Of a stretch of 64,000 nt of DNA, positions 1 through 64,000 are shown piece by piece. The stretch's first letter is position 1. Each line of letters starts with the position of its first letter. Where the stretch lies: positions 1-64,000 of IMG/VR virus record IMGVR_UViG_3300007169_000667; one strand, written 5' to 3'. Under the pieces are notes generated by a model. It did no database searches, was not told the DNA's origin, and saw only the letters and a program-made list of their open reading frames with translations. The position numbers and the translations under genes were made by a program. Source of the DNA: a virus (taxonomy: Duplodnaviria; Caudoviricetes).

Positions 1-355
1 GCAATTTTCTTTTCCATATCTGTTATTGTTTCCATACCTACTCATAAGAGTAACGCACTATGCCTAAAGGCTATTTATAGTCTCATAGTCGACCAAGCAA
101 AAAATTCGCTTAGCATTAGATAACGTCTCTGACATAAGAGACGAGTAATAACAACCATATAAGAGAATATATAAGGAGTTATATAAAAGGTTATCCGTTA
201 ATAGAGGGAATAAAGGCTAATAAGGTTAATAGGTTTACTTTTTAATCATATAACTTCTTTTCAGATTTGATTTTAGCCTATTTTAACCCATTAGAAAGGA
301 GATAAAGGGGGAAAAACCCCCATTTTAACCCCCTTTTTCCCACTCTTTTCCACTT

Positions 356-481
356 CAATTGTCATGAAAAAGTTAAACAAAATGACAATTGTCTCCGATT
401 TTCCCGGGCTGAGACAAAAAAAAGTTAAACAAAACCTAATTTAGGGTCAATTGCTGACAATATTATGACAATCGACCCTAA
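356..481. repeat. Cluster of inverted and direct repeats; possible tandem minus-strand terminators or other cis element
   Basis: Perfect 10-bp IR caattgtcat 356-365 / atgacaattg 382-391; 7-bp IR 389-395 / 411-417; 12-of-13 IR 441-453 / 469-481; 16-bp direct repeat aaaaagttaaacaaaa at 367-382 and 419-434. Confidence 0.7.
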
Positions 482-506
482 TTAAGTTAGATAACTGGAC
501 AAACTA

Positions 507-815
507 CTACCCCCAAGCGGAGATAGTAGTAGCGTCAACCATAGGAGTTGGAGGAGTCACAAGTTTCATACGCTCTTCACCGTCTGCATTAACAGTAAGT
601 TTAAACATAGCGTCACCGGGGTAATTAAAGGTGCCTTGTGCTTTCATTGTTCTTGTCAGTCTTTGTGAGAGGTACACCCACTCATTTTCGTCAGGCTTTC
701 CCTTTGGATAGATTCTGATGAAGTAATAACCATTTTTGTTGAGCATTACCTTTTGACTAACCTCAAAACCCTTGCATTCCGCAACAGTTTTGTTTTCTAA
801 TTTCTTGATATCCAT
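507..815 (-). CDS. Hypothetical phage protein (102 aa; start moved to MDIKKLENK)
   Basis: Open frame with A-rich leader (cataaaacagat) before the ATG at 815; no recognisable family. Confidence 0.7.
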   Translation of the reverse strand: MDIKKLENKTVAECKGFEVSQKVMLNKNGYYFIRIYPKGKPDENEWVYLSQRLTRTMKAQGTFNYPGDAMFKLTVNADGEERMKLVTPPTPMVDATTISAWG

Positions 816-902
816 ATCTGTTTTATGTGGGGGGTTACACCACACTCAATCACGAGACGGGGTATTTGATATTGACGTCCCCTCACCTCTCATGGATATA
901 AA

Positions 903-1003
903 GGGGTAGGGGGTTAGAAAAAAAATTTCTTTACGACCCTGGCAAAAAATTGGGGGGGGGGTCTAAAATTTTGGGGGAAATTTTGGAAAATTTTTTTTAT
1001 TTT
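903..1003. other. G-run and A/T-tract junction element
   Basis: G4 903-906, G5 909-913, G10 952-961 and G5 973-977 interleaved with AAAATTTT tracts; non-coding. Confidence 0.6.
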
Positions 1004-1013
1004 AGATTATCAC

Positions 1014-1217
1014 TTAAGGTTTGGAAACTTGTCTTCCAAAGGTAAGATTATCTCTAGTGTTTATATCTTTGTGGGTAAACTGCCAGATCTCCCCGTTGTC
1101 TAAAATGACGGTATAGATAGTATCGGTTTCATGACCGTAATCTGTGACTAGCCATACAATACCTTTTCCTTTGGGAGTAGTTACCTCTAGTCTGTTATGA
1201 GGTTCGTATATGTACAT
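1014..1217 (-). CDS. Small conserved-type phage protein (67 aa)
   Basis: V-x-TPKG-x-G...D...YTV-x-x-D-x-GEIW-x-F pattern resembles a widespread family of aquatic phage hypotheticals; overlaps the end of the upstream transferase gene. Confidence 0.75.
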   Translation of the reverse strand: MYIYEPHNRLEVTTPKGKGIVWLVTDYGHETDTIYTVILDNGEIWQFTHKDINTRDNLTFGRQVSKP

Positions 1218-1875
1218 TGTTGTCTCTTTTACAAAGTTGTGTGTAAAGGTCTAAGTCGGAAGACCACTCCGTTCCTGTCCACCATTCAAACCCTTTAAAG
1301 TTAGATTTATAAATACAGGCTTCTTCATAGCCTCCCATTAAGTATACGTAGGTGGCAGAGTTTTTAGTTAATTCTATCTCGTAGTATAGGGATACGCTTC
1401 CCAAAGATAGTTTAGGGTCTTCATAGTCCCACAGAAACTGATAGTCAACTATGTCTTTTTGGTCTGTTTTATACTCTTTGAAGATAGATGCTCCAATAAG
1501 CTTTTCATTGTGCCAGTAGAGAATCGCAAAGTAATCTAGGAAGTCTTCTAGTTTTATATCCCTTTTGTATCCTTTAGTGGTTATGTATTTTTCGTAGACA
1601 GGTTGAAGTCTATCTACTTCTTCTTGAGTTAGGATTACTTTAGATATTTGGACTTTATTGGCTAAGCGTTTTACAGTCTTGGTGGGTTTATAGTCACTTA
1701 TTTTAATTCTAGTTGATCTTAAATTATACCAGTATCCTTGCCATTCTACCCAGCCTTCATTTAGATAATTATTATAGTCTGTTCCTAAGGCTATTCCCTT
1801 AGGGTCTGAGTAGATAAAGTCTTGCTCTGTAATCTTGCCAAAGCCTGTTATATGATCAAAGATAACCTGTATCAT
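1195..1875 (-). CDS. ATE/Bpt-like aminoacyl-tRNA-protein transferase (GNAT fold)
   Basis: N-terminal EGW...RSTRIKISDYKPTKTVKRL resembles the ATE_N pattern GW...LRI...F-x-PS-x-SQ-x-R; C-terminal DYEDPKLSLGSVSLYYEI...YVYLMGGYEEACIYKSNFKGFE resembles the ATE_C pattern DP...SLG...EI...Y-x-YLGY...YK..F.P.E. Confidence 0.75.
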   Translation of the reverse strand: MIQVIFDHITGFGKITEQDFIYSDPKGIALGTDYNNYLNEGWVEWQGYWYNLRSTRIKISDYKPTKTVKRLANKVQISKVILTQEEVDRLQPVYEKYITTKGYKRDIKLEDFLDYFAILYWHNEKLIGASIFKEYKTDQKDIVDYQFLWDYEDPKLSLGSVSLYYEIELTKNSATYVYLMGGYEEACIYKSNFKGFEWWTGTEWSSDLDLYTQLCKRDNNVHIRTS

Positions 1876-1901
1876 AACTATGTTGTAGATCTATTGTAAA
1901 T

Positions 1902-1909
1902 CAAAGATA
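1902..1909 (-). promoter_or_regulatory. Bacteroidota-type -7 promoter box for the transferase operon
   Basis: Minus-strand TATCTTTG (TAnnTTTG), 26 nt upstream of the ATG at 1875; divergent from the box at 1947. Confidence 0.6.
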
Positions 1910-1924
1910 GTTAATTTAGGTCTC

Positions 1925-1954
1925 TTTACTTATTTTTAAATAAGCTTATCTTTG
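1925..1954 (+). promoter_or_regulatory. Bacteroidota-type promoter, probably giving a leaderless mRNA
   Basis: TATCTTTG at 1947-1954 with tttact 19 nt upstream; ATG only 4 nt downstream. Confidence 0.6.
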
Positions 1955-1958
1955 TTGT

Positions 1959-2351
1959 ATGAGACAGTATCCAGACTTTTGGGGGGATGGCTATGCAACT
2001 GAGTTGATAGAAGCTATCCTTAAAGGAAGGGCTGAGCGTACTTATATCTCTGCTTACGATGTAAGCGTTTTAAGGGCTCAGAGTTTTGACTCTTATAGTC
2101 CTGTTAAGGGAAGTTTCTTTGTTAATGGAAGTAAACTTTATTTAACTTTAAGTAAAGGGTATAATGGATTGTCTGTTCCTTTTACGACTGAGTTAATAAC
2201 CGAAAACAGACCCGCAGGAAACTTAAGGTTTGAGGGTACTATTCCAGAACCTACGTTTATAGCAGCAGATCCCTATCAGGAACCTCCTTATGTTGCTATG
2301 CCTTTCTTCTTGATTATGACAGAAGAAGGAAAACTTTTAATACAGGAGTAA
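1959..2351 (+). CDS. Hypothetical protein, probably virion or fibre associated (130 aa)
   Basis: First gene of the plus-strand fibre operon; promoter immediately upstream. Confidence 0.7.
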   Translation: MRQYPDFWGDGYATELIEAILKGRAERTYISAYDVSVLRAQSFDSYSPVKGSFFVNGSKLYLTLSKGYNGLSVPFTTELITENRPAGNLRFEGTIPEPTFIAADPYQEPPYVAMPFFLIMTEEGKLLIQE

Positions 2352-2386
2352 ATAAATTAAGATAAACTAAGATAAAATACAATTAA

Positions 2387-5032
2387 ATGAATATATCAGG
2401 TCAAGTAGTAAAAACTAGTCAGTTACCTAAAAAGACTCTAGGACTAGGTGACTCTTTACTAGCTTTAATTAACTCTCCACTAGAAACTGTTACAGTACCT
2501 GTTTCAGAGTTTGTTACTTTTGTGTCTAATCAGATAGCTTTAGGAACTTATACTCTAGATACAGTAACTACCGCAGGAAACACCACGACTAATGTAATTA
2601 ACGTAGGAGGAGTAAACTCTCCTTACCTTCAGTTAAACACAGTAAGTCCCGGATCTCAAGCAGTAGGTAGATTTGTTTGGAACGATACAGATGGAACTGT
2701 AGACTTAAGACTTAAAGGTAATAATGTCACTCTTCAGTTAGGCCAAGAAACAGTCGTAAGGGTTGTAAACAAGACAGGAGCAGATCTTTTAGAGTCTCAG
2801 TATAAGGTTGTAAGAGTAAGAATCGCTTCAGAGGGAGGAGCACAAGGTCAGAGACTGGCTGTTGTGTTAGCTCAAGGAAACAACGACCCTGACTCTGTTA
2901 CTACTTTAGGAATCGTTACAGAGGATATTGGAAACAACCAAGAAGGTTTTATTACGGTTTTTGGAAACGTAAACGGAATCAATACCACAGGATCTCTTCA
3001 GGGAGAAACTTGGGCAGACGGAGACGTTTTATTTTTAAGTCCTACTACTCCTGGATCTTTAACTAAGGTTAAACCAGTAGCTCCTAACCACACCGTAGTA
3101 ATGGGATATGTGGTATATGCCCATGGGGTAAACGGTAAGATATTCGTCAAGGTTGACAATGGTTATGAGATTGATGAATTACACAACGTCAAGATAACTA
3201 GCGTTGCAAATAACGATTTGTTGCAGTACGACTCCACCCAGCAAGTCTGGAAGAATGTGACTGTAGCAACTGCTGTACCTACTCCTACCCTAGCGGCCGT
3301 AACCACAGCAGGCAATACTACATCTAACAGTATTATTTATTCGGGCGCTACCGAAGCAATAAGACCAAGTGTTGATTCTACTGGTGCACTCGGTGCGTCT
3401 AATTACAGATGGCTAAATGTTTACACAAGAGGGGTTAATTCTGGTGCAAACTCATTAGATATCCTAGGTACAAATATCAACCTGAATGACAATTCTGGGA
3501 ACATTAAACTTCGAGTGTTTGGTTCTACAGGAAACGTAGTTATTCAGAATGGAGGTACATTTACTGATGCTGGTTATAGATTAGACGTTAATGGAGTAGT
3601 GAGGATGCAGAACAGTGCTTCTAGTGCGGCTACAACAGGTTTAAGATTAGCAAATTCAGCTGTTGCTTCTGTTACCGCAGGTCAGGGCGTACAATTAGAT
3701 TTTGCAAATGACAGCGGATTTGCTACTTCGCTTTCTTCAAGTACAATTAGAAGTATAACTACAAACACAGCCAATGGTGGAGCAGATTTATTGTTTTTAA
3801 ACTATGATGGTTCTGCTCTTACTGAGTACATGAGAATAACAAGACTTGGTAATGTAGGTATCGGAACAACTAGTCCTGGAGCTAAATTAGAAATAAACGG
3901 AAACAGTTACCAAACGGGATTAAGAATAAGTGATACAACTAGCCATAGTACAAATTTGTTTCAATACGGAACTGTTTTTAATATAAATAGTCAATTTCTT
4001 GGAGATAGTATTAGTATTCAACCAGCAGATTACTTTAAAATAAGTACTTATTCTGGGGGTATCGTAGAAAGACTTAGAGTAACAAACGGAGGTAACTTGT
4101 TATTAGGTACTACAACTGATAGTGGTTATAAACTAGATGTTAACGGCACAGCCAGAGTACAAGGAACAACCACCATAACTCCTGCTGCTGATACTTCTGC
4201 AATAGTTTCTACAGGTTATTCTGTAACAGGAAGTGGTACTACTCCTTTGATAGATTTAAGTGGAACTTGGAATACTACTGGGACACCTACTTTAATTAAA
4301 GCGAATCTTACAGACACTGCATCTAATGCAAGTTCTTTCTTAATAGACCTGCAAGTCGCAGGTTCAAGTCAATTTAGAGTTAGAAAAGACGGATATGCAA
4401 GAGCGTCTCAAGGTTTTGTTATAGGCACGTCAAACGGTAATGATTTGGTTAGTTCTAGTGGAGGAGAATCTTATGTTGCTGGAGGTTTATTTACTTCTTT
4501 GAGATTTGCAAGTAGTTCTACTGAAGGCTATGGATTAACAATATCTGGTTTTAATGCCTCAACAAGAACAAATACAAGCGGTGCAGCAGGAGTTTTACAA
4601 TTAGCGCACGGATTTGCTCCAACAAGTGGAGTCGGAACTTTTATTGGATTGCTTTATAGAGGTACAATTAACCAAACAGGAGGAGCTAGTGGTGTAACAC
4701 GAGGATTATATGTTAATCCTACTCTAACCGCAGCAGCTGATTGGCGTTCTATTGAGTGGTCGAATAATAGCGGTTGGGGATTATATGGAGTAGGAACTGC
4801 ACCTAACTATTTAGGAGGCAGTCTAGTACTAGGAACAACCACTGTGAATGCTAGTGCTTTACTTCAAGTAGAGTCTACTACTAAGGGTTTCTTACCTCCT
4901 AGAATGACTACAGCGCAGATATTACTTATCTCCTCTCCTGCAGAAGGTCTACAGGTCTATAATACAGATCTTAAGACTATTTGTTTCTACAATGGAACTG
5001 CTTGGCAAAGAGTAACTTCTACCGCTATGTAA
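2387..5032 (+). CDS. Tail fibre or spike protein (881 aa)
   Basis: Gly/Thr/Ser-rich beta repeats (TL-x-x-VTTAGNTT twice, GNVGIGTTSP, D-x-GY-x-LDVNG twice); C-terminal STTKGFLPPRMTT...GL-x-VYNTD...FYNGTAW module typical of Bacteroidota-phage fibres. Confidence 0.8.
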   Translation: MNISGQVVKTSQLPKKTLGLGDSLLALINSPLETVTVPVSEFVTFVSNQIALGTYTLDTVTTAGNTTTNVINVGGVNSPYLQLNTVSPGSQAVGRFVWNDTDGTVDLRLKGNNVTLQLGQETVVRVVNKTGADLLESQYKVVRVRIASEGGAQGQRLAVVLAQGNNDPDSVTTLGIVTEDIGNNQEGFITVFGNVNGINTTGSLQGETWADGDVLFLSPTTPGSLTKVKPVAPNHTVVMGYVVYAHGVNGKIFVKVDNGYEIDELHNVKITSVANNDLLQYDSTQQVWKNVTVATAVPTPTLAAVTTAGNTTSNSIIYSGATEAIRPSVDSTGALGASNYRWLNVYTRGVNSGANSLDILGTNINLNDNSGNIKLRVFGSTGNVVIQNGGTFTDAGYRLDVNGVVRMQNSASSAATTGLRLANSAVASVTAGQGVQLDFANDSGFATSLSSSTIRSITTNTANGGADLLFLNYDGSALTEYMRITRLGNVGIGTTSPGAKLEINGNSYQTGLRISDTTSHSTNLFQYGTVFNINSQFLGDSISIQPADYFKISTYSGGIVERLRVTNGGNLLLGTTTDSGYKLDVNGTARVQGTTTITPAADTSAIVSTGYSVTGSGTTPLIDLSGTWNTTGTPTLIKANLTDTASNASSFLIDLQVAGSSQFRVRKDGYARASQGFVIGTSNGNDLVSSSGGESYVAGGLFTSLRFASSSTEGYGLTISGFNASTRTNTSGAAGVLQLAHGFAPTSGVGTFIGLLYRGTINQTGGASGVTRGLYVNPTLTAAADWRSIEWSNNSGWGLYGVGTAPNYLGGSLVLGTTTVNASALLQVESTTKGFLPPRMTTAQILLISSPAEGLQVYNTDLKTICFYNGTAWQRVTSTAM

Positions 5033-5047
5033 TTTTAAAAATGATAT

Positions 5048-5055
5048 TATATTTG
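5048..5055 (+). promoter_or_regulatory. -7 promoter box TATATTTG
   Basis: Matches TAnnTTTG in the intergenic gap, 26 nt before the ATG at 5082. Confidence 0.5.
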
Positions 5056-5081
5056 TAACACACTTAATTTAAAACAAAAAT

Positions 5082-5372
5082 ATGGCAACTAAAATCCAAA
5101 CTGTTACTGTACCTGCACGTGGTGAAGGTAAGTACTTTACTATCAATGCGTTAACTTTTCCTATGAACGCAACTTCTATTACTTTTTACTGGCAGATCTT
5201 GACCGAAACCTTTGAGACTGTAGAAGGTTCTGAAACTCCTGTTTCTAAACCCGGTTCTTCTATCTTGGACGGTAACTTGATTATGAAAGAAGACGTTATT
5301 GCTACTTGGGGAACAGACGACTCTGTAGTTATTGATTGGGCATTAAGCGAATTAGGTCTTACAGCTGAGTAA
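5082..5372 (+). CDS. Fibre-associated small protein, putative assembly chaperone (96 aa)
   Basis: Directly follows the fibre gene; C-terminal WG-x-DD...W...LGLT pattern is common after phage fibre genes. Confidence 0.65.
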   Translation: MATKIQTVTVPARGEGKYFTINALTFPMNATSITFYWQILTETFETVEGSETPVSKPGSSILDGNLIMKEDVIATWGTDDSVVIDWALSELGLTAE

Positions 5373-5402
5373 GACATAATGTCATAATTGCCTAAAAGGT
5401 AC

Positions 5403-5410
5403 TATATTTG
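5403..5410 (+). promoter_or_regulatory. -7 promoter box TATATTTG
   Basis: TAnnTTTG 20 nt before the ATG at 5431. Confidence 0.5.
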
Positions 5411-5430
5411 TGTAAACCAACTAAAAAATT

Positions 5431-5721
5431 ATGAATACCAAGTTAACCGAACAAGAGATCGAAGCAATCAAAGGCTTCCAACAAAAGACTCAAGCCGTTA
5501 TTATGGATTTGGGTAAGATCCAATTGCAACTTTCTGACCTTGAGGACTTAAAGTCTCAAGTAATGGATGTAATGAAAGAAGTAAGCAAAGAGCAGGCTGA
5601 GTTCTTCCAAAAAATTGAGGAGACCTACGGTAAAGGTCAAATCAACTTGGAAACTTTTGAGCACATTGCAATGGAGACAGAGGCAACTGTTAGCCCTATC
5701 TCTGATGCAGAAATCCTCTAA
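5431..5721 (+). CDS. Small coiled-coil protein (96 aa)
   Basis: Heptad-rich helix ending in the YG-x-G-x-INLET motif seen in fibre-adjacent phage proteins. Confidence 0.75.
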   Translation: MNTKLTEQEIEAIKGFQQKTQAVIMDLGKIQLQLSDLEDLKSQVMDVMKEVSKEQAEFFQKIEETYGKGQINLETFEHIAMETEATVSPISDAEIL

Positions 5722-5745
5722 ACCTTGTAATTAACAAGCTTTTAT

Positions 5746-5778
5746 AAACCCTCAGAGAAATCTGGGGGTTTTCTTTTT
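5746..5778 (+). terminator. Intrinsic terminator
   Basis: aaaccctcaga-GAAA-tctgggggttt stem followed by a T-rich tail. Confidence 0.8.
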
Positions 5779-5783
5779 AGGAT

Positions 5784-5813
5784 TTGACTTATTTTTTTAA
5801 TATACTATCTTTG
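5784..5813 (+). promoter_or_regulatory. Bacteroidota-type promoter of the lysis cassette
   Basis: TTGACT, 19-nt spacer from TTG, then TATCTTTG. Confidence 0.75.
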
Positions 5814-5992
5814 AAATAGAACCAACCTTTTCTCACCTAAAGTATAATCTATGAAAGTCCGAAGTTGCTTTGAACATTCTCTCAGATATAACCATAATGG
5901 TGAGTTTTTCTGTATTTCTCACACTACTACTGTTTAAGTGGTTAGTAGAGGACTACGTTCTTAGTCTGTTTAAACTAAAAAAAGGTATCTAT

Positions 5993-6241
5993 ATGAAACT
6001 AATTAATTTTATCAGTGCACTTTTCAAAGATGAGAAGGGTTCTGTCTCTATGAAACGACTGTGTGGCTTAGTCTGCACTATTACTTTGTGTGCTACATTG
6101 TACGCTAACTCTTTTACTGAAGCTCACTTTGCTCCTTCTACTCCTTTAGTAGATGCTGTTGCTTTGTTAGCTTTTGGTTGTTTAGGTTTGACTTCTGTAG
6201 AGAAGATCATGAAAAAGAAGGAGGACTCTGCTGAGGCATAA
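5993..6241 (+). CDS. Putative holin (82 aa; possible longer in-frame form from 5897 or 5870)
   Basis: Two hydrophobic segments, S-x-KRL-x-G motif, charged C-terminus, directly upstream of the lysin. Confidence 0.7.
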   Translation: MKLINFISALFKDEKGSVSMKRLCGLVCTITLCATLYANSFTEAHFAPSTPLVDAVALLAFGCLGLTSVEKIMKKKEDSAEA

Positions 6242-6243
6242 TT

Positions 6244-6831
6244 ATGAGCTACACTAGAGAACAAATCGAAGCTGCTGTAAAAGCAAAAGGTTATAAGTAC
6301 TTTGAGAACGGAGACTTTAACGTAAACATCATTGGTGTACGTAACTCTTCTACTGGTACCAAAGTAACCAACGTATTTGACGACCACTTGACTATCTCTT
6401 ATAAAGAGAATGGTGAGTGGAAATTTAAGATCTGGCCTGCTACTACTGATCCTGGAACTAAAGGAGTTAAAGAATTCCACAATGCTCAAGGAGTTGCTCG
6501 CTTAGTACCTGGTCAATATCCTGGTTCACACCATGTTGGTTTGCACCAAGGTAAGTACGAAGCTCTCAAACAGAAGGCTAACGTAAAGGTTTATCGTGAC
6601 GCTAATAAAGATTTAAACTATGATGAAACAAAAATTACTGAAGGCATTTATGGAATCAACATTCATAAAGCAGGTGCTGACTCAACTTACGTTGAAAACT
6701 GGTCAGAAGGATGTCAAGTCTTTAAAAAATCCGCAGACTTTGACGCGTTTATGGCAATTTGTAAAAAAGCAGCTTCCGTAGGAGGTAACTCTTTTACTTA
6801 TACTTTGATCGAATCTAAAGACATCAAGTAA
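6244..6831 (+). CDS. Putative endolysin with an L,D-transpeptidase (YkuD)-like catalytic domain
   Basis: GINIHKAG...NWSEGCQVF matches the YkuD H-x(n)-S-x-G-C catalytic motif; TTDPG motif; position after the holin. Confidence 0.75.
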   Translation: MSYTREQIEAAVKAKGYKYFENGDFNVNIIGVRNSSTGTKVTNVFDDHLTISYKENGEWKFKIWPATTDPGTKGVKEFHNAQGVARLVPGQYPGSHHVGLHQGKYEALKQKANVKVYRDANKDLNYDETKITEGIYGINIHKAGADSTYVENWSEGCQVFKKSADFDAFMAICKKAASVGGNSFTYTLIESKDIK

Positions 6832-7112
6832 TGACTGCTAAGAAGATTAACTCTAATCCATTACCCGTAAGTTTTGATCAATTTAAAAAGAATCCAGTTG
6901 CTGCCGTTGCTTTTTGTATGCTGGTGGCTGTTAGCTATTTGTATTATGACGTTAAAACGGGGTATGCAGACCAGATTAAACTCTCTAACGAAAAGATGAA
7001 TAATCTAGAGTTAAAGATTGATCGGATGAATACTGCACTTAAGAAGTCTGATAGCGCTCTCTCAGCAGCTATTACAGAACTTCGTATCATTAACACAATG
7101 AAAAAGTTTTAA
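6831..7112 (+). CDS. Single-TM coiled-coil membrane protein in the lysis cassette (i-spanin-like topology)
   Basis: Hydrophobic PVAAVAFCMLVAVSYLYY followed by a heptad coil; ATG overlaps the lysin stop codon. Confidence 0.6.
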   Translation: MTAKKINSNPLPVSFDQFKKNPVAAVAFCMLVAVSYLYYDVKTGYADQIKLSNEKMNNLELKIDRMNTALKKSDSALSAAITELRIINTMKKF

Positions 7113-7133
7113 AGAAATTTTAATTTAACTAAG

Positions 7134-7574
7134 ATGAAGTACTTATTGGGAATTTTTGCTGTATTCTTTTTGGCTATCCATTTCTCTATGCCTTTGAGAG
7201 CTATTGATCCTGCTCCAGTAGATGAGTTAGAAATCATGCTTAAGAAGATTGAAAACAATCTTAGAGTTGCTTCTGCTGTAACATCTGTTGCTAAGGCAAA
7301 AGGAGAGGCTCTAGTGGAACAAAAGGTAGAAGAGAAGAAAGAACTACAGGAAGAGCTAGTTGTTGCCTCAGAAGAGCTTAAAATCGTTTCTGAGAAGGTT
7401 GAGATCTTTACTACTAGAATGGTAGAGGTAGGACTCGATACTACAGTTAGTTATGTAAATATCAATGAAGGGGACAACTTTGTATTTAAAGGTGCCCTTT
7501 ATGATGAGTGGATGGAGTATAAAAAGAACGGAGGAGAATCCGACTTTGAATACTACAGACTCTACAAAAAGTAA
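7134..7574 (+). CDS. Signal-peptide-bearing coiled-coil protein (lysis accessory candidate)
   Basis: MKYLLGIFAVFFLAIHFSMPLRA signal-like N-terminus, long charged helix, no lipobox Cys. Confidence 0.6.
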   Translation: MKYLLGIFAVFFLAIHFSMPLRAIDPAPVDELEIMLKKIENNLRVASAVTSVAKAKGEALVEQKVEEKKELQEELVVASEELKIVSEKVEIFTTRMVEVGLDTTVSYVNINEGDNFVFKGALYDEWMEYKKNGGESDFEYYRLYKK

Positions 7575-7835
7575 TTAATCTTTTTTGCTTTCCTTTGAAG
7601 CAGGCTTCTTACGAGGTCTGCTTTTCTTTTTCTTAGGAGCAGGTTCTTGTTTGTGAATCTCCTCAGCTATCTTTATGATTTCTTCTGCTGTGATTTGGAC
7701 ACTATTATCCTTTACTTCCTCTTTGGAGCCATAAAGATCTCTATAGTACTGGTCACTACGTTTTTCTTCCTTACGAGCAAGATACAGTAAAACCACTAAG
7801 ATTAAAAAGAGAATGATGCCTAGAATTGTATTCAT
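7575..7835 (-). CDS. Small membrane-anchored protein with a Lys-rich tail (86 aa)
   Basis: N-terminal TM ILGIILFLILVVLLYL; stop abuts the stop of the convergent 7134 gene; own promoter box at 7840-7847. Confidence 0.7.
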   Translation of the reverse strand: MNTILGIILFLILVVLLYLARKEEKRSDQYYRDLYGSKEEVKDNSVQITAEEIIKIAEEIHKQEPAPKKKKSRPRKKPASKESKKD

Positions 7836-7839
7836 AGTA

Positions 7840-7847
7840 CAAATATA
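7840..7847 (-). promoter_or_regulatory. -7 promoter box, leaderless arrangement
   Basis: Minus-strand TATATTTG, 4 nt before the ATG at 7835. Confidence 0.55.
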
Positions 7848-7894
7848 ATAATTTTAATTAAGGCAAGACTAAAAAATAAAAATAATCCTTCCAA

Positions 7895-8219
7895 AACTGC
7901 AGTCTTAGATTTCTTGTACGTTGATTTATTCTCAGGGTGGCTATTCTTCCAGGCTAAGATTGTCAATGTTACTTACTGTTTTAGATTATAGTAAAGCCGT
8001 TTTTACGCCCAAATAGCTTAAATTAAGCTAAGTCTCTGTTCTGTCCACTTATTGCCTACGGTCTATTAGTTGTAGGTCAGAGTACTTTACATTTCACTAG
8101 AACATTTTGACACTATCGGAGAAAACCAATTTCGCCTCAAGGGCTACTCTCACAATCCGACTTCTAGCAGGTTACCATCTCATCCTCACCTACGAACACT
8201 TATGCAGTGGTGTCAAATG
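7895..8219 (-). ncRNA. Candidate large structured non-coding RNA (about 320 nt), family not recognised
   Basis: ORF-free, relatively GC-richer gap with nested complementary segments 8103-8113/8210-8219, 8197-8200/8206-8209, 8143-8146/8165-8168, 8034-8038/8078-8082 enclosing 8055-8059/8072-8076, palindrome 8014-8030, and 7899-7908/7954-7963; promoter-like TATATTCG at 8227-8220. Confidence 0.5.
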
Positions 8220-8276
8220 CGAATATACTGTTGTTTGTGAGTAAGCAGTCTGCTCTGTGGATTGAATGTTAATATT

Positions 8277-8549
8277 TTATAGTCCTGCAGCTGATTGACC
8301 TGTAAGATAATCAGTTTGTTGCATAGGACTGTCGGTATCCATTAGAGAGTCTAAAGCATATTCGATATACTCCCACAACATCTCTTCCGTATACTTTTTT
8401 CTATAGGTAAAATCCTTGAATCCCTGATAAAGGGCATCTTTAAATCCTCCTATGTCTCCTGCAAGCTTTATGTCTTCGTCTTGCAAAGCCAACAAGAAGA
8501 TGTCAAATACTTCTTGGGAAGTTGGTTTTTTAATTTTTTCCATCGACAT
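8277..8549 (-). CDS. Hypothetical acidic protein (90 aa)
   Basis: Open frame with promoter box at 8568-8575. Confidence 0.7.
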   Translation of the reverse strand: MSMEKIKKPTSQEVFDIFLLALQDEDIKLAGDIGGFKDALYQGFKDFTYRKKYTEEMLWEYIEYALDSLMDTDSPMQQTDYLTGQSAAGL

Positions 8550-8567
8550 AGTAGTATTGTTCTAACA

Positions 8568-8575
8568 CAAATATA
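8568..8575 (-). promoter_or_regulatory. -7 promoter box TATATTTG
   Basis: TAnnTTTG 18 nt upstream of the ATG at 8549; divergent from the 8707 promoter. Confidence 0.55.
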
Positions 8576-8706
8576 GTTTTAAATAATTTTTTGTCCATAG
8601 TCGGGGTGTAATACTTATCCTCAATTAAAATAATTATTTAGATTAAGATTCTAGCTAATACGTATAATATCAGATGTTACACTACTGTCTAGACTTAACA
8701 TTTAAC

Positions 8707-8736
8707 TTGACTTTTTTTGTTAGTATAGTATATTTG
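8707..8736 (+). promoter_or_regulatory. Bacteroidota-type promoter of the packaging operon
   Basis: TTGACT, 19-nt spacer, TATATTTG; leader aaccaaaccaaccaaaaaca before the ATG at 8771. Confidence 0.8.
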
Positions 8737-8770
8737 TTTAAGGAAAAATAAACCAAACCAACCAAAAACA

Positions 8771-9118
8771 ATGAAAGTAGCACGTAAATATGAAGAAGGA
8801 GTAAAGTTGCATCAGGCCTACATTGATGTACTACTCAGACTTGCAGGTTACAGATTATCAGATCTATACACCAGTATCCTAGCCCACAGTTCATACTACG
8901 GTACTTTAGACAAAGAAGTAAAAGAAAAGATCTCTAGTGAGTTTAACACATCCATACAAGTAATTTCTAACGGAATTACTAAACTAAGAAAGATGGGTAT
9001 CTTAGAAAAGAATACAGTCAATAGACGATTGTGTCCTACTAGCAAGCAAGGTGTTACTCTCACTTTAGTTCTTTCTACTCTAGTTTCTGAAGAAAACAAA
9101 CAAGTTGCAACTGCATGA
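8771..9118 (+). CDS. Winged helix-turn-helix DNA-binding protein
   Basis: KEKISSEFNTSIQVISNGITKLRKMGILEK is an HTH recognition helix plus wing pattern. Confidence 0.65.
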   Translation: MKVARKYEEGVKLHQAYIDVLLRLAGYRLSDLYTSILAHSSYYGTLDKEVKEKISSEFNTSIQVISNGITKLRKMGILEKNTVNRRLCPTSKQGVTLTLVLSTLVSEENKQVATA

Positions 9119-9657
9119 CCTCAATAAAAGATAAGTACGATAGTATTCAAATCAAGACTTATGCAGTGTACTCAGATGTTGCTAAGGAACTTGGTATGAC
9201 TATAGACCAAGTAAGTACTGTCTACGAGTGGTACCTAAAGAACACCATTGAGGAGATTAAAGAGTTACCTACTGTAAAAGTAAGATTATCTGGTCTAGGA
9301 GTATTAATATTTAATCCTGCAAAGGCATCTAAGTTAGTAGCCTCTAAGATTAAGTCAGAAACCTTGCTTACACTAGAGCCAAGAGAAGACTTAACAGCAC
9401 TCAGAGGATACACTAACTACTACATGATAGAGGACTGGATAAGATTGTTTGAAGAGAGATACGAGAGAGGAAAGGCTAAGAAACTTTATAGACCTAATCA
9501 AGTAAGTCTTTTTGACTACAGTTTAAATCAGATGAAAGAAAACCACAAGAAATTATATGAATCCTTACAAAGAGTACATGGCCCTGAGCCTGAAGGGGTT
9601 AAAGAATCTAGACAAAGTACTGGAGGGAGTAGCAACGAAGACAGCCAACCAGTTTAA
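9115..9657 (+). CDS. HU/IHF-like DNA-binding protein
   Basis: VAKELGMT...V..VY...IEEI...VRLSGLG-x-L-x-F matches the HU/IHF fold; crAss-like phages carry such genes near the packaging module. Confidence 0.65.
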   Translation: MTSIKDKYDSIQIKTYAVYSDVAKELGMTIDQVSTVYEWYLKNTIEEIKELPTVKVRLSGLGVLIFNPAKASKLVASKIKSETLLTLEPREDLTALRGYTNYYMIEDWIRLFEERYERGKAKKLYRPNQVSLFDYSLNQMKENHKKLYESLQRVHGPEPEGVKESRQSTGGSSNEDSQPV

Positions 9658-9931
9658 GTTACTGAGCAATGAAAAACAGGACATTATCGCAGACAGAATG
9701 GACATTTGTATCTCTTGTCCCTACAATTCGAGAAACGCAGTATCTTCCCCCGAGTATCTACAACTTACGGGCAAGCACTACAGCACTAACAGAGACGACC
9801 TTCACTGTTCATTTTGTGGATGCGTCTGTACCTACAAAACAGCATCTCTATCTTCGAATTGTGGAATAGAGACTTGGAACGCAGAACACCCTTTACATAA
9901 AATAGAACTAAAATGGAAAAGCGAAAATTAA
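9557..9931 (+). CDS. Cys-rich putative zinc-binding protein
   Basis: R-x-x-IC-x-x-CP...C-x-x-CGC-x-C-x-x-KT...C; alternative start at 9578. Confidence 0.7.
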   Translation: MNPYKEYMALSLKGLKNLDKVLEGVATKTANQFKLLSNEKQDIIADRMDICISCPYNSRNAVSSPEYLQLTGKHYSTNRDDLHCSFCGCVCTYKTASLSSNCGIETWNAEHPLHKIELKWKSEN

Positions 9932-10044
9932 CTAAATTAACAATTAAGAATGGATGTGACAAACGTCCTGGAAGCAAGTGTGGAGTTCAAGTATACTTCC
10001 TTCCCGCAGACAAACCTTTAGTACAGGTTTCTTCTAAAAAATAA
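9913..10044 (+). CDS. Small basic protein below the ORF-track cutoff (43 aa)
   Basis: MEKRKLTKLTIKNGCDKRPGSKCGVQVYFLPADKPLVQVSSKK exactly fills the gap between 9931 and 10046. Confidence 0.5.
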   Translation: MEKRKLTKLTIKNGCDKRPGSKCGVQVYFLPADKPLVQVSSKK

Positions 10045-10045
10045 G

Positions 10046-10252
10046 ATGATGGACAACCAACCAAATACCAGTCAGCCTTATGTACATGAGACCTTACAGG
10101 ATAACTTATTTGAAACATTTAAGATATTTTGGAAAGCAGGATACTCATACGGTAAGACAGGCAGAGATGAAGACTTCTACGCACGTGTGCTAGAAGATAT
10201 CATGAACATGAATCAAACAGACTTTCTAAAGAAGTACACAAATGGCAAGTAA
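10046..10252 (+). CDS. Hypothetical protein (68 aa)
   Basis: Tightly packed in the operon; overlaps the next start. Confidence 0.65.
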   Translation: MMDNQPNTSQPYVHETLQDNLFETFKIFWKAGYSYGKTGRDEDFYARVLEDIMNMNQTDFLKKYTNGK

Positions 10253-10559
10253 AAAACAATCCTATATCTCCGCAGAACTTGAGTGGGCAGAACAACGGCT
10301 TACTGAGTGGAGAGCATATATTGATGACAATCCTATCAATGGTCTTAAGGATCGTATTGAGTGGAAACCAACAGCCAAAGGAGGAACTATGCCTATGGTT
10401 ATTGCTAGTCAAGAATCACAAATCAAATCTCTTAGAGATACTATGAAAGAATACTTAGCCCTTTTAGAAGTAGTAGATCGTCTTAGAGAGAAAGAAGAAC
10501 AGAAAGCAGAAGCTCGTGGATCTCAAGAGATCAATGGGAAGATGAAACAATTTAGTTAA
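10242..10559 (+). CDS. Putative terminase small subunit
   Basis: Helical 105-aa protein immediately upstream of terL with a KAEARG C-terminal tail; assignment mainly by position. Confidence 0.5.
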   Translation: MASKKQSYISAELEWAEQRLTEWRAYIDDNPINGLKDRIEWKPTAKGGTMPMVIASQESQIKSLRDTMKEYLALLEVVDRLREKEEQKAEARGSQEINGKMKQFS

Positions 10560-10561
10560 TT

Positions 10562-12571
10562 ATGTATCCTAATCTAAATAGTCCTGAATTCCTAATCAAT
10601 GTAAAGAATCTCCCTGACACAGACTCAGAGGAGTATACTGCATTTTGGGAGAACGAGGATAGGAAGATTACTGAGGGTGTGACTATTAACGGATTTTATT
10701 TTTCTCCTTTTATTTACTGGCACTTAAACTACTGGTCTATCTACATAGATACAATGATAGGTAAGCGTCAAGTTCGTAAGCTAGACAAACCTCAACTGTG
10801 GGACACTTACTTGGCTGTAGATGAAACTATTCATAAAGCTGAGAATCACGAGGACGGAAAGAAAGGAGTTGTAATGGTAGGATCTCGTCGTATCTCTAAG
10901 TCAGTTTTGACTTCCTCTTATATGGCCCACAAAGCTATCACACAGAAGGGATCGGATAATCTTATTTCAGCTCTTAACCAACCTGACTTAAAAGTAATTA
11001 CAGACTACGTAGACTTAGGTCTTAGAAACTTACCTGACTACTTTAGATTTCCTCGTATCGAAGATGACTGGAAGAAGCAGGTTACTTTAGGTTTTAAAGA
11101 CAAAAAGACTAACGCTAGAAATGAGTGGTCTAAGTTCCACGTACGAAACTTTGACGAAGGCAACAATACGGAAGCAGCTGCAGGTCTTACTCTTTCTTCT
11201 TTTCTTTTGGAAGAAGGAGGAAAAGGAAAGATCCTTAGTTGTTTAGCGGCAACTACTCCGTGTTTTGACAGTCCTTATGGTTGGCGTTGTTCTCCTTTTG
11301 TGATCGGAACTTCGGGAGATATGAGTAAAGCTGCTGACCTAGAAGAACTTTTCAATAATCCCGAGGCTTATAATTTTCTTCCTGTTGAAGCAAATGAAAC
11401 AGGTAAAAGTTATGGACTATTTATTCCAGGAACTAAGTCTTTGAAAGTTCCTAAAGAAGAAAAGTCTTTAGGACTGCACTTAGGCAAAGAAGAGGCTTCA
11501 GAGTTAGACTTAATTAAGATCTGGGTAGCAGATGAGGAAAAAGGTAAAGAGCTTATCTTAAAGTCTAGGGAACAGATTAAAAAATCTAGTGGTCTTGAGA
11601 CTTACCTTAAGGAAGTAATGTACTATCCTCTCACGCATGAGGAGTGTTTCTTAGAGCTTTCTCAAAACATCTTCCCAGTAGACTTGCTTCAAGAACAACT
11701 ACAAAAGTTAACAGCTCAAGAGATTGTTGCTGATAACGTAGAACTCTACATAACTTCTGATGGATCTGTAAGACATAAGTTTACAGATAAAAAAGCTGTT
11801 ACGAACTTCCCAGTTAAACCAACAGACGATATTGAGGGTTGTATTCAGATTTGGGAATATCCTGTCTCAGATGCTCCCTATGGGCTTTATACAGCAGGAA
11901 CGGACCCATATAAACAATCTCAAGCACACTACTCAACTTCTTTGGGTTCAACTTATATCTACAAACGAGTACATAACCTTAACGGAGAGGGATGGCAGAA
12001 TATGGTAGTAGCCTGTTACACAGGTCGTCCTAAGAAAATTGAGACTTGGTATGAGAATACTAAGATGCTTCTTAAGTACTACAATGCTAAGACTCTTTGC
12101 GAGAACATGGACTACGGTTTTATCCAACACTGTGTAGATAAGAATGAGTCTCCTAGAGTACTTGAAAGAACTCCTAAGTTTTTGAATGATATTCACCCTA
12201 ACTCTACAGTTAACCGTGACTATGGTATTCACATGACTAAGGACATTAAGAGCTATCTAATGTCTTTGATTATCGAGTACATTACCGAAGTAGTAGATGT
12301 CGAGAGAGACGCTGAAGGAAATATTACAAAAGAACGCTTAGGTGTAACAAGGATTCTAGACCCTGTCTTGATTAAGGAATTAATTAAGTTCACTCCTAAG
12401 TTAAACGTTGACCGAGTAATCTCTTTTGGCCTTACTTTAGCTATGGCTAAGTCTTTAAATACTCAAGTCATTATCTCTAATACAAATGATGACAACAGAA
12501 TTAATGCATACTTTAGAGAAAGAAAAGGCAACTCTTTATTCCGTACAACCTCTTCTCCCTTTAGATACTAA
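10562..12571 (+). CDS. terL: Terminase large subunit
   Basis: Walker A-like GSRRISKS, Walker B FLLEEGG, coupling motif GTSG, RuvC-like TAGTDPY, C-terminal N-x-DRV-x-SFG. Confidence 0.92.
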   Translation: MYPNLNSPEFLINVKNLPDTDSEEYTAFWENEDRKITEGVTINGFYFSPFIYWHLNYWSIYIDTMIGKRQVRKLDKPQLWDTYLAVDETIHKAENHEDGKKGVVMVGSRRISKSVLTSSYMAHKAITQKGSDNLISALNQPDLKVITDYVDLGLRNLPDYFRFPRIEDDWKKQVTLGFKDKKTNARNEWSKFHVRNFDEGNNTEAAAGLTLSSFLLEEGGKGKILSCLAATTPCFDSPYGWRCSPFVIGTSGDMSKAADLEELFNNPEAYNFLPVEANETGKSYGLFIPGTKSLKVPKEEKSLGLHLGKEEASELDLIKIWVADEEKGKELILKSREQIKKSSGLETYLKEVMYYPLTHEECFLELSQNIFPVDLLQEQLQKLTAQEIVADNVELYITSDGSVRHKFTDKKAVTNFPVKPTDDIEGCIQIWEYPVSDAPYGLYTAGTDPYKQSQAHYSTSLGSTYIYKRVHNLNGEGWQNMVVACYTGRPKKIETWYENTKMLLKYYNAKTLCENMDYGFIQHCVDKNESPRVLERTPKFLNDIHPNSTVNRDYGIHMTKDIKSYLMSLIIEYITEVVDVERDAEGNITKERLGVTRILDPVLIKELIKFTPKLNVDRVISFGLTLAMAKSLNTQVIISNTNDDNRINAYFRERKGNSLFRTTSSPFRY

Positions 12572-12595
12572 TAACTAAAACTAAATAAAAATAAA

Positions 12596-15037
12596 ATGAT
12601 CATTGAAGCACTTAAAGAGTACACTGATCCAGTCAATCACGCCTACTTCTACCCTGAGCAATTTATTAGCTTAAGTGAGAAGCAGAAAGAACAATGGATC
12701 AAAGGTACCATGGATTACTTTGCTAACATTGCGTTTGCACAGTACAGGCAGAATATAAACTTTAGGAAGAACTACCGTTTGCTAAATGGTGAGTTTAACT
12801 TTGCTGACTACACAAACGTTCCTCAAATGCAGGAGTTGATTAGCTATCTAAATGATACTCCTGATCAAGATCCAGATGTTCCTCAGCATTTAAAGCACTA
12901 TCCTATTGTAAACCCTCCCATCAACCAATTGAAGGGAGAGTTGATTAACCGTCCTCACAAGTACAAGGTTAAGGCAGTAGATGATGAAGCAGTAAACGAA
13001 ACCATTGACTTTCGTACAGAACTGATTAAGGATCACTTTCTAAAAAAGTTACAAGCTCAGTTAGAAGGTCAGCCTGTAGATCCAGAGCAAGAAGCTCAAA
13101 TGCAACAAGAAATCCAAAACAAAATTTTGGATTATACTTCAGTTGCAGAAGAGTGGGGTAATAAGACTTTGAATGCTCTTAAGTATCACTTTAACTTTAG
13201 AGAGAAGTCTCAGCAGTCTTTCTTAGACTTCTTGGTTACTGGTAAAGAGTTCCATCACTTTTACCCTGATAATTCTCGCTTAGGGTTTAACTACAAAACA
13301 GAAAACCCATCTAATGTATGGTACTTAGCTAATCGTAATGCTCAGTATACTTCTGATTGTTGGGCTTTAGGTTTGATTGAAGTTCTTTCTATGACAGAGA
13401 TTGTAGATCGTTATAATCTTACAGGAGAAGAAGTAGAGCACTTGAAGAATCGTTCTCTGCAGAATCTTCGTAATAACGAATACTCTCCAATGGCTCCTGC
13501 TCTGCCAGATCCTAACGATCCTTTGTGGCAGTTGACATTTGAGAACGTAGGTGACTTTGCTAACGGAGGTATTGACCACAACGTATTCTCATTCAACTCT
13601 CAGCATGCCTACACCGTAATTACAGCTTACTGGCAGTCTAAGAAACGTATCTTTAAACGTACTTACTTAGATGAGGATGGATTCCAACAAGAAATGTTTG
13701 TATCTGAGGACTACAAGATGGATAAAACCTTAGGTGATGTTTCTCTTGAAGAAATTTGGATTAATGAGTGGTGGAGAGGTATTAAGATCGGTGCAGACAT
13801 TTACGTATGTGTAGAGCCTTTAGAGTTTACTCAAAATGCACCTATTGTAGGAATCATTAACACTTCTAGAAATACTCAAGGTAAATCTCTTTTAGATCTG
13901 TTGAAGCCATACCAAGTTCTTTACAACATCTGTATGAACCAGTTGTGGGAGTTGCTTGAGAAAGAGATTGGGGTAGTATTCTTGGGAGACTTAAAAGTGG
14001 TTCCTAAGAAAGACTCTCAAGATCCTATTGAGACAATGCTTTGGAATGCTAAGAACAGAGGAACTCTTTTGATTGATACTTCTATTGAGAATACAGGAGG
14101 AGCTGTACAGTTTAACCAATTCTCTCGTATTGATCTTACTCGTTCTCAAGAAATCCAAGCACGTATTCAGTTAGCACAGCAGCTTCGCTTAGAGGCTTAT
14201 GAGTTGGTAGGTATTACTCGTCAACGTTTAGGTAATGCACAAGCATCAGAAACTGCTACAGCAGCTAACAATGCTTTGATTCAATCCTTTGCTCAAACAG
14301 AAACTTGGTTTGCTTGGCACGATAACATCTTACAGAAAGTTTATCAGACTATCTTGGATATGGCTCAGTACATTGAGTTACAGAAACCTACATCTACTTT
14401 AAATTACTTAAATAATGAACTAGAAACTGTATTCTTACAAGTGTCTAAAAATGAATTACTCCATGAGTTATTTGTATTTGTTTCTTCTTATGCAGAAGAC
14501 AAAGTAACCTTAGAACAGTTAAAGCAGTTGGCTCAACCTGCAATGCAGAATGGGGCAGAGCTTTCTGAGATGGTAGACTTGTTTACTGCTAACTCTGAGA
14601 GAAGCTTACGTAAGACTCTAGCAGATGTACAGAATCGTAAGGAAGCCATCCGTCAACAAGAACAAGCGCTTAAGCAACAACAGTTGGAGCAACAACAAGC
14701 ACAGTTTGAACAGAAGATGCAGATGGAAGCTGCTCAGAAAGCAGAAGAAGCTAGAAGAGATGATATGAACAAACAACTTGATCGTGAGAATAGATTGCAA
14801 GTAGTTCAACTTCAAGGTATTGCTAACGAAGGTTCTTACAATCCAGATGTAGATACTACTGGTCTTCTTATTCAACAAACTAAAATAGCTCAAGATATCT
14901 CCAAACAAACTTTTGAAAAAGTAACTAAGAATAAAGAGTTAAGTCTGAAAGAAAAAGAGCTAGCGTTGAAAGAAAAAGACATAGATACTAAACTTAAGAT
15001 AGCTACAGTTAATCGTAACAAGTATTCTAAAGAGTGA
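12596..15037 (+). CDS. Portal protein (crAss-like)
   Basis: 813 aa directly after terL; HYPI-x-x-P-x-x-N-x-L-x-GE and KG-x-KIG motifs; long C-terminal Q/E coiled-coil barrel. Confidence 0.88.
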   Translation: MIIEALKEYTDPVNHAYFYPEQFISLSEKQKEQWIKGTMDYFANIAFAQYRQNINFRKNYRLLNGEFNFADYTNVPQMQELISYLNDTPDQDPDVPQHLKHYPIVNPPINQLKGELINRPHKYKVKAVDDEAVNETIDFRTELIKDHFLKKLQAQLEGQPVDPEQEAQMQQEIQNKILDYTSVAEEWGNKTLNALKYHFNFREKSQQSFLDFLVTGKEFHHFYPDNSRLGFNYKTENPSNVWYLANRNAQYTSDCWALGLIEVLSMTEIVDRYNLTGEEVEHLKNRSLQNLRNNEYSPMAPALPDPNDPLWQLTFENVGDFANGGIDHNVFSFNSQHAYTVITAYWQSKKRIFKRTYLDEDGFQQEMFVSEDYKMDKTLGDVSLEEIWINEWWRGIKIGADIYVCVEPLEFTQNAPIVGIINTSRNTQGKSLLDLLKPYQVLYNICMNQLWELLEKEIGVVFLGDLKVVPKKDSQDPIETMLWNAKNRGTLLIDTSIENTGGAVQFNQFSRIDLTRSQEIQARIQLAQQLRLEAYELVGITRQRLGNAQASETATAANNALIQSFAQTETWFAWHDNILQKVYQTILDMAQYIELQKPTSTLNYLNNELETVFLQVSKNELLHELFVFVSSYAEDKVTLEQLKQLAQPAMQNGAELSEMVDLFTANSERSLRKTLADVQNRKEAIRQQEQALKQQQLEQQQAQFEQKMQMEAAQKAEEARRDDMNKQLDRENRLQVVQLQGIANEGSYNPDVDTTGLLIQQTKIAQDISKQTFEKVTKNKELSLKEKELALKEKDIDTKLKIATVNRNKYSKE

Positions 15038-15771
15038 AACTAGGTTACATTTATACATTGTCTGATCCACGTACTAACCAAATTAGGTATGTGGGTCAGA
15101 CTATTAACTCCCCGTCAAAAAGACTTGCTCAGCACTTACACCAAGAAGCTAGAACAGTTGGAAAATTAACTTATGTAAATTCTTGGATAAGAAATCTTAA
15201 ACTTCATAATTTTAAACCTATCTTAAATGTATTGGAACAGTGCGCATTAGAAAACCTAGATGAAAGAGAAATTCATTATATACGAGAGTATAGAAAAACA
15301 TGTAATCTATGCAATCATGCCCTAGGAGGTCAAGGCAATAGGGGCCACAAACTTAGTAAGGAGTCTATAGACAAAAGAAACTTGACTCTTAAAACCTCAG
15401 AGTTATGGGCTAAGAAATGTAAAGAACACTCTTTACTTATGAAATCTTTGCATTCTACCAAGACTATAAGTTTTGGATATGGACATATATCAAAGGAAAA
15501 GCGTGTAGAAATCGGACGTAAACATTCCGAGAAAATGAAGGAATTAAATAAAAATAATCCAAACCTTCTTAAATCTCGTGTGAATGCAGTCATTATTCCT
15601 GTATGTCTACTAGATTTTAATAGGAGTGTTATAAAAGTTTACAAATCTGCTTCAGCAGCTGCTAAAGATTGTAAAATAAAAGATGCTACCCACATTACAA
15701 GGGTATGTAAAAGGAAAGCAAAACAAACTCACGGACTAATATTTGCCTACTTAAGAGATGTATTACTGTAA
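15034..15771 (+). CDS. Free-standing GIY-YIG homing endonuclease with NUMOD-type DNA-binding modules
   Basis: GYIYTL-x-DPR...RYVGQT...R...H, E in EREIHYI, GG-x-G linker, C-terminal YKSASAAAK...HITRVCKRK...G-x-x-FAY (NUMOD1-like); GTG start overlaps the portal TGA. Confidence 0.85.
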   Translation: MKLGYIYTLSDPRTNQIRYVGQTINSPSKRLAQHLHQEARTVGKLTYVNSWIRNLKLHNFKPILNVLEQCALENLDEREIHYIREYRKTCNLCNHALGGQGNRGHKLSKESIDKRNLTLKTSELWAKKCKEHSLLMKSLHSTKTISFGYGHISKEKRVEIGRKHSEKMKELNKNNPNLLKSRVNAVIIPVCLLDFNRSVIKVYKSASAAAKDCKIKDATHITRVCKRKAKQTHGLIFAYLRDVLL

Positions 15772-15825
15772 AAATAAATACGATAACGGCACTAAAAAGA
15801 AATAAATTTACTAAAAAATAGGTGT

Positions 15826-15862
15826 AAAATGGGGGACAAAATAACCAAAAATCCCCCATTTT
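15826..15862 (+). terminator. Hairpin after the endonuclease gene
   Basis: Perfect 11-bp IR aaaatggggga / tcccccatttt. Confidence 0.6.
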
Positions 15863-15902
15863 TAACTTATTAATCATATAGTATCATTAGTGAATTAATC
15901 TC

Positions 15903-15932
15903 TTGTGTTAATTTTTTAAAATATTACTTTTG
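15903..15932 (+). promoter_or_regulatory. Bacteroidota-type promoter of the capsid operon
   Basis: TTG, 19 nt, TACTTTTG. Confidence 0.7.
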
Positions 15933-15952
15933 AATTAAACCAAACTAACCTT

Positions 15953-17095
15953 ATGACAACCAATAGTCCATTGGAGAACTTAGAGTTCTTTGACAGTTTT
16001 TCCGTAGATGATCCACTAGATTTGGATACCCCTACACCAGATCCCAATGCCAATATCAAACCTGATATTTTAGGCGGAGAAGACTTTGATCCTCTTGAAG
16101 AAGAGGAAGAAGAGATCCCAATTCCTAAACCTAAAGATACTCCTCCAGCTCCTGCACCTGATGATGAAGAAGAGGAGGAAGAAGAGGAAGAGGAAGTTGA
16201 CCTAGAAGGAGACGACGAAGAAGAAGAAAACTACTTCGAAGTATTTGGTAAAGGACTTGTTAAAGCAGGAATGCTTAACGTAGAAGAGGGAGAAGAGATT
16301 GAGTGGAATGAGCAAACATTTTTAGCTAAGATGAACGAGACTATCGAAGATAGAGCTTGGAGTCAGTTAGAAGAACTTGCTACAGAAACTTACGGAGAAG
16401 CAGGAGTACAGATGATCGAAGACATCTTTATTAATAAAGTTCCTGTACAAGAGTACTTACAAATGTTCTCAAACGAACAAGTAGTTGAGAATGTAGATTT
16501 GTCCTCTGAAGGAAACCAAGAACGAGTGTTCCGCTTATACTTGGCTAAGACAGGAATGGATGAAGATGAAATCGAAGATCAGTTGAACTATGCTAGAGAC
16601 AACGATCGCTTAGAAGCCTATGCACAGAAATACCAAGTTAAATTGGTAGAGAAGATGCAACAGGAAAGAGCAGCACTTGCACAAGAAAGTGAAGCTCGAG
16701 TACAGGCTATGAGACAGAAAGAAGAAGAAAGAGAGCAGTTGTATGCTGACGTTTTAGATGGAGCAATTGCTTCAGGTTCTATTGAAGGTTACCCCATCAA
16801 TGAGCAATCAGCTACAGAGTTGTTTGACTTTGTTCTATCTAAGCCTCACGTTCTTCCAAACGGACAACGTATTAGTGACTTTGAATATAAGTTAGCTAAG
16901 ATGCGTCAGGAAGATCCTTCTAAGTTTTTAGCAGTAGCTAGACTAGTTCAGAATGATTTAGATCTTACTCCAGTAAAGAGGAAAGCTGTAACAGAGGAAA
17001 CCAATTCTTTGTTCAACGACCTCAAAACCAAAAGCAAGAAATCAGGAAAAGCTGCAAAGTCGAATGACGATCTCTTTTCTAGATACTTTAAATAA
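15953..17095 (+). CDS. Capsid scaffolding protein
   Basis: Highly acidic with poly-Glu tracts and coiled coil; lies between portal and major capsid genes. Confidence 0.75.
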   Translation: MTTNSPLENLEFFDSFSVDDPLDLDTPTPDPNANIKPDILGGEDFDPLEEEEEEIPIPKPKDTPPAPAPDDEEEEEEEEEEVDLEGDDEEEENYFEVFGKGLVKAGMLNVEEGEEIEWNEQTFLAKMNETIEDRAWSQLEELATETYGEAGVQMIEDIFINKVPVQEYLQMFSNEQVVENVDLSSEGNQERVFRLYLAKTGMDEDEIEDQLNYARDNDRLEAYAQKYQVKLVEKMQQERAALAQESEARVQAMRQKEEEREQLYADVLDGAIASGSIEGYPINEQSATELFDFVLSKPHVLPNGQRISDFEYKLAKMRQEDPSKFLAVARLVQNDLDLTPVKRKAVTEETNSLFNDLKTKSKKSGKAAKSNDDLFSRYFK

Positions 17096-17118
17096 AACAA
17101 AAACAAAAATAAATTACT

Positions 17119-18648
17119 ATGCCTAATCAAAGTATTCCACGCGTCAATGGGAGAGTTATAGCTAACGCTCACATGACCAGCTCATTCTATTCTAAGAATG
17201 GTTTGGGTAAACTCACAGACAAGAACTTCGTAGAAACCATGCTGCGCACTAAGCCTGATCAGTATGACAAAATGATGATTCGTCTTTTCACTGACACCAA
17301 GTTGTACTCTAACGACTTGATTGACTTGGTTATGAAATCAGGTAAACCTTTCATGGTTAATGATCCTAACGGTGTTTTCACCTACAAGATCAAGAAGCGT
17401 GCTGAGTTGCCTAAAGTTATTGTTAACTTGGCTTCTGCTGTAGCTAAACCTGGTATTGATGGTCAAGAGTTCGAAATCGTATTCGACAAGAACGTATTCG
17501 TAACTAACGACATCATCACTGCTCACCGCTATGAGCAAGAAACCCAGTTGCAAGTTGTTTCTGAAGGTGAAAAGTATCAGAACGGTTTCAAATACAAGTT
17601 CCGTGCTGTAGGTGCTTCTTCTAGCGACTTCGTTAATCAGCGCTTCTTGCAAATCGGTACTGAGTACTTCAAGATTGGTAACATCTTGGGTGAGTACACC
17701 ACTTCATTCTCTAGCTTGGGATTGTTCGATGGTAACTTGGAAGTTATGGCTGATGTATTGCAACAGTATGGTGTTGAACACACTATCACTGACTGGGCTG
17801 ATGCAACCAAATTGGGTATGCAAACTGATGCTTCAGGCAATCCTTTGGACATCACTTACTACTCTGTAACTGATCCTATGGCTCAGGGTGAAAAGACCAA
17901 GATTGTTGGTTGGGAGCCTACAGTATCTCGCTTGCTCCGTATGGAGATGATGCGTATGAAGGCCAACACTTTGATGTGGGGTCGTCAAGGTAACGCTAAA
18001 GATGAAAAAGGTCGTCCTACCCGTGCTAAGCAAGGTTTGTGGCAACAACTTCACTTGGGTAACGTTATCTACTACGATCGTGGTCAGTTCTCTTTGAACT
18101 TGATTCGTGCTGCTATCGGTGACTTGTTCTACAACCGTGTATTGATCAAAGATCGTAGTGTGAAGATCTACACCAACCGTTCAGGTATGGAGTTGGCTTC
18201 TACTGCTATCCGTAAAGACTTCAACGGTCAAAACTTCATGGTTGACGCTGGTAAGTTCTTGGATGGTAAAGATCGCTTGAAGCAAGGTTATGCTTTCCAA
18301 TTCGATCACTTCATGACCACCGAAACTGGTCCTGTAGAATTCGTAGAATTGGAACAGTTGAACGAGCATGCTACCTTCTTGGAGTTGGGTCCTAACAAGA
18401 AGACTCCTCCAATCTTCATTATCTTGGATGTATCTGGTCAAGATGACGCAGGTATCCGTGAAGTGAAATTGGCTACTCGCCCTAACATGTACTATCAGTA
18501 CATCCCTGGTTCAGTAGGATTTGGTTCACAGCAAACTGTTGTAGCTAGCAAAGATCCTTACTCTACCTATATGATGAAAGACTTCGCAGGTATCTTCTTG
18601 GAAGATCCTACTAAGACTGTGATCATTAAAGAATTCCCTCGCATCTAA
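17119..18648 (+). CDS. Major capsid protein (crAss-like, HK97 fold)
   Basis: 509 aa, strongly biased high-expression codon usage, position after scaffold, followed by a stable hairpin. Confidence 0.85.
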   Translation: MPNQSIPRVNGRVIANAHMTSSFYSKNGLGKLTDKNFVETMLRTKPDQYDKMMIRLFTDTKLYSNDLIDLVMKSGKPFMVNDPNGVFTYKIKKRAELPKVIVNLASAVAKPGIDGQEFEIVFDKNVFVTNDIITAHRYEQETQLQVVSEGEKYQNGFKYKFRAVGASSSDFVNQRFLQIGTEYFKIGNILGEYTTSFSSLGLFDGNLEVMADVLQQYGVEHTITDWADATKLGMQTDASGNPLDITYYSVTDPMAQGEKTKIVGWEPTVSRLLRMEMMRMKANTLMWGRQGNAKDEKGRPTRAKQGLWQQLHLGNVIYYDRGQFSLNLIRAAIGDLFYNRVLIKDRSVKIYTNRSGMELASTAIRKDFNGQNFMVDAGKFLDGKDRLKQGYAFQFDHFMTTETGPVEFVELEQLNEHATFLELGPNKKTPPIFIILDVSGQDDAGIREVKLATRPNMYYQYIPGSVGFGSQQTVVASKDPYSTYMMKDFAGIFLEDPTKTVIIKEFPRI

Positions 18649-18662
18649 TTGCGTTTCTATGA

Positions 18663-18686
18663 AGGAGGGGTGTAACAGCCCCTCCT
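18663..18686 (+). terminator. Stable hairpin after the capsid gene (weak terminator or mRNA stabiliser)
   Basis: aggagggg / cccctcct stem around tgtaacag; no U-tract. Confidence 0.55.
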
Positions 18687-18728
18687 AAATAGATAAAGTT
18701 AGAACAAACTAAAAAAACCAAAACCAAC

Positions 18729-19667
18729 ATGAGTAATAATATTGCTAAGGGAGTACGAGTAATTCGTCCCTACAAAAAAGAGCCCGCAAACTTGCGGACG
18801 TTAGAAGGATCACTTTATCAGAATGGATACAACTTCATCCCTGGTACAGTAAGAAAATTTTACCCCCGTGTAGACTCACGTGGAGTAATTAGAACAGGAT
18901 TAGATGAGAACTCTCCGAAGTTCCGTGGAATCTTGGACCCAGAAGTTAGAGAGCAAGAGACTCAAAGAGTGTTACAACTTAGAGAGTATTATGAGTCTAT
19001 CCTAGACGAATCCTTGTTGCCTAACAGTACGTTCTATGACGAAATTAAAGAAAACGGTTACACCTTAGAAGATGGTGAGAACATTTTCAATATGGAAAAT
19101 CCTAGAGAAGCCATTAACTACTACTGGTTAATGGAGACCGATATGGTTGCTTCTTCTTTGGATGATATTGAAAGTGGTCGAGTGGACACTTCAATTGTAA
19201 AATTCTATGTTTACAATGGAGAAGTAGAAACTAAAACTACCTTCGAGCGTAAGAAGAAGATCAACAGCGCTATTGCAGACCTCGATAGAATGAGTGCTAC
19301 AAAGCGTAGGAAGATCCAAAAACTTTTAGGCTTAGGTTTACCTATAGACAGTACAGAAGAAGAAATCTACAACGCTGTAGACGAATACTTACGTACACCT
19401 GCTAGTGCTATGGATAGAGATCCTATTGAGCAGTTCCTGAAGATTACCTCTTACAGTGACGACTTGCTGGATGTTAAGGCCTTAGTAAAAGATCTAGTAG
19501 ACAAAAACATAGTTAGAATTAAAGGTTCTATCATATACGAGGGAGAGCATGTTTGGGCTAAATCTATTGAAGAGTTTGAACTCTTCTTAGCAGATCCTAA
19601 AAACACCGAAGAGTATGATGCCTTTAAGGAAAAACTTAAAAATAAATTGAGAATTAACTCTTTGTAA
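18729..19667 (+). CDS. Conserved crAss-like protein downstream of the capsid gene (312 aa)
   Basis: Synteny with the crAss-like capsid module; function not recognised. Confidence 0.65.
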   Translation: MSNNIAKGVRVIRPYKKEPANLRTLEGSLYQNGYNFIPGTVRKFYPRVDSRGVIRTGLDENSPKFRGILDPEVREQETQRVLQLREYYESILDESLLPNSTFYDEIKENGYTLEDGENIFNMENPREAINYYWLMETDMVASSLDDIESGRVDTSIVKFYVYNGEVETKTTFERKKKINSAIADLDRMSATKRRKIQKLLGLGLPIDSTEEEIYNAVDEYLRTPASAMDRDPIEQFLKITSYSDDLLDVKALVKDLVDKNIVRIKGSIIYEGEHVWAKSIEEFELFLADPKNTEEYDAFKEKLKNKLRINSL

Positions 19668-19681
19668 TATAAAACTAACGA

Positions 19682-20398
19682 ATGATCCCTGTTGAGGAAC
19701 TGATTTACGAATTCAAGTTAACTTTAAACAAAGTTAATCGTCAGGATAACATTGATATCCCTATCGAGGATATCATTGTTTACCTCAACAAGGCTCAAGT
19801 TAGTTGGATTAAAACTAAAATTAATCCTAACAATGTTTACAAAGTAGGTTATGAATCTATCAGAAAACGTATAGACGACTTACAAGTATTGAAAGTCCCT
19901 AATGTTCCTCTGAAGCCTAACAAAACAAACGATCTCTTTCATCTTGGATACGACTGTCCTTTGAAAGATGCCGCAAACTATATGTTCTATATCACGTCTT
20001 ATGCTATTGGTAAGAAGGGCAAATGCTCTGAACCTATGACTGTAGACTTGATTAGACATGGAGAACTTACTAGTAAGTATTTAGATACAAATTACAACCC
20101 TTCGTTTGAGTGGAGAACAACTATAGCCACACTGGGGAATGATAATTTGACAGTCTATACAGATGGTAAGTTCACGGTTGAACAGGTTTATATTACATAC
20201 TTACGTTATCCCCTTGATATAGATGTACAGGGCTACGTAAAGTTTGATGGAACAAACTCTGTTAACCAAGACTCAGAACTCCCTGAGTATGCAAAGTCAG
20301 ACCTAGTCGACTTAGCTGTAAAGTTTGCTGCTCAATCAACTGATAATCAAGCTCAGGCTGTATTTGCAGAAGATCGCTTAAATAAAAACTCTGAATAA
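19682..20398 (+). CDS. Putative head-tail ring or adaptor protein
   Basis: I...LN-x-AQ N-terminus, YLRYP and ELPE...DLV-x-LAV motifs typical of crAss-like ring proteins; synteny. Confidence 0.6.
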   Translation: MIPVEELIYEFKLTLNKVNRQDNIDIPIEDIIVYLNKAQVSWIKTKINPNNVYKVGYESIRKRIDDLQVLKVPNVPLKPNKTNDLFHLGYDCPLKDAANYMFYITSYAIGKKGKCSEPMTVDLIRHGELTSKYLDTNYNPSFEWRTTIATLGNDNLTVYTDGKFTVEQVYITYLRYPLDIDVQGYVKFDGTNSVNQDSELPEYAKSDLVDLAVKFAAQSTDNQAQAVFAEDRLNKNSE

Positions 20399-20409
20399 TA
20401 AATAAAACT

Positions 20410-21753
20410 ATGAATCACAAAATCACACAAATTTTTGTACCTACTGCAGTTTCTGCTAGTTCTGGTGGTACTACTGGTAGTGTAACTACTGACGCACTTA
20501 CTAAACAGGTGATGGGTATCTACAATCCCAGCACTTTTGCTAACATTGGTGGTACTGCTGCTGATGCTGACTTTTTGGTAGCTATTGGTTCTGGAAACTC
20601 TAAGTATGGTTCTTTCAAAACCTCTGCTATTAAAGTAGCTAACATTGTTTCTACTGCAAAAACTTTAGCTGACACTACTATCAAGCAACAAATCACTTAC
20701 ATCGGTTTTGATGAAGTTAACGATGCTAAAGCTGTTAACTTTGCTTGCGATGAAGAGTATGTTGTTACTTTGAAGATTGACGAGTACTGGTCTAAGGGTG
20801 TATTCCAACCTATGATCCAAGAGTCAGTTCGTGTAAAAACTGCTTGCTGCGCTGACTGTGCAGGTGGATGTGACTCTTTGGGTTGCTCTACTTACATGAG
20901 TGAGATCGCTGACAAAATCAACGCTTCTCCTTTGTTGAGCAAGTATGTAACTGCTACCTATGTTTACAAAGGTTCTTTGCCTACTTACAAATGGACTTTG
21001 ACTTACAAAGATCCAGGTGACTCTACTGCAGAAACTGCTGTATTGACCACTTTGCGTTCTACCTACGCTGCTTACGTAACTACTCCTTCTTCTGATATCG
21101 TTATCACTTCAGACGTTGATGGTGATTCTGATGCAGATAGCTTGGGTAACACTATGTACGAGTTGACTCCTATCGCAGGAGTAACTAGCTTGCCTAACTT
21201 CAACGGTGTAGCTTGGGAAAAAGTATTGGTATCTGCTGGTTCAGTAACTGCTTGCGGTGTTAAAATCGAAGGTAAGGTATTGGATGAATTCGGTAACGCT
21301 TGTGTTCCTGATGCAGTTCCTTACGTATTCAACTTGGTACGTTTCAAAGTAAACGTTCATGAAGGTCCTTACAACACTCAAGATTTCGATATCGAAAACT
21401 TCTGTGCTGCTGTTCCTGTAACTACTACTCAAGATATTAAATATCCTTTGGGTGCTGGTGCAGCTATGGCTGAAATGGAGCGTCACTACTTCACCAACAA
21501 CTTGCCTGCTACTGCAGATGCTCGTCGCTACTGGAACCCAGTTTACAACGAAGATTCTAACAACTACTTGTATGTAAACTCTGGTACCACTTACGACATG
21601 TACGAAATCACTTACATCGAGCCTTCTCCAATTGGCTTCGAGAAGAAGACTGAGAACGTACACTCTGTAGTTATCTTGGCTACTACTGGTGCCGTAAGTA
21701 CTGCAGTTGCTGCTGTATTGAACAACGTATTGCCTACTAGCTTCCACGTCTAA
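20410..21753 (+). CDS. Abundant structural protein, probably the auxiliary capsid protein (447 aa)
   Basis: Capsid-like codon bias, CCADC motif, synteny with the crAss-like capsid module. Confidence 0.6.
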   Translation: MNHKITQIFVPTAVSASSGGTTGSVTTDALTKQVMGIYNPSTFANIGGTAADADFLVAIGSGNSKYGSFKTSAIKVANIVSTAKTLADTTIKQQITYIGFDEVNDAKAVNFACDEEYVVTLKIDEYWSKGVFQPMIQESVRVKTACCADCAGGCDSLGCSTYMSEIADKINASPLLSKYVTATYVYKGSLPTYKWTLTYKDPGDSTAETAVLTTLRSTYAAYVTTPSSDIVITSDVDGDSDADSLGNTMYELTPIAGVTSLPNFNGVAWEKVLVSAGSVTACGVKIEGKVLDEFGNACVPDAVPYVFNLVRFKVNVHEGPYNTQDFDIENFCAAVPVTTTQDIKYPLGAGAAMAEMERHYFTNNLPATADARRYWNPVYNEDSNNYLYVNSGTTYDMYEITYIEPSPIGFEKKTENVHSVVILATTGAVSTAVAAVLNNVLPTSFHV

Positions 21754-21760
21754 TCTAAAT

Positions 21761-21788
21761 AGGGGGAGAATAAATCCTCCCCCTTTTT
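21761..21788 (+). terminator. Intrinsic terminator
   Basis: agggggag / ctccccct stem followed by Ts. Confidence 0.75.
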
Positions 21789-21808
21789 ACCTTTAATCTA
21801 AACAAAAA

Positions 21809-22246
21809 ATGAAAGATATCATCTTAAAACCTGGCACATTCCTTAAGGATACTAAGACTCAAAACACAAAGAACATTCCTGGTCAATCTATGGAAGACTT
21901 TGTTGTAGGCTTGTTGAAGAATCCTACTTGCTGTGCTAAATACGTCACTTTAACTAAAGGAGTAGTTACCCAAACTGGCAGTATTACAAGTGCAGTTACT
22001 CTTAACCAGCCTGCTGGTGAGATCACAACTGTAAGTGCTACTATTGCAGGAACTGTAAATACTTTTACCCTTAATAACAGCTACATTAAAGCTGATTCTG
22101 TAATTCTTGCTACTGTAAATGATACTTCTGGTGCTGGCTTAGTTGTCGTACAAGTAGATAACATTGTAGCAGGTTCTTGCTCAATCTCTTTAGCAGGTGT
22201 TGTTTCTAACACTGGTACCGTAACTATCGGTTTCGGAATCTTCTAA
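21809..22246 (+). CDS. Small spike or decoration-type structural protein
   Basis: VTQ-x-x-S-x-T-x-x-VT-x-N...G-x-IT...F-x-x-x-NS-x-I beta domain widespread in aquatic phage spikes. Confidence 0.6.
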   Translation: MKDIILKPGTFLKDTKTQNTKNIPGQSMEDFVVGLLKNPTCCAKYVTLTKGVVTQTGSITSAVTLNQPAGEITTVSATIAGTVNTFTLNNSYIKADSVILATVNDTSGAGLVVVQVDNIVAGSCSISLAGVVSNTGTVTIGFGIF

Positions 22247-22261
22247 TTAACCCAATTAAAT

Positions 22262-22286
22262 AGGGGAGGTAACACTCCCCTTTTTT
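22262..22286 (+). terminator. Intrinsic terminator
   Basis: aggggag-gtaaca-ctcccct followed by a T run. Confidence 0.8.
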
Positions 22287-22291
22287 AAACT

Positions 22292-22798
22292 ATGAACGTA
22301 CAACTAAATCTCGAAGTATTAAAAGCCAAGGATTGTTCTTACTTAACAATCATTGATACCTCTGTATATCCTGTAGCACCTACAAGTGCAAGTATTTTTA
22401 TTGGAGTTCCTGGGTATGATTCTGCCTATGAGTTCCCTTTCTTGTTTGGTCAAACAAACACCTACAACTCATATTCATTTGGCTTTACTACCTCAGCTAC
22501 TTCTGACTTTACAGAATTACCTGATGGAGTATACTCATTAGTTGTCACAACCTGTCCTGATACGGGAGTCAATTCTCGTCATCACTTAAGGACTTGTAAG
22601 ATTGATTGTCGTCTTGCTGCACAGTGGGCTAAATATGTAGATTGCTGTGACGATGAGAAGATTCTTTATTACCTTGATAAAATTGAGTTTTTGTTAAAGG
22701 GAGCAGAAGCACATGCTGACTTGTGTAACCCTACAAAAGCTACTGAACTGTATAAGAAAGCCGATGACCTACTCAGAAGACTTGAGCTTGACTGTTAA
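22292..22798 (+). CDS. Putative tail hub or structural protein (168 aa, Cys-rich)
   Basis: LPDG-x-Y Ig-like strand plus helical C-terminus; synteny in the tail module. Confidence 0.6.
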   Translation: MNVQLNLEVLKAKDCSYLTIIDTSVYPVAPTSASIFIGVPGYDSAYEFPFLFGQTNTYNSYSFGFTTSATSDFTELPDGVYSLVVTTCPDTGVNSRHHLRTCKIDCRLAAQWAKYVDCCDDEKILYYLDKIEFLLKGAEAHADLCNPTKATELYKKADDLLRRLELDC

Positions 22799-22952
22799 GA
22801 AAAAACTTGCTGCAGCTGCCTACAAAGAACTTCAGCATATCAAATACTTAACAAAACCGTATTACAAGAAATCAAGAGGACTAGCAAGATTTCTTAAGTA
22901 CTCTCACTGTTTAGATTGTGATACTAATCAAACCCTTAAAATAAAATTGTAA
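22764..22952 (+). CDS. Small basic structural or hypothetical protein (62 aa)
   Basis: Start moved to MTYSEDL; fills the gap before 22954; C-x-x-C near the C-terminus. Confidence 0.5.
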   Translation: MTYSEDLSLTVKKKLAAAAYKELQHIKYLTKPYYKKSRGLARFLKYSHCLDCDTNQTLKIKL

Positions 22953-22953
22953 A

Positions 22954-23457
22954 ATGACTAACTGCTGCCCTAATAACAACTGCGTAGAAATCGTTCCTTC
23001 TGGGTGCGTAAAGTATACAGGTACTCCTACTACAGGAGGTCTGATTGATTCTTTTGACTCTTGCGATCCTTATCTAAATGACTTGCTTAAGTTGTTGGAT
23101 GATAACGTAACTCTTTTAGATGCACGTGTAGGATTGAATAAGTCTACTTTTGATGCAGCTAACACTGCTTGTGGTACTACTCCTGTAATCTCAACTACTG
23201 GCTTAACAGTAAAAGATGACAAGTACTATTCTTCAGAAGTGGTTATTAAGTTGGTAGGAGTTATTTGTGACTTACGTTCTCGCATGAACTATTTAACTGC
23301 GGGAAATATTAATACAAACAGTGGTAATGTTCATTGGTTAGATCTTCCTTTAGATGGAAAGGTAGACTTAGGATGCCTAGAGTCTTATTGCCAAGGTGGT
23401 ACTATTTTTACTTTAAAAGATTTGTTAAACGCTATTATTGCTAAAATTTGCGCATAA
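22954..23457 (+). CDS. Cys-rich tail or fibre-associated protein (167 aa)
   Basis: CC...C...CVKYTG start and L-x-x-L-x-x-AII-x-KIC end, paralogous to the next gene. Confidence 0.65.
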   Translation: MTNCCPNNNCVEIVPSGCVKYTGTPTTGGLIDSFDSCDPYLNDLLKLLDDNVTLLDARVGLNKSTFDAANTACGTTPVISTTGLTVKDDKYYSSEVVIKLVGVICDLRSRMNYLTAGNINTNSGNVHWLDLPLDGKVDLGCLESYCQGGTIFTLKDLLNAIIAKICA

Positions 23458-25319
23458 TGTCTACTTGTATTGATTGCACTGGAACTATATACACCCCTTG
23501 CTCTGAGCCAGGATGTTTGTCTACCAACTATGGTAAGTGTATTACTTACTCTGGATCTCCTTTGTACTGTGCTACAGGAGGCGTAGGAACTCTTTCTTTT
23601 ACTGGTACAGCAGTAGATCCTTTAACTATTACAGAAGTAACCTTGACTCCTTCAGGAGGAACAGGTACTGGTCTGCAGGTTAAAGTAACTCGTACTCCAG
23701 GTTCTACTGCTTACACAGTTACTATTGTATCTGTAGGATCATCTTACACAGTAGGAGATACTATTACCATTTTAGGGACTTCTTTAGGAGGAACTGCTCC
23801 AAGTAATAACTTAGTAATTACAGTTACCTCTTTAGCTGCTTTGATTTCTACTAGTTCTACTGTAGACGATGCTATTGTAAATCTTCACCAGAGACTTTGT
23901 ACACTTACTTCTGTAGGTTTGAACTATTCTGGATTCAATTACTCTTGTTTACGTGTAGGAGGAGTTTTAACTGGTGTAGGAACAGCTATCACTAGTGCTC
24001 AACAATTTACTGAGGCTGCTTCTGCTGCATTGTGTTCTTTAAATACTCGTACTCTTGCATTAGAGACTCCTACATTTACTGTACCTTCTTGCGTTACTTT
24101 GACTTCAGGTGTATCTACTTTAAGCCAAATCTTAACTGCATATGGAACTAAGCTTTGTAGTATTAATACTCAATTAGACTTAACTGGAGTAACTGCAGGT
24201 TGCTTTACTACAGTTCCTTCTTCTAGTGCAGATTTGCAAGTGTGGTTTGATTGGGTAGTAAGTAATGTATGCTCAATTAAGACTACTACAGATGCTAACG
24301 TAACTGCAGTAACTACTAATGCTAATAACTTAAAGACATACATCTCCGGAGGAAGTGCAGTTCCTGCATCTATTGACACCTCTTGTATTACTGGAGGATC
24401 TTCTACTAGTACTTTGAGTGCAGCGGCTATCTTGTTTACAAGTCAGATCTGTGCAATCAACACTACTTTAGCTTCTATTCCTGCTACAAACTATACCTTA
24501 GCTTGGGCTACTAACTTTGGTACAACTCCTTATTACGGTTATACTTTTAACTATACAAGTACTTCTGACACACTTGCTAACCAATTAACTAAGATTGTAG
24601 CAACTTTAGGAAGACTGAAAATGAAGCTTAATGCTTCTGACTTTGTAGCTACTAGTGACTCAGATGGTTTGAACGTATCATTGGCTTCTGGAGTACGCTT
24701 TACTTGCTCTCAGTTGAGTTCTTGCTCTATCTCTTCTTTGTCGGATGTAACCTCTACTGCTCCTTCTACTTACCACAGTTTATTCTGGAATGGTTCTGAG
24801 TATGTAAATAAGGAACTTATCTTTACTTCTACCGGAGGAAGTGTAACCATTACACGTACTAATAATCCTTCTAACATTACTGTTAACTTGGAGACAGCAG
24901 CAAGTTCTATTTCAACTTCTACCTTGGCTCCACGTAGTCCACTTAATATGAGTGTGATTCCTTCTACTAGATTCTCTATTGGAAGTTATCCTAAACTACA
25001 CAAAGTAAATGGTATGGTTACTATCTCAGGAACATGTAGTATAACTGTTACAGGTTCTGTGTCTTGGGCAAACAATCAATTGATTGACTTCTTTGATTTG
25101 CCTGTGGGATACGTGAACACAAATCCTGAATTCTTTCAGGTATCTATTTTAACTTATACAGCTGCATCTCCTTCTATTCCTACAGGAGCGACTAGAGGTA
25201 TTGCAGCATTATCAGGTGGAAGCTTACTTGTATATCTAATTAATCCTACTGGAACTTTAACCTTTACAGCAGGAGACTCGTTAGAAATCGTACTAGGAGG
25301 TAACACCTATAAAGTATAA
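23457..25319 (+). CDS. Cys-rich tail fibre (620 aa)
   Basis: CITYSG N-terminal motif, repeated SC...L...(L/I)C units, Thr/Ser-rich Ig-like inserts, C-terminal receptor-binding-type beta domain; ATG overlaps the previous stop. Confidence 0.7.
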   Translation: MSTCIDCTGTIYTPCSEPGCLSTNYGKCITYSGSPLYCATGGVGTLSFTGTAVDPLTITEVTLTPSGGTGTGLQVKVTRTPGSTAYTVTIVSVGSSYTVGDTITILGTSLGGTAPSNNLVITVTSLAALISTSSTVDDAIVNLHQRLCTLTSVGLNYSGFNYSCLRVGGVLTGVGTAITSAQQFTEAASAALCSLNTRTLALETPTFTVPSCVTLTSGVSTLSQILTAYGTKLCSINTQLDLTGVTAGCFTTVPSSSADLQVWFDWVVSNVCSIKTTTDANVTAVTTNANNLKTYISGGSAVPASIDTSCITGGSSTSTLSAAAILFTSQICAINTTLASIPATNYTLAWATNFGTTPYYGYTFNYTSTSDTLANQLTKIVATLGRLKMKLNASDFVATSDSDGLNVSLASGVRFTCSQLSSCSISSLSDVTSTAPSTYHSLFWNGSEYVNKELIFTSTGGSVTITRTNNPSNITVNLETAASSISTSTLAPRSPLNMSVIPSTRFSIGSYPKLHKVNGMVTISGTCSITVTGSVSWANNQLIDFFDLPVGYVNTNPEFFQVSILTYTAASPSIPTGATRGIAALSGGSLLVYLINPTGTLTFTAGDSLEIVLGGNTYKV

Positions 25320-25363
25320 TAAAATCTTGGCAGGATTTTTTGGTTGGTTTTCCTGTCATCTTG

Positions 25364-25400
25364 CTAGTAGGAGCCTGCGAAAGTGGGCTCTTCTAGTTTT
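25364..25400 (+). terminator. Intrinsic terminator with GAAA loop
   Basis: ctag-t-aggagcctgc-GAAA-gtgggctctt-ctag-tttt. Confidence 0.8.
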
Positions 25401-25411
25401 AAAATAAACTC

Positions 25412-25442
25412 TTGACTAAACTTTAAAATTAAATTATATTTG
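25412..25442 (+). promoter_or_regulatory. Bacteroidota-type promoter of the ring and muzzle operon
   Basis: TTGACT, 20-nt spacer, TATATTTG. Confidence 0.75.
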
Positions 25443-25476
25443 TAATAAGCCTTAAATTAACCCAAACTATATACTA

Positions 25477-26118
25477 ATGTATACTAATTCCGACTTAATC
25501 GCTAGGGTAAAGAGCGCTAACAAGTTTATCAGTGATGATGACATGATTAGTGATCGTTATATCTATGGGTTGTTAAAGACCAAGGCTGCAACTCTTTTAC
25601 GTAGAGAAATCAACTTAAGAAGATTGCTTACCTCAGATAACGTGTATCAAGCTTATGAGTGCGTACACTTAATTGAGGCTCCAGGATCAGAGTGTGATTT
25701 AAACTGTCCTATTCGTAGGACAAAGCATAAACTTCCTAATATTGACGAAGGCTTGTACTCTTACTTTATTCAGGGAGTATTTAACACTTCTAACTCTCAG
25801 GAATTATTTCCTACTACTATTCGTGACTTCATTAATCACAACTCTTTAAGATTTAAAACTCCTAAGAAATACTACACTATTCGCAATGGCTATCTCTATG
25901 TATTAGATCCCGATGTAGAATGTGTGAATATGTACGCTTACTTTACAGAGTCTATTGAGGATCTTGATGGAACTCAGTGTGTAAGTATGTACGATAAGCA
26001 ATTTAAGTTTCCTGCATATCTTACAGATACATTAGTAGAAATGTGTAATCAATCTTTGATTAACTACCATAAGATTCCTTACGAGACTGAAGACAATAAC
26101 AGAGACGAACCCAACTAA
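25477..26118 (+). CDS. Putative tail ring protein (213 aa)
   Basis: Synteny just upstream of the IHF-like, tubular and muzzle genes in crAss-like tail modules. Confidence 0.55.
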   Translation: MYTNSDLIARVKSANKFISDDDMISDRYIYGLLKTKAATLLRREINLRRLLTSDNVYQAYECVHLIEAPGSECDLNCPIRRTKHKLPNIDEGLYSYFIQGVFNTSNSQELFPTTIRDFINHNSLRFKTPKKYYTIRNGYLYVLDPDVECVNMYAYFTESIEDLDGTQCVSMYDKQFKFPAYLTDTLVEMCNQSLINYHKIPYETEDNNRDEPN

Positions 26119-26120
26119 TT

Positions 26121-26606
26121 ATGTCGAAAGACTTTATAAAAGCCAACCCACAAAAAAATCCTAGGCAAAAAGAAAAAGATACTACGTCAGATACAAACTA
26201 TCTAGTTCTTCGAGCCTACCACAAGTTCTTAAAAGAAACCAAACGTAAAGACATCACTTACAAACAGTTTTGTGCTATTCCTAAAAAGCTGCACACAAAA
26301 CTAATGGAACGTCTCTTACGTGGTAGATATACTATAAGAATCCCTAACTTAGGTTCAATTAAAATACTGAAGACTGAGAATGCAATTCCAGAAGCTAAAC
26401 ATACAATTATTAACTGGAAAGTCTACAATGAAACCGGAGTTCGGGTGCCTTATAGAAACTCACATACCAATGGTGCAGTCTATAAATTTCACCTGTATCC
26501 ATATTCTAAGAGGATAGTACAGTTTGGATTTTATGACTTAAGAGCTGCAACAAAACACAAACTAGCATTAGCTAAAGCAATAAGAGACAACAAGTTAGAC
26601 GTTTAA
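26121..26606 (+). CDS. Second HU/IHF-like protein
   Basis: RLLRG-x-x-x-IRIPNLG-x-I-x-I-x-K arm pattern, highly basic; conserved position in crAss-like tail modules. Confidence 0.6.
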   Translation: MSKDFIKANPQKNPRQKEKDTTSDTNYLVLRAYHKFLKETKRKDITYKQFCAIPKKLHTKLMERLLRGRYTIRIPNLGSIKILKTENAIPEAKHTIINWKVYNETGVRVPYRNSHTNGAVYKFHLYPYSKRIVQFGFYDLRAATKHKLALAKAIRDNKLDV

Positions 26607-26615
26607 ACAAAGACT

Positions 26616-27452
26616 ATGAAATACGATAATGTTCCCTTTATTTCTTCCGAACCTTTAATTGCCGAAGTAAAGCAAGAGCTTAAATCGTACTTCGAAGCAG
26701 GAGCTATTAGCGAAGTTCTTATTCCTACTTTTGTAGATCAAGCATTAAGAAAGCTTCGTGTTATGGTACTAGATCCTCAAGAAATGGTTCTTCGATTTGA
26801 AAACTATAAGTCTGAGGTACCCTGTGACTTTGCTTTATTAGACTATGCTATTCATTATGATTCAGATGTATTCTGGAGTCAGGGTGTAAACTCAGCTAAA
26901 GGCACTTGGTATAAATCTATACAGTGTACTGAAGGCTGTACAGACTGTGGCTTAAAAGAGGAGATGTATGAGATTGTAACTGTCCCTACTCCTGGATTTA
27001 AGATTACCATGAAGAATCCTACTTGGATTCGAGTGTATCATGGATCAAAAGCTTTGTGTACAGAAGGGTGTGAAAATTTAAATGTTTCTTCAAATAATGT
27101 TATACAGATTCACCCAAATAAGACAGTTACTTCTACGTTTGAAAGCGGTTGTGTTTACTTTAGATATTTCTCACGTCCAATGGATGATGATAACCTACCT
27201 ATGGTGCCAGAAATTCTTGAGGTTGAAGAGTATATCAAGTCTTATCTTAAGTTTAAGTTTTTTGAACAACTTTGGCATTCAGTAGTAGACGAGAGTCAAC
27301 GTCAAGTAGAAGCTAAGTTTCAGTACTACAGACAAGATCAATTAAATAAATTACAAGCTGCTAATGGCTACCTGTTGACTTATACTAAGCAACAGATGGC
27401 AGATAACGTAGCTAAAACTAGAACTCGTTTTAATAAGTTCCATATCTCCTAA
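26616..27452 (+). CDS. Tail tubular or ring protein (P22 gp4-like position)
   Basis: Upstream of the muzzle gene; DD-x-x-LPMVPE...I-x-x-Y motif; synteny. Confidence 0.6.
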   Translation: MKYDNVPFISSEPLIAEVKQELKSYFEAGAISEVLIPTFVDQALRKLRVMVLDPQEMVLRFENYKSEVPCDFALLDYAIHYDSDVFWSQGVNSAKGTWYKSIQCTEGCTDCGLKEEMYEIVTVPTPGFKITMKNPTWIRVYHGSKALCTEGCENLNVSSNNVIQIHPNKTVTSTFESGCVYFRYFSRPMDDDNLPMVPEILEVEEYIKSYLKFKFFEQLWHSVVDESQRQVEAKFQYYRQDQLNKLQAANGYLLTYTKQQMADNVAKTRTRFNKFHIS

Positions 27453-27457
27453 GTTTA

Positions 27458-30400
27458 ATGGATAACAAGATAAATCAAAATGTAGCAGGTTTAAACCTTG
27501 ATTCGGTTAACTACCAGATTAAGGAGAACATGATTACGTTTGCTCTAAATGCAAACATTCAGTCTCATGACGGTAATTCTACTACCTATACAAATGAGTC
27601 TTCTAACCAGTTATGTTTTGATTTTACTTCTCAGTATCCTGGCTACAAGATTGTAGGTAATTTAAACATTATAGAACAGTCTAAACTAATTGTTTTCTTG
27701 GCTCATCCTGATGGAAGATCTTTGATAGGAGAGATAACTAATTTAGATAAAGACTGTAACACATTAACAAAGTCTGAAACAGACTGTGGTTGTATTTCTG
27801 GAACAGTGGTCAGCAGTACCGTAGGATCTCAACTAGGAGAGTCCCTAGATACTTGTTGTACTTTTACTCCTCTTATAGTAGACAACTGTTGTCAAGATAC
27901 AGGAGGATGCTATTTCTATTCTGTAGAATCTGTAGAGCAACAAGGTGAATCTAATCAAGCATATACAGTTAACTGGACTGACTGTAGTGGGCAACAACAA
28001 AGTCAAAGTTTTTTTGGCTTAGGTTTCTTCCTAGCACGCAAAGGACAATATACTTTGCCTCCGAATGTTAGAATCATTAGTGAAGTTTATGAAGGAGGAG
28101 GAACTCCTTGTGATCCAGGAACAGGATGCTGTTTGAAACTATCAGTCGATTTTCCTGTATTTGCTGAGTATCGTATTGACAACTGTGAGACTAAGATCTA
28201 CTTTGTTGCACGTAATATACAACCTCGTTATTTCTCTTTAGAAGAACCTTTAGGGAAAGATCAATGTGGTGATCCCATCAACTCTCTTTCAACTGCTTGT
28301 GAGCGCTTAAAACTGTTTCCTGACTTCTGTCAACCAGAAGTATATCCTACCTCAGTAGATTCAGGAGGAAGACTTAAGGGAGGTGTTTATTCTTTTTCTG
28401 TAGCCTATGCAGACGAGAACGGAAAAGAACTTACAGACTATGTTGATTTTTGTAATCCTATTCCAATCTTTGAACGGACTATTACAGAACAAACAGAGTA
28501 CGAAACTTCTAAATCTATTAGAATTTCTATAGATCATAAAACTGCAATCTTTGATTATTTTAACTTAACTGTTGCAGAAAATATTAATGAAGTAACTACA
28601 TACCACTTAGTAGGTACTTACAGAGTTAATCAATCTAGTCTAAAAGATTCTATTATTTACACAGGAGATTACTCTTCTACTTTTTCTTCTATTACTCCTT
28701 TAGTTCGTAGTCCTCACTATGAGCATGCTGAGATTATCGAAAAGCAGAACGACATCTTGATGTTGGCTGACTTGGTGGAAACGCCTAAGTACAACTTCCA
28801 ACTTATTGCAAATCAGATTAAACTTCGTTGGGAAACTGTGCAGATGCCTGTAGATAAGAAGTTTGATTATTCTAATCCTGAGGTTGCTTACTTCTTCCGC
28901 ACATATCAGAGGGATGAGGTTTATCCTTTTGGAATTAAATTTAAATTAAAGAACGGTAAATACACAGATGTATTTCATATTCCTGGTAGGCTACCTAGTA
29001 GTACAGACCTAGAACCTATGAATCCTGATAATAAGGATGTATTCCAAATTGTAAATGACTGCGTAGTAGAAGACCAATCCTTACGTTGGCAGGTATACAA
29101 TACAGGATCTAAAGGATTGATGTACTCTGAAAATCCTGCAAATAAACAAGAAGAACAATACTCTTGTGCTATTACTCCAGGGGAGGCAGGACAGTTTGCT
29201 TATTGGGAATCTACAGAGACTTATCCTTGTTATGAAGAAGTATGGGGAGATTTAGCAGGTCAACCTATTCGTCACCACAAATTTCCTGACAGTGCTATTA
29301 CACACATCCATAAAAACGATGAAGCTATTATCTATCCTATAGGTGTGCGTATACAGGAGACAGAGTTTGAAAACGTAATAAACAACACAACTGTCTATGA
29401 TCCGTTAAATACTTATGGTAATCACCAGATTCCTGTTAAGGAACTTATCTGTGGGTACGAGTTAGTAAGAGGTAATCGTGTAAACAATAAGTCTGTAATT
29501 GCTAAAGGATTAGTTTATGATGTAGGAACCTTCTTAGACAAGACCACAGGAAAGAAAGTATACTATCCTAATTATCCTTATAATGACTTAAACCAAGATC
29601 CTTATCTTAAGATGGGATCTGATTGGTACAAAGAAGGCGATAGAGGAATGGTGAGTGATGATATGGGAAATCACTCTGGGTTTATAAACACTATAGCTTT
29701 TGGATCTCAAAGATTTACTTTCCATTCCCCTGATACTCACTTTCAGTATCCTAAGATTGGAACAGAACTTAAATTAGAGACTATAGAACATGGGACTGTA
29801 AAGGGCCATTTTGTTCCTGTACTAGACCATCCTAAATATAAGATAATCGGAAGAGGAACTAATATTTTGTCTTCTTCAGTAGCCACACTTTTATCATATG
29901 TTACAAGTGCTGAATCAGACGCAAGTGCTACAGCAGGCTTTAGATCTACTTTTGAAAGTCGAGTAACAGAGATTATAACTAATACCTCTATAATGAAAGA
30001 CCTGATAGAAAAGGCTTTGTCTTATAGAGAATTAGCATGGCAGTATAACTCAGTTGGTACCTATACTAAATATGAATCTATTCCTAACACAGGGGATAAA
30101 CGAAGAGTACTGGATATTGGTTTATACGCTAACGACAAGATAGTAGAGTTAAATGATGATGCTCCATTACATAATAGATTAAGAGAGACTTCTGTTTATC
30201 TAAAAGTAGGTCAGACATTTGCCCTTCATTCTGCTACTAGTATTGTTGATACTTCAAGATTCACAATCTCTCAGGCAGGAATGGAAGACAATCCATCACG
30301 GATTGTAGAGTCTAATACTCGTGCCTACTACTCTTCAATTAAACGAAATTTCCCTAACCAATATGGACAAATAGAAAACATTAAATACGTATCTACTGGC

Positions 30401-32557
30401 TATAGTGCAGATGTATTTGAAGATAATACAGGATACTTAAAAGTAGAAAGAACTTTCTATCCTGCATTTGGTGGCGATACATACATTAACCAGTTTGCCC
30501 TTAAGCGTAAACACTCTTTCTTTACTCGTAACTTAGCTAACTTGCCTGCTAAAGTAGACAATGTTCCGTTTGATTATTGGCTGTATCCAAACTTGGGATA
30601 TCCAACATTCTATGCTGGTAACTCATCTGAAGCTATTACTGCAGCAGATGTAGCAGGAACTCTCACTGCTCTTGGAGTAGCAATAACTGCAAAGAAGGCT
30701 CCTGCATTACTTAACTTAGGATCACAAGCTACTGCTATTGCTGAACTTGCTGCGGATGCCGCTTTTACTACTGCATTTGCTTCTATACTGAACGACTATA
30801 TTCCTAAGATAAATCTTGATGCGGCAAACAGTTCGTTTGACGTAGATAGGGAAGGATACTTTTATACAGCTTCTTACGGTATTCCAGTATTCTATGTAGA
30901 GTCCGATATTAATGTAGACTTACGTCATGGAAGAAACGACCTAGAAGAAAACTTTTATCCTAATGTAGGAGAAGGTATTCCTGATGAGTGGCTACATGAA
31001 GTAAATGTCCCTATTAAGTTTGATAACTTCTACCACTACAACGCCACTTATTCTGCACAGAACTTGAGTCCTAACTTACCATACAGACTAAAGTATCCTT
31101 CATTGGAGTGTTTATCTATTCATCATAACCGTGTAATTTATTCTGATCCTGCAAATTCCTCTAATTATCTTTCAGATGCTTGGAGAGTGTTCCGTCCAGG
31201 AAACTTCTATGACTTTCCTAAGCAAGGTGGTCGCTTAGTTGATTTGAATGCAGGAGAGAATGAAAGAGTATACGCTAGATTTGAAAATACTACTAAGGTA
31301 TACAACTCTCGTATTACATTAAGTACTACTTCTCCTTATCAGTTAGAGATTGGTAATGCAGAAATGTTTAAACAAAAGCCTGTTGACTTGGCTAAGAGTG
31401 ACTTGGGTTATATTGGAACTCAACACAAAGCTTATGTCAAGTGTGAATATGGTACATTCTGGGTAGACGCTAAACGTGGTCATATCTATCAAATTACAGG
31501 AGACGGCTTTAACGAGATTAAAACAGAAAATAACTATAACTGGTTTAAGCAAAATCTACCTTTCCAAATTCTTAAAGACATCCCTAATGCAGACGTAGAT
31601 AATCCTCCTATCGGATTAGGCATTGTTATGGGTTGGGATGAAAGATACGAAAGAGTATTTATTACTAAGTTGGACTACAGAGTAAAGCCAGAATATCGTG
31701 AAGGAAATTCTTCTGTAGTCAAGTACATTACAGATACTTCAGATACTAATTATCGTAAGTATGTACTCGAGACAGGGGCCACTCAAGTTACAATTACTTT
31801 TGGTGACCCAGCTTTCTTTGAGAACAAGTCTTGGACAGTAGCATATTCACCTAAGTTAAAGAACTTTATTTCTTTCTACTCTTTCCTTCCTAATTTCTTT
31901 GTTCCTCAGTTAGGTCATTTTCAAACAATGATTAATACCTCTGCAGGAGCATCTACGTGGAACCATAATTTATCTGTGTATACTTATCAGACTTACTACA
32001 ATAGGTTGTATCCTTATATACTAGAGTATAATGTAAGTACATTTCCTCAGATATCTACGGTAAATTCTGTTACATTGATGCAAGATATCCAAGAATACTA
32101 CTCTGATTACGAGTACTATTCTTTAGGTACTAATAACAATACTAACTTAGCAAACTTTACTAAGGCTATTATCTATAATAAAGAACAGTCTTCTGGTACT
32201 ATCAAACTAATTCCAGAGATATTTGGTAACACAAGACAGAAGATCACTTATCCTAGAATGACAGCAACAGGTATAGAAACACTTATCTCTCGTAGGGACC
32301 ATGTCAGTACTTTTAACGGATTCTGGAACGTTGCAGCTCAAGGAAATGGGCAACCTTTGTGGTCTACCCAATGGAGTGACTTAGTTACTCAATATCCTAT
32401 AGACAAAGTACCTAATACTAAGAGTATAAGACCTACATCTGTATCCTATCAAAAAAATAAAATTAAGTCTGACTTTGCTAGAGTAAGATTGATTCAAGAT
32501 CAGTACTCTAGATTTAAGTTTATTAACACCATTCAAATAACTCAAACAAATCCATAA
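27458..32557 (+). CDS. Tail stabilisation or muzzle protein (1699 aa)
   Basis: GLN-x-D N-terminus with ALNA, G-x-Y-x-F-x-x-AY, R-x-YQRDEVY-x-FGI, IRHHKFP, FGGDTYI and W-D-x-x-Y-x-R motifs of the crAss-like P22 gp10-like family; last gene before the cargo block. Confidence 0.8.
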   Translation: MDNKINQNVAGLNLDSVNYQIKENMITFALNANIQSHDGNSTTYTNESSNQLCFDFTSQYPGYKIVGNLNIIEQSKLIVFLAHPDGRSLIGEITNLDKDCNTLTKSETDCGCISGTVVSSTVGSQLGESLDTCCTFTPLIVDNCCQDTGGCYFYSVESVEQQGESNQAYTVNWTDCSGQQQSQSFFGLGFFLARKGQYTLPPNVRIISEVYEGGGTPCDPGTGCCLKLSVDFPVFAEYRIDNCETKIYFVARNIQPRYFSLEEPLGKDQCGDPINSLSTACERLKLFPDFCQPEVYPTSVDSGGRLKGGVYSFSVAYADENGKELTDYVDFCNPIPIFERTITEQTEYETSKSIRISIDHKTAIFDYFNLTVAENINEVTTYHLVGTYRVNQSSLKDSIIYTGDYSSTFSSITPLVRSPHYEHAEIIEKQNDILMLADLVETPKYNFQLIANQIKLRWETVQMPVDKKFDYSNPEVAYFFRTYQRDEVYPFGIKFKLKNGKYTDVFHIPGRLPSSTDLEPMNPDNKDVFQIVNDCVVEDQSLRWQVYNTGSKGLMYSENPANKQEEQYSCAITPGEAGQFAYWESTETYPCYEEVWGDLAGQPIRHHKFPDSAITHIHKNDEAIIYPIGVRIQETEFENVINNTTVYDPLNTYGNHQIPVKELICGYELVRGNRVNNKSVIAKGLVYDVGTFLDKTTGKKVYYPNYPYNDLNQDPYLKMGSDWYKEGDRGMVSDDMGNHSGFINTIAFGSQRFTFHSPDTHFQYPKIGTELKLETIEHGTVKGHFVPVLDHPKYKIIGRGTNILSSSVATLLSYVTSAESDASATAGFRSTFESRVTEIITNTSIMKDLIEKALSYRELAWQYNSVGTYTKYESIPNTGDKRRVLDIGLYANDKIVELNDDAPLHNRLRETSVYLKVGQTFALHSATSIVDTSRFTISQAGMEDNPSRIVESNTRAYYSSIKRNFPNQYGQIENIKYVSTGYSADVFEDNTGYLKVERTFYPAFGGDTYINQFALKRKHSFFTRNLANLPAKVDNVPFDYWLYPNLGYPTFYAGNSSEAITAADVAGTLTALGVAITAKKAPALLNLGSQATAIAELAADAAFTTAFASILNDYIPKINLDAANSSFDVDREGYFYTASYGIPVFYVESDINVDLRHGRNDLEENFYPNVGEGIPDEWLHEVNVPIKFDNFYHYNATYSAQNLSPNLPYRLKYPSLECLSIHHNRVIYSDPANSSNYLSDAWRVFRPGNFYDFPKQGGRLVDLNAGENERVYARFENTTKVYNSRITLSTTSPYQLEIGNAEMFKQKPVDLAKSDLGYIGTQHKAYVKCEYGTFWVDAKRGHIYQITGDGFNEIKTENNYNWFKQNLPFQILKDIPNADVDNPPIGLGIVMGWDERYERVFITKLDYRVKPEYREGNSSVVKYITDTSDTNYRKYVLETGATQVTITFGDPAFFENKSWTVAYSPKLKNFISFYSFLPNFFVPQLGHFQTMINTSAGASTWNHNLSVYTYQTYYNRLYPYILEYNVSTFPQISTVNSVTLMQDIQEYYSDYEYYSLGTNNNTNLANFTKAIIYNKEQSSGTIKLIPEIFGNTRQKITYPRMTATGIETLISRRDHVSTFNGFWNVAAQGNGQPLWSTQWSDLVTQYPIDKVPNTKSIRPTSVSYQKNKIKSDFARVRLIQDQYSRFKFINTIQITQTNP

Positions 32558-32567
32558 CATTCTTATC

Positions 32568-32948
32568 ATGAAAGAAAAAGAACTTTTTACAACAATTAAA
32601 CCTGAAATCTTTTTAGGTCAATTGTTTCAGTCTCGTGACATTATGCACTTGACTCACTTGCAAACTGTAAACTATGCTGAGCACAAAGCACTAGACAACT
32701 ACTACAGTTCTGTTTTAGACTTAACTGATAGTCTTATTGAAACTTACTTCGGTACAATTGGAAAGAGAGTAAACATTAAAATTCCTGCATCTGAATACAT
32801 GAATGCACGCACTCACCTTACTTACATGAAGGATTACATCTTCAAGCATAGAGGTGTACTAGGAATGGAGAATACTCATATTCAAAACATCATTGATGAG
32901 ATCCTTGGTCTGATTACTGAAACTTTGTATCTGTTGACTTTATCTTAA
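32568..32948 (+). CDS. Ferritin/Dps-like four-helix protein (DUF5856-like)
   Basis: H-x-x-H-x-QT-x-x-YAEHKALD-x-YY...D-x-x-IETY-x-G...N-x-x-DEI...YLLTL pattern. Confidence 0.7.
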   Translation: MKEKELFTTIKPEIFLGQLFQSRDIMHLTHLQTVNYAEHKALDNYYSSVLDLTDSLIETYFGTIGKRVNIKIPASEYMNARTHLTYMKDYIFKHRGVLGMENTHIQNIIDEILGLITETLYLLTLS

Positions 32949-32972
32949 ACTAAATAACTTAAAATAAATAAT

Positions 32973-33788
32973 ATGAGCCGTTTAAAAAACTCTTACTCTA
33001 CCTGCATGAGTTGCGGAGGTAAGAAAATGAAATCAGGAGGCAAATGGATTCAGAGCGCTATTAAAAAGCCAGGATCTTTTACTGCACAAGCTAAGAATGC
33101 AGGTATGTCTGTTCCTGCATTTCGTGATAAAGTATTAAGCAACAAAGAGAAGTTCTCAAGTACTACTGTAAAACGTGCTAACTTGGCTAAGACTCTTTCT
33201 AAGATGCGTAAGGGTGAGGATGGTATGGAAATGGAAAGACCAAGAGAAATGGATATGCCTACAGTAAAAGCAATTGACCCATTAAACATGGCTGCTAAGA
33301 GTACTTTAAATCAATTAGAAAGTTCTAACCTTTCTCCTGAAAGACAAAAAGTAATGAAGTATCAGCAAATGTTGCAAAGTAAGGGATTTAATATTGCTGC
33401 TGATGGTGCTTGGGGACCTGAAACACAAAAAGCTTATGAGTCATACATTAAGTCTAAGACTGCTCCTGCAGCTAAGTCTACTGTTAAACCTGCAGCTAAG
33501 TCGGTGGTAAATTCTCCAGCTAAAACAATAAAGACTAGTTATGATCCTGCAGTAACTCCAAGTAATAAATATACTGGACCATACTCTACTCGTGTTAATC
33601 CTGCAGTCAATACAAGAAGTTACTCTGATAATACTAGATTAGCAAATCCTGTAAGACCTTATTCTGTAAAAGGTTCTGGCAATCCTAATCAACCGCAGCT
33701 TAAAGCAACTTCAAAAAAATCTACTCCATATAAAGCTGTAGGTATTAATGCTGCAATGGAGTATATCGCAAAACAAAACAGAAAATAA
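32973..33788 (+). CDS. Basic internal virion protein with a peptidoglycan-binding-like domain
   Basis: KWIQ-x-AIK-x-PG basic module; YQQML-x-x-KG...DG-x-WGPETQKA (PG_binding_1-like); [MF]xxGG motifs. Confidence 0.65.
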   Translation: MSRLKNSYSTCMSCGGKKMKSGGKWIQSAIKKPGSFTAQAKNAGMSVPAFRDKVLSNKEKFSSTTVKRANLAKTLSKMRKGEDGMEMERPREMDMPTVKAIDPLNMAAKSTLNQLESSNLSPERQKVMKYQQMLQSKGFNIAADGAWGPETQKAYESYIKSKTAPAAKSTVKPAAKSVVNSPAKTIKTSYDPAVTPSNKYTGPYSTRVNPAVNTRSYSDNTRLANPVRPYSVKGSGNPNQPQLKATSKKSTPYKAVGINAAMEYIAKQNRK

Positions 33789-35749
33789 TGTTTGTACCAG
33801 GAGTAAATGGTTCCGTAATTCCAAGTGCACCCTCAGGCTCTAGGCTTAAGGGTGCATATAAGAATTCTAAGAAACGTAAGATGCCTAATGGAGGATCTGT
33901 AGCTATAAATAATATATCTCCTGAAGGAAGTGTAGCTTACTCTTACTCTCCTTCTTTTAAATCACTTAGAGGAAAGTTAGAAGGGTCTACTAATATCTTA
34001 ACAGGTAAGCAAGACTTTCTTATTCCTAGTGTTGGTGCATCTTATAAGGGTGTAGATCTAGATTATACTCCAGGAAATGTAAGAGCATCCTTGATGACTA
34101 ATAAGCTAAACTTAGATGCATCAGCAGACTTCAATAAAAATAAAGTAGTAGGAGCAGCAGTATCTGGAAACTATCAAGTTAATCCTAACTTATCTTTTTA
34201 TGGTAATGCAAACTATACTCCAAAAGAACCTCTTAGTTATGGAGTAGGATTTAGATTTAATAAGAATTTTAAAGCCGGAGGTACTAGGTATGTGCCACCC
34301 AGTAAAAGACCTCTAAGTTTTACTAGTAATGCTCCTAGCACTACAGACAACACATTTGTAGCTAGACCTTACATGCCTATAAAATCTGCTTATCAAATGG
34401 CTGATGCAGAGAGAATTAGACAAATGCATTCTAAAATTAAACCACAAAATCAAAAACAAAATCAATATACAGATAATACATTTGTAAATATTAAACCGCA
34501 GGGTAAAGTTAAACCTAAGATCAATCCCACTCCAACACCTAAAAAAGTATCTACTAATAAGATTACCACTCCTGTAACACAAGTTGATAACAGGTCTTAC
34601 CAAGATAATACTTATAGAAAACCAGATGGATTAGAAGGTATAAGTGGAAAAACTCTTACACAATGGGATGTTAATAGAGATTATGAACAAGCAAATGAGT
34701 CTAGGTTTAGATCTCCTGTAGGAGCTGCTTTAGACATTCTTCCTACTCCTGCTGCTTCTTATCTACGTAGTTTTGCTAGTATAGACAACCGAAGTGATAA
34801 TTTTACTGAGGGTCAAAAAAAAGCAGTTGCTTATGCTATTGCAAAAGCCGAAGAAAAAGGAAATCCTGCAGGACAAGCAGGTTATACAGGAAGTTTTGGA
34901 TACGATGATTACCCAAGTAAAAGGCAAGCGTATAATTCTCTACATACATTACATAAATCTGATGGAAAGTTTTCTGATAAGGTAGAAAATATGAAAAAAA
35001 ACTGGCCATCACTAACTGCTCAAACTACTCTAGGAAGAGCGTCATTTAAAAAGGTTAATGATAAAGAGTATCTTATTCATGATAAATATAATTTTGATGA
35101 ACATGCTAAAGATCCTCAAAGTATTACAGAACGATTAGAAAAGATAGGTTACGACTTTGGAGTAGAAGCAGAAACAAATTTAGTAGTGCCTAAGAGTTAT
35201 GTAGACGAAGCTAAAAAACAAATCCTTGCAGAAAAAAATGCAAAGCCAGTTGTACCTACAAAGAAAGAGATTGTTGCGCCTACAAAAACTACTGTTCCTG
35301 CAAAAGCTAAAGCACAAGAAACATATCAAACTACTGCTTCTAAAAAGACTTATTCTCCTTCACCCACTAAATCTACTACAACTCTTAAGTCTAATACCTC
35401 TACTCCTGCAACAAAAAGTTCTTCTACCTTAACAGGAGAAAGACTTAAAGTACAGAATTACCAAAAGATGCTTAATGAAAAGTATGGAGCTAATCTTGAA
35501 ACAGATGGAGCATGGGGAAAGAATACACAAGCAGCTTATGAAAAGTATGTTTTAAATAAAAAGATGGAGAACGGAGGAAAGATATCTAACGATAAACAAA
35601 TGGTAGATGGAGTGGCAGGAATCTTAAGAGATGTGAAAAGTAAACAAAATAGATTACAGTTAGCTAATAAAATGGCTAAGCAATTTAATAGAGAAAAAGT
35701 AAACTATAATTTATCTGACTTCTTAAATAAAGCTAAAGTAAAGAAATGA
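33788..35749 (+). CDS. Modular internal virion protein (beta-rich N-domain, low-complexity linkers, PG-binding-like domain)
   Basis: Three [MF]xxGG motifs, DNT repeats, YQKML...DGAWG-x-x-TQAAY. Confidence 0.65.
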   Translation: MFVPGVNGSVIPSAPSGSRLKGAYKNSKKRKMPNGGSVAINNISPEGSVAYSYSPSFKSLRGKLEGSTNILTGKQDFLIPSVGASYKGVDLDYTPGNVRASLMTNKLNLDASADFNKNKVVGAAVSGNYQVNPNLSFYGNANYTPKEPLSYGVGFRFNKNFKAGGTRYVPPSKRPLSFTSNAPSTTDNTFVARPYMPIKSAYQMADAERIRQMHSKIKPQNQKQNQYTDNTFVNIKPQGKVKPKINPTPTPKKVSTNKITTPVTQVDNRSYQDNTYRKPDGLEGISGKTLTQWDVNRDYEQANESRFRSPVGAALDILPTPAASYLRSFASIDNRSDNFTEGQKKAVAYAIAKAEEKGNPAGQAGYTGSFGYDDYPSKRQAYNSLHTLHKSDGKFSDKVENMKKNWPSLTAQTTLGRASFKKVNDKEYLIHDKYNFDEHAKDPQSITERLEKIGYDFGVEAETNLVVPKSYVDEAKKQILAEKNAKPVVPTKKEIVAPTKTTVPAKAKAQETYQTTASKKTYSPSPTKSTTTLKSNTSTPATKSSSTLTGERLKVQNYQKMLNEKYGANLETDGAWGKNTQAAYEKYVLNKKMENGGKISNDKQMVDGVAGILRDVKSKQNRLQLANKMAKQFNREKVNYNLSDFLNKAKVKK

Positions 35750-36195
35750 AACAAATGATAAAGCGTAAAGATGGGTCTTACTCACAACGTGGATTGTGGG
35801 ATAATTTGAGGGCCAATAAAGGATCAGGTAAGAATCCCACAAAAGAGATGCTTAACCAAGAGGCTAAAATTAAAAAAGAAAGTCGCTTAAAGAAAGCATA
35901 TATGGCTAAGGGTGGAAACATTCGTCATACAACTAAAGGTCCAGGAGCGAACTACCGTCCTACAAAACAAGGAGCAGGAATGACTCAGAAAGGTGTAATG
36001 GCCTATCGTAGAGCAAACCCTGGATCTAAACTAAGCACTGCTGTTACAGGTAAGGTAAAACCTGGAAGTAAGGCAGCTATGCGTAGAAAGTCTTATTGTG
36101 CTAGATCACTAGGTCAGTTACGTAGATCTTCACAGGCTACACAGAATGATCCTAATAGCAGAATTAGACAAGCACGCAGACGTTGGAAGTGCTAA
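35746..36195 (+). CDS. Highly basic core protein (DUF6321-like C-terminal domain)
   Basis: G-x-x-AYRRANPGSKL...RRKSYCARS-x-G...SR-x-x-x-ARRRWKC; N-terminal RKDGS-x-SQRGLWDN module. Confidence 0.7.
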   Translation: MKQMIKRKDGSYSQRGLWDNLRANKGSGKNPTKEMLNQEAKIKKESRLKKAYMAKGGNIRHTTKGPGANYRPTKQGAGMTQKGVMAYRRANPGSKLSTAVTGKVKPGSKAAMRRKSYCARSLGQLRRSSQATQNDPNSRIRQARRRWKC

Positions 36196-36226
36196 AAACC
36201 AAAATTAAAAAACTAAAACTAAATAT

Positions 36227-36382
36227 ATGGCCGCTAAAGCATCTAAATCAAAATCAACTTCTACTGCTTCAAAGTTTAAAGTTAAACCAAAGATCCGCAG
36301 AAAAGGAGTAGTAGCAAAAACTAAAGCTTCAAAGTTAAAGTCTAGTAAGAACTACTTAAAGAAATCACGAGGTCAGGGGTAA
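36227..36382 (+). CDS. Small protamine-like basic protein missed by the ORF track (51 aa)
   Basis: MAAKASKSKSTSTASKFKVKPKIRRKGVVAKTKASKLKSSKNYLKKSRGQG; 18 K/R and no D/E; A-rich leader; terminator directly after. Confidence 0.75.
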   Translation: MAAKASKSKSTSTASKFKVKPKIRRKGVVAKTKASKLKSSKNYLKKSRGQG

Positions 36383-36405
36383 GCAATTACCCCTTGCTTT
36401 TTTTT
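36375..36405 (+). terminator. Intrinsic terminator
   Basis: aggggtaa-GCAA-ttacccct followed by a long T run. Confidence 0.8.
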
Positions 36406-36423
36406 ATTAATCTTGTATATTTG
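36394..36423 (+). promoter_or_regulatory. Bacteroidota-type promoter of the cargo operon
   Basis: TTG, 19 nt, TATATTTG. Confidence 0.7.
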
Positions 36424-36486
36424 TATAACTAGCTTATTTCCAAGCAGTTATTAACATACTAAGTTAATAACATTAATCATTAAAAC

Positions 36487-38808
36487 ATGTTAAGAAGCAA
36501 TCTTTTTAAGAGATTTGGTACAGGGGGTATGAATGAACCTGTAGACAAGGTATCTGGAGCTGGCTTAGAGCCTGTTCAGGACTATCCTACTATTGAGGAA
36601 ATAGCAAATAAAATTAAACCTATTACTCCTAGCATGATGGGAGTAGGGACTCCTAAAACAAAAGAAGAATATGAGAAGAGATATGGTAAACTAGAAATCT
36701 CTCCAGAATCTTTTGATCAGTCTTTTGACTTTGGCATCGTAGATCGTCAAGGTGTAGGCGATAGAATGGCTAACAATATTCTTAATCAAGAACAAACATT
36801 AAACGCAACCGAGTACTTCACTTCTACTCCTGAGAGTGTGCAAAAAGCACAGGATATAAGTAATGAAGTAGCATCTCAATTTGATCCTCAGAAACAGTTT
36901 AAGTTTCCTAAGTTAGGAAAAGATTTAGGAGAAGGGATAGGTTTAGGTTTGCTTGGAGTAGATACAGCTTTGGCCTATAATCAAGACTTAGCAAACCGAG
37001 AAAAATTAACACAATCAATTCAACAAAGAAACTCCAAACCTCTCTATGACTACAATTATATGTATGGCCGTACTACTAGTGGAGGAACAGAGTATCAACC
37101 TGTAATTAAAGCCGAAATGGGTGCAAAAATAAATAAACGTTATGCTAGTGAAGGCATGAACGATGTAGAAATTGAAGGAGGAGAGTTTATCCAACTTCCT
37201 AACTTTGACACAGAGTTGGCTGAAGGACCTTCTCACGCTAATGGGGGTATTCCTACAAACCTTCCTGATGAGACTCGTGTATACTCTAATAACTTAAAGC
37301 CAGAAGGTTCTAAGAAAACTTTTGCTCAGATTGCTAAGAACTACGATATTACTTCTTATAAAAAGACTTTAGAGAATCCTTTTGCTAAACAAGTAGATAA
37401 GGATACCGCTAATCTTATGATGCAACGTAATCAAAAGATTCTTGATGATTTATTTAGAGATCAACAGATTATGAATGGTAACTCTAATGGAGAGGTAATG
37501 GCTAAGAATGGCGCAGGTATTGATAACCCAGGATTTAAAGCATTGCCTGGTTATGTACAAGCTAAGATTACTGCTAATATGGCTAACGGAGGTAATCCTC
37601 CTTCTAAAGCAGGTATCCCAAAAAACTTACAAGAGTATGTAAACTGGGACCCTCAAGCAGGAGGCGGTAAAGGTGCTTGGAGATTAGAAGTTCCCGAAGG
37701 TCTTCCTTCTTCTAAGTTAAGAGAAATTGCTGCAGCCGCCAATATTCAAGGATATAAGAATCTAGTACAGACAGCTAATCCTCGTTTAAAAGGACAATCT
37801 GCTCCTGGATATGAAGGGTACTATGCAGGTCTAACTCCACAGGATTACGAAAGAAGATTAGTAGAGGAAGAGTTGGGTATGGAAGAAGCTGCTAAGTTAG
37901 ACGAGTTAGGAATGCGTAAAAAAGCATTTGAGCTAATAGGCATTAATCCTAATGATTATAACATAGAAGATCCTAAAGCATTATATAATAGTAAAGATTT
38001 TAGAGAAAAGTTTTATAAAGGATTTACAAAGTATCTACCAGAGGCACAGTTTCGTCCAGATTTAAAAGATGATTTTAAGTTTGGCTTTGAGCATTACGAT
38101 GCTATCAAAAAGAAAACTCCTCCTACTACTCCAGAGACTCCTCCAGGAAAAGGTGTTCCTCCCAATACTCCTACCTATAATGTCCCTCCTGGAGGAAACC
38201 AAGGACAATATATCCGTGGAGAATTTCCTTTATATCAAGCTATCCCTGAAGCATTTGGGTTAGCTCAGGCACAAGAAATTTACCCATACGCTATTCCTGA
38301 AGTAGATGCTCCCTATGTACGTCCTCAAACTCTAAACATTCAAAGTGAGTTACAAGATATTGATAACATGGGATCAGCAAGTGTAAGAGCTGGAGCAAAT
38401 CCTCTAGATGTTTACATTGCAGGATTGGATGCTAAACAGAAGGCTTTCCAGACTAAACAAAATTATGATGCTGAAGGTCGTTCTAGAGCTGATTTGACTA
38501 ATGCACAGATGAGACAAACTGCCGACTTATACAATGCGCAATACTTTGATAAAGTTTATAATGATTTAATTGGATCTGCAAGAGATGCACAATCGGCAGA
38601 AAAGATGTCAGCTATTGCTAGTCTAACAAATAAAAAAGGTATGTTTGATCAAGAAGAGAATCTTAAAGATGCATACATTACAAACTTAATCAGTAACTTT
38701 GATGTAGACTCTACAGGTAAATTTGTTTTAAAACCCTCAGGAAACTTCTCGTATAGTACACCCCCAGCTACAGCTAAGAAGGGTATGTATAAAAAATCTA
38801 AAAAATAA
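36487..38808 (+). CDS. Cargo or ejection protein 1 (773 aa)
   Basis: VEIEGGE...G-x-SH-x-x-GG...LP-x-x-TRVYS-x-x-LK motif characteristic of crAss-like cargo proteins; no Cys seen. Confidence 0.7.
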   Translation: MLRSNLFKRFGTGGMNEPVDKVSGAGLEPVQDYPTIEEIANKIKPITPSMMGVGTPKTKEEYEKRYGKLEISPESFDQSFDFGIVDRQGVGDRMANNILNQEQTLNATEYFTSTPESVQKAQDISNEVASQFDPQKQFKFPKLGKDLGEGIGLGLLGVDTALAYNQDLANREKLTQSIQQRNSKPLYDYNYMYGRTTSGGTEYQPVIKAEMGAKINKRYASEGMNDVEIEGGEFIQLPNFDTELAEGPSHANGGIPTNLPDETRVYSNNLKPEGSKKTFAQIAKNYDITSYKKTLENPFAKQVDKDTANLMMQRNQKILDDLFRDQQIMNGNSNGEVMAKNGAGIDNPGFKALPGYVQAKITANMANGGNPPSKAGIPKNLQEYVNWDPQAGGGKGAWRLEVPEGLPSSKLREIAAAANIQGYKNLVQTANPRLKGQSAPGYEGYYAGLTPQDYERRLVEEELGMEEAAKLDELGMRKKAFELIGINPNDYNIEDPKALYNSKDFREKFYKGFTKYLPEAQFRPDLKDDFKFGFEHYDAIKKKTPPTTPETPPGKGVPPNTPTYNVPPGGNQGQYIRGEFPLYQAIPEAFGLAQAQEIYPYAIPEVDAPYVRPQTLNIQSELQDIDNMGSASVRAGANPLDVYIAGLDAKQKAFQTKQNYDAEGRSRADLTNAQMRQTADLYNAQYFDKVYNDLIGSARDAQSAEKMSAIASLTNKKGMFDQEENLKDAYITNLISNFDVDSTGKFVLKPSGNFSYSTPPATAKKGMYKKSKK

Positions 38809-38813
38809 AAACT

Positions 38814-40493
38814 ATGCCAATAGGAGCAAGACATACAAAATTTGAGTATCCCGAATACATCTCTCCTTTTCCAGCAGACGAGTTAATTAAACTTGCTGTT
38901 AAGAAACAAGAGATGTATGACGAAGGTAGAAGCTTAGTACAAAAACAGATAGATACCTATGGTCAAATTCGTAATCAACTAGTAAAAGATCAAGACAAAG
39001 AATACTTTGACAAATCTATGAGTGGATTAGTTAAAGCAATTAATTCTAGTGCAGGCTTAGACTTTTCTAATAAGTCTAATGTACAAGCTGTTTTAGGAAT
39101 AGGGAAACCTTTTGAGAATGACCCTAACTTAATTAACGCTGTAAACTCTTCTAAGAACTACAGTAAGATGATGGAAGATTATAAGAAGTTAGATCCTAAA
39201 CTTAAATCTCCTGTAAACGATCATTTCTATTTTAAGGGGATTAGATCTTGGATGGAAGATCCTAATGTAGGTGCTCAGTTAAATTATAGTGCTTATAAAC
39301 CTTATGCAGAAGGGACGGTAAAAAAATGGTCTGAAGTATCAAAAGATCTTAAGCCCAATATTGAAACTGTATATGAACAATCTCCTGATGGACGTTGGAT
39401 TACTAAACAAAAAATTTCTGGAGTAGATCAGGATCGTTTTATGAAGGCTTATAGGTCTATATTAACTCCCCAGGAAGAAGAGCAACTTCAGATGGATGCT
39501 GCATATAACCTGGAGATTAGAGGTAAAGAAAATGTGTTTAACCAGTGGCAACAATCTCAACAAAACAACTTAAATGCTTACGATAATAGAGTAAATGAGT
39601 TAGAGGGTAGATATAAACAAGCGGTGAATAAATTGGGTGAAAATGATCCTACGACTTTAAGAATTGATGCGGAACTTAAAAAAACTCGGATGTATAGAAA
39701 TGCTACTGCAGATAAACTTAATCAGAGTTCAGAAACAATTAATCAAAATGAGTTAGTGTCTTATTTAGTAGACGACCAAATATTCAATGCTGCAGAAGGA
39801 TATGCCTACAAACAGATTGAAAGTGATCTTGAAGAAAATAAATACACATTAGAAGCATATAAGAGTTCTTTAAGTATCGGAGAGTATCAAGCTAAGGCTC
39901 AAGTAGATATTCAGAAAGCTGCCTTATTGGATCAAATGGGATTAAGTACTTCTGCTGATGGATCTTCTAGCAAGAAGCAAGGAACACCTGTAGGATTTAT
40001 GCCTGCAAAGGACAGCGATTTAAATCCAGAAAACTTTAATGTATATCAAGACTTTAGTACAATGCAAAATCTTAGTGCTGAAGACAACAGAGTTCTTAAT
40101 GAAGGTATAAGTAATTTAGGAGGATATAAATTATCACCAGATGGAAAAACCTTAGTTGCAAACTATACTACAAATAAAGATGGTAGTATAAAAAGAAATT
40201 CTACTGTTGCAGATGTTTTAAAGATAGCACAGGCTGAAAATAATGTTGATACTCCAGGTACTACAAAGTTAGATATAGTATTAGGTAAGAATAGAGAATT
40301 GTATCTACATAAACTTAAAGGTCTACTTATGAGTCTATCAGGGGAAGATGTTAGTCCAGAACAAACTATTCAATACACTGTTTCAGATGGGACTAAAAAC
40401 TATATTCGTAAACAAAGAGTTAAAGACTTTTTAAACGAAAATGCAAGTGCTATCTTACCTCACATTAATCAAATTGGTAAACTTACCAAATAA
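38814..40493 (+). CDS. Cargo or ejection protein 2 (559 aa)
   Basis: YISPFP-x-DE-x-x-K N-terminus, helical, no Cys seen; crAss-like synteny. Confidence 0.65.
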   Translation: MPIGARHTKFEYPEYISPFPADELIKLAVKKQEMYDEGRSLVQKQIDTYGQIRNQLVKDQDKEYFDKSMSGLVKAINSSAGLDFSNKSNVQAVLGIGKPFENDPNLINAVNSSKNYSKMMEDYKKLDPKLKSPVNDHFYFKGIRSWMEDPNVGAQLNYSAYKPYAEGTVKKWSEVSKDLKPNIETVYEQSPDGRWITKQKISGVDQDRFMKAYRSILTPQEEEQLQMDAAYNLEIRGKENVFNQWQQSQQNNLNAYDNRVNELEGRYKQAVNKLGENDPTTLRIDAELKKTRMYRNATADKLNQSSETINQNELVSYLVDDQIFNAAEGYAYKQIESDLEENKYTLEAYKSSLSIGEYQAKAQVDIQKAALLDQMGLSTSADGSSSKKQGTPVGFMPAKDSDLNPENFNVYQDFSTMQNLSAEDNRVLNEGISNLGGYKLSPDGKTLVANYTTNKDGSIKRNSTVADVLKIAQAENNVDTPGTTKLDIVLGKNRELYLHKLKGLLMSLSGEDVSPEQTIQYTVSDGTKNYIRKQRVKDFLNENASAILPHINQIGKLTK

Positions 40494-40507
40494 TAATATA
40501 AATACTT

Positions 40508-43500
40508 ATGCCATCTGGTAATCTTGGATTTAATCCCTTCTATGGAACAAAAGACTTAACTGTAGCTGCAGATAGACAACTTAATTCTGAAAGAGGTTTA
40601 CAGTCTTTTGAAACTACGTTACGCAAAGGCGCTATTGCTGATCAAAACTATCAGAATAAATTAGTAGAAGAAAATAGAAACTTAAAATTAAATTCTTTAA
40701 AGAGTCTGTATATGCAGGCTTATGATAATCCAATTTTAGCAGAGAAGTCTGCTGCTTCAATGTTTAGTCGTATAGAAGGAGCAAGAGATAAAAATTCTAT
40801 TAATGCTATTCATCAAGAGCTAGAATCAATTAGAGAAAAAGCAGAAGATAATAAGTATTTGTTTGATGTTGCAGAGTTGGGAGACTCTTTACTTAACTGG
40901 TATGGCAGAGCTCGTGGTGTAGTTGAGGGTAAAGACAAATTACTTAAGTCTAAAGATATAGATTTAAATGAGTCTACTAAGTGGTTAACACCATCTGATC
41001 TCGTTACTAATATTAAATCCCATATAAATGAGATTGATTACAAATCTTTTGGTGTTAATCTTTTAAATAGTTACGGGAGTCCGGATGAGTTAAACAAAAA
41101 GCTAAAACAAAGTCTAGCTTCTCCTGTTGCTCAGAATGCTTTTGATGACTTATTAACGACTAAGTTACAAGATAATTTTATCACAAGAGGGAATGACTTC
41201 TATCGAGAAGGACCAGAAGCTAAACAGTTTCAACAACAAGCTTTAAATTCACTTAAAAATCCTGATGACCTTGCTAAGAAGTACTTTAAATATGATTTAG
41301 AGAACGAAACTATTGGTTCTTTACGTTCCGCAATTAGTTCAAAACTTACAGAACTTATAGTCTCTCCTAAATCAAAAGATGAGTCAGTAAACAAAGAGAA
41401 TGATCGTTTAATTACTTCTTATAGACAGTCTCTAGAGTTATTAGACAAACGCCAAAAAGAGAACGCTAAGATTTATGGAGTTAATAAATACGAACCTGAT
41501 TATGAAAGATTAGGAGGAAAAGGCAGAGGAGGAACTGCAAATTCTTTACTTTCAGGAGTAGTAGATTTATCAAATGCCTTTAGTAGTAGGAGTGACTTTG
41601 AGGGAACTATTTATAAGAAAGCATTGTATGCTCCTGAAGTAATTTCTTATACACCTGATGGTAAGCCAGTAATGTCTAATCAGTTTATGTATGAGAAAGA
41701 AGATGGTTCTACTGGTTTTAATTTTGGAGCAATACCTGAGGCAGGTGCTGCTATGATAAGTCAAATGTTACCTATTCTTTCTGTAGGATCTGTGGTAGGA
41801 GGAGTAGTAGGAGGAGCTGCAAAAAGTATTGATGCAGCTGCTAAGTTAGCAGAAGGATATTCTACCTTAAATAAAGTATCTGCATTTGGTAAAGAACTTC
41901 GAATGGCTGATAGACTCTCTACTTTTGCAACAGTTACTGCTGGTACCTTACCTACAATGATTGCAGAAGAAAAAAAGTGGGGAGGCAACTATTTTAAAAG
42001 AGCACTAGCTAAAGCATCAGTAGAAGGTTTGACTGAGGGTATTGGATTCCCTGACGTTGGGGCTTTAAAGTTTAAACCTTTTCAAGCAGATCTAGCTACT
42101 TCAGCAAAACGAGCAGCAGGAATTGAACTTAAGTTTACTGACAATGCTAGAAACTTCTTTAATTCTGCTGGACAATTTGGAGTTATTGGACTTAAACAAA
42201 ACGCAGTAGAAGCACTAGAAGAAGAGCTTTCATTACTAGGAAATGCTTTTTTAGAGACTACACTCATGCCTGAAGAGTTTGTAGGTAGAGATAAAACAGA
42301 AATAACTGGTGAGAGTATGCTTGATACTTTTGTTGAGTCTTTTGCAGCAGGCGCTATCTACTCAGGGTTTACAACTGGATTTCAAGGATATGCCGCAGGT
42401 AATAAGTCGCATGTTCAGAATCAAGCAGACTGGGAAGCAGCAAATAATCCAGAGCTATTTAAAGCTAAGTTAAAACAGCTTAATGAAAAAGGTAGTATTT
42501 CTGACCAACAATATGCTCAAGCTGTACTAGATGTTAATAGGAAGTCAGCTGTTTTAAATGGTTTGTTTGGTTTTGATAGCATTAGAGATGCTAAGACATT
42601 GTTAGAAGACAAAGATGAACAGTACAACTATTTTATTAATCATCTAAGAGCTGACGAACTAGTTGATATTAATTACGATGCCCTAACTGATCAAGAGAAG
42701 CAAATATTTGCAACTAGAAAACTTGCAGATAAAATAGACTCTAAAGGAAGAGCTAGAATGGATGAGATTAGAAAAGAACTTGTGGGTCTGTATAAAGAAG
42801 AGTTGACCGTAGAGAATGATAAAAAAATTAAAGATCTGTCAAAAGAATACTATGCTATCCGAAGAGCTAACATAAAAACAATAAATAAAAAAGATTTAAC
42901 AGCAGAAGAAGAAAAGTTTTTAAAAGAAAAAGGAATTATAGGCGAGAAAGACTTTGAATATACTCAAGCAGACATTGATGCTGAGTTATCTAAGGTTACT
43001 ACTGATATTTTAAAGACCCAGAAGAGAATAGAAAAGTATGCTAATTTATCTGAAGAAGAGAAAGCTAAAGTTATTTCTAATGCCTACGATGAAAAAATAG
43101 CTAGTCTTGATCAGATTACGGATCCACAGGAACTTATACAATCTAGAGTAAATGTACAAAGAGATCTAGATTATCTTAAACTTAAAGGAAACTATAAGGA
43201 TAAAGCACAGATTGCAAACAGAGAACGTTTGCTAGATGCTTATGGAGAAAGATTTGATCAACTTACAAATCAAAGGGACGAATCTGGAAGAAACTTTTTA
43301 GAACAGTCTATAGAGAATATAGACTATGATACCTTAGAAAATACTTTGGATCTTTATGGTATTACTAAGCTTCGTAATCAGATAGAAGATAATTCTGATT
43401 TTATTAATCAGGAGATGGCACTTACAGCAGACGAAAACTTAGCTGCAAGTCAAGTACGGATTCTAGAAAAACTTCTTACTGCTACTCCAGAAGAACGCCA

Positions 43501-46500
43501 ATCAGCATTAGCTGTTTTCTTAGACAATGTTGCACCTAAAAATGCAATGTATGCTTACAATGTAGAAGCTTTAAATAAACAATTTCCTGGTATAAAATTT
43601 ACTGTAGAAGAATTAGATATAGCCAGAGAAGCTTTAATTCAAAGAAGATCGGAAATGAAAGCACAGGAAATTGCTGGTCAACCTGTAACTGAAGAAGGAT
43701 TAACTGACGAAGAAAATGCAGATGTAGAAGAATTTTCTTCAATGGTTAATACTGCAAGTACTCCTTCTACTCCCTCTAATACTCCTGCTTCTTCTACCAC
43801 TTCTTCTCCTACCCAACCTATAGATGAGTCGGGTAAATCTCAAACTAAATTAACTTTTAAAGAGGGATATGCTAAGCAAGTAGGCGACTATAAGAAAAAG
43901 TATCCCACAGATTATATAAATAAATTTAAAGAATTTTTAGTTAATATAGTAGCAAGAAAGTTCGGTAGAGGAACAAGAGACTTTGACTACATTGTTGGTC
44001 TTGTAAATAGTCTCTTTAACAAGAGTATTACTATTTCTCAGTTTGAACAAAGTATAGCTAGTATGGCTGATATCATATCTAAAGATATTGCAGCTAGAAA
44101 AAGAAATAAAACAAACTCTGATACAGCAGAAAATAAACTTGCTTCATTGAACGCTGTATCATACTTTGCTAAAAGATTTGTACGAGAAGAGTTACCTACT
44201 ACTGCTGCTTCTGCACCTGTAGTAGCTGCTACACCCGTAGCAAATCCTTTGCCAGCAAATCTAAATACAGAAACTAAAAATAAAGCTTTAGATGCCCAAC
44301 TTGCTCGAAGAGAAGCAAGATTATTAGAATTAAATTCTCCCTTAAGGAGTGCAGCAATAGAGTTTGACAGTAAAGATGTACGAAGAACAGATCCTGCAGA
44401 AGTAAGAAATGCTAAAGCAATTGAGTCACTTGGTGGTCCAGGTGCTCAAATTAGAATACAGAGTAGAAAAGGAACAGCAATGGTATTCCTAGCTATGAAG
44501 TATCCCGATAAAACAGAAGAGCAAATAGATGAAGATTTTCGTAGAATAGAGTCAATTTTTGAGAATAACTCTATGACTATAGAACAATGGAATGCTTTAA
44601 CTAGGGAACAACAAGATGCTATATTAGCCCCAATGCACGAGCTTTTAGGAGAAGAATACTTTGATAGGTCTACCTTGGGATACTTTATAGTTAACAAAGG
44701 AGATGGATTCACAGTTAACTCTGCTGTTATGATTACTGCTCCTAATCAAGAAGAAGGTTCTTTATCTCTATTTGATGGGTATCCTCTACAATTAAACTTA
44801 ACCAAACTTGTCTCTAAGGGTAAAGATGTAGTTTTCCCAGAAGAACATAGTAAGACTTTACAGGATGTAAAAAGGTTAAGAACATTTTTAACTGAAAATC
44901 CTTATTCTTTTGTTGATACAGAGTTTAGTGTGTCTGAAGGAGTATTACCTAAATCCGCTAGTCAAAAGAAAGCAGCTGAGATAGAAAACGAAACCATTGC
45001 ACAATCTAATGCTAGTGACTTTGAGATTGCAGACTCAGAAGGTCAGGAAATTTTTGGTAAGACTTTTAAGTTTAACTTAGGTCGTATATACTTTAATAAC
45101 AATGGTAATCCCGTTATTCTAGGCAATACTAATATACAAGAGCAAGAGGCAGAGGCAATAGCAGAAATGATATTCTCTGAAACAATTCCTAGTGACTTTG
45201 TAGATCAGGCTGGATTAGAAAAGTATTTGTTTAGTCTTATTAACATTATAGATAAGAAGAATCGGGTACATTTTTTTCCTAATAATAATTATCCAAGTAA
45301 GTCCGAAGCAGTAGAGTACCCACTTACTGTTGTTCAGACTACCTATGTAAACGGTAAACCTGTTAATAAGATTTTGACCAAGGAAGAGTTCTTGGATTTC
45401 TTAAAGAAAAGTTTTTATAAAGCAGATCGTACTATATTACAAAATGGAGATCCTATGATACGAGTATCTTTGGTCGATGGTAAGATAGTAACAACTAAAC
45501 AATCTTATTCTGACTATCTAAAAGATACACATACTTTTCCTGTGACAGCTGGGGGAGAACTTATTACACCAATAAATAAAGTAGTTTATCCTGATCAAAA
45601 AGAATTTGAGAAAAAAGTACTCGAGGTTCTTCCTAAAACTCAGCCCACTCCTCCTCAAGTACAACCAAGTGTATCGAGTCCTAGTGTTTCTACTAGTACA
45701 AATCAACCTGAGGCAGTAGATCTTCACCTAGTACAACATGCAAAACTTAAAGAAGTAGTAGAAAAAAATCCAATACTTAACAGTTTATTTAAAGGTGCTT
45801 ATGACAATCTTACTCCAGAGTTATACGATCAACTGGTACAATTTATCTATGATAATCCAGGCAAAGTGACCTACAACTCTATAGAGTACACAGACTCTAG
45901 TAAAAGTGCTTACGGAATTGTTCCTTATACAACTGATAGTAATCCTATATTTATTTTTGTAGGCATACAATTACCAGGTAGAGAGAAGCCTTTTCCTCTA
46001 GTGATGTTAAGCAACGATGATTTAGAAGTAAGAGGTATAGATAAAAAGTCTATCCAATTAACTATGCCTAAACAAAATACTGCTCCAGTTATTCCTACTG
46101 CTCCTACTCAAACTGTGATTTCTAAGACTGATTTTGAAAAAAGAAAACAAAAGGATGATGCCAAACCTTCTAGAGAATCTGTAAAATATAAACTTCAAAA
46201 TAAAATAGCAGGTATAGATAATCCTAAACCAGGAAATGAAGTAACTAATTTGTCTGAAGCTATAAAAATAGCTGGTGCTAAACTAGCTACTCCTATAGAA
46301 ATTAATGAAGGAGAGATTACTCATGTAATATTCGACCAAGAAGAGTCTAATTTTAGATTTACTTATAAGAAACAAAAATTTGCCGCATTTTATATAACTA
46401 ATGTAAAAGGCAATGTCAGGTGGGAAATAGCAAAATTTAATGATAAGACAGGTACTTATCAGTCTATTAGCCTAGATGAATTAAAAAATATAAATGAAAA

Positions 46501-46903
46501 GTATGGCTCTCCAAAAGACTTGTTACTTAGTTTGGCTGCTAAACCTTTGATTCAAGATATTGAAAACTTTGAAAAAGTAGAATACTCTGAAAAAGATAAA
46601 TCCTCTGCTAATGGTATTATTCCTTTAGAAAATACTGTATCAGCAGAACAAGTAAGGTTGGGTAAAAAGTATGGTCAGACTTATACTTTGGAAGACTTTA
46701 TCAAAGATTACGATGCAGAACTAGCTGCCTCAGAACAATCTACACCTCCTAAGCAATCATTAGCAGACAGACTTAACAGTGTAAACGCAGGGGAGATGTT
46801 TGATCAAGATGATATAGACCAAGCAAAAAAAGCAAAAGAAGATTGTGCCGGATTAGATCGTGCTAAACAATTAAAAGAGATAAAAAAGAAACCTAAGTTG
46901 TAA
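40508..46903 (+). CDS. Giant ejection protein (2131 aa)
   Basis: Gly/Ala-rich membrane-prone segment (about residues 410-640), coiled coils, Pro/Thr linkers; directly upstream of the virion RNAP gene. Confidence 0.75.
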   Translation: MPSGNLGFNPFYGTKDLTVAADRQLNSERGLQSFETTLRKGAIADQNYQNKLVEENRNLKLNSLKSLYMQAYDNPILAEKSAASMFSRIEGARDKNSINAIHQELESIREKAEDNKYLFDVAELGDSLLNWYGRARGVVEGKDKLLKSKDIDLNESTKWLTPSDLVTNIKSHINEIDYKSFGVNLLNSYGSPDELNKKLKQSLASPVAQNAFDDLLTTKLQDNFITRGNDFYREGPEAKQFQQQALNSLKNPDDLAKKYFKYDLENETIGSLRSAISSKLTELIVSPKSKDESVNKENDRLITSYRQSLELLDKRQKENAKIYGVNKYEPDYERLGGKGRGGTANSLLSGVVDLSNAFSSRSDFEGTIYKKALYAPEVISYTPDGKPVMSNQFMYEKEDGSTGFNFGAIPEAGAAMISQMLPILSVGSVVGGVVGGAAKSIDAAAKLAEGYSTLNKVSAFGKELRMADRLSTFATVTAGTLPTMIAEEKKWGGNYFKRALAKASVEGLTEGIGFPDVGALKFKPFQADLATSAKRAAGIELKFTDNARNFFNSAGQFGVIGLKQNAVEALEEELSLLGNAFLETTLMPEEFVGRDKTEITGESMLDTFVESFAAGAIYSGFTTGFQGYAAGNKSHVQNQADWEAANNPELFKAKLKQLNEKGSISDQQYAQAVLDVNRKSAVLNGLFGFDSIRDAKTLLEDKDEQYNYFINHLRADELVDINYDALTDQEKQIFATRKLADKIDSKGRARMDEIRKELVGLYKEELTVENDKKIKDLSKEYYAIRRANIKTINKKDLTAEEEKFLKEKGIIGEKDFEYTQADIDAELSKVTTDILKTQKRIEKYANLSEEEKAKVISNAYDEKIASLDQITDPQELIQSRVNVQRDLDYLKLKGNYKDKAQIANRERLLDAYGERFDQLTNQRDESGRNFLEQSIENIDYDTLENTLDLYGITKLRNQIEDNSDFINQEMALTADENLAASQVRILEKLLTATPEERQSALAVFLDNVAPKNAMYAYNVEALNKQFPGIKFTVEELDIAREALIQRRSEMKAQEIAGQPVTEEGLTDEENADVEEFSSMVNTASTPSTPSNTPASSTTSSPTQPIDESGKSQTKLTFKEGYAKQVGDYKKKYPTDYINKFKEFLVNIVARKFGRGTRDFDYIVGLVNSLFNKSITISQFEQSIASMADIISKDIAARKRNKTNSDTAENKLASLNAVSYFAKRFVREELPTTAASAPVVAATPVANPLPANLNTETKNKALDAQLARREARLLELNSPLRSAAIEFDSKDVRRTDPAEVRNAKAIESLGGPGAQIRIQSRKGTAMVFLAMKYPDKTEEQIDEDFRRIESIFENNSMTIEQWNALTREQQDAILAPMHELLGEEYFDRSTLGYFIVNKGDGFTVNSAVMITAPNQEEGSLSLFDGYPLQLNLTKLVSKGKDVVFPEEHSKTLQDVKRLRTFLTENPYSFVDTEFSVSEGVLPKSASQKKAAEIENETIAQSNASDFEIADSEGQEIFGKTFKFNLGRIYFNNNGNPVILGNTNIQEQEAEAIAEMIFSETIPSDFVDQAGLEKYLFSLINIIDKKNRVHFFPNNNYPSKSEAVEYPLTVVQTTYVNGKPVNKILTKEEFLDFLKKSFYKADRTILQNGDPMIRVSLVDGKIVTTKQSYSDYLKDTHTFPVTAGGELITPINKVVYPDQKEFEKKVLEVLPKTQPTPPQVQPSVSSPSVSTSTNQPEAVDLHLVQHAKLKEVVEKNPILNSLFKGAYDNLTPELYDQLVQFIYDNPGKVTYNSIEYTDSSKSAYGIVPYTTDSNPIFIFVGIQLPGREKPFPLVMLSNDDLEVRGIDKKSIQLTMPKQNTAPVIPTAPTQTVISKTDFEKRKQKDDAKPSRESVKYKLQNKIAGIDNPKPGNEVTNLSEAIKIAGAKLATPIEINEGEITHVIFDQEESNFRFTYKKQKFAAFYITNVKGNVRWEIAKFNDKTGTYQSISLDELKNINEKYGSPKDLLLSLAAKPLIQDIENFEKVEYSEKDKSSANGIIPLENTVSAEQVRLGKKYGQTYTLEDFIKDYDAELAASEQSTPPKQSLADRLNSVNAGEMFDQDDIDQAKKAKEDCAGLDRAKQLKEIKKKPKL

Positions 46904-46929
46904 TTTTAGAGTATCTTAGTGTTACGTAT

Positions 46930-46937
46930 TATATTTG
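46930..46937 (+). promoter_or_regulatory. -7 promoter box before the RNAP gene
   Basis: TATATTTG 28 nt upstream of the ATG at 46966. Confidence 0.5.
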
Positions 46938-46965
46938 TTAAAACTAATTATAAAATAAAACTAGA

Positions 46966-49900
46966 ATGATTTGCCCTAATCTAAGTGACCCTAATATTCG
47001 TGCAGAGTTTAACTCTTTAAAGAATGTTGTAGGAGAAGACTTTGCTTACTTTCTTTGGAATAGAAACCAAGGTAATCCCTTGAGTAAAAAGACTATTATA
47101 AAAAATAAAAAAGAAGTTGTCGTAGATAATTCTATTTATAGTAACTTTTTATCTCAGTATCAGGGTAATGAAGCTAAAGCTATCTTTGCAGTAGCTGTTA
47201 CATTTAGTAACAAGTTCAAGAAGCAGTATCCAGGATTTGATGGATTCAACTCTTTTATACAGTCTAAAGTTGTTCATTCCTACATTACAAAAAACGGAGG
47301 AGACTTAGATGCTTTGGCTACTAAGATTATTGCTAAAGTAAATCAAGGATTTAAGGCAGAAAGATTTAGGCCAGAGGAAATTCAAGAAGTGAGCAGAGAG
47401 ATGCTACAAAACATCTCAGACGATGTAGATAAAACTATTGATAAGCCAACAGGTCGCCAACTATTAGATGCTTATATATGGTTTTCACAATCACCTTTAT
47501 CTAACTATGTAGGTTTTGCTAACTTAAGTAATATTGTTAATCAGAAAGCTTTTGCTCAATGGACAAAAGATGCAATTACCTTGTATCAAGGTTCAGACTC
47601 TTCTGACTTGTATCATGAATCTTTTCATGAATTTACACAAAGATTCTTAACTAAAGCAGAGAAAGCGGCTTTGTACGAATTAGTGCGTTCCAGACCTGGA
47701 AACATTAACTTAGGAGGGACAGAGATTCCACATTATTCTCTTACTAATAGACAAATAGAAGAGGTATTAGCAGAGTCTTTTCGAACCTACTCTTTAAACA
47801 GAAGCCAAGAACTTTCTCCTGAAGAACAAGCAATACTTGCAGCATCGGAAGAAGAAACTCTAGAACAACCTGTAAGAAATTTGTTTCAGCGTATAATGGA
47901 CTTCTTACGTAATCTATTTACTAAAAAGACCAGTATTACTCCTGAAGGACAGATTGTTGAAGAGAAAGCCCCTATAGATGAATTATTTGAGAAACTGTAT
48001 AGAGGCAATCTCTCGGAGTATAAACCTTCTGACTTAAATATAGAACATAATAAACTTAATAGAACTAAAGAGTTTACTTTAGAGGTAGTTACAAGTGCGG
48101 GAGAAAAAGTATCCATCGAGTACACTTCTGTTGAGGGTGCTGAGATTCTTAGTGCTATTGACTATTACTTTAATGCAGCAGTAGATAGAATGGGAATTAA
48201 TGCTGCATTCTTTAATAACTCTAAACTAAAAGCACAATTACTACCTAAGATCTATGATCAGGTAAAGACGTCTTTAGAGGCTGCTATTGAAAACTATGAG
48301 TCTCAATTAGAGACTGCAGATCCAGCTACTGCAGAAATTCTTGAAGAACGTATTAATTCTCTTAAGCCCTTAGTCTACAGTAAAGATGGACAAGATAAGT
48401 GGGCTGAAACAGTAGAGTATCATAAAGGATTTTCTAAGGGAAACATACTTAAAACAAAAGAAGGAGATGATACCAAAGACATAGATTCTGTATTAGATGA
48501 GATAGCTGAAGAAGACCGTAGTAGAAACGAATATGCTTCAAAGTCAGCTGAGATGATCAATCCTATTGATCTTGCTTCTCCTGAGATATTAGAACTTATT
48601 AAAACTCTTCCAGATATTAAAAGAAATGAATTAGGAGAAGAGATTCAACAGGTGGGAAGTATTTTAGGTCTACCCCAGGTAGGAGACTACCTAACCAATA
48701 AAAACTTAATTCTAAATACTGTAAGCGGTATTAAGAGTTACAGTGAGGCAATCCAAGCTTTAGTAGAAAAAGCAGACTTGTCCCCTCAACTTCTCTATTT
48801 TGTACAAAGAATGCCCAAAACTACTGGTACATTGAGTATAGAAGAGGAAGCATTAAAAGCTGGATTTCTACAGTTTGCTTCTATGCCTACAGTAGTTCCT
48901 TTAAATATTCGATCTACAGTAGAAGATACTCCTGGAAAGAAACCAGTTTTAAAGACTAGTGTGTTTGTTGAAAATACATTGTCTCTAAATAACTTGATGG
49001 AATACTTTGATCAAGACTTTATTGAAAATTCTAGTAGAAAATATAGGAACGTAGATGTAAATAGTATCAATGTTCCTACCTTTAGTGTTAAGTCTGTATT
49101 AGCTGATTATCTAGGACTAGCTCCTTTTGTTGCTGAAGATGCTTTTAGATTTTTTAAGGATGTATTTGGCGTAGATTTATATGGAGGAGTATCTCCATCA
49201 CTTATGTTTGATAGAAAAGGTAACTTCATTCCAAGTTCAAACCTAAGAATTACACCTATTGGACTTAAAAATATTCTTACAATTGCTAAACTATCAGTCA
49301 ATAAGATGGTATTAATGGATCAAATTGCTCGGTCTGGCAATCTAGATTTAATTGCATTAACTCCGCAGACAACTTCTCTTCCTCTAAGTACTTGGACTAC
49401 AGATATCTCTAGTAAACTTCAAAAAGCTATTAACGCTCTTAAAGATAATGACCCTGTTAAAGTGTTGTATAAACAAAGATTTGGTTCGATTACAACATTT
49501 AAAAATGAGAGAAGAAACTTCTTTAACACAGTAGAGTCTTTTTATAACTTATCTAATTCAGCTTCTTATCTTAATTTAGAGAAGAATTTAGAATGGTCTA
49601 TCAGAGAATGGAATCATATGATAGATACCGTAGAAGATTTAAATAAGGTAAAGAACTTATCCCAACTTAAAGGACACTTAAGTCCAGAGACAAATAACTT
49701 TATTAAGTACAGTGCTTGGGGTAAAAAGATGTTTGACTTCAACGGAGATCGTAAGAAAAACTTAGCAGGAGAAGACGTTTCTATAGAAGTATTAAACTTT
49801 TCTGGTATGCAGACTGGTATTTTTGATGGTAAGAAAACAACAAATCTCAGTGCAGACTCTAAGTTAGTTCAGGACTTTTTAGGATTTTTAAAAGATCGCA

Positions 49901-52900
49901 CCTTTGAAAACATAAGAGCAGGAGCTAAAAACAGTGCTTTTGCTACTAGAATAAATGGAAACTTAGCAGATAGAACGTATCATAAGTTTGAGGACTTTAT
50001 TGTGATGAATAAGACAGTCCTTGCTTCTTCTGTACAGTCACAGTTTACAGATTATTTAAAGTTTGAAGTCTCCCGTATGTATGATGATAGAGCTAAGTCT
50101 ACTCAAAAAGAAGTACGTGGTTCAGAATTTATTATACTTCAAGACATTCTTTCTCCTCAATTACAAGATGAGCTTAAGAATCTTGTGGCAGTAGCTGAGT
50201 CTAAAGAATCATTAATAGAAGCAGTCAGTCAGTTGTATAGTGGTAGAAGAGATACTCGTTATGGTGAGTTTAAAGATTCTCTTACTCAATACTTTCAAGA
50301 CCAATTAAGAGTTTTTAAAGCTGCTTTAACTGAAAGTATTGCAGATGGTAAGAAAGCAAATTTTGTAAAGAAGTTTAATCAAACATTTACTGAAGAGGGA
50401 GATGCTAGAAGTGAGTCACAAATTGATGCGATTATTCTAGCTTATATTACCAACTACTATACTCATCAGATAGAATATATGCATATGTTAGTGGGAGATC
50501 CTTCTAACTTTAATGCAAAAGGAGGAAACTGGAGGGAAGTATTTAAGCGTTTAGGTGGTAGTATTTCTCCAGGGAAACAACCACACTTAGATGATCAGAC
50601 TTTATTATCTTGGAATTCTGAGCCTAAGTATGCAAGACTACTCGAACAACAAGTTAAAGGTAGAGGCAAGTCTAGAGAGTATGATGAGAATTTTAAATAT
50701 ATTCAATTTAAAGATATTAAATCGTTTACTAGGTCTCAGGAAGATGTTTTAAGAAAACAAATCGAAGATGGATTTGTAGATTGGAAACTAAGTTTACTTC
50801 CTAAGAATGCATCAAAGGCAAAGAAAGCAGAAGTTATACTAGCCGCAAAAGAAGAGATTAAAACTAACCTTGATGATATGTTTGCTCAGGACAAAGAGTC
50901 CGATGCTCAAGCGTATGCAAACTTAGACTTTATTCGTTTCTATCTTAACTCAATAGATGAGTGGTCTTCAGAACTTGAAGAAGCCTACAATCATGAAGTT
51001 AAAGTATTAGAAGCAATCAAAGCTTATAGGGCTAATAAAGGTACCAAACAATCAGTATTAGATTTAATAGAGCAATCAAACAAAGGTATCCTAACTTCTT
51101 TAAAATTAGGTTACTATGGTTCTCCTTTAGAGAATACTAAGTATGTAACTTTAGGTAAATACTCCGTATTCAATCTATTACCATCTGCAGTATTTAATAC
51201 TGACTTAGAATCTTTTATGTTTGATATGTTTGAGAAGGGTGTGGACTTTGCAACTTTTGATTCTGGAAACAAGATGTCTACTCCAGTAGAGTCAATTCCT
51301 TTCTACAAAGAAGACGATGTATTGTCTATCAACAATATTCCTACAAAAAGTATTCTTACCTATCCTATAAGTGGACTACGTAGACAACAGTATATAGCAC
51401 CTAAGTTTAAAAATGAGGCAACTCTTTCTACTCAGATGGTTAAGTTGTTGTTTGGGGATTTTTATATTAATGGAGAGATTAATCCAGCATTTGCACAGAT
51501 CCAAGATAAAATGGACTCCTTACAACAAGAGTTTATTAACATGGTTCAGAATGTCGTAAATGCGGAGAAAGCCAAAATCTATACTCAAATAGAAGCAGAG
51601 GTAGACGAAAATGGTGTTATAAAAACCTTCTCTATTCCTGCCTTTAAACGGTGGTTATTCAAAGAATTCGACAAAAAAGATATTCCAAACTCGGTATATG
51701 TCTACATTGACTCTCTTGATGAGAATGAGTTTATTAGATCTATTGATGGATCCTCTAGAAGAGACTTGGTAGAAAATGTAATTAGTTCGGCTTTATCTAA
51801 ACGTGTGCTTAAACCAAAGATGTTTGGAGAAGCCTATATTCAATTAGCTTCTTCTGGATTTAATCAGTTAGGAACAAGATTTAAAAAACCTAGTAAGGAA
51901 GACGTTAGTAAATACGGAACTTCAGGATTGAGGGACTACAGAGTAGAGAATGGTAAAACCCAACCTGCTGATATTAAGATTGCCTTTAATCCTAAAAAAC
52001 ATTTACCTTTATTAAACTTAGAGTTTAATGGTCAGAGGATAGCAACTCTTGCTAGGTTAAATGAGGCACTTTTAGATGACAACTGGGTAGAACTTCATTC
52101 AGAAAAAATTACTATGGCAGGTGTACGTATTCCCGTACAAGGATTTAACTCTATGGAATACTTTAGAGTGAGAGAGTTCTTACCTACAAGTGCAGGTCCT
52201 GTTATTGTAGTACCTCCTTCAATTGTTACTAAGTCTGGATCTGACTTCGATATAGATAAGTTGTTTATGTATGAGCCTATGTTAGACTCTGAAGGTAATA
52301 TAATGGATGATTCTATTGTAGACTCTGCAGACTTTACAAAGAACATGCTTAACAACATAAGAGAGCGAGTTGTTAATCTACAAAATAAGAAAGAGATCAA
52401 AGAACTCTTAAACAATACAGGTGCTTACTTTATAAAAGGATTATACGAGAAAGACATTAAGAACTTAAAAGGAGTATTGTATGACTTATCTACTAGAAAA
52501 GCCTCTTACGATGATCCATTGGTAGAAGGTGCACACCTACGTATTAAACTATTAATTGCACGTATAGAACATCTATTAAAAGAAAATCCTTCATTAGCTG
52601 ATACTTTGGCTAAGTTAAAAGAGATAAACAAAGACTTAGATACATTGCAGGGTTATACTCCAAACAATATTAAAAATGTATCTTCTAATAGAATGATTAA
52701 AGTTATCTCTGGTGTATTATCTGAACCTGCTCTATTCTCTAGATTTACAAAACCTAATTCTAATAAAATCTTACCAGAGATAGCTGCTAAATACTTAGCA
52801 TTACGAAATAAAGGAGGTAAGATTAGTTCTACGGATATGTTTTCTCCATTAACCTCAGTTGCTTTGTTTAAAGAAAATACTTTAGGTAAAAAGTCTTTGG

Positions 52901-54780
52901 GTGTGGACGCTAAGATGAATGCATTACATAAACTTTTCCAACAAGTAGGATTAAGATTTAAGGCAGGTAATATAACAAACAACTATAGAATGAAGGCAAA
53001 CAGAACAACATCTGGAGAAATCATTCTAGGAGGATATATAGATGCTGACAATGACAATCTGATATCAGATGTAATCAATGAGTTTATTAATGGTCACGTA
53101 GACATTGAGAAAGAAGACTGGATTAACTATTTTAATGGTGATAATGTTCGGACTCCTCTTATTCTACAAATGGTTTTAAATGGTACTCCAGTTAAGGATG
53201 CTATTCTTTTAGTGAATCAACCTATTATTCAACATTTCTTAAGAGAGAATTTTGTTGGACATATAGGAAGAACACTTGGATCAAAGTCTAAATCTGAAAA
53301 ACAATACGTAATCGAGGCTTTAAAAGTACTTGGAGTATCGCCTATTATGGAGGAAATCCAAACTCCTAAAGGAAAAAAATCAGTTATTAACTTACAAGAT
53401 ACAGTAACAATGTTACTTGAAGACGATTACTTTAAGAGACATATAGAACGTTTTAATGAAAATGATTATCCGCCTTATGTAGAGAATAGTAGGAAAGCAT
53501 ACGATATTATTTTAGAAGAAGCTAAAACTGGAAACATAGAAGCTCAATCTAAGTTGGCTGCACAGGTTGCCTTCTTAACGCAGTATCTTGCTGTAAAGGA
53601 TCAACAAGATGTACTATATGATTTGACTTCTAATATAGATTTTAATACAAATAACTACAGAAATATTACAGATTTTTTCTCTGTAGCCTATGGTATTAAT
53701 TCAGCGTCTGATTATTTCAATGGAGAAGCAGTCGAAAAAATTCTTTCTAATAGCGTAGTATCTCCCTTTAACATTGTATCAGAAGCAGTAGAGATTTCTA
53801 GAAGTGTCTTCGATATTCTAGCTTTAGCTCCTGTTCAGGAACAAATACAAAAAATACTAGATGAAAATAAATATTGGAGCAGAGATAGGGCAACTAGAGA
53901 GGTTAATAAGATTCTTAATAATTTTATGCATATTCTTATTAGCAGATTTGGGGATGACTATAGTAGAGATTTGTATAATAGATATGGAAGAGATTCTGGA
54001 TTCTTAGAGAAGGATAAACCCAACAACTTAAAGTCTAAGTTTATTACTTTGTTTAAGGATAGTAGTAAGCCTGAGTTGATGCAGTTTGCAAACAAAAATT
54101 TATTTTTAGCTAACTTTAATACTATTGATGTAAAAGACTCAAAGATGTTTTATGTAGCTATGAAGACAAATGAGAAAGATCCTGATGCTATAGATGCTGT
54201 ACAAAAAGCATTCATGGATGGATTAAATCATCCTAATCCACAAGTGTCTCAGTTTTTTACAGATGTTGCTAGTGCTACTATAGTATCACAAGGATTTAAT
54301 ATTCGTTTTAGAAGTATACAACCATATCTTCCTATTAAAGGATATATTGATGTAGCAGCAGGTTTATCTGTTACTTTAAAAGGTTTAAAGTATTCTTATA
54401 ATAACTCTGACTCTAACGATGAAGAAGCTTTAACTATCTTTACAGAAGGCATTAAAGCAGCATATGCCCAATCTAAACAAAAGGGTCTATCAGAACTGGA
54501 TAGAGTGTTTCCTAAGTATAAATTTAAGGGAGATGTAGCAATCGTAGAAGAGGTTGATGAAGATGATGTTCTTCCATTAGAAGAAGGTAATACTTATGAT
54601 GATCCAGAGTTTGACGATGAAGAAGCTTACAGAAGTCAAGGAATTTTAAATAGTTCTAGAGGTAATAGACCTGTTGACTTAGGAGAATCTACAGGTGTAA
54701 ATGTTGCACGTAAGTCAGGAAAAAGTACGCCACTAAGTTCTACAGATGCAGAAGTGACTAAGTGTAACATAGAAGATTAG
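46966..54780 (+). CDS. Virion-packaged multisubunit-type RNA polymerase (crAss-like, phi14:2 gp66 homologue) with N-terminal zincin-like domain
   Basis: Catalytic GSDFDIDKL (DFDID codons 52243-52257) preceded by RIPVQG; beta-like SDAQAY, KLGYYG...K and S-x-NK motifs; HESFH...EE-x-LAE zincin motif. Confidence 0.9.
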   Translation: MICPNLSDPNIRAEFNSLKNVVGEDFAYFLWNRNQGNPLSKKTIIKNKKEVVVDNSIYSNFLSQYQGNEAKAIFAVAVTFSNKFKKQYPGFDGFNSFIQSKVVHSYITKNGGDLDALATKIIAKVNQGFKAERFRPEEIQEVSREMLQNISDDVDKTIDKPTGRQLLDAYIWFSQSPLSNYVGFANLSNIVNQKAFAQWTKDAITLYQGSDSSDLYHESFHEFTQRFLTKAEKAALYELVRSRPGNINLGGTEIPHYSLTNRQIEEVLAESFRTYSLNRSQELSPEEQAILAASEEETLEQPVRNLFQRIMDFLRNLFTKKTSITPEGQIVEEKAPIDELFEKLYRGNLSEYKPSDLNIEHNKLNRTKEFTLEVVTSAGEKVSIEYTSVEGAEILSAIDYYFNAAVDRMGINAAFFNNSKLKAQLLPKIYDQVKTSLEAAIENYESQLETADPATAEILEERINSLKPLVYSKDGQDKWAETVEYHKGFSKGNILKTKEGDDTKDIDSVLDEIAEEDRSRNEYASKSAEMINPIDLASPEILELIKTLPDIKRNELGEEIQQVGSILGLPQVGDYLTNKNLILNTVSGIKSYSEAIQALVEKADLSPQLLYFVQRMPKTTGTLSIEEEALKAGFLQFASMPTVVPLNIRSTVEDTPGKKPVLKTSVFVENTLSLNNLMEYFDQDFIENSSRKYRNVDVNSINVPTFSVKSVLADYLGLAPFVAEDAFRFFKDVFGVDLYGGVSPSLMFDRKGNFIPSSNLRITPIGLKNILTIAKLSVNKMVLMDQIARSGNLDLIALTPQTTSLPLSTWTTDISSKLQKAINALKDNDPVKVLYKQRFGSITTFKNERRNFFNTVESFYNLSNSASYLNLEKNLEWSIREWNHMIDTVEDLNKVKNLSQLKGHLSPETNNFIKYSAWGKKMFDFNGDRKKNLAGEDVSIEVLNFSGMQTGIFDGKKTTNLSADSKLVQDFLGFLKDRTFENIRAGAKNSAFATRINGNLADRTYHKFEDFIVMNKTVLASSVQSQFTDYLKFEVSRMYDDRAKSTQKEVRGSEFIILQDILSPQLQDELKNLVAVAESKESLIEAVSQLYSGRRDTRYGEFKDSLTQYFQDQLRVFKAALTESIADGKKANFVKKFNQTFTEEGDARSESQIDAIILAYITNYYTHQIEYMHMLVGDPSNFNAKGGNWREVFKRLGGSISPGKQPHLDDQTLLSWNSEPKYARLLEQQVKGRGKSREYDENFKYIQFKDIKSFTRSQEDVLRKQIEDGFVDWKLSLLPKNASKAKKAEVILAAKEEIKTNLDDMFAQDKESDAQAYANLDFIRFYLNSIDEWSSELEEAYNHEVKVLEAIKAYRANKGTKQSVLDLIEQSNKGILTSLKLGYYGSPLENTKYVTLGKYSVFNLLPSAVFNTDLESFMFDMFEKGVDFATFDSGNKMSTPVESIPFYKEDDVLSINNIPTKSILTYPISGLRRQQYIAPKFKNEATLSTQMVKLLFGDFYINGEINPAFAQIQDKMDSLQQEFINMVQNVVNAEKAKIYTQIEAEVDENGVIKTFSIPAFKRWLFKEFDKKDIPNSVYVYIDSLDENEFIRSIDGSSRRDLVENVISSALSKRVLKPKMFGEAYIQLASSGFNQLGTRFKKPSKEDVSKYGTSGLRDYRVENGKTQPADIKIAFNPKKHLPLLNLEFNGQRIATLARLNEALLDDNWVELHSEKITMAGVRIPVQGFNSMEYFRVREFLPTSAGPVIVVPPSIVTKSGSDFDIDKLFMYEPMLDSEGNIMDDSIVDSADFTKNMLNNIRERVVNLQNKKEIKELLNNTGAYFIKGLYEKDIKNLKGVLYDLSTRKASYDDPLVEGAHLRIKLLIARIEHLLKENPSLADTLAKLKEINKDLDTLQGYTPNNIKNVSSNRMIKVISGVLSEPALFSRFTKPNSNKILPEIAAKYLALRNKGGKISSTDMFSPLTSVALFKENTLGKKSLGVDAKMNALHKLFQQVGLRFKAGNITNNYRMKANRTTSGEIILGGYIDADNDNLISDVINEFINGHVDIEKEDWINYFNGDNVRTPLILQMVLNGTPVKDAILLVNQPIIQHFLRENFVGHIGRTLGSKSKSEKQYVIEALKVLGVSPIMEEIQTPKGKKSVINLQDTVTMLLEDDYFKRHIERFNENDYPPYVENSRKAYDIILEEAKTGNIEAQSKLAAQVAFLTQYLAVKDQQDVLYDLTSNIDFNTNNYRNITDFFSVAYGINSASDYFNGEAVEKILSNSVVSPFNIVSEAVEISRSVFDILALAPVQEQIQKILDENKYWSRDRATREVNKILNNFMHILISRFGDDYSRDLYNRYGRDSGFLEKDKPNNLKSKFITLFKDSSKPELMQFANKNLFLANFNTIDVKDSKMFYVAMKTNEKDPDAIDAVQKAFMDGLNHPNPQVSQFFTDVASATIVSQGFNIRFRSIQPYLPIKGYIDVAAGLSVTLKGLKYSYNNSDSNDEEALTIFTEGIKAAYAQSKQKGLSELDRVFPKYKFKGDVAIVEEVDEDDVLPLEEGNTYDDPEFDDEEAYRSQGILNSSRGNRPVDLGESTGVNVARKSGKSTPLSSTDAEVTKCNIED

Positions 54781-54794
54781 ATTATATTTAAAGT

Positions 54795-54823
54795 TTGATA
54801 TTTTTAATTAAAGATTATATTTG
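54795..54823 (+). promoter_or_regulatory. Bacteroidota-type promoter before the third giant gene
   Basis: TTTG about 18-19 nt upstream of TATATTTG. Confidence 0.6.
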
Positions 54824-54837
54824 TAACATACGTAAAA

Positions 54838-57800
54838 ATGAGCAAAGGCTGTATTATACATGTAAATAATCCTATATCAGGAGAAAGACATGCTTCCACT
54901 TTAGGATATCTATTAACGCAATTAGATTTAGATAGCGACTATATTGCACAAACTATAGAAGCTATTTATGATAACGTTGGAAGTACTCGTTCTTGGGGAC
55001 CTCTTAAATCGTCTATGACTGCTGCTCATAATCCAGAAGCAGATATAGAACAGTTTTTAGGTTTAGCGGGAATTCAACTTCCTCCTAGACAACTTGCTTA
55101 TGTAAAGGATGTACAAAAATTTTACGAGGAGAGAGACTTAGATATAGAAAAAGAATATAATCTAACTGATGTACAACAACTTGTACTAGACAATCAGCCT
55201 TATTCTACTTTCTCATTACAAATAGAACCTGTACAGAGCGATTTACCTGGTGCACAAAGAACTTACAAATTGACTCCTGCATCAGGAAAAAATGAGTTTA
55301 AGTTAATGATGACGGAGGCTTTAGAGTACGAGTTGATTAGAAGTAACTCTGCTTTAGAGTCAGCTAACGTACAACATCTTCAGCCATACTTAGACTTTAC
55401 TAATCCTGATATCTTTGATACTGCTACAAAAATTATTAATGATCCTAGTACTCCACAATATCAGAGAGAGATACTTAAAAAACTAATTAGAGTACTTCAT
55501 ATAGATCCAAACATCAGTATGGACTTTAGAGTAGAGCATACAGGAGTTATGAGGGATCGCAATGGTGACTATCTTATTAGGCCTGCAACATATGATGCCA
55601 GCAATCGTAAACTAAGTTTTAGTCCTATAGCATTAGGTGCTCTAGATATAGATTCTTTTAAGAAGTTGTTTATTCATGAGTTAGTCCACTCTGTTACTGT
55701 GCATGCTATGATGTCTCCTAGTAATGCTACTGATAAAAAATTGGTTGAAGGTATAAGAGAGGCCTATCTTTATTATAAGACTAAATATAAAGGACAAGCT
55801 CCTGTAGGAGATTATTACGGTTTAGCAGATGAGTTTGAGTTTGTAAGTGAATTCTTAAGTAATCCTGCCTTTAGAGATTCTATAGAAAAAAATGATGTAG
55901 AATATGCTAGAAATATTTTTGAAAAGATATGGGACTTTATACTAAGTAAGCTAGGTTTAACTAAGCCAGATAAAAAGATTGCCCCAACTCAAGAAGCACT
56001 TGATGAATTGTTAGATAATTATTTTGCAGAAGTAGTATTTAATAACAACTTAAATACTAAAAGTAATCCATTAGATAAACAAAAATTTAACTATGAGATG
56101 ACAACTATGCAAATGGAAGAAGCTAAGGAGTACTTATTAAAAAATTCTGAATTCCAAAAAAATCTTACTAGGTTTCTAGACTCAGACATTATTGACTGGA
56201 AAAAGATTTTTATGGAGGCGAATAGTATAAAAATTAATTTGCCTTTGCTATATAAATCAGAAGAGTCTCTGCAAAATATATCTATTGGAGAAGCTAAAGA
56301 GGCTTTTAGATCCCTAGTTACATACTTTCATGATACAGCTAAGTATCTTAGATCTTTACAATTATCTATGGATTCTATGTCTGCAAGTGGTATCTATACT
56401 CAAGAGGAGATGTTTAGACAAGCATACCATGCTCGTGAGTTAGGTGAACACTTTAAGCAAGTAATGCGTGAGTATACAGACATTATGGGAGACACTGGTA
56501 CAGGCACTGTATTAAATACTCAAATAAGAAACATAGAAGCTTTAGCTAACTCACTTACACAAGACTACTTTAATAAAGCTACTAAAGCTATTGCAGAGAA
56601 GTTAGCTAGAGAGATTGCTCCTCAAACAGAATCTATGCGAGCAACTATTGCTCAGAATATAGAACAGTTTCAAAAATCTTATGATTCAGCAGTTGCTTCA
56701 GGTAATAATACATTAGCTCAGAATCTTAAGAATAAAATAGCAGAGGAAACCAAGAAGTATAATGAATTGGCTACAGAAGAAAATATTGCCAGAGCATTTA
56801 CTGGCAAATTAAAAGATATTAATTTATTCAGTCTTTATGCAGAATCTGCAGCACTAACAGGTAATATTATTACAGGTACTGTGGGTTCTATGTTGAGTAA
56901 AATGTATGACGAAGCTAACGCAGAATCTATTGTACTAGAAAGAAAAATGCGGGGATTAGGAGATAGGCTAGAAAAAATTACAAAGTCTAAAGGGGGTAGG
57001 AATCTTACAGGTTTAGATTTTCAAAATACTTTTGGACCATACATCCGTAAAGTAACAGTTAAAGAAATTAAGAAGGGAGAGATAGTAGAAAGAGAGACTT
57101 TAGTTTTTAATACAGAGATGGATGAGATCGCTTATCAAAACGATCGAATTACTCTTATTCATGCTATCCAGCAACTTAAAAACCAAAAAAATCAAACAGA
57201 TATTATAAAAGAAGAGATAAAGAAAAAAGAAAGAGAGTTAGTTAATCTACAAGAAGAGTTTGAAGAGAAGCCTTTTATAGATGAATACTATCGTATTCAA
57301 TCCTTATTAAGTGATGAAGCAAGGGAGGCTAGAGAAGAAATCATAGAGGAGATGCGTAAGATTCAAGCATCTTCTTTAGACGAAGAGAATAATGAGGATG
57401 AATTAGATAAGTTAGAAGACTTAAAGTCTCAGTTAGAACGTTTAGAGGCAGATACCGACATCAACGGTATAGTTAAAGATGAAAAGGGTTTACGTATAGC
57501 TGCAAGTATAAGAGAGTGGAAAAAAGAGAAAAATGCTGCAGAGTTATACAAATATGAGCTAACAGAAACTAATAAAGCTTTATTTAATGTACAACTAACA
57601 AAAAAGAAAGCTTCTTTGGATAGAGTTAAATTAGAGTATGAAGATGCTGTAGCAACAAAACAACCTGAAGAGGTTATAAATTCTAAAAAAGCTATACTAA
57701 ATGCAGTCCAAAAAGACTATGATGTTTGGAGAGCCAATAATGCTGTAAGAAAGATTAGTCCAGAGTTTTATGAAGAACGTAGAGAGATCTTAGATTCTAT

Positions 57801-60642
57801 TTCTGCTATTCAAGAGAAAGTAGATGTTCCTGGCATGAGAACTGTTTCAGAGATCTGGGATGAGATTTTTAGCCTATTAAAAGGATTTAAGAATAATGAT
57901 AATCTTTATGATGGATCAAGAATTCCTAATGAGACTGTTACTGTAGAGGAGAATGGTGTTGTTAGAGAAGTAAATATTCCTATACGTATAGCAGAGTTAG
58001 AGAAAGAGTTAGAAGAAGTTAAAGAAACTATTAAAGAGGAGTCTCCTGAACTATCCAGAGAAGATCGTGTAGCTCTTCGTAATCTATATAAAGAGCTTTC
58101 TGCAATCCAAGAAAAAGTCTATACACCTGCATATATTGAAGTATACAATACTAAGTTAGCTGAACAAAGAGCCAAACTTTCTGCTCAAAATTCTGCTAAG
58201 TATGCAGGAGATCAAAATGGTAGTTTGCTAACTTCGGATGCTGTAGAGGCATTAAAAAATACTACATGGTATAAGATGAACCATAAAAAGGTTTATAACT
58301 ATTCTGAAGCTGCAGGTACCTTTATAGAAGAAGATGAACCACTAACCTATTGGATGACGACTGAACCTACAGATAAGTCCTACATTAGTTTTAATGAACC
58401 CTCGTTTAGATGGAAAACTATTACTCTTAATCCTGTTTTTAGAAAAGAAACCGTTACTCAGAACAAGAAATCTAAACGAGTATCATTGGATAATACAAAG
58501 ACTAAGTATATAAATCCAGAGTACGCTAGATTAAGTACTGAAGAAAAACAGTTACTTTCTGAAATACTTGAGGTGTATAATGAGATGCAAAAAGGAGTTC
58601 CTAGAAACCTTAAGAAAGGTTTAGAACTTCCTTCTGTAATGAAAGAAGGCTTTGAGGCTTTAGGAAATAAGAAATTTGGTACTATTGGCTCTCAGATAAA
58701 AGGCGTAGCTAGTAACATATGGGATAATATGACCTTTAAGAATGATGAAGATATGTCTAGAGACGAAGAAGGCAGTATGGTGACAAAGGTTAATAGAAGA
58801 CTTTTCTTACGTTACAATACTCCTATTGGGGCAGACAAGATGAGTGTAAACTTTATTAATAGTTTAACTATGTACGGTACTGATCTGATTAGGTTTAGAA
58901 AAGCTTACGCTAATGCTCCATATTTATACGGTATACAAGATGTTCTTAGTGAAAAAATTCCTGGAAGTCGTATCCAAAAGATGGTAAATAACTTATTTGA
59001 ACGTAAGTTACAAGGTAAGTCTAGAAAGCCTATGATTAATAATAAAGCGGGTAGGGTATTTGAGTGGGCTTTAGATAAGGGATTGGGTATTGGTGCAGAG
59101 TTAGCACTTAGTTTACGTTTACCTTCAAGTATTAAAAACTTTGGAGCTGGTACAATAAACATCTTTGAACAGTTAAAGATTTACGGTGTTAGTCGAAAAG
59201 ATGTTACTGTAGCAATGGGAAAGAATGCTAAGCATATTGGCGATTTATTTAAATCTTATGTAGAAGATGGTATAGATTCTCCTTATATTCAGAAGATGCG
59301 TTACTTCAATATTATGGTTGAAGATCATTTAACTGAATCAGGTAAAAGAGTATATGTTAGTGATTTAGCTAAAGGAGTTAGAAAATACAATCCTCTTTAT
59401 ATGCTTTCTTTTACTAGGACATTTGGTGAATTTGAAATGCGTAGTGCGGTAGCAGAATCTTTATCTAAGCAGTTTATGGTAGAGATGACCGATGGAACAT
59501 TCAAGCCTATAATGGATGCTTACATTGTAGAAGAGGGTGTTATTAAACCTGATCCAAATATTAAAGACATAGAAGGATTTAGTGGAGTAGAATCTGCATT
59601 TAGGCAAAAAGTAAACGCAGTAAATGCTCTTATTCATGGAGCGTATGGTGCAATGGATAAAGGAGAATATAGTAGATATACTATAGGAAGATTAGTTGGC
59701 TACATGAAGGGATGGTTTACCTATCAGTTTATTAGAAGATTTGGAAATAGAAGAATGAACTATGGAGCAGGTATGGAACAACAAGGGTACTTTAGAACCT
59801 TGGTACAGGCTCTTAAGTTAATCATGCAGAATAGATTTTCTTTTGCAGCTGTAGACAGTTTAATGAGTCCTAGAGAAAAAGCAGAAGCTATGGCAGCAGT
59901 TTATGACATGCTTGTGTTAAGTGTAAGTACTGCTATTGCAATTGCTTTAAATGCTTTAGTATACTCTGATGATGACGATGAGGAAAATATCTGGGGAGCT
60001 TATTTTTTACTTTACAATCTTTTACAAATCGAAGATGAATTAAACACGTTGAATCCTGTCTTTGGAACAGGATCTATTGTCTATTCTCGTATGATGAATA
60101 ATGTAGACGGTAAGAATATAGGACAATTTTATTTAGAGAAAAATTTTATTCTTCCTTTGCAGGGAGCTTTTGAGTCTATTAAATTAGCTTATCAATTTGT
60201 TAACCCATTAGATGATGTAGATATGTTTGATGAGTATATTGAACGTAGTAGAACAGGTAATATTTTAAATCCTAAAAGATATAAGCCTGATCCTGTACTT
60301 CAGGGACAGATGGAGTTTTTTGCTAGATTAGAAAAAATGTTTGGACTTGCAGTAAGTACAAATTACTTTACTGGACCTGAGTATATCTATAGGAAATATG
60401 AAGCTAAAAACCCAAGATGGTTTATATCTACATTAGATTCTGAGATAAAGGGAACGAAAGGAGACATATCTTCTATTAATAAACAAATTAAAGCTATGAC
60501 TCGTCAGTTAGACTATTTAGATGATGAAGAAACTAAACAATCTTTACAATCACAAATAGATGATCTTCAAAAAGAAAAAGTCCAGCTTAAAGAACAACAG
60601 AGAGAGTTGTCTGACTATGAAGAAGGATTAGATAGAAGTTAA
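54838..60642 (+). CDS. Giant ejection protein (1934 aa) with zincin-like domain and C-terminal membrane segments
   Basis: FIHELVH...DEFEFVSE zincin motif, long coiled coils, hydrophobic MLVLSVSTAIAIALNALVY; G-x-Y...R...G...K-x-W...RRF pattern of crAss-like cargo C-termini. Confidence 0.78.
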   Translation: MSKGCIIHVNNPISGERHASTLGYLLTQLDLDSDYIAQTIEAIYDNVGSTRSWGPLKSSMTAAHNPEADIEQFLGLAGIQLPPRQLAYVKDVQKFYEERDLDIEKEYNLTDVQQLVLDNQPYSTFSLQIEPVQSDLPGAQRTYKLTPASGKNEFKLMMTEALEYELIRSNSALESANVQHLQPYLDFTNPDIFDTATKIINDPSTPQYQREILKKLIRVLHIDPNISMDFRVEHTGVMRDRNGDYLIRPATYDASNRKLSFSPIALGALDIDSFKKLFIHELVHSVTVHAMMSPSNATDKKLVEGIREAYLYYKTKYKGQAPVGDYYGLADEFEFVSEFLSNPAFRDSIEKNDVEYARNIFEKIWDFILSKLGLTKPDKKIAPTQEALDELLDNYFAEVVFNNNLNTKSNPLDKQKFNYEMTTMQMEEAKEYLLKNSEFQKNLTRFLDSDIIDWKKIFMEANSIKINLPLLYKSEESLQNISIGEAKEAFRSLVTYFHDTAKYLRSLQLSMDSMSASGIYTQEEMFRQAYHARELGEHFKQVMREYTDIMGDTGTGTVLNTQIRNIEALANSLTQDYFNKATKAIAEKLAREIAPQTESMRATIAQNIEQFQKSYDSAVASGNNTLAQNLKNKIAEETKKYNELATEENIARAFTGKLKDINLFSLYAESAALTGNIITGTVGSMLSKMYDEANAESIVLERKMRGLGDRLEKITKSKGGRNLTGLDFQNTFGPYIRKVTVKEIKKGEIVERETLVFNTEMDEIAYQNDRITLIHAIQQLKNQKNQTDIIKEEIKKKERELVNLQEEFEEKPFIDEYYRIQSLLSDEAREAREEIIEEMRKIQASSLDEENNEDELDKLEDLKSQLERLEADTDINGIVKDEKGLRIAASIREWKKEKNAAELYKYELTETNKALFNVQLTKKKASLDRVKLEYEDAVATKQPEEVINSKKAILNAVQKDYDVWRANNAVRKISPEFYEERREILDSISAIQEKVDVPGMRTVSEIWDEIFSLLKGFKNNDNLYDGSRIPNETVTVEENGVVREVNIPIRIAELEKELEEVKETIKEESPELSREDRVALRNLYKELSAIQEKVYTPAYIEVYNTKLAEQRAKLSAQNSAKYAGDQNGSLLTSDAVEALKNTTWYKMNHKKVYNYSEAAGTFIEEDEPLTYWMTTEPTDKSYISFNEPSFRWKTITLNPVFRKETVTQNKKSKRVSLDNTKTKYINPEYARLSTEEKQLLSEILEVYNEMQKGVPRNLKKGLELPSVMKEGFEALGNKKFGTIGSQIKGVASNIWDNMTFKNDEDMSRDEEGSMVTKVNRRLFLRYNTPIGADKMSVNFINSLTMYGTDLIRFRKAYANAPYLYGIQDVLSEKIPGSRIQKMVNNLFERKLQGKSRKPMINNKAGRVFEWALDKGLGIGAELALSLRLPSSIKNFGAGTINIFEQLKIYGVSRKDVTVAMGKNAKHIGDLFKSYVEDGIDSPYIQKMRYFNIMVEDHLTESGKRVYVSDLAKGVRKYNPLYMLSFTRTFGEFEMRSAVAESLSKQFMVEMTDGTFKPIMDAYIVEEGVIKPDPNIKDIEGFSGVESAFRQKVNAVNALIHGAYGAMDKGEYSRYTIGRLVGYMKGWFTYQFIRRFGNRRMNYGAGMEQQGYFRTLVQALKLIMQNRFSFAAVDSLMSPREKAEAMAAVYDMLVLSVSTAIAIALNALVYSDDDDEENIWGAYFLLYNLLQIEDELNTLNPVFGTGSIVYSRMMNNVDGKNIGQFYLEKNFILPLQGAFESIKLAYQFVNPLDDVDMFDEYIERSRTGNILNPKRYKPDPVLQGQMEFFARLEKMFGLAVSTNYFTGPEYIYRKYEAKNPRWFISTLDSEIKGTKGDISSINKQIKAMTRQLDYLDDEETKQSLQSQIDDLQKEKVQLKEQQRELSDYEEGLDRS

Positions 60643-60654
60643 TAATTCTATCTA

Positions 60655-60684
60655 TTGACTTTATTTTTAATTAATATACTTTTG
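60655..60684 (+). promoter_or_regulatory. Bacteroidota-type promoter
   Basis: TTGACT, 19 nt from TTG, TACTTTTG. Confidence 0.7.
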
Positions 60685-60769
60685 TACTACGGGCCTAATA
60701 GCCGAGTACTTAGGTAATCTAATTACTGTAAAGATAATTAAACTTAAATCTAAATAAGAATATATAATT

Positions 60770-61090
60770 ATGGAAAATAATGATTTGCTTAAGGAGCAGG
60801 CCAAACGTCTAAGACAGATTGCTTCTAACACAGAAGAACCCCAAGACGTATCTAGAAGTATTGCCCTTACAGGGTCTCTTACTGCTCTTCCTTCCGAGTG
60901 TTGCAAGTTTGTAACTTTAATGAACACTACGGGAACTACTGTAAGCTTTACAGTAAACAATTCCATGTCTGGAACTTCAGGAGCTACAGTTGTTTTACCA
61001 AACAACTCAGGAGTAAGTATAGATACCCCTAATACAGTAAACGTAAAAGTACTAGGTACTGGAACTCTGTATTACATTGTATCTCAATAA
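60770..61090 (+). CDS. Small beta-rich structural or hypothetical protein (106 aa)
   Basis: Follows a promoter and precedes the fibre genes; hairpin at about 61091-61112 follows. Confidence 0.6.
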   Translation: MENNDLLKEQAKRLRQIASNTEEPQDVSRSIALTGSLTALPSECCKFVTLMNTTGTTVSFTVNNSMSGTSGATVVLPNNSGVSIDTPNTVNVKVLGTGTLYYIVSQ

Positions 61091-61136
61091 GTTAGCCTTT
61101 ATTAGGCTTAACTTTATTTAAACTTAACTTACCATT

Positions 61137-63035
61137 ATGGCTCGTATAGGAAAATTTTTCTTTTTTGATGGCTCAGAAAATTTAGCCACTGTCTTCTATT
61201 ATCATGTAAGATCTAATGGAGGAGTAGTAGAATCTATAGGCTGCGTAGATAATACGTCTAGCTTTTTAGAACAATCTTCTTTTCTCTTATCTCCAAGTGG
61301 ATACAAAGAAGACACAGTATACACACAGAAACCTATAGGAGCAACAGGTAACTTAACTTTTACCAGAGGATCAGATGCTTGGAGAACTAACGTACAAGGT
61401 CTCTTACAGAGAACTCCTTATAACCTAGTACAGTATAGTAATGACTTGAGTAACGTAAGTTGGACTAAGACAAGTGTAACTATTACACCTGATAGTACTG
61501 TTGCTCCAAATGGGACACTCACTGCTGACTTAGTAACCTTTACTACAACAAATGGATACGTACTAAGAACACAATCAGTTGCTCCTGCTACACAATACAC
61601 TTTTAGCGCATATTTCAAGAACAGTACATTTGCAACAGGAGAGACTGTATTCTTTAGATTATCAGATGGCGTTATAGCTCCTGCAATTGCTACAGTTAAT
61701 ATTGTAAATAAAACAGCTACTTATAACACTAATCCTTCTGCTTGGACTAATTTAAGTGGAGTAGTTGAAGAGGTAGGAAATGATTGGTTTAGAGTATCAG
61801 TAACTGCAACATCAGTAAACGGAGGTAATGGGTGGATTGAAGTTTTTACAAATGGATTTGCAAAAAGTCTTTATGTCTGGGGATTTCAAATAGTAGAAGG
61901 CGCTTATCCTTTAGAGTACTTTCCTACTACAGATAGACTTGATGTACCTAGAATAGATTACTCTTATGGTACTTGTCCTGCTTTACTATTAGAACCGCAG
62001 AGAACGAATATAGTATTATATAGTGAGCAGTTTGATGATGTAAGTTGGACTAAAAATGCATCTACTCTAACCCCTAATACTACGGTTTCTCCTAATGGGA
62101 ATTTAAATGCTGACACATTATCAGTAACTACAAGTACTTACAGTGGAGTCTATAGAACGGTTTCTGGGACATCAGCAATCTATACTGTAAGTGTTTACGC
62201 TAAGAAGAATACTAAAGATTGGCTTTTCTTAGTTGACGTACAAGGTACTGGAGGAAGAGCATGGTTTAACTTAAATACGGGTGTTTTAGGTACTGTTGTT
62301 TCAGGATATACAGCTACAATAACAAACGTAGGAAATGGATGGTATCGTTGTACATTAACTAATACAACTGCACAATCAGCTATATATCATCAACTAGGAC
62401 TAAGTGATGCTGATAATACTTTAACACCTATCTCTGCTGGTTCTGCTTTTATTTGGGGAGCCCAATTAGAAGCAGGTGCTTATCCTAGTTCTTATATCAG
62501 AACAGAAGCAACCACAGTAACTCGCTTAGCTGACTCTTTCTCTCGTAATAACATATATACTAATAACCTTATAACCTCTGCAGGAGGAACTTGGTACATT
62601 CAATTTAGAGTTACAGCAACAGAAAGAGATAACAGTAATGTTTTACGTCTAGGCGACATTAACAATGCACTGCAGATAAATTCTGGACTTGGAGGTTACA
62701 CATTTATTGTAAACAAGAATATAGCAGGTAGCGGAACAAACGTATACTTTTCCTTTCTAGGATTAAGTTCATCTGTTAAGTTGGTAATAAAATGGAATGG
62801 TTCTACCGCAGATATATTTGCCAATGGAACTAAAGTTGTATCAGGTACTTCCTTTACTCCAACTACAATGAATGATTTAACTTGTTCTGTAGGTTCTCCT
62901 TTACATATCCAAGGAATGGCTTTATATCCTGTCCCATTAGATGATGTGGACTGTGAGTTGCTTACTAATCCTACTTCTAGTGGATACAGTTCTTTTGCTT
63001 CAATGGCTTCTAGCTTAGGATACATATTAATCTAA
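61137..63035 (+). CDS. Fibre or head-spike protein with two tandem carbohydrate-binding-like modules and a ConA-like C-terminus (632 aa)
   Basis: FTRGSDA, NL-x-x-YS-x-x-x-x-x-x-SW, (V)GN-x-W(Y/F)R, WG-x-Q-x-E-x-G and DRL-x-VPR-x-D...LEPQRTN motifs. Confidence 0.75.
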   Translation: MARIGKFFFFDGSENLATVFYYHVRSNGGVVESIGCVDNTSSFLEQSSFLLSPSGYKEDTVYTQKPIGATGNLTFTRGSDAWRTNVQGLLQRTPYNLVQYSNDLSNVSWTKTSVTITPDSTVAPNGTLTADLVTFTTTNGYVLRTQSVAPATQYTFSAYFKNSTFATGETVFFRLSDGVIAPAIATVNIVNKTATYNTNPSAWTNLSGVVEEVGNDWFRVSVTATSVNGGNGWIEVFTNGFAKSLYVWGFQIVEGAYPLEYFPTTDRLDVPRIDYSYGTCPALLLEPQRTNIVLYSEQFDDVSWTKNASTLTPNTTVSPNGNLNADTLSVTTSTYSGVYRTVSGTSAIYTVSVYAKKNTKDWLFLVDVQGTGGRAWFNLNTGVLGTVVSGYTATITNVGNGWYRCTLTNTTAQSAIYHQLGLSDADNTLTPISAGSAFIWGAQLEAGAYPSSYIRTEATTVTRLADSFSRNNIYTNNLITSAGGTWYIQFRVTATERDNSNVLRLGDINNALQINSGLGGYTFIVNKNIAGSGTNVYFSFLGLSSSVKLVIKWNGSTADIFANGTKVVSGTSFTPTTMNDLTCSVGSPLHIQGMALYPVPLDDVDCELLTNPTSSGYSSFASMASSLGYILI

Positions 63036-63064
63036 ACAAACTATTAAACTTAAATTTAAATTAG

Positions 63065-64000
63065 ATGGCTACCCCAACACTTATATTAGGAGCAAATAAC
63101 TGGGCAATAGAAGAAGATAACATTCTAGGATATGCCTTAGGATCTTCTTCTAAGCAATACTTACCTAGAGAGATCTCATTTACTAGGGGATCAGATGCTA
63201 CATATACTGACTCTACAGGAGTAATTAGACAAGCATGTTGGAATTTGTTAGGCTACTCTGAAGAGTTTAACAATGCATATTGGTCAACAGCTAGAGGTAC
63301 GATTACTCCTAACGCTACTATTTCTCCTACAGGTATCCAAGATGCTGATACGCTTGTAACTTTAAGTGGACAAGTTACTACCCCTGTAGTGTTTAAAACA
63401 AATTTCATTACATTTACTGGAAATACAGCATATACTCTTAGCCTCTTTGCTAAAGTATTGGGAGACACCAATGTATTTAAAATTGCTTATGTGGATAACT
63501 CTGCAGGAGGTTATACTGGAGGAGTAGCTACTTACAACTTGAGTACGCAAGTAATTAGTATTACGCAAAGTCCTAATTCTTCGGTAACTGCTTCAATGCA
63601 AAACGTAGGAAATGGATGGTATCGTTTAATTTTAAGTTTTGTGACTGTAGCTACACCAAGCTATCATTACATTGACTTTGGACCTGATAGTGTATCAACT
63701 AATAACACTTTTGGAATTTGGGGCGCTCAGTTAGTTCATGGAACACAACCTCTCACTTACTTAAGAACAACAGACAGACTTAACGTTCCTAGAGTTGACA
63801 GTTCTACTGGATCTAAAGCTTTTTTGGTTGAGCCTCAGAGAACGAATTTGGCGTTGTATAGTAATGATTTTACTAATGTAGTTTGGAGTAAGTCTGGTGC
63901 TACTGTAACTCCTAACACAACAATTTCTCCTGATGGTACTCAAAATGCTTCAACTATTGTATTTAGTGGAGTTGACAAATATGTTACACAAGGATGTTTT
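63065..64000 (+). CDS. Paralogous fibre or spike protein, truncated by the window end
   Basis: Frame open from ATG 63065 to the end (312 codons, translated by hand); same FTRGSDA, GNGWYR, WGAQL and EPQRTN modules. Confidence 0.8.
   Translation, partial: MATPTLILGANNWAIEEDNILGYALGSSSKQYLPREISFTRGSDATYTDSTGVIRQACWNLLGYSEEFNNAYWSTARGTITPNATISPTGIQDADTLVTLSGQVTTPVVFKTNFITFTGNTAYTLSLFAKVLGDTNVFKIAYVDNSAGGYTGGVATYNLSTQVISITQSPNSSVTASMQNVGNGWYRLILSFVTVATPSYHYIDFGPDSVSTNNTFGIWGAQLVHGTQPLTYLRTTDRLNVPRVDSSTGSKAFLVEPQRTNLALYSNDFTNVVWSKSGATVTPNTTISPDGTQNASTIVFSGVDKYVTQGCF

What the first reader, a model, noticed from the sequence alone, without database searches (positions are those of the whole stretch)
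1195..1875. Phage-encoded ATE/Bpt-like aminoacyl-tRNA-protein transferase: a possible N-degron tagger
Seen: motifs of both ATE_N and ATE_C in a compact 226-aa protein that lacks the N-terminal Cys cluster of canonical Bpt/ATE1, with its own host-type promoter divergent from the fibre operon and an overlapping 67-aa partner gene. Established: Bpt (Leu) and ATE1 (Arg) add an amino acid from aminoacyl-tRNA to N-terminal Asp/Glu to create N-degrons for ClpS or ubiquitin pathways. Inference: the phage could redirect host proteolysis, for example against defence proteins, modify its own virion proteins or the cell envelope, or consume charged tRNA.
Basis: partly seen in the sequence, partly recalled or inferred. 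Interest (0 to 1): 0.7.

Follow-up and report, generated by a model that had tools for sequence, protein, structure and literature searches.

The report
Phage mini-ATE/Bpt transferase with barrel partner
A large uncultured freshwater phage carries a stripped-down, virus-only relative of the enzymes that move an amino acid from a charged tRNA onto proteins, always paired with a tiny beta-barrel protein; it keeps the catalytic parts but has lost the parts that read acidic protein ends, so its target is probably new.

Summary
ORF 1195-1875(-) encodes a 226-aa protein that passes Pfam ATE_C (26.9 bits, cut-off 25). It aligns to bacterial Bpt by profile-profile comparison (96%, E 2e-9). Its AlphaFold model matches ATE1 best, and only ATE1 over the full length (Z 14.4, 213 residues).

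Conserved: the catalytic Tyr-Lys (Y189-K190), the basic tRNA-binding helix, and a Glu (E166) at the position of Ate1's Arg-binding Glu277.

Lost: all four metal-binding cysteines, including a clean deletion of the CxxCxxC loop, and both arginines of GFRRSG that read an acidic N-terminus.

The family is virus-specific: at least 436 IMG/VR contigs, against 7 MAG contigs among 185,579 species genomes. No paper in the held library describes it.

The overlapping 67-aa ORF is a real partner with an SH3/Tudor-like barrel fold. It is adjacent in 86 of 87 testable loci of the >=40%-identity subfamily and its start overlaps the enzyme's stop. It is more conserved than the enzyme. It also occurs alone in 21 of 80 partner-anchored loci.

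Most likely this is an active aminoacyl-tRNA transferase (donor probably Arg or Lys) that works with or on the partner. A classical Asp/Glu N-degron writer is unlikely. The scan met this family before on other DNA (e1-5858451, e1-5858466). Verdict: new variant of a known kind.

The parts
1195..1875 (-). Mini ATE/Bpt-like aminoacyl-tRNA-dependent transferase, 226 aa. Key residues: H8 (FDH motif); G41-W42 (the GF of GFRRSG); V43-E44 in place of the RR pair; R56; basic helix K63/K66/K69/R70/K74; S157-L158-G159; E166 (donor pocket); Y189-K190 (catalytic).
   Evidence: Pfam ATE_C 26.9 bits. NCBIfam arginyltransferase models, E 5e-8, far below the equivalog cut-off. Family profile against PDB: ATE1, E 2e-6. 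hhalign against Bpt: 96.2%, E 2e-9. Foldseek top hit ATE1, 2e-9. VIA Z 14.4 over 213 residues. Residue mapping and PMC9351520.
1014..1217 (-). Partner: 67-aa acidic all-beta SH3/Tudor/KOW-like barrel protein. Conserved motifs YEP.NR.EV.TPKG.G, DYGHETDT.YT and WQFTHKD.
   Evidence: Adjacent to the enzyme in 83 of 93 loci by tblastn, plus 3 divergently placed copies found by HMM. 61-89% identity against the enzyme's 42-59%. AF2 pLDDT 82, six strands. Best VIA Z 6.0, Tudor/KOW/SH3-like. No Pfam, PHROG or PDB sequence match. Nearest atlas clusters are viral hypothetical proteins.
1195..1217 (-). 23-nt overlap of the enzyme's 3' end with the partner's start (translational coupling).
   Evidence: In 36 of 36 distinct loci the partner ATG overlaps the enzyme stop by 1-35 nt, most often 4, 11 or 14.
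1876..1958 (.). 83-bp divergent intergenic region between the cassette and the structural (+) block. Carries TATCTTTG on both strands (1902-1909 minus; 1947-1954 plus), candidate Bacteroidota-type -7 promoter boxes.
   Evidence: There is no credible sigma-70 promoter. TAnnTTTG is enriched 10-70 nt upstream of the enzyme in related loci (15 of 58 against 1.9 +/- 1.3 in shuffles).

Best explanation
The gene encodes a virus-specific, metal-free minimal member of the ATE1/Bpt branch of aminoacyl-tRNA-dependent GNAT-fold transferases. It works as a two-gene unit with the translationally coupled 67-aa beta-barrel protein.

Shown: the homology, the conserved catalytic and tRNA-binding residues, the lost acceptor-reading parts, and the gene linkage.

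Inferred mechanism: the basic helix (K63-K74) docks the acceptor stem of a charged tRNA. The aminoacyl moiety sits in a pocket lined by the S/A residue at 162, E166 and the hydrophobic residue at 177. Y189-K190 stabilise the tetrahedral intermediate while an amine of the acceptor attacks the ester, forming an amide bond.

E166 is invariant in the partner-linked subfamily. It occupies the position of Ate1 Glu277 (Arg-binding), where the Bpt sequences aligned here mostly have Gln. The donor is therefore probably a basic amino acid (Arg, possibly Lys); I put this at about 50%.

The Arg pair and the Cys4 site that read acidic N-termini are gone and are replaced by invariant Trp residues (W42, W45, W49). 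The acceptor is therefore probably not an Asp/Glu N-terminus.

The barrel protein is either the subunit that brings or presents the acceptor (about 35%) or is itself the acceptor (about 25%). The cassette heads the leftward, non-structural arm of the genome, which suggests it acts on host or phage proteins during infection rather than in the virion.
For: Family.

Catalytic Y-K, the basic helix, R56 and W204 fall in columns shared with Bpt and ATE1. Their roles come from mutagenesis in PMC9351520 (K304A and Y303F are dead; E277K is dead while E277D is like wild type; the penta-Glu helix mutant is dead) and from the tRNA complex in PMC10115844.

Only ATE1 aligns the whole chain including the N-lobe. 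MprF and FemX align only the GNAT core.

Purifying selection across a large family: 71 clusters at 90% identity, 436 representatives at 50%, 436 viral contigs.

Partner linkage: 86 of 87 testable loci. Start/stop overlap in 36 of 36. Adjacency is kept even when the partner is flipped to the other strand. The partner is the only neighbour conserved across enzyme clades. The distance matrices are correlated (r 0.40; Mantel 0 of 2000).

Position at the head of the minus-strand arm, whose far end holds PolA, PDDEXK, UDG and DnaA_C genes.
Against: There is no biochemical evidence of any kind. The ATE_C score is only just above threshold, and the equivalog models fail by a wide margin. The Pfam ATE_N model does not hit.

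E166 is not a strict marker of an Arg donor. One of 10 sampled Bpt also has Glu there, one has Thr, and two distant phage members have Gln or Leu. The position of Ate1 Tyr289 is Bpt-like (V/L/I).

Loss of the metal site could reduce tRNA binding, as ATE1 loses RNA binding when its zinc finger is disrupted (PMC10115844).

A physical enzyme-partner complex was not tested, because no multimer prediction was available. The partner occurs without the enzyme in 21 of 80 loci, and distant enzyme homologs (about 30% identity) lack it, so the pairing is not universal. The partner is acidic (pI 5.8), so it probably does not supply tRNA binding. The expression-timing inference assumes the two contig ends are joined, and the record is only 76% complete.
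Confidence: 0.6

Rival explanations
1. Classical N-degron writer. Like Bpt or ATE1, it adds Leu or Arg to N-terminal Asp/Glu of host (for example defence) or phage proteins, and so feeds them to ClpS-ClpAP, directly or via Aat.
For: Closest relatives by sequence and structure are Bpt and ATE1. The catalytic core is conserved. Candidate-host-phylum MAGs that carry family contigs encode ClpS (G001) and Aat (G002), so an added Arg could become a secondary destabilising residue (established Leu/N-degron pathway). Earlier scan notes saw relatives near Clp genes in other phages (not checked here).
Against: Both Arg of GFRRSG are replaced by V/I/L and E/P in every family member; the first corresponds to klAte1 R80, where R80E is dead (PMC9351520). 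The Cys4 site that keeps the substrate cleft open in ATE1 is deleted (PMC10115844). No ClpS-, ClpP- or Clp-ATPase-like gene is a conserved neighbour. This model gives no role to the near-obligate partner.
Confidence: 0.15
2. An aminoacyl-tRNA-dependent transferase acting on a non-protein acceptor: a lipid head group (MprF-like), a cell-wall precursor (FemX-like), or a small molecule or nucleotide (like the Sba18/Sbb17 peptide synthases). It would remodel the envelope or make a metabolite.
For: MprF/aa-PG synthase, FemX and Sba18/Sbb17 chains score Z 11-13.4 on the GNAT core. The acidic-N-terminus pocket is lost and an aromatic-rich pocket is gained. In some phages (for example L004) the cassette lies among glycosyl-, sulfo- and methyltransferases.
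Against: Only ATE_C is hit by sequence. No FemAB, LPG_synthase_C or Leu_Phe_trans model hits at E<=1. Only ATE1 aligns the N-lobe and the full length. The protein is acidic (pI 5.35), and its model is an alpha/beta fold matching the soluble domains of ATE1. The sugar or lipid gene neighbours are not conserved across clades.
Confidence: 0.12
3. Not a transferase in vivo. It could be a pseudo-enzyme that sequesters or senses a charged tRNA, or a toxin-antidote-like pair in which the small protein restrains a harmful enzyme (for example anti-defence or host shut-off through tRNA depletion).
For: Tight coupling with a small acidic protein resembles toxin-antitoxin gene pairs. The metal site needed for ATE1 stability is absent.
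Against: Conservation of the Y-K dyad (Lys in every sequence aligned, Tyr in all but one distant member), the SLG motif and E166 argues for chemistry, not just binding. The family is absent from bacterial chromosomes, where TA and defence systems reside. The partner exists alone in many phages and is more conserved than the enzyme, the opposite of a dedicated antidote.
Confidence: 0.08
4. An ordinary acyl-CoA-dependent GNAT acetyltransferase mislabelled by a marginal ATE_C hit.
For: GNAT acetyltransferases (RimI, Eis, VipF) appear at Z 10-12. The ATE_C score is marginal.
Against: No Acetyltransf model hits the window protein or any of the 36 close members. The motif-A region reads KLSLGS, not the Q/RxxGxG/A CoA loop (sequence). 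The Bpt-specific N-lobe and C-terminal strand are present. Acetyltransferases align only about 120-145 residues.
Confidence: 0.03

Closest known systems
Bacterial Bpt (aspartate/glutamate leucyltransferase; Pfam ATE_N + ATE_C; NCBIfam PRK01305)
   Same: Same size class (226 aa against 235-259 aa). The whole chain is collinear at a constant offset of 10 from H8/H18 to G41/G51. Shared with Bpt: R56/R74, the basic helix, the SLG motif, the Y-K dyad and the C-terminal E...W strand.
   Different: No Cys4 site (C20 and the CxxCxxC loop). RR of GFRRSG becomes V/I/L plus E/P. Glu instead of Gln in the donor pocket. New invariant FDH, W45, W49, R53 and GFEWWTG..WS motifs, and a roughly 20-aa C-terminal helix. 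Fails the ATE_N model and the equivalog cut-offs. Virus-only. Paired with a partner protein.
Eukaryotic arginyltransferase ATE1 (PDB 8tzv, 7wg1/7wfx, 7tif, 8e3s, 8j6v)
   Same: Best structural match and the only full-length one (Z 14.4, 213 residues; 19-20% identity to klAte1). Shares the Glu at the Arg-binding position (E166 = E277/D277), S162 = S273, W149 = W260 and Y189-K190 = Y303-K304.
   Different: Less than half the size and lacks the variable C-terminal domain. No zinc finger. No R80 equivalent. Tyr289 position is V/L/I.
FemX / MprF C-terminal domain / LFTR (other aminoacyl-tRNA transferases of the GNAT superfamily)
   Same: Same catalytic fold and tRNA-helix logic. The catalytic Lys is equivalent to FemX K305 (PMC9351520). 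Z 11-13 on the GNAT core.
   Different: No sequence-model hit. These align only from about residue 27-34 onward. They have different acceptor domains.
Liat1, the small ligand of mammalian Ate1 that stimulates arginylation (recalled from the literature; not checked here)
   Same: Precedent for an arginyltransferase working with a small accessory protein.
   Different: No sequence or fold relationship was tested. Liat1 is not genetically coupled to ATE1. The phage partner is a beta-barrel with an independent distribution.

Membership tests
ATE1/Bpt aminoacyl-tRNA-protein transferases | ATE_C (PF04377) domain above the gathering score | tested here: met
   26.9 bits against 25. 31 of 36 family members hit, best 7e-9. 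Profile against PDB ATE1, E 2e-6.
ATE1/Bpt aminoacyl-tRNA-protein transferases | ATE_N (PF04376) domain recognised by the Pfam model | tested here: not met
   No hit at E<=1. 0 of 36 close and 0 of 10 distant members hit. The model works on controls and on 18 of 41 Gammaproteobacteria.
ATE1/Bpt aminoacyl-tRNA-protein transferases | N-lobe homologous to or superposable on ATE_N | tested here: met
   hhalign covers the GF..R half. MAFFT aligns H8/H18, G41/G51 and R56/R74. VIA aligns model residues 1-221 to ATE1 8-334.
ATE1/Bpt aminoacyl-tRNA-protein transferases | Four-Cys metal (Zn/Fe-S) site in the N-lobe | tested here: not met
   Bpt C20, C64, C67 and C70 are invariant. The phage family has T/E/N at the first position and an 8-residue deletion of the loop.
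ATE1/Bpt aminoacyl-tRNA-protein transferases | Arg pair of GFRRSG (klAte1 R80) that binds the acidic N-terminal residue | tested here: not met
   V43-E44 in the window; V/I/L/A plus E/P or other non-basic residues in all members. Role from PMC9351520.
ATE1/Bpt aminoacyl-tRNA-protein transferases | Catalytic Tyr-Lys (klAte1 Y303-K304; FemX K305) | tested here: met
   Y189-K190 are invariant in the 36-sequence family alignment and align to the Bpt and ATE1 YK. In the wider alignment with distant members the Lys is invariant and the Tyr nearly so.
ATE1/Bpt aminoacyl-tRNA-protein transferases | Basic helix alpha3 that enters the tRNA acceptor-stem major groove | tested here: met
   K63, K66, K69, R70 and K74 align with the Bpt RPRRSQRRTWRR helix. 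Modelled as helix 66-72.
ATE1 (Arg-specific) versus Bpt (Leu-specific) | Acidic residue at klAte1 E277 (Arg pocket), where Bpt has Gln189 | tested here: met
   E166 is invariant in the partner-linked subfamily and aligns to yeast D277 and to the Bpt Gln. Caveat: 1 of 10 Bpt has Glu there.
ATE1/Bpt aminoacyl-tRNA-protein transferases | RNase-sensitive transfer of an amino acid from aminoacyl-tRNA to a protein N-terminus | not testable with these tools
   Needs biochemistry.
NCBIfam arginyltransferase equivalogs (NF002344-7) | Score above the equivalog cut-off | tested here: not met
   Best 32.8 bits against a cut-off of 252.
FemABX peptidyltransferases / MprF aa-PG synthase domain / LFTR | Match to the family's Pfam model, or a full-length structural match | tested here: not met
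   No such Pfam hit at E<=1. The structures align only the GNAT core, about 145-175 residues.
Acyl-CoA GNAT acetyltransferases | Acetyltransf Pfam model hit and the Q/RxxGxG/A CoA-binding loop | tested here: not met
   No Acetyltransf hit in the window protein or the 36 members. The motif-A region is KLSLGS.

The most novel reading that the evidence does not exclude
A phage two-component protein-aminoacylation system. A metal-free mini-ATE takes Arg (or Lys) from host aminoacyl-tRNA and, guided by or acting on a widespread Tudor/SH3-like phage barrel protein, tags a non-acidic acceptor on a host or phage protein. This would be the first viral aminoacyl-tRNA-protein transferase, with an acceptor specificity unknown in ATE1/Bpt.
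Probability: 0.35. Interest if true: 0.85.

Novelty: new variant of a known kind. Interest (0 to 1): 0.62.

Why it matters
tRNA-dependent protein aminoacylation (ATE1, Bpt, LFTR) is known only as a cellular pathway that sets protein half-life. A large, virus-only branch would show that phages have taken over this chemistry for infection, if it is active. The branch keeps the catalytic machinery, has discarded the acidic-N-terminus reader and the metal site, and is tied to a dedicated small partner.

It would also offer a naturally minimal (226 aa, cysteine-cluster-free) scaffold for dissecting how ATE-type enzymes choose donor and acceptor. And it points to the 67-aa barrel protein, present in hundreds of phage contigs, as an unstudied player. 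The system is small and directly testable by co-expression and mass spectrometry.

Tried and rejected
- **Sigma-70 promoter for the gene:** the only site has its -10 hexamer on the ATG, and hit counts equal shuffles.
- **TAnnTTTG window-wide enrichment:** none, 87 against 77 +/- 8. Only the position-specific test upstream of the enzyme was positive.
- **PHROGs and GenBank phage searches for the enzyme, partner and neighbours:** no hits.
- **Partner against Pfam, PDB sequences and Foldseek:** nothing significant. VIA gives only the generic SH3/Tudor/KOW fold class at Z 6.
- **Enzyme-partner fusion proteins:** none found. The 280-aa candidate P0233 has an unrelated N-terminal region.
- **Loop Lys16 (TPKG) as the acceptor, by analogy with the EF-P hairpin lysine (an analogy recalled from memory, not tested):** rejected as a general rule. 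It is Phe in the enzyme-linked divergent copies, Gln in the long enzyme-less forms, and Lys in many enzyme-less short forms.
- **Partner as a tRNA-binding substitute for the lost zinc finger:** unlikely, since it is acidic.
- **A conserved third gene:** none.
- **Phage tRNA genes that might feed the enzyme:** none in the whole 90-kb record.
- **Canonical Bpt in the MAGs that carry family contigs:** not found.
- **Search for the enzyme elsewhere on the 80-kb L110 contig:** the record is not held.
- **Residue-level 3D pocket analysis:** model coordinates are not exposed to scripts.

Full report
**What is there.** The window is the first 64 kb of a 90.4-kb IMG/VR virus record, about 76% complete. 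It carries terminase, portal and major capsid genes. The capsid protein is only distantly related to a Leptolyngbya phage and to crAss-like phages, at 25-28% identity. ORF 1195-1875 on the minus strand encodes 226 aa. A 67-aa ORF (1014-1217, minus) overlaps its 3' end by 23 nt. The pair is divergent, across 83 bp, from the long plus-strand structural block.

**Family assignment.** Several lines agree.

- Pfam ATE_C is the only family hit: 26.9 bits against a gathering score of 25.
- Four NCBIfam 'arginyltransferase' (Bpt) models match residues 53-204 at E down to 5e-8, far below their equivalog cut-offs.
- A word-indexed search found 71 clusters at 36-96% identity, all about 225 aa.
- An exhaustive profile search found 436 representatives, almost all 200-280 aa.
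- A profile of 36 members (A1) hits the solved ATE1 sequences at E 2e-6.
- hhalign against ten authentic gammaproteobacterial Bpt sequences (A4) gives 96.2% probability and E 2e-9 over 173 columns (residues 31-206 against 41-236).
- The AlphaFold model (pLDDT 80) has ATE1 as its best Foldseek match (human 8tzv 2e-9, K. lactis, yeast). MprF/aa-PG synthases and FemX follow.
- In the VIA second look, only ATE1 chains align the entire protein (Z 14.4, 213 residues, model 1-221; klAte1 Z 13.2, 205-210 residues, 19-20% identity). The other tRNA-dependent transferases cover only the GNAT core.

**What is kept and what is lost.** I used the mutational map of klAte1 (PMC9351520), the ATE1-tRNA complex (PMC10115844), and the alignments.

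Kept:
- the catalytic Tyr-Lys (Y189-K190 = Y303-K304);
- the basic helix that enters the acceptor stem (K63, K66, K69, R70, K74);
- R56 (= Bpt R74, invariant in both);
- the SLG motif, W149 (= W260) and the C-terminal E...W strand;
- E166 (= Glu277 of klAte1, Asp277 of yeast ATE1), where a negative charge is essential for arginylation and where most Bpt have Gln.

Lost:
- the Pfam ATE_N signal (0 of 46 members tested);
- all four metal-binding Cys, the CxxCxxC loop being a clean 8-residue deletion;
- both Arg of GFRRSG (V43-E44 here; never basic in the family). The first corresponds to klAte1 R80, whose charge reversal abolishes activity on acidic N-termini.

The N-lobe is still homologous. 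H8, D24-P25 and G41 sit at a constant offset of 10 from Bpt H18, D34-P35 and G51, and MAFFT aligns them independently. New invariant features are FDH (6-8), W45, W49, R53 and GFEWWTG..WS. The protein is therefore a mini-Bpt with an ATE1-like donor pocket and a rebuilt acceptor site. At 226 aa it is not unusually compact, since the aligned Bpt are 235-259 aa.

**Distribution.** At least 436 IMG/VR contigs encode a relative. Many are 100-125 kb, and many come from lake metagenomes. Among 185,579 prokaryote species genomes there are only 7 hits, all on MAG contigs. GenBank phages and PHROGs have none. BFVD contains only uncharacterised fragments from uncultured phages. Four literature searches pairing arginyltransferase, ATE_C or aminoacyl-tRNA transferase terms with phage terms found no description of a phage ATE/Bpt-like enzyme in the held library. 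The scan itself has met this family on other DNA.

**The partner.** The 67-aa ORF is the most informative new element.

- By tblastn it lies directly downstream of the enzyme in 83 of 93 loci.
- In three more loci (L023, L028, L031) a diverged copy sits on the opposite strand, directly upstream.
- One locus ends at the enzyme. The remaining six are distant homologs (about 30% identity, plus one short fragment) with no detectable partner.
- In 36 of 36 distinct cases the partner ATG overlaps the enzyme stop by 1-35 nt.
- The partner is more conserved than the enzyme: 61-89% against 42-59% identity, with a distance slope of 0.44.
- The two distance matrices are correlated (r 0.40; 0 of 2000 Mantel permutations reach this).
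- No other neighbour is conserved across the 17 enzyme clades.
- It models as a six-stranded barrel (pLDDT 82) of the SH3/Tudor/KOW class (best Z 6.0). It has no sequence family and is acidic (pI 5.8).

The dependence is one-sided. About 385 IMG/VR contigs encode the partner, and 21 of 80 partner-anchored loci have no enzyme within 2.5 kb, with an unchanged partner sequence. Long forms with a C-terminal Cys/His tail follow an unrelated protein with predicted membrane anchors.

So the enzyme subfamily needs the partner, while the partner has a life of its own. This fits either an adaptor or acceptor-presenting subunit, or a substrate whose modification is optional. The conserved loop lysine does not track the enzyme's presence and is not a consistent acceptor site.

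**Context and expression.**
- The sigma-70 scan gives no credible promoter.
- A TATCTTTG box, which fits the Bacteroidota -7 consensus, starts 34 nt upstream of the ATG. A second lies on the other strand before the divergent gene.
- Across loci, such boxes lie 10-70 nt upstream of the enzyme in 15 of 58 distinct upstream regions, against 1.9 +/- 1.3 in shuffles. The sequences are related, so this is only indicative.
- Together with two Bacteroidota MAG contigs, this hints at Bacteroidota hosts.
- The minus-strand genes at the other contig end are replication genes (PolA, PDDEXK, UDG, DnaA_C). If the ends join, the cassette heads the non-structural arm.
- The 881-aa neighbour is homologous (33%, E 3e-32) to the PTL_trimer-bearing giant protein that is likewise divergent from the cassette in L002. 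The 'fibre' context is therefore reasonable.
- There are no tRNA genes in the 90 kb.
- ClpS and Aat exist in the candidate-host MAGs. This is compatible with a degron role but is not evidence for one.

**Verdict.** The best reading is an active, virus-specific aminoacyl-tRNA transferase, with a basic amino acid as the probable donor and an acceptor that is not an acidic N-terminus, working as a two-gene unit with a small barrel protein (confidence 0.6). It is a new variant of a known kind.

Noticed in passing
window 891-1013 (minus-strand sense); L002 6895-6940; L003; L007: The homopolymer-rich spacer just downstream of the partner contains TTTTTTTTCTAACCCCCTACCC..TTATATC.ATG. This element is conserved in a clade whose enzyme is only 58% identical. 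It is single-copy in the window. It may be a promoter or terminator for the next leftward gene (507-845).
   Followed up: partly
window 40508-46903, 46966-54780, 54838-60642 (+): Three consecutive giant ORFs (2131, 2604 and 1934 aa) with no Pfam hit at E<=1e-3. The layout recalls the giant virion proteins of crAss-like phages, but nothing was tested.
   Followed up: partly
L110 3001-3471; L112 1945-2343; proteins P0220-P0232: Long forms of the partner (130-156 aa) carry a C-terminal tail with a C...C.NCG...H pattern and have TPQG instead of TPKG. They follow an unrelated 222-aa protein with hydrophobic ends, and no ATE-like gene is nearby.
   Followed up: partly
L150 2676-3032 and 12 other enzyme-less partner loci; similar ORFs at L088 4046-4303 and 5842-6204: A Lys/Gly/Pro-rich, very basic ORF of about 118 aa (with an SPAWQRKEGKNP..GGLNAKGR-like motif) lies directly downstream of stand-alone partners. 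Similar basic ORFs flank a distant enzyme homolog.
   Followed up: no
L088-L092 (MAG contigs labelled Melainabacteria, Bacteroidetes, Neomarinimicrobiota, Legionella, Betaproteobacteria): Distant family members (about 30% identity, 226-270 aa) keep the FDH motif, the Y-K dyad and the WTG..W motif. They have a 10-20-residue insertion after the GW motif and a longer C-terminus, and no partner. The contigs look phage-like, so the taxonomic labels may reflect binning.
   Followed up: partly
window 5048, 5806, 15925, 25435, 36416, 46930, 54816 (+): TAnnTTTG boxes lie 22-71 nt upstream of several plus-strand gene starts in the few intergenic gaps. This is consistent with Bacteroidota-type promoters, although the motif is not enriched window-wide.
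   Followed up: partly
window 1-1900; L008, L021, L023 (contig ends): In several independent contigs of 78-100 kb the cassette lies within 5 kb of a contig end, as it does here. This may mark a genome terminus or a repeat that breaks assemblies.
   Followed up: no

Follow-up and report, generated by a model that had tools for sequence, protein, structure and literature searches.

The window analysed here is a stretch of 64,000 nt from a crAss-like phage (Duplodnaviria; Caudoviricetes; IMG/VR record IMGVR_UViG_3300007169_000667, positions 1-64,000), and the question it raises is why three giant proteins encoded one after the other should have only four cysteines in their 6,669 residues (C2113 in P1, C3 and C2600 in the RNAP, and C5 in P3), each placed near an end which faces the neighbouring protein. 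The genes, motifs and codons concerned are as follows:

36487..38808, + strand: 773-aa cargo protein (C1), with zero Cys and outside the Cys chain, in the position of crAss001 gp45
38814..40493, + strand: 559-aa cargo protein (C2), with zero Cys, in the position of crAss001 gp46
40508..46903, + strand: P1, 2131 aa, start of the chain, with C2113 as its sole Cys and an N-end without Cys
46823..46846, + strand: P1 C-terminal motif AKKAKEDC, conserved in alignment A2 and ending in Cys2113 (codon TGT, 46844-46846, 18 residues before the protein end)
46966..54780, + strand: P2, predicted virion RNA polymerase (RNAP), 2604 aa, middle of the chain, with C3 and C2600 as its only Cys
46972..46974, + strand: RNAP Cys3 codon (TGC), within the invariant N-terminal motif MICPN
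47614..47628, + strand: HESFH motif (HExxH, zincin-type) in the RNAP N-terminal module
52243..52257, + strand: RNAP catalytic motif DFDID, residues 1760-1764
54763..54765, + strand: RNAP Cys2600 codon (TGT), 4 residues before the C-end
54838..60642, + strand: P3, 1934 aa, end of the chain, with C5 as its sole Cys and a C-end without Cys
54850..54852, + strand: P3 Cys5 codon (TGT), located by Cys count
55675..55689, + strand: P3 zincin motif HELVH, residues 280-284

A first-pass annotation of this DNA had proposed that the four Cys pair head to tail, and its coordinates, lengths and Cys positions for the three giants agree exactly with the ORF list and our Cys count, which also bore out its remarks that P1 has no N-terminal Cys, P3 no C-terminal Cys, and the 559- and 773-aa cargo proteins none at all. 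The other ORFs of the window contain 115 Cys in 10,720 residues (1.07%), and at this background about 71 would be expected where four were observed; were four positions drawn at random, the probability that each facing terminus would have one of them within 19 residues is about 1.6e-9, and the four-Cys terminal pattern exceeds chance.

The RNAP shares 22% identity over 1013 aa with phi14:2 GenBank gp077 (gp66; blastp, E 2.9e-16) and also matches crAss001 gp50 (blastp, E 2.9e-9), its homology having been searched by tblastn against 82 phage records as well, and the DFDID motif is invariant in an alignment (A1) which includes phi14:2 and crAss001. On the DFDxD motif and this core homology, P2 is classified as a Crassvirales virion RNA polymerase of the two-barrel, phi14:2 gp66 type, and its N-terminal HExxH module has a homologue in the C-terminal region of crAss001 gp47 (pairwise E 1e-7). 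Evidence of the same kind (an HExxH motif, with blastp matches to phi14:2 gp65, GenBank gp076, at E 6.6e-16 and to crAss001 gp49 at E 1.5e-13) places P3 as a zincin-type gp65/gp49 homologue. P1 is the positional counterpart of phi14:2 GenBank gp078 and crAss001 gp47 and showed no BLAST similarity to either; no tandem repeats were found that would account for the difference in P1 length. Searches of Pfam and PHROGs returned no family for P1, the RNAP or P3, and megablast of phage records with positions 46000-56000 of the window gave no match. The 773-aa protein has a weak PHROG match only, and the gene order of crAss001 matches here. From its position in the structural module (with portal, virion proteins and a tail protein) and from virion proteomics of relatives we infer that the virion carries the window RNAP and ejects it into the host, the RNAP-block proteins having been detected in virions of crAss001 (PMC10172136) and phi14:2 (phi14:2 record annotation). 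Elsewhere in the window, small virion proteins (20410-27452) are Cys-rich, at 2-6%.

The terminal-Cys pattern recurs in relatives as distant as 20-30% identity, all four Cys being kept in five relatives of 99% to 38% identity, and across about 95 relatives a facing Cys pair is found where the genes are separate and no pair where they are fused. Our main survey set comprised the window and 85 IMG/VR loci (229 chain proteins; 504,259 aa), in which 148 of the 340 Cys lie at positions 3-6, 149 lie 0-26 residues from the C-end (143 of them at 0-8 residues) and 49 are internal (0.0097% of residues). At each of the 143 junctions (143/143) the upstream protein has a Cys lying 0-8 residues, or in rare cases 17-26, before its C-end and the downstream protein has one at position 3-6, while both outer ends of a complete chain are free of Cys; the number of Cys pairs per chain equals the number of gene breaks (1, 2 or 3), and the total chain length stays at 5,390-6,674 aa whatever that number is. 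Small proteins intercalated in the chain have exactly two Cys, one per end (L009, 328 aa; L016-L019, about 170 aa; L020, 203 aa; L024, 583 aa; L029, 506 aa; L036, 396 aa; L070, 304 aa; L075, 289 aa). The reciprocal conservation of terminal Cys which the first-pass annotation expected of orthologues was seen at every junction, and internal Cys, which it had listed as a point against its proposal, are nearly absent from the 229 proteins. Four loci are 5'-truncated (L012, L013, L057 and L085), and L057, which was considered as a fusion, was rejected as such and is a 5'-truncated RNAP.

The P1 Cys of the window belongs to a clade in which it is invariant in 7 members and followed by a tail of 8-26 aa (alignment A2); the window itself has a variable basic tail of 18 residues after the AKKAKEDC motif, compared with 0-2 residues after the Cys in phi14:2 and crAss001. 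These two phages otherwise have the member order and terminal-Cys pattern of the window in their gp67-gp66-gp65 (GenBank gp078-gp077-gp076) and gp47-gp50-gp49 proteins, respectively, and the rule is obeyed in cultured phi14:2, crAss001, crAss002 and FpV4, and in LMMB, a relative of p-crAssphage. The facing Cys are gp47 C2339 with gp50 C5 and gp50 C2404 with gp49 C5 in crAss001, gp078 C1797 with gp077 C3 and gp077 C2179 with gp076 C3 in phi14:2 (GenBank numbering), and gp32 C4286 with gp33 C3 in FpV4; the crAss001 proteins gp47, gp50 and gp49 have masses of 262.5, 276.9 and 154.5 kDa, about 694 kDa together. We note that crAss001 obeys it although the gp50-gp49 pair is inverted relative to gp47, and that it also holds over inserted endonuclease genes and gaps of up to 1.3 kb; for these reasons we rejected a nucleotide-level signal (coupling or RNA structure) as the origin of the pattern. 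A further genome, cr131_1, has recoded stops and is richer in Cys, and gp48/gp47 was the sole junction read; the junction of IAS virus was unreadable owing to ambiguous bases. It should also be noted that C1-like proteins with a terminal Cys and no evident head-to-tail partner occur in LMMB, crAss002 (gp30) and FpV4 (gp30). On this evidence the terminal-Cys pattern is, at the level of protein sequence, a rule of the order Crassvirales.

For the comparison of split and fused genes, the two classes were set by gene architecture alone, independently of Cys. An N-terminal RNAP Cys is present in 54/54 split genomes and in 0/10 genomes with a P1-RNAP fusion, and in these fusions the Cys of the P1 C-end and of the RNAP N-end are both gone while those of the RNAP C-end and P3 N-end are kept; the P1 Cys of L023, for instance, aligns with a Tyr in the fused protein of L061. 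The loss of junction Cys upon fusion had been put forward in the first-pass annotation as a consequence of its proposal, and is what we found in 10/10 cases. The tree requires at least 4 architecture changes, P1 and the RNAP having fused or separated in 4 phylogenetically independent events, 2 of them on well-supported branches, and a sign test on independent pairs has 2-4 contrasts only, which are too few to reach significance. The position of the break itself also differs, since window and crAss001 are split on opposite sides of an HExxH module (before the break in crAss001 gp47, after it in the window), and in each the Cys flank the actual break. When further cases of breaks at non-homologous positions were sought, no alignment was obtained between the P3 of L060 and the RNAP C-terminal region of L050, between the 583-aa protein of L024 and the P3 of L025, or between the 170-aa protein of L016 and L014.

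Fused forms such as FpV4 gp32 (4287 aa) and those of p-crAssphage type have the modules of the split chain and a total length of 5.4-6.7 thousand aa, and a fused 'polyprotein' crAss RNAP block was noted in the preprint of Drobysheva et al. (10.1101/2020.03.07.982082). In these forms continuity is provided by a peptide bond and the junction Cys are absent; the split form, which has the Cys pairs, appears to be functionally equivalent to the fused one. The pairing of the P1 C-end with the RNAP N-end and of the RNAP C-end with the P3 N-end, as a substitute for a peptide bond, is thus well supported by conservation and fusion data. The rule also suggests that, as genes split and fuse in evolution, a disulfide can take the place of a peptide bond.

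A direct precedent for such a bond is provided by cyanophage A4 (A-4L), in which a disulfide between gp27 Cys1715 and gp26 Cys5 was seen in the virion by cryo-EM and published in 2025 (PMC12002296). We checked these sequences and found a single Cys in gp27 (1717 aa; C1715) and a single Cys in gp26 (1114 aa; C5), the signature being identical to that of the crAss chain with the sole upstream Cys at the C-end and the sole downstream Cys near position 5; both window junctions (RNAP C2600 / P3 C5 and P1 C2113 / RNAP C3) carry it. No blastp match was found at E 0.01 between A4 gp26 or gp27 and the chain proteins of the window, crAss001, phi14:2 or the IMG/VR loci, and the likeness is, by these comparisons, one of mode of working and not of family membership. 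A4 differs in having one junction and no RNA polymerase, whereas the crAss chain has 1-4 junctions. Inter-subunit disulfides have also been described in crAss001 virions, in the gp57 dimer and in tail hub and ring proteins (PMC10172136), but these are in fixed parts of the shell and tail that remain in the particle, unlike the crAss chain which would be ejected cargo.

Taking the precedents together with the split and fused genomes, we consider that P1, RNAP and P3 are probably joined head to tail as a pseudo-polyprotein, the links being most likely disulfides by analogy with A4 gp27-gp26 and with the inter-subunit bonds of crAss001. P1 Cys2113 would be linked to RNAP Cys3, and RNAP Cys2600 to P3 Cys5, giving a thread-like assembly that would span about 6,700 residues within the virion, with bonds that would form away from the reducing cytoplasm, once the termini lie side by side in the particle. 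With each Cys only a few residues from a chain end, the junction would have next to no side branch, and the linked proteins, unfolded, could fit through the narrow portal and the channel of the tail; the Cys-free remainder of the chain would avoid loops and wrong cross-links. Reduction of the thioredoxin type in the host cytoplasm might then separate the three proteins. The cytoplasm in which particles are assembled is reducing, and the hosts in the gut are anaerobic, both of which argue against disulfides, and in the clade of the window the P1 Cys is 17-26 residues from the end, not 0-8, which implies a longer side branch at that junction.

Ordered threading and cytoplasmic reduction are a further step, and one that the first-pass annotation had also taken. 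It is possible, if rather doubtful, that the whole cargo of roughly 6,000-7,000 residues exits as one unfolded thread in a fixed order, and that cytoplasmic reduction cuts this thread and releases, perhaps activates, the RNAP. Recombinant phi14:2 gp66, whose termini show no order in its crystal structure, is active by itself in the presence of DTT, and the link is therefore not needed for catalysis. Ejection proteins of other phages offer a partial parallel, since T7 gp15 and gp16 (0 Cys in 2,065 aa) and N4 gp50 vRNAP, gp51 and gp52 (0 Cys in 4,294 aa) are packaged and ejected via a narrow channel, and are Cys-free like the interior of the crAss chain; however, they have no facing terminal Cys and give no sign of a covalent chain, and in N4 the polymerase is one protein of 3,500 aa. 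Release from the fused crAss forms, if there is any, would require proteolysis and not reduction.

The same disulfides might instead be static clasps of a pre-ejectosome or cargo body in the capsid, setting a 1:1:1 stoichiometry with no unfolded thread and no redox release, and this is the alternative which survives best, although we think it unlikely. For A4 gp27-gp26 a clasp of this kind has been proposed, the bond there being a ring stabiliser that holds a C-terminal helix docked in a cleft of the next protein, within an ordered ring (PMC12002296). In the window the P1 Cys is inside a conserved motif, 18 residues from the end. Co-folding the C-terminal 100 aa of P1 with RNAP residues 1-330, one of the checks envisaged in the first-pass annotation, gave a score of 0.59 against 0.00 for the best of 3 controls, to be read beside a mark reached by 58/80 solved complexes and 2/110 mismatched pairs and beside the range at or below 0.60, which holds only 7 of the 80 solved complexes and both passing mismatches. 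At least 32% of contacts agreed between runs and the partner pLDDT was at least 48, and this model faintly suggests that the P1 tail docks on the RNAP N-terminal domain, a result that speaks weakly for a clasp and for the first link of the chain. RNAP Cys3 is modelled in coil, with the first helix starting at residue 9 (mean model pLDDT 59.8). What a static clasp leaves unexplained is why fusions can do with a simple peptide bond in its place, why the Cys track a moved break, and why they lie so close to the ends (0-8 and 3-6).

A metal ion (e.g. Zn or Cu) bound jointly by the facing Cys as a reversible, non-covalent bridge, in place of a disulfide, seems very improbable to us. Such a site would tolerate the reducing conditions under which particles assemble in the cytoplasm, and there are HExxH modules close to two of the termini. 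Against it, there is one Cys per terminus and never CxxC, no His, Asp or Cys neighbours are conserved across clades, and the paired CxxC or Cys/His ligands per partner of a zinc hook or zinc ribbon are absent; two thiolates make no normal structural Zn site, and the A4 counterpart is modelled as a disulfide.

About as improbable is some other chemistry specific to the break (thioester ligation, split-intein-like splicing, protease recognition or lipidation), or inheritance of Cys that link nothing, even if cleavage of the polyprotein forms is believed to occur and the chain itself includes a zincin-type protease. Intein halves would not fit, given a downstream Cys at position 3-6 and an upstream Cys 0-8 residues before the end (in 143 cases), and no Pfam family was found; in the chain proteins of the window and 85 loci Cys never occurs at position 2, the place at which it would be laid bare by loss of the initial Met. 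The junctions of fused forms lack Cys, which argues that the Cys is not a cleavage signal, while lipidation is opposed by the lack of a signal peptide or lipobox, and inheritance alone cannot account for new pairs at new breaks. Weakest of all is a different pairing (RNAP self-closure by C3-C2600 with a P1-P3 bond, or homodimers via like Cys), for while cyclisation is conceivable in the two-Cys members (RNAP and small intercalated proteins) and each protein is believed to be packaged in several copies (PMC10172136), fusion removes exactly the P1 C-end and RNAP N-end Cys, which would orphan their partners, the first N-end and last C-end never have Cys, and A4 shows head-to-tail pairing directly.

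The first-pass annotation had presented its disulfide-linked ejection chain as not known to have been described. This stands for the crAss chain rule, as no description of it or of crAss cargo Cys or disulfides was found in the literature searched, and the terminal Cys of the phi14:2 and crAss001 cargo are unmentioned in the papers published on these phages, including that of Bayfield et al.; it does not stand for a single bond of this type, which was published for A4 in 2025, the authors drawing neither the comparative rule nor the equivalence with fusions (PMC12002296).

Preferring head-to-tail disulfides, we note that a strict rule throughout the order predicts a covalent thread whose middle member is the polymerase, a concrete mechanism that bears on the packing, ordering and ejection of an RNA-polymerase cargo of about 700 kDa. 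Should this thread leave the particle whole and be cut by reduction, it would be a redox-gated substitute for polyprotein processing across the Crassvirales and would have arisen separately in cyanophage A4. The rule is also of use in annotation, where it finds chain members, tells true chain genes from inserted homing-endonuclease genes and checks start codons, as for crAss002 gp33.

Five co-directional ORFs lie at 36487–60642 of the window, and the last three encode the giant cargo proteins P1, P2 and P3, which we refer to together as the chain:

40508–46903, P1, 2131 aa, with a single Cys, C2113, 18 residues before the C-terminal end
46966–54780, P2, the RNA polymerase (RNAP), 2604 aa, with C3 and C2600
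54838–60642, P3, 1934 aa, with C5

Translation and counting of the five ORFs showed the Cys positions read by eye in the first-pass annotation to be exact at the codon level, with zero Cys in the 773-aa and 559-aa cargo proteins located 5' of P1. At the mean Cys content of the remaining window ORFs (1.07%), some 71 would be expected in the 6,669 residues of P1–P3, and the probability that four random positions land one per facing terminus is ~1.6e-9. We note that small virion proteins at 20410–27452 are unusually Cys-rich (2.0–6.0%), and that this run resembles the tail barrel and hub of crAss001, which are disulfide-stabilised.

No Pfam or PHROGs family was found for P1, P2 or P3, nor any near relative by megablast of 46000–56000 against phage records. 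A tblastn search with P2 matched 82 crAss-like records at 20–30% identity; P2 has DFDID at residue 1760 and can be aligned over 1013 residues (E 2.9e-16) to the virion RNA polymerase of phi14:2 (GenBank gp077, the gp66 of Drobysheva et al.), and also to crAss001 gp50. P3 has HELVH at residue 280 and aligns with phi14:2 gp076 (gp65, zincin-type) and crAss001 gp49, while P1 is the equivalent of phi14:2 gp078 and crAss001 gp47 by position only. Genes for a portal, for several structural proteins of the virion and for a virion protein of 1699 aa lie 5' of the cargo ORFs, and one for a tail protein lies 3' of them; the region is the structural and cargo module standard in Crassvirales. The crAss001 counterparts gp45, gp46, gp47, gp49 and gp50 were detected in virions and placed in a capsid cargo zone (PMC10172136).

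All four Cys, and no others, are kept in five IMG/VR relatives (99–38% identity in the RNAP N-terminus). Searching with an RNAP-core profile (alignment A1) added 80 loci at 25–62% identity, giving a survey set of the window plus 85 IMG/VR loci with 229 chain proteins, membership being set by size and adjacency (504,259 residues, 340 Cys). The proposal that the terminal Cys are conserved and reciprocal was borne out at 143 of 143 junctions. In these proteins 148 of the 340 Cys are at positions 3–6 and never at position 2, 149 are within 26 residues of the C-terminal end (143 of these within 8), and 49 are internal (a frequency of 0.0097%); in complete chains the first N-terminal and last C-terminal ends are both without Cys. 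A stricter count gave apparent exceptions, and every one was accounted for by the clade of the window, in which the P1 Cys is 17–26 residues from the end and thus farther away than is usual, one mis-called start, inserted homing-endonuclease ORFs, P1–RNAP fusions, or chain ends. The same arrangement is found in phi14:2, where gp078 (1797 aa) ends in its sole Cys, gp077 (2180 aa) carries C3 plus C2179 and gp076 (1421 aa) has C3, and in crAss001, where the sole Cys of gp47 (2341 aa) is 2 residues before the end, gp50 has C5, C2404 and one internal Cys, and gp49 has C5, despite gp50–gp49 being on the opposite strand to gp47.

Five observations tie the Cys to the break between genes rather than to any particular domain. 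Pairs equal breaks in number (1, 2 or 3), with total chain length holding to 5,390–6,674 residues. Small extra proteins encoded between giants have a Cys at either end and no other (loci L009, L024, L029, L036, L070, L016–L019, L020 and L075), a pattern absent from GIY-YIG-like ORFs inserted in the same gaps. When P1–RNAP architecture was labelled blind to Cys, the RNAP N-terminal Cys was present in 54/54 split genomes and 0/10 fusions, as the first-pass annotation had anticipated; the RNAP-core tree requires at least four architecture changes, two on well-supported branches; independent fusion and fission events are few, and a sign test is underpowered. In the sole junction-spanning alignment, the fused L061 protein has Tyr opposite the P1 Cys of L023 and reads straight on. 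The break itself has moved, since the HExxH module at window RNAP residues 195–320 is homologous to crAss001 gp47 ~2135–2267 (pairwise E 1e-7) and precedes the break in crAss001 but follows it in the window; in both phages the Cys are found on either side of the true break and are missing from the alternative position.

As the fifth observation, the rule also holds in other families with other fusions. In LMMB, a p-crAssphage relative, a Cys stands 1 residue before the end of a zincin fusion of 1957 aa, and C3 is present in the 4070-aa RNAP fusion that follows; in FpV4 the sole Cys of gp32 (4287 aa) is 1 residue before the end and gp33 has C3; and in cr131_1 (Suoliviridae) gp48 has a Cys 4 residues before the end and gp47 has C5. 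In crAss002 (L091), gp32 has a Cys 1 residue before the end and gp33 (12938–25675) has Cys35 from the annotated start, which was probably placed 32 codons too early as the sequence from internal Met33 reads MSC, as in LMMB. It should be noted that C1-like cargo proteins (counterparts of the 773-aa protein) of three of these phages have a lone terminal Cys, 1 residue from the C-terminal end in LMMB (L089 682–3267), 7 residues from it in crAss002 gp30 and at position 5 in FpV4 (L095) gp30, and the next gene offers no head-to-tail partner; these Cys may pair with another protein or link homodimers.

One Cys at each terminus, invariably facing another, would by analogy be the signature of an intermolecular disulfide. 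The cryo-EM structure of the cyanopodophage A4 pre-ejectosome has a Cys1715 (gp27)–Cys5 (gp26) bond (PMC12002296), and in the A-4L genome these are the sole Cys of gp27 (1717 aa) and gp26 (1114 aa). This is the same facing signature, with the bond seen in the A4 particle; BLAST found no similarity between A-4L gp27/gp26 and the crAss chain, and the likeness is therefore functional. A disulfide would also fit the inter-subunit disulfides of crAss001 virions, in gp57, tail hub and ring proteins (PMC10172136), and the crystal structure of recombinant phi14:2 gp66, which has disordered termini. Co-folding the final 100 P1 residues with RNAP 1–330 gave a score of 0.59 against 0.00 for the best of three controls (at least 32% of contacts agreeing between runs, partner pLDDT at least 48), and lends the pairing weak support: the co-fold mark was reached by 58/80 solved complexes and 2/110 mismatched pairs, with only 7 of those 80 complexes, and both passing mismatches, at 0.60 or below.

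The suggestion that such a link had not been described stands for the crAss chain, as full-text searches found no paper mentioning Cys or disulfides in crAss cargo proteins (including Drobysheva et al. and Bayfield et al.), but not for a single head-to-tail bond, for which A4 is the only published precedent found. What would be new is an order-wide chain equivalent to gene fusion, through a type of bond seen once before.

Every break is marked by facing terminal Cys, for which a peptide bond can stand in, and P1-S-S-RNAP-S-S-P3 would form one thread. Ejected proteins generally avoid Cys, with none in N4 gp50, gp51 and gp52 (L093; 4,294 residues) or T7 gp15 and gp16 (L094; 2,065 residues); T7 gp14 has one, at position 2. 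On this Cys-free background, the crAss chain would add Cys solely where continuity is needed. As the Cys are 0–8 residues from the C-terminal end and at positions 3–6, there would be hardly any side branch at the junction, which fits partly unfolded proteins traversing a channel that narrows to ~25 Å (PMC10172136). These bonds probably arise within the already assembled particle, and the host cytoplasm could be where they are reduced. The main functional rival is a static clasp, as suggested for A4, which would share the disulfide; the fusion and position data agree poorly with a metal bridge, alternative pairings or ligation chemistry.

In the clade of the window, RNAP residues 1–330 (46966–47955) begin with an invariant MICPN and contain the HExxH motif YHExFHEF, and homology to crAss001 gp47 in its C-terminal region makes this a second zincin-like module besides that of P3. 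An AlphaFold2 model (mean pLDDT 59.8) has a helical domain at 9–126, disorder at 126–213 and the HExxH region after, with Cys3 in coil ahead of the first helix. The start CPN[LKI][SN] recurs on different chain members, lineage by lineage: on the window RNAP, a 328-aa extra protein (L009:14026–15012), cr131_1 (L006) gp47 and downstream proteins of L025, L026, L032, L037, L061, L067, L081 and L087, and in some lineages it sits on the last giant protein. Its distribution suggests a mobile N-terminal module or a favoured acceptor end.

On the P1 side of the P1–RNAP junction, P1 has ~195 residues more than its counterpart in the relative L003, just ahead of the conserved Cys tail (46130–46711, residues about 1875–2068); the two are 97% identical over residues 1–1874 and only 78% in the Cys tail. 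These residues are a hypervariable region adjoining the junction, in which no tandem repeat was found.

Small Cys-containing ORFs also lie between chain genes (L036:14956–15549, L054:12361–13050, L029:10024–10641 and L088:18426–19091), two of which start KGSCIY (GIY-YIG-like) and are probably homing endonucleases; these inserted ORFs do not show the terminal-Cys pattern and are spanned by the Cys pair of the chain. Finally, late genes of cr131_1, L040, L078 and L084 have in-frame stops under table 11, and the frames of the last three open with table 15, suggesting that stop codons are reassigned in those lineages; cr131_1, translated with table 11 only, also has more internal Cys in its chain proteins.
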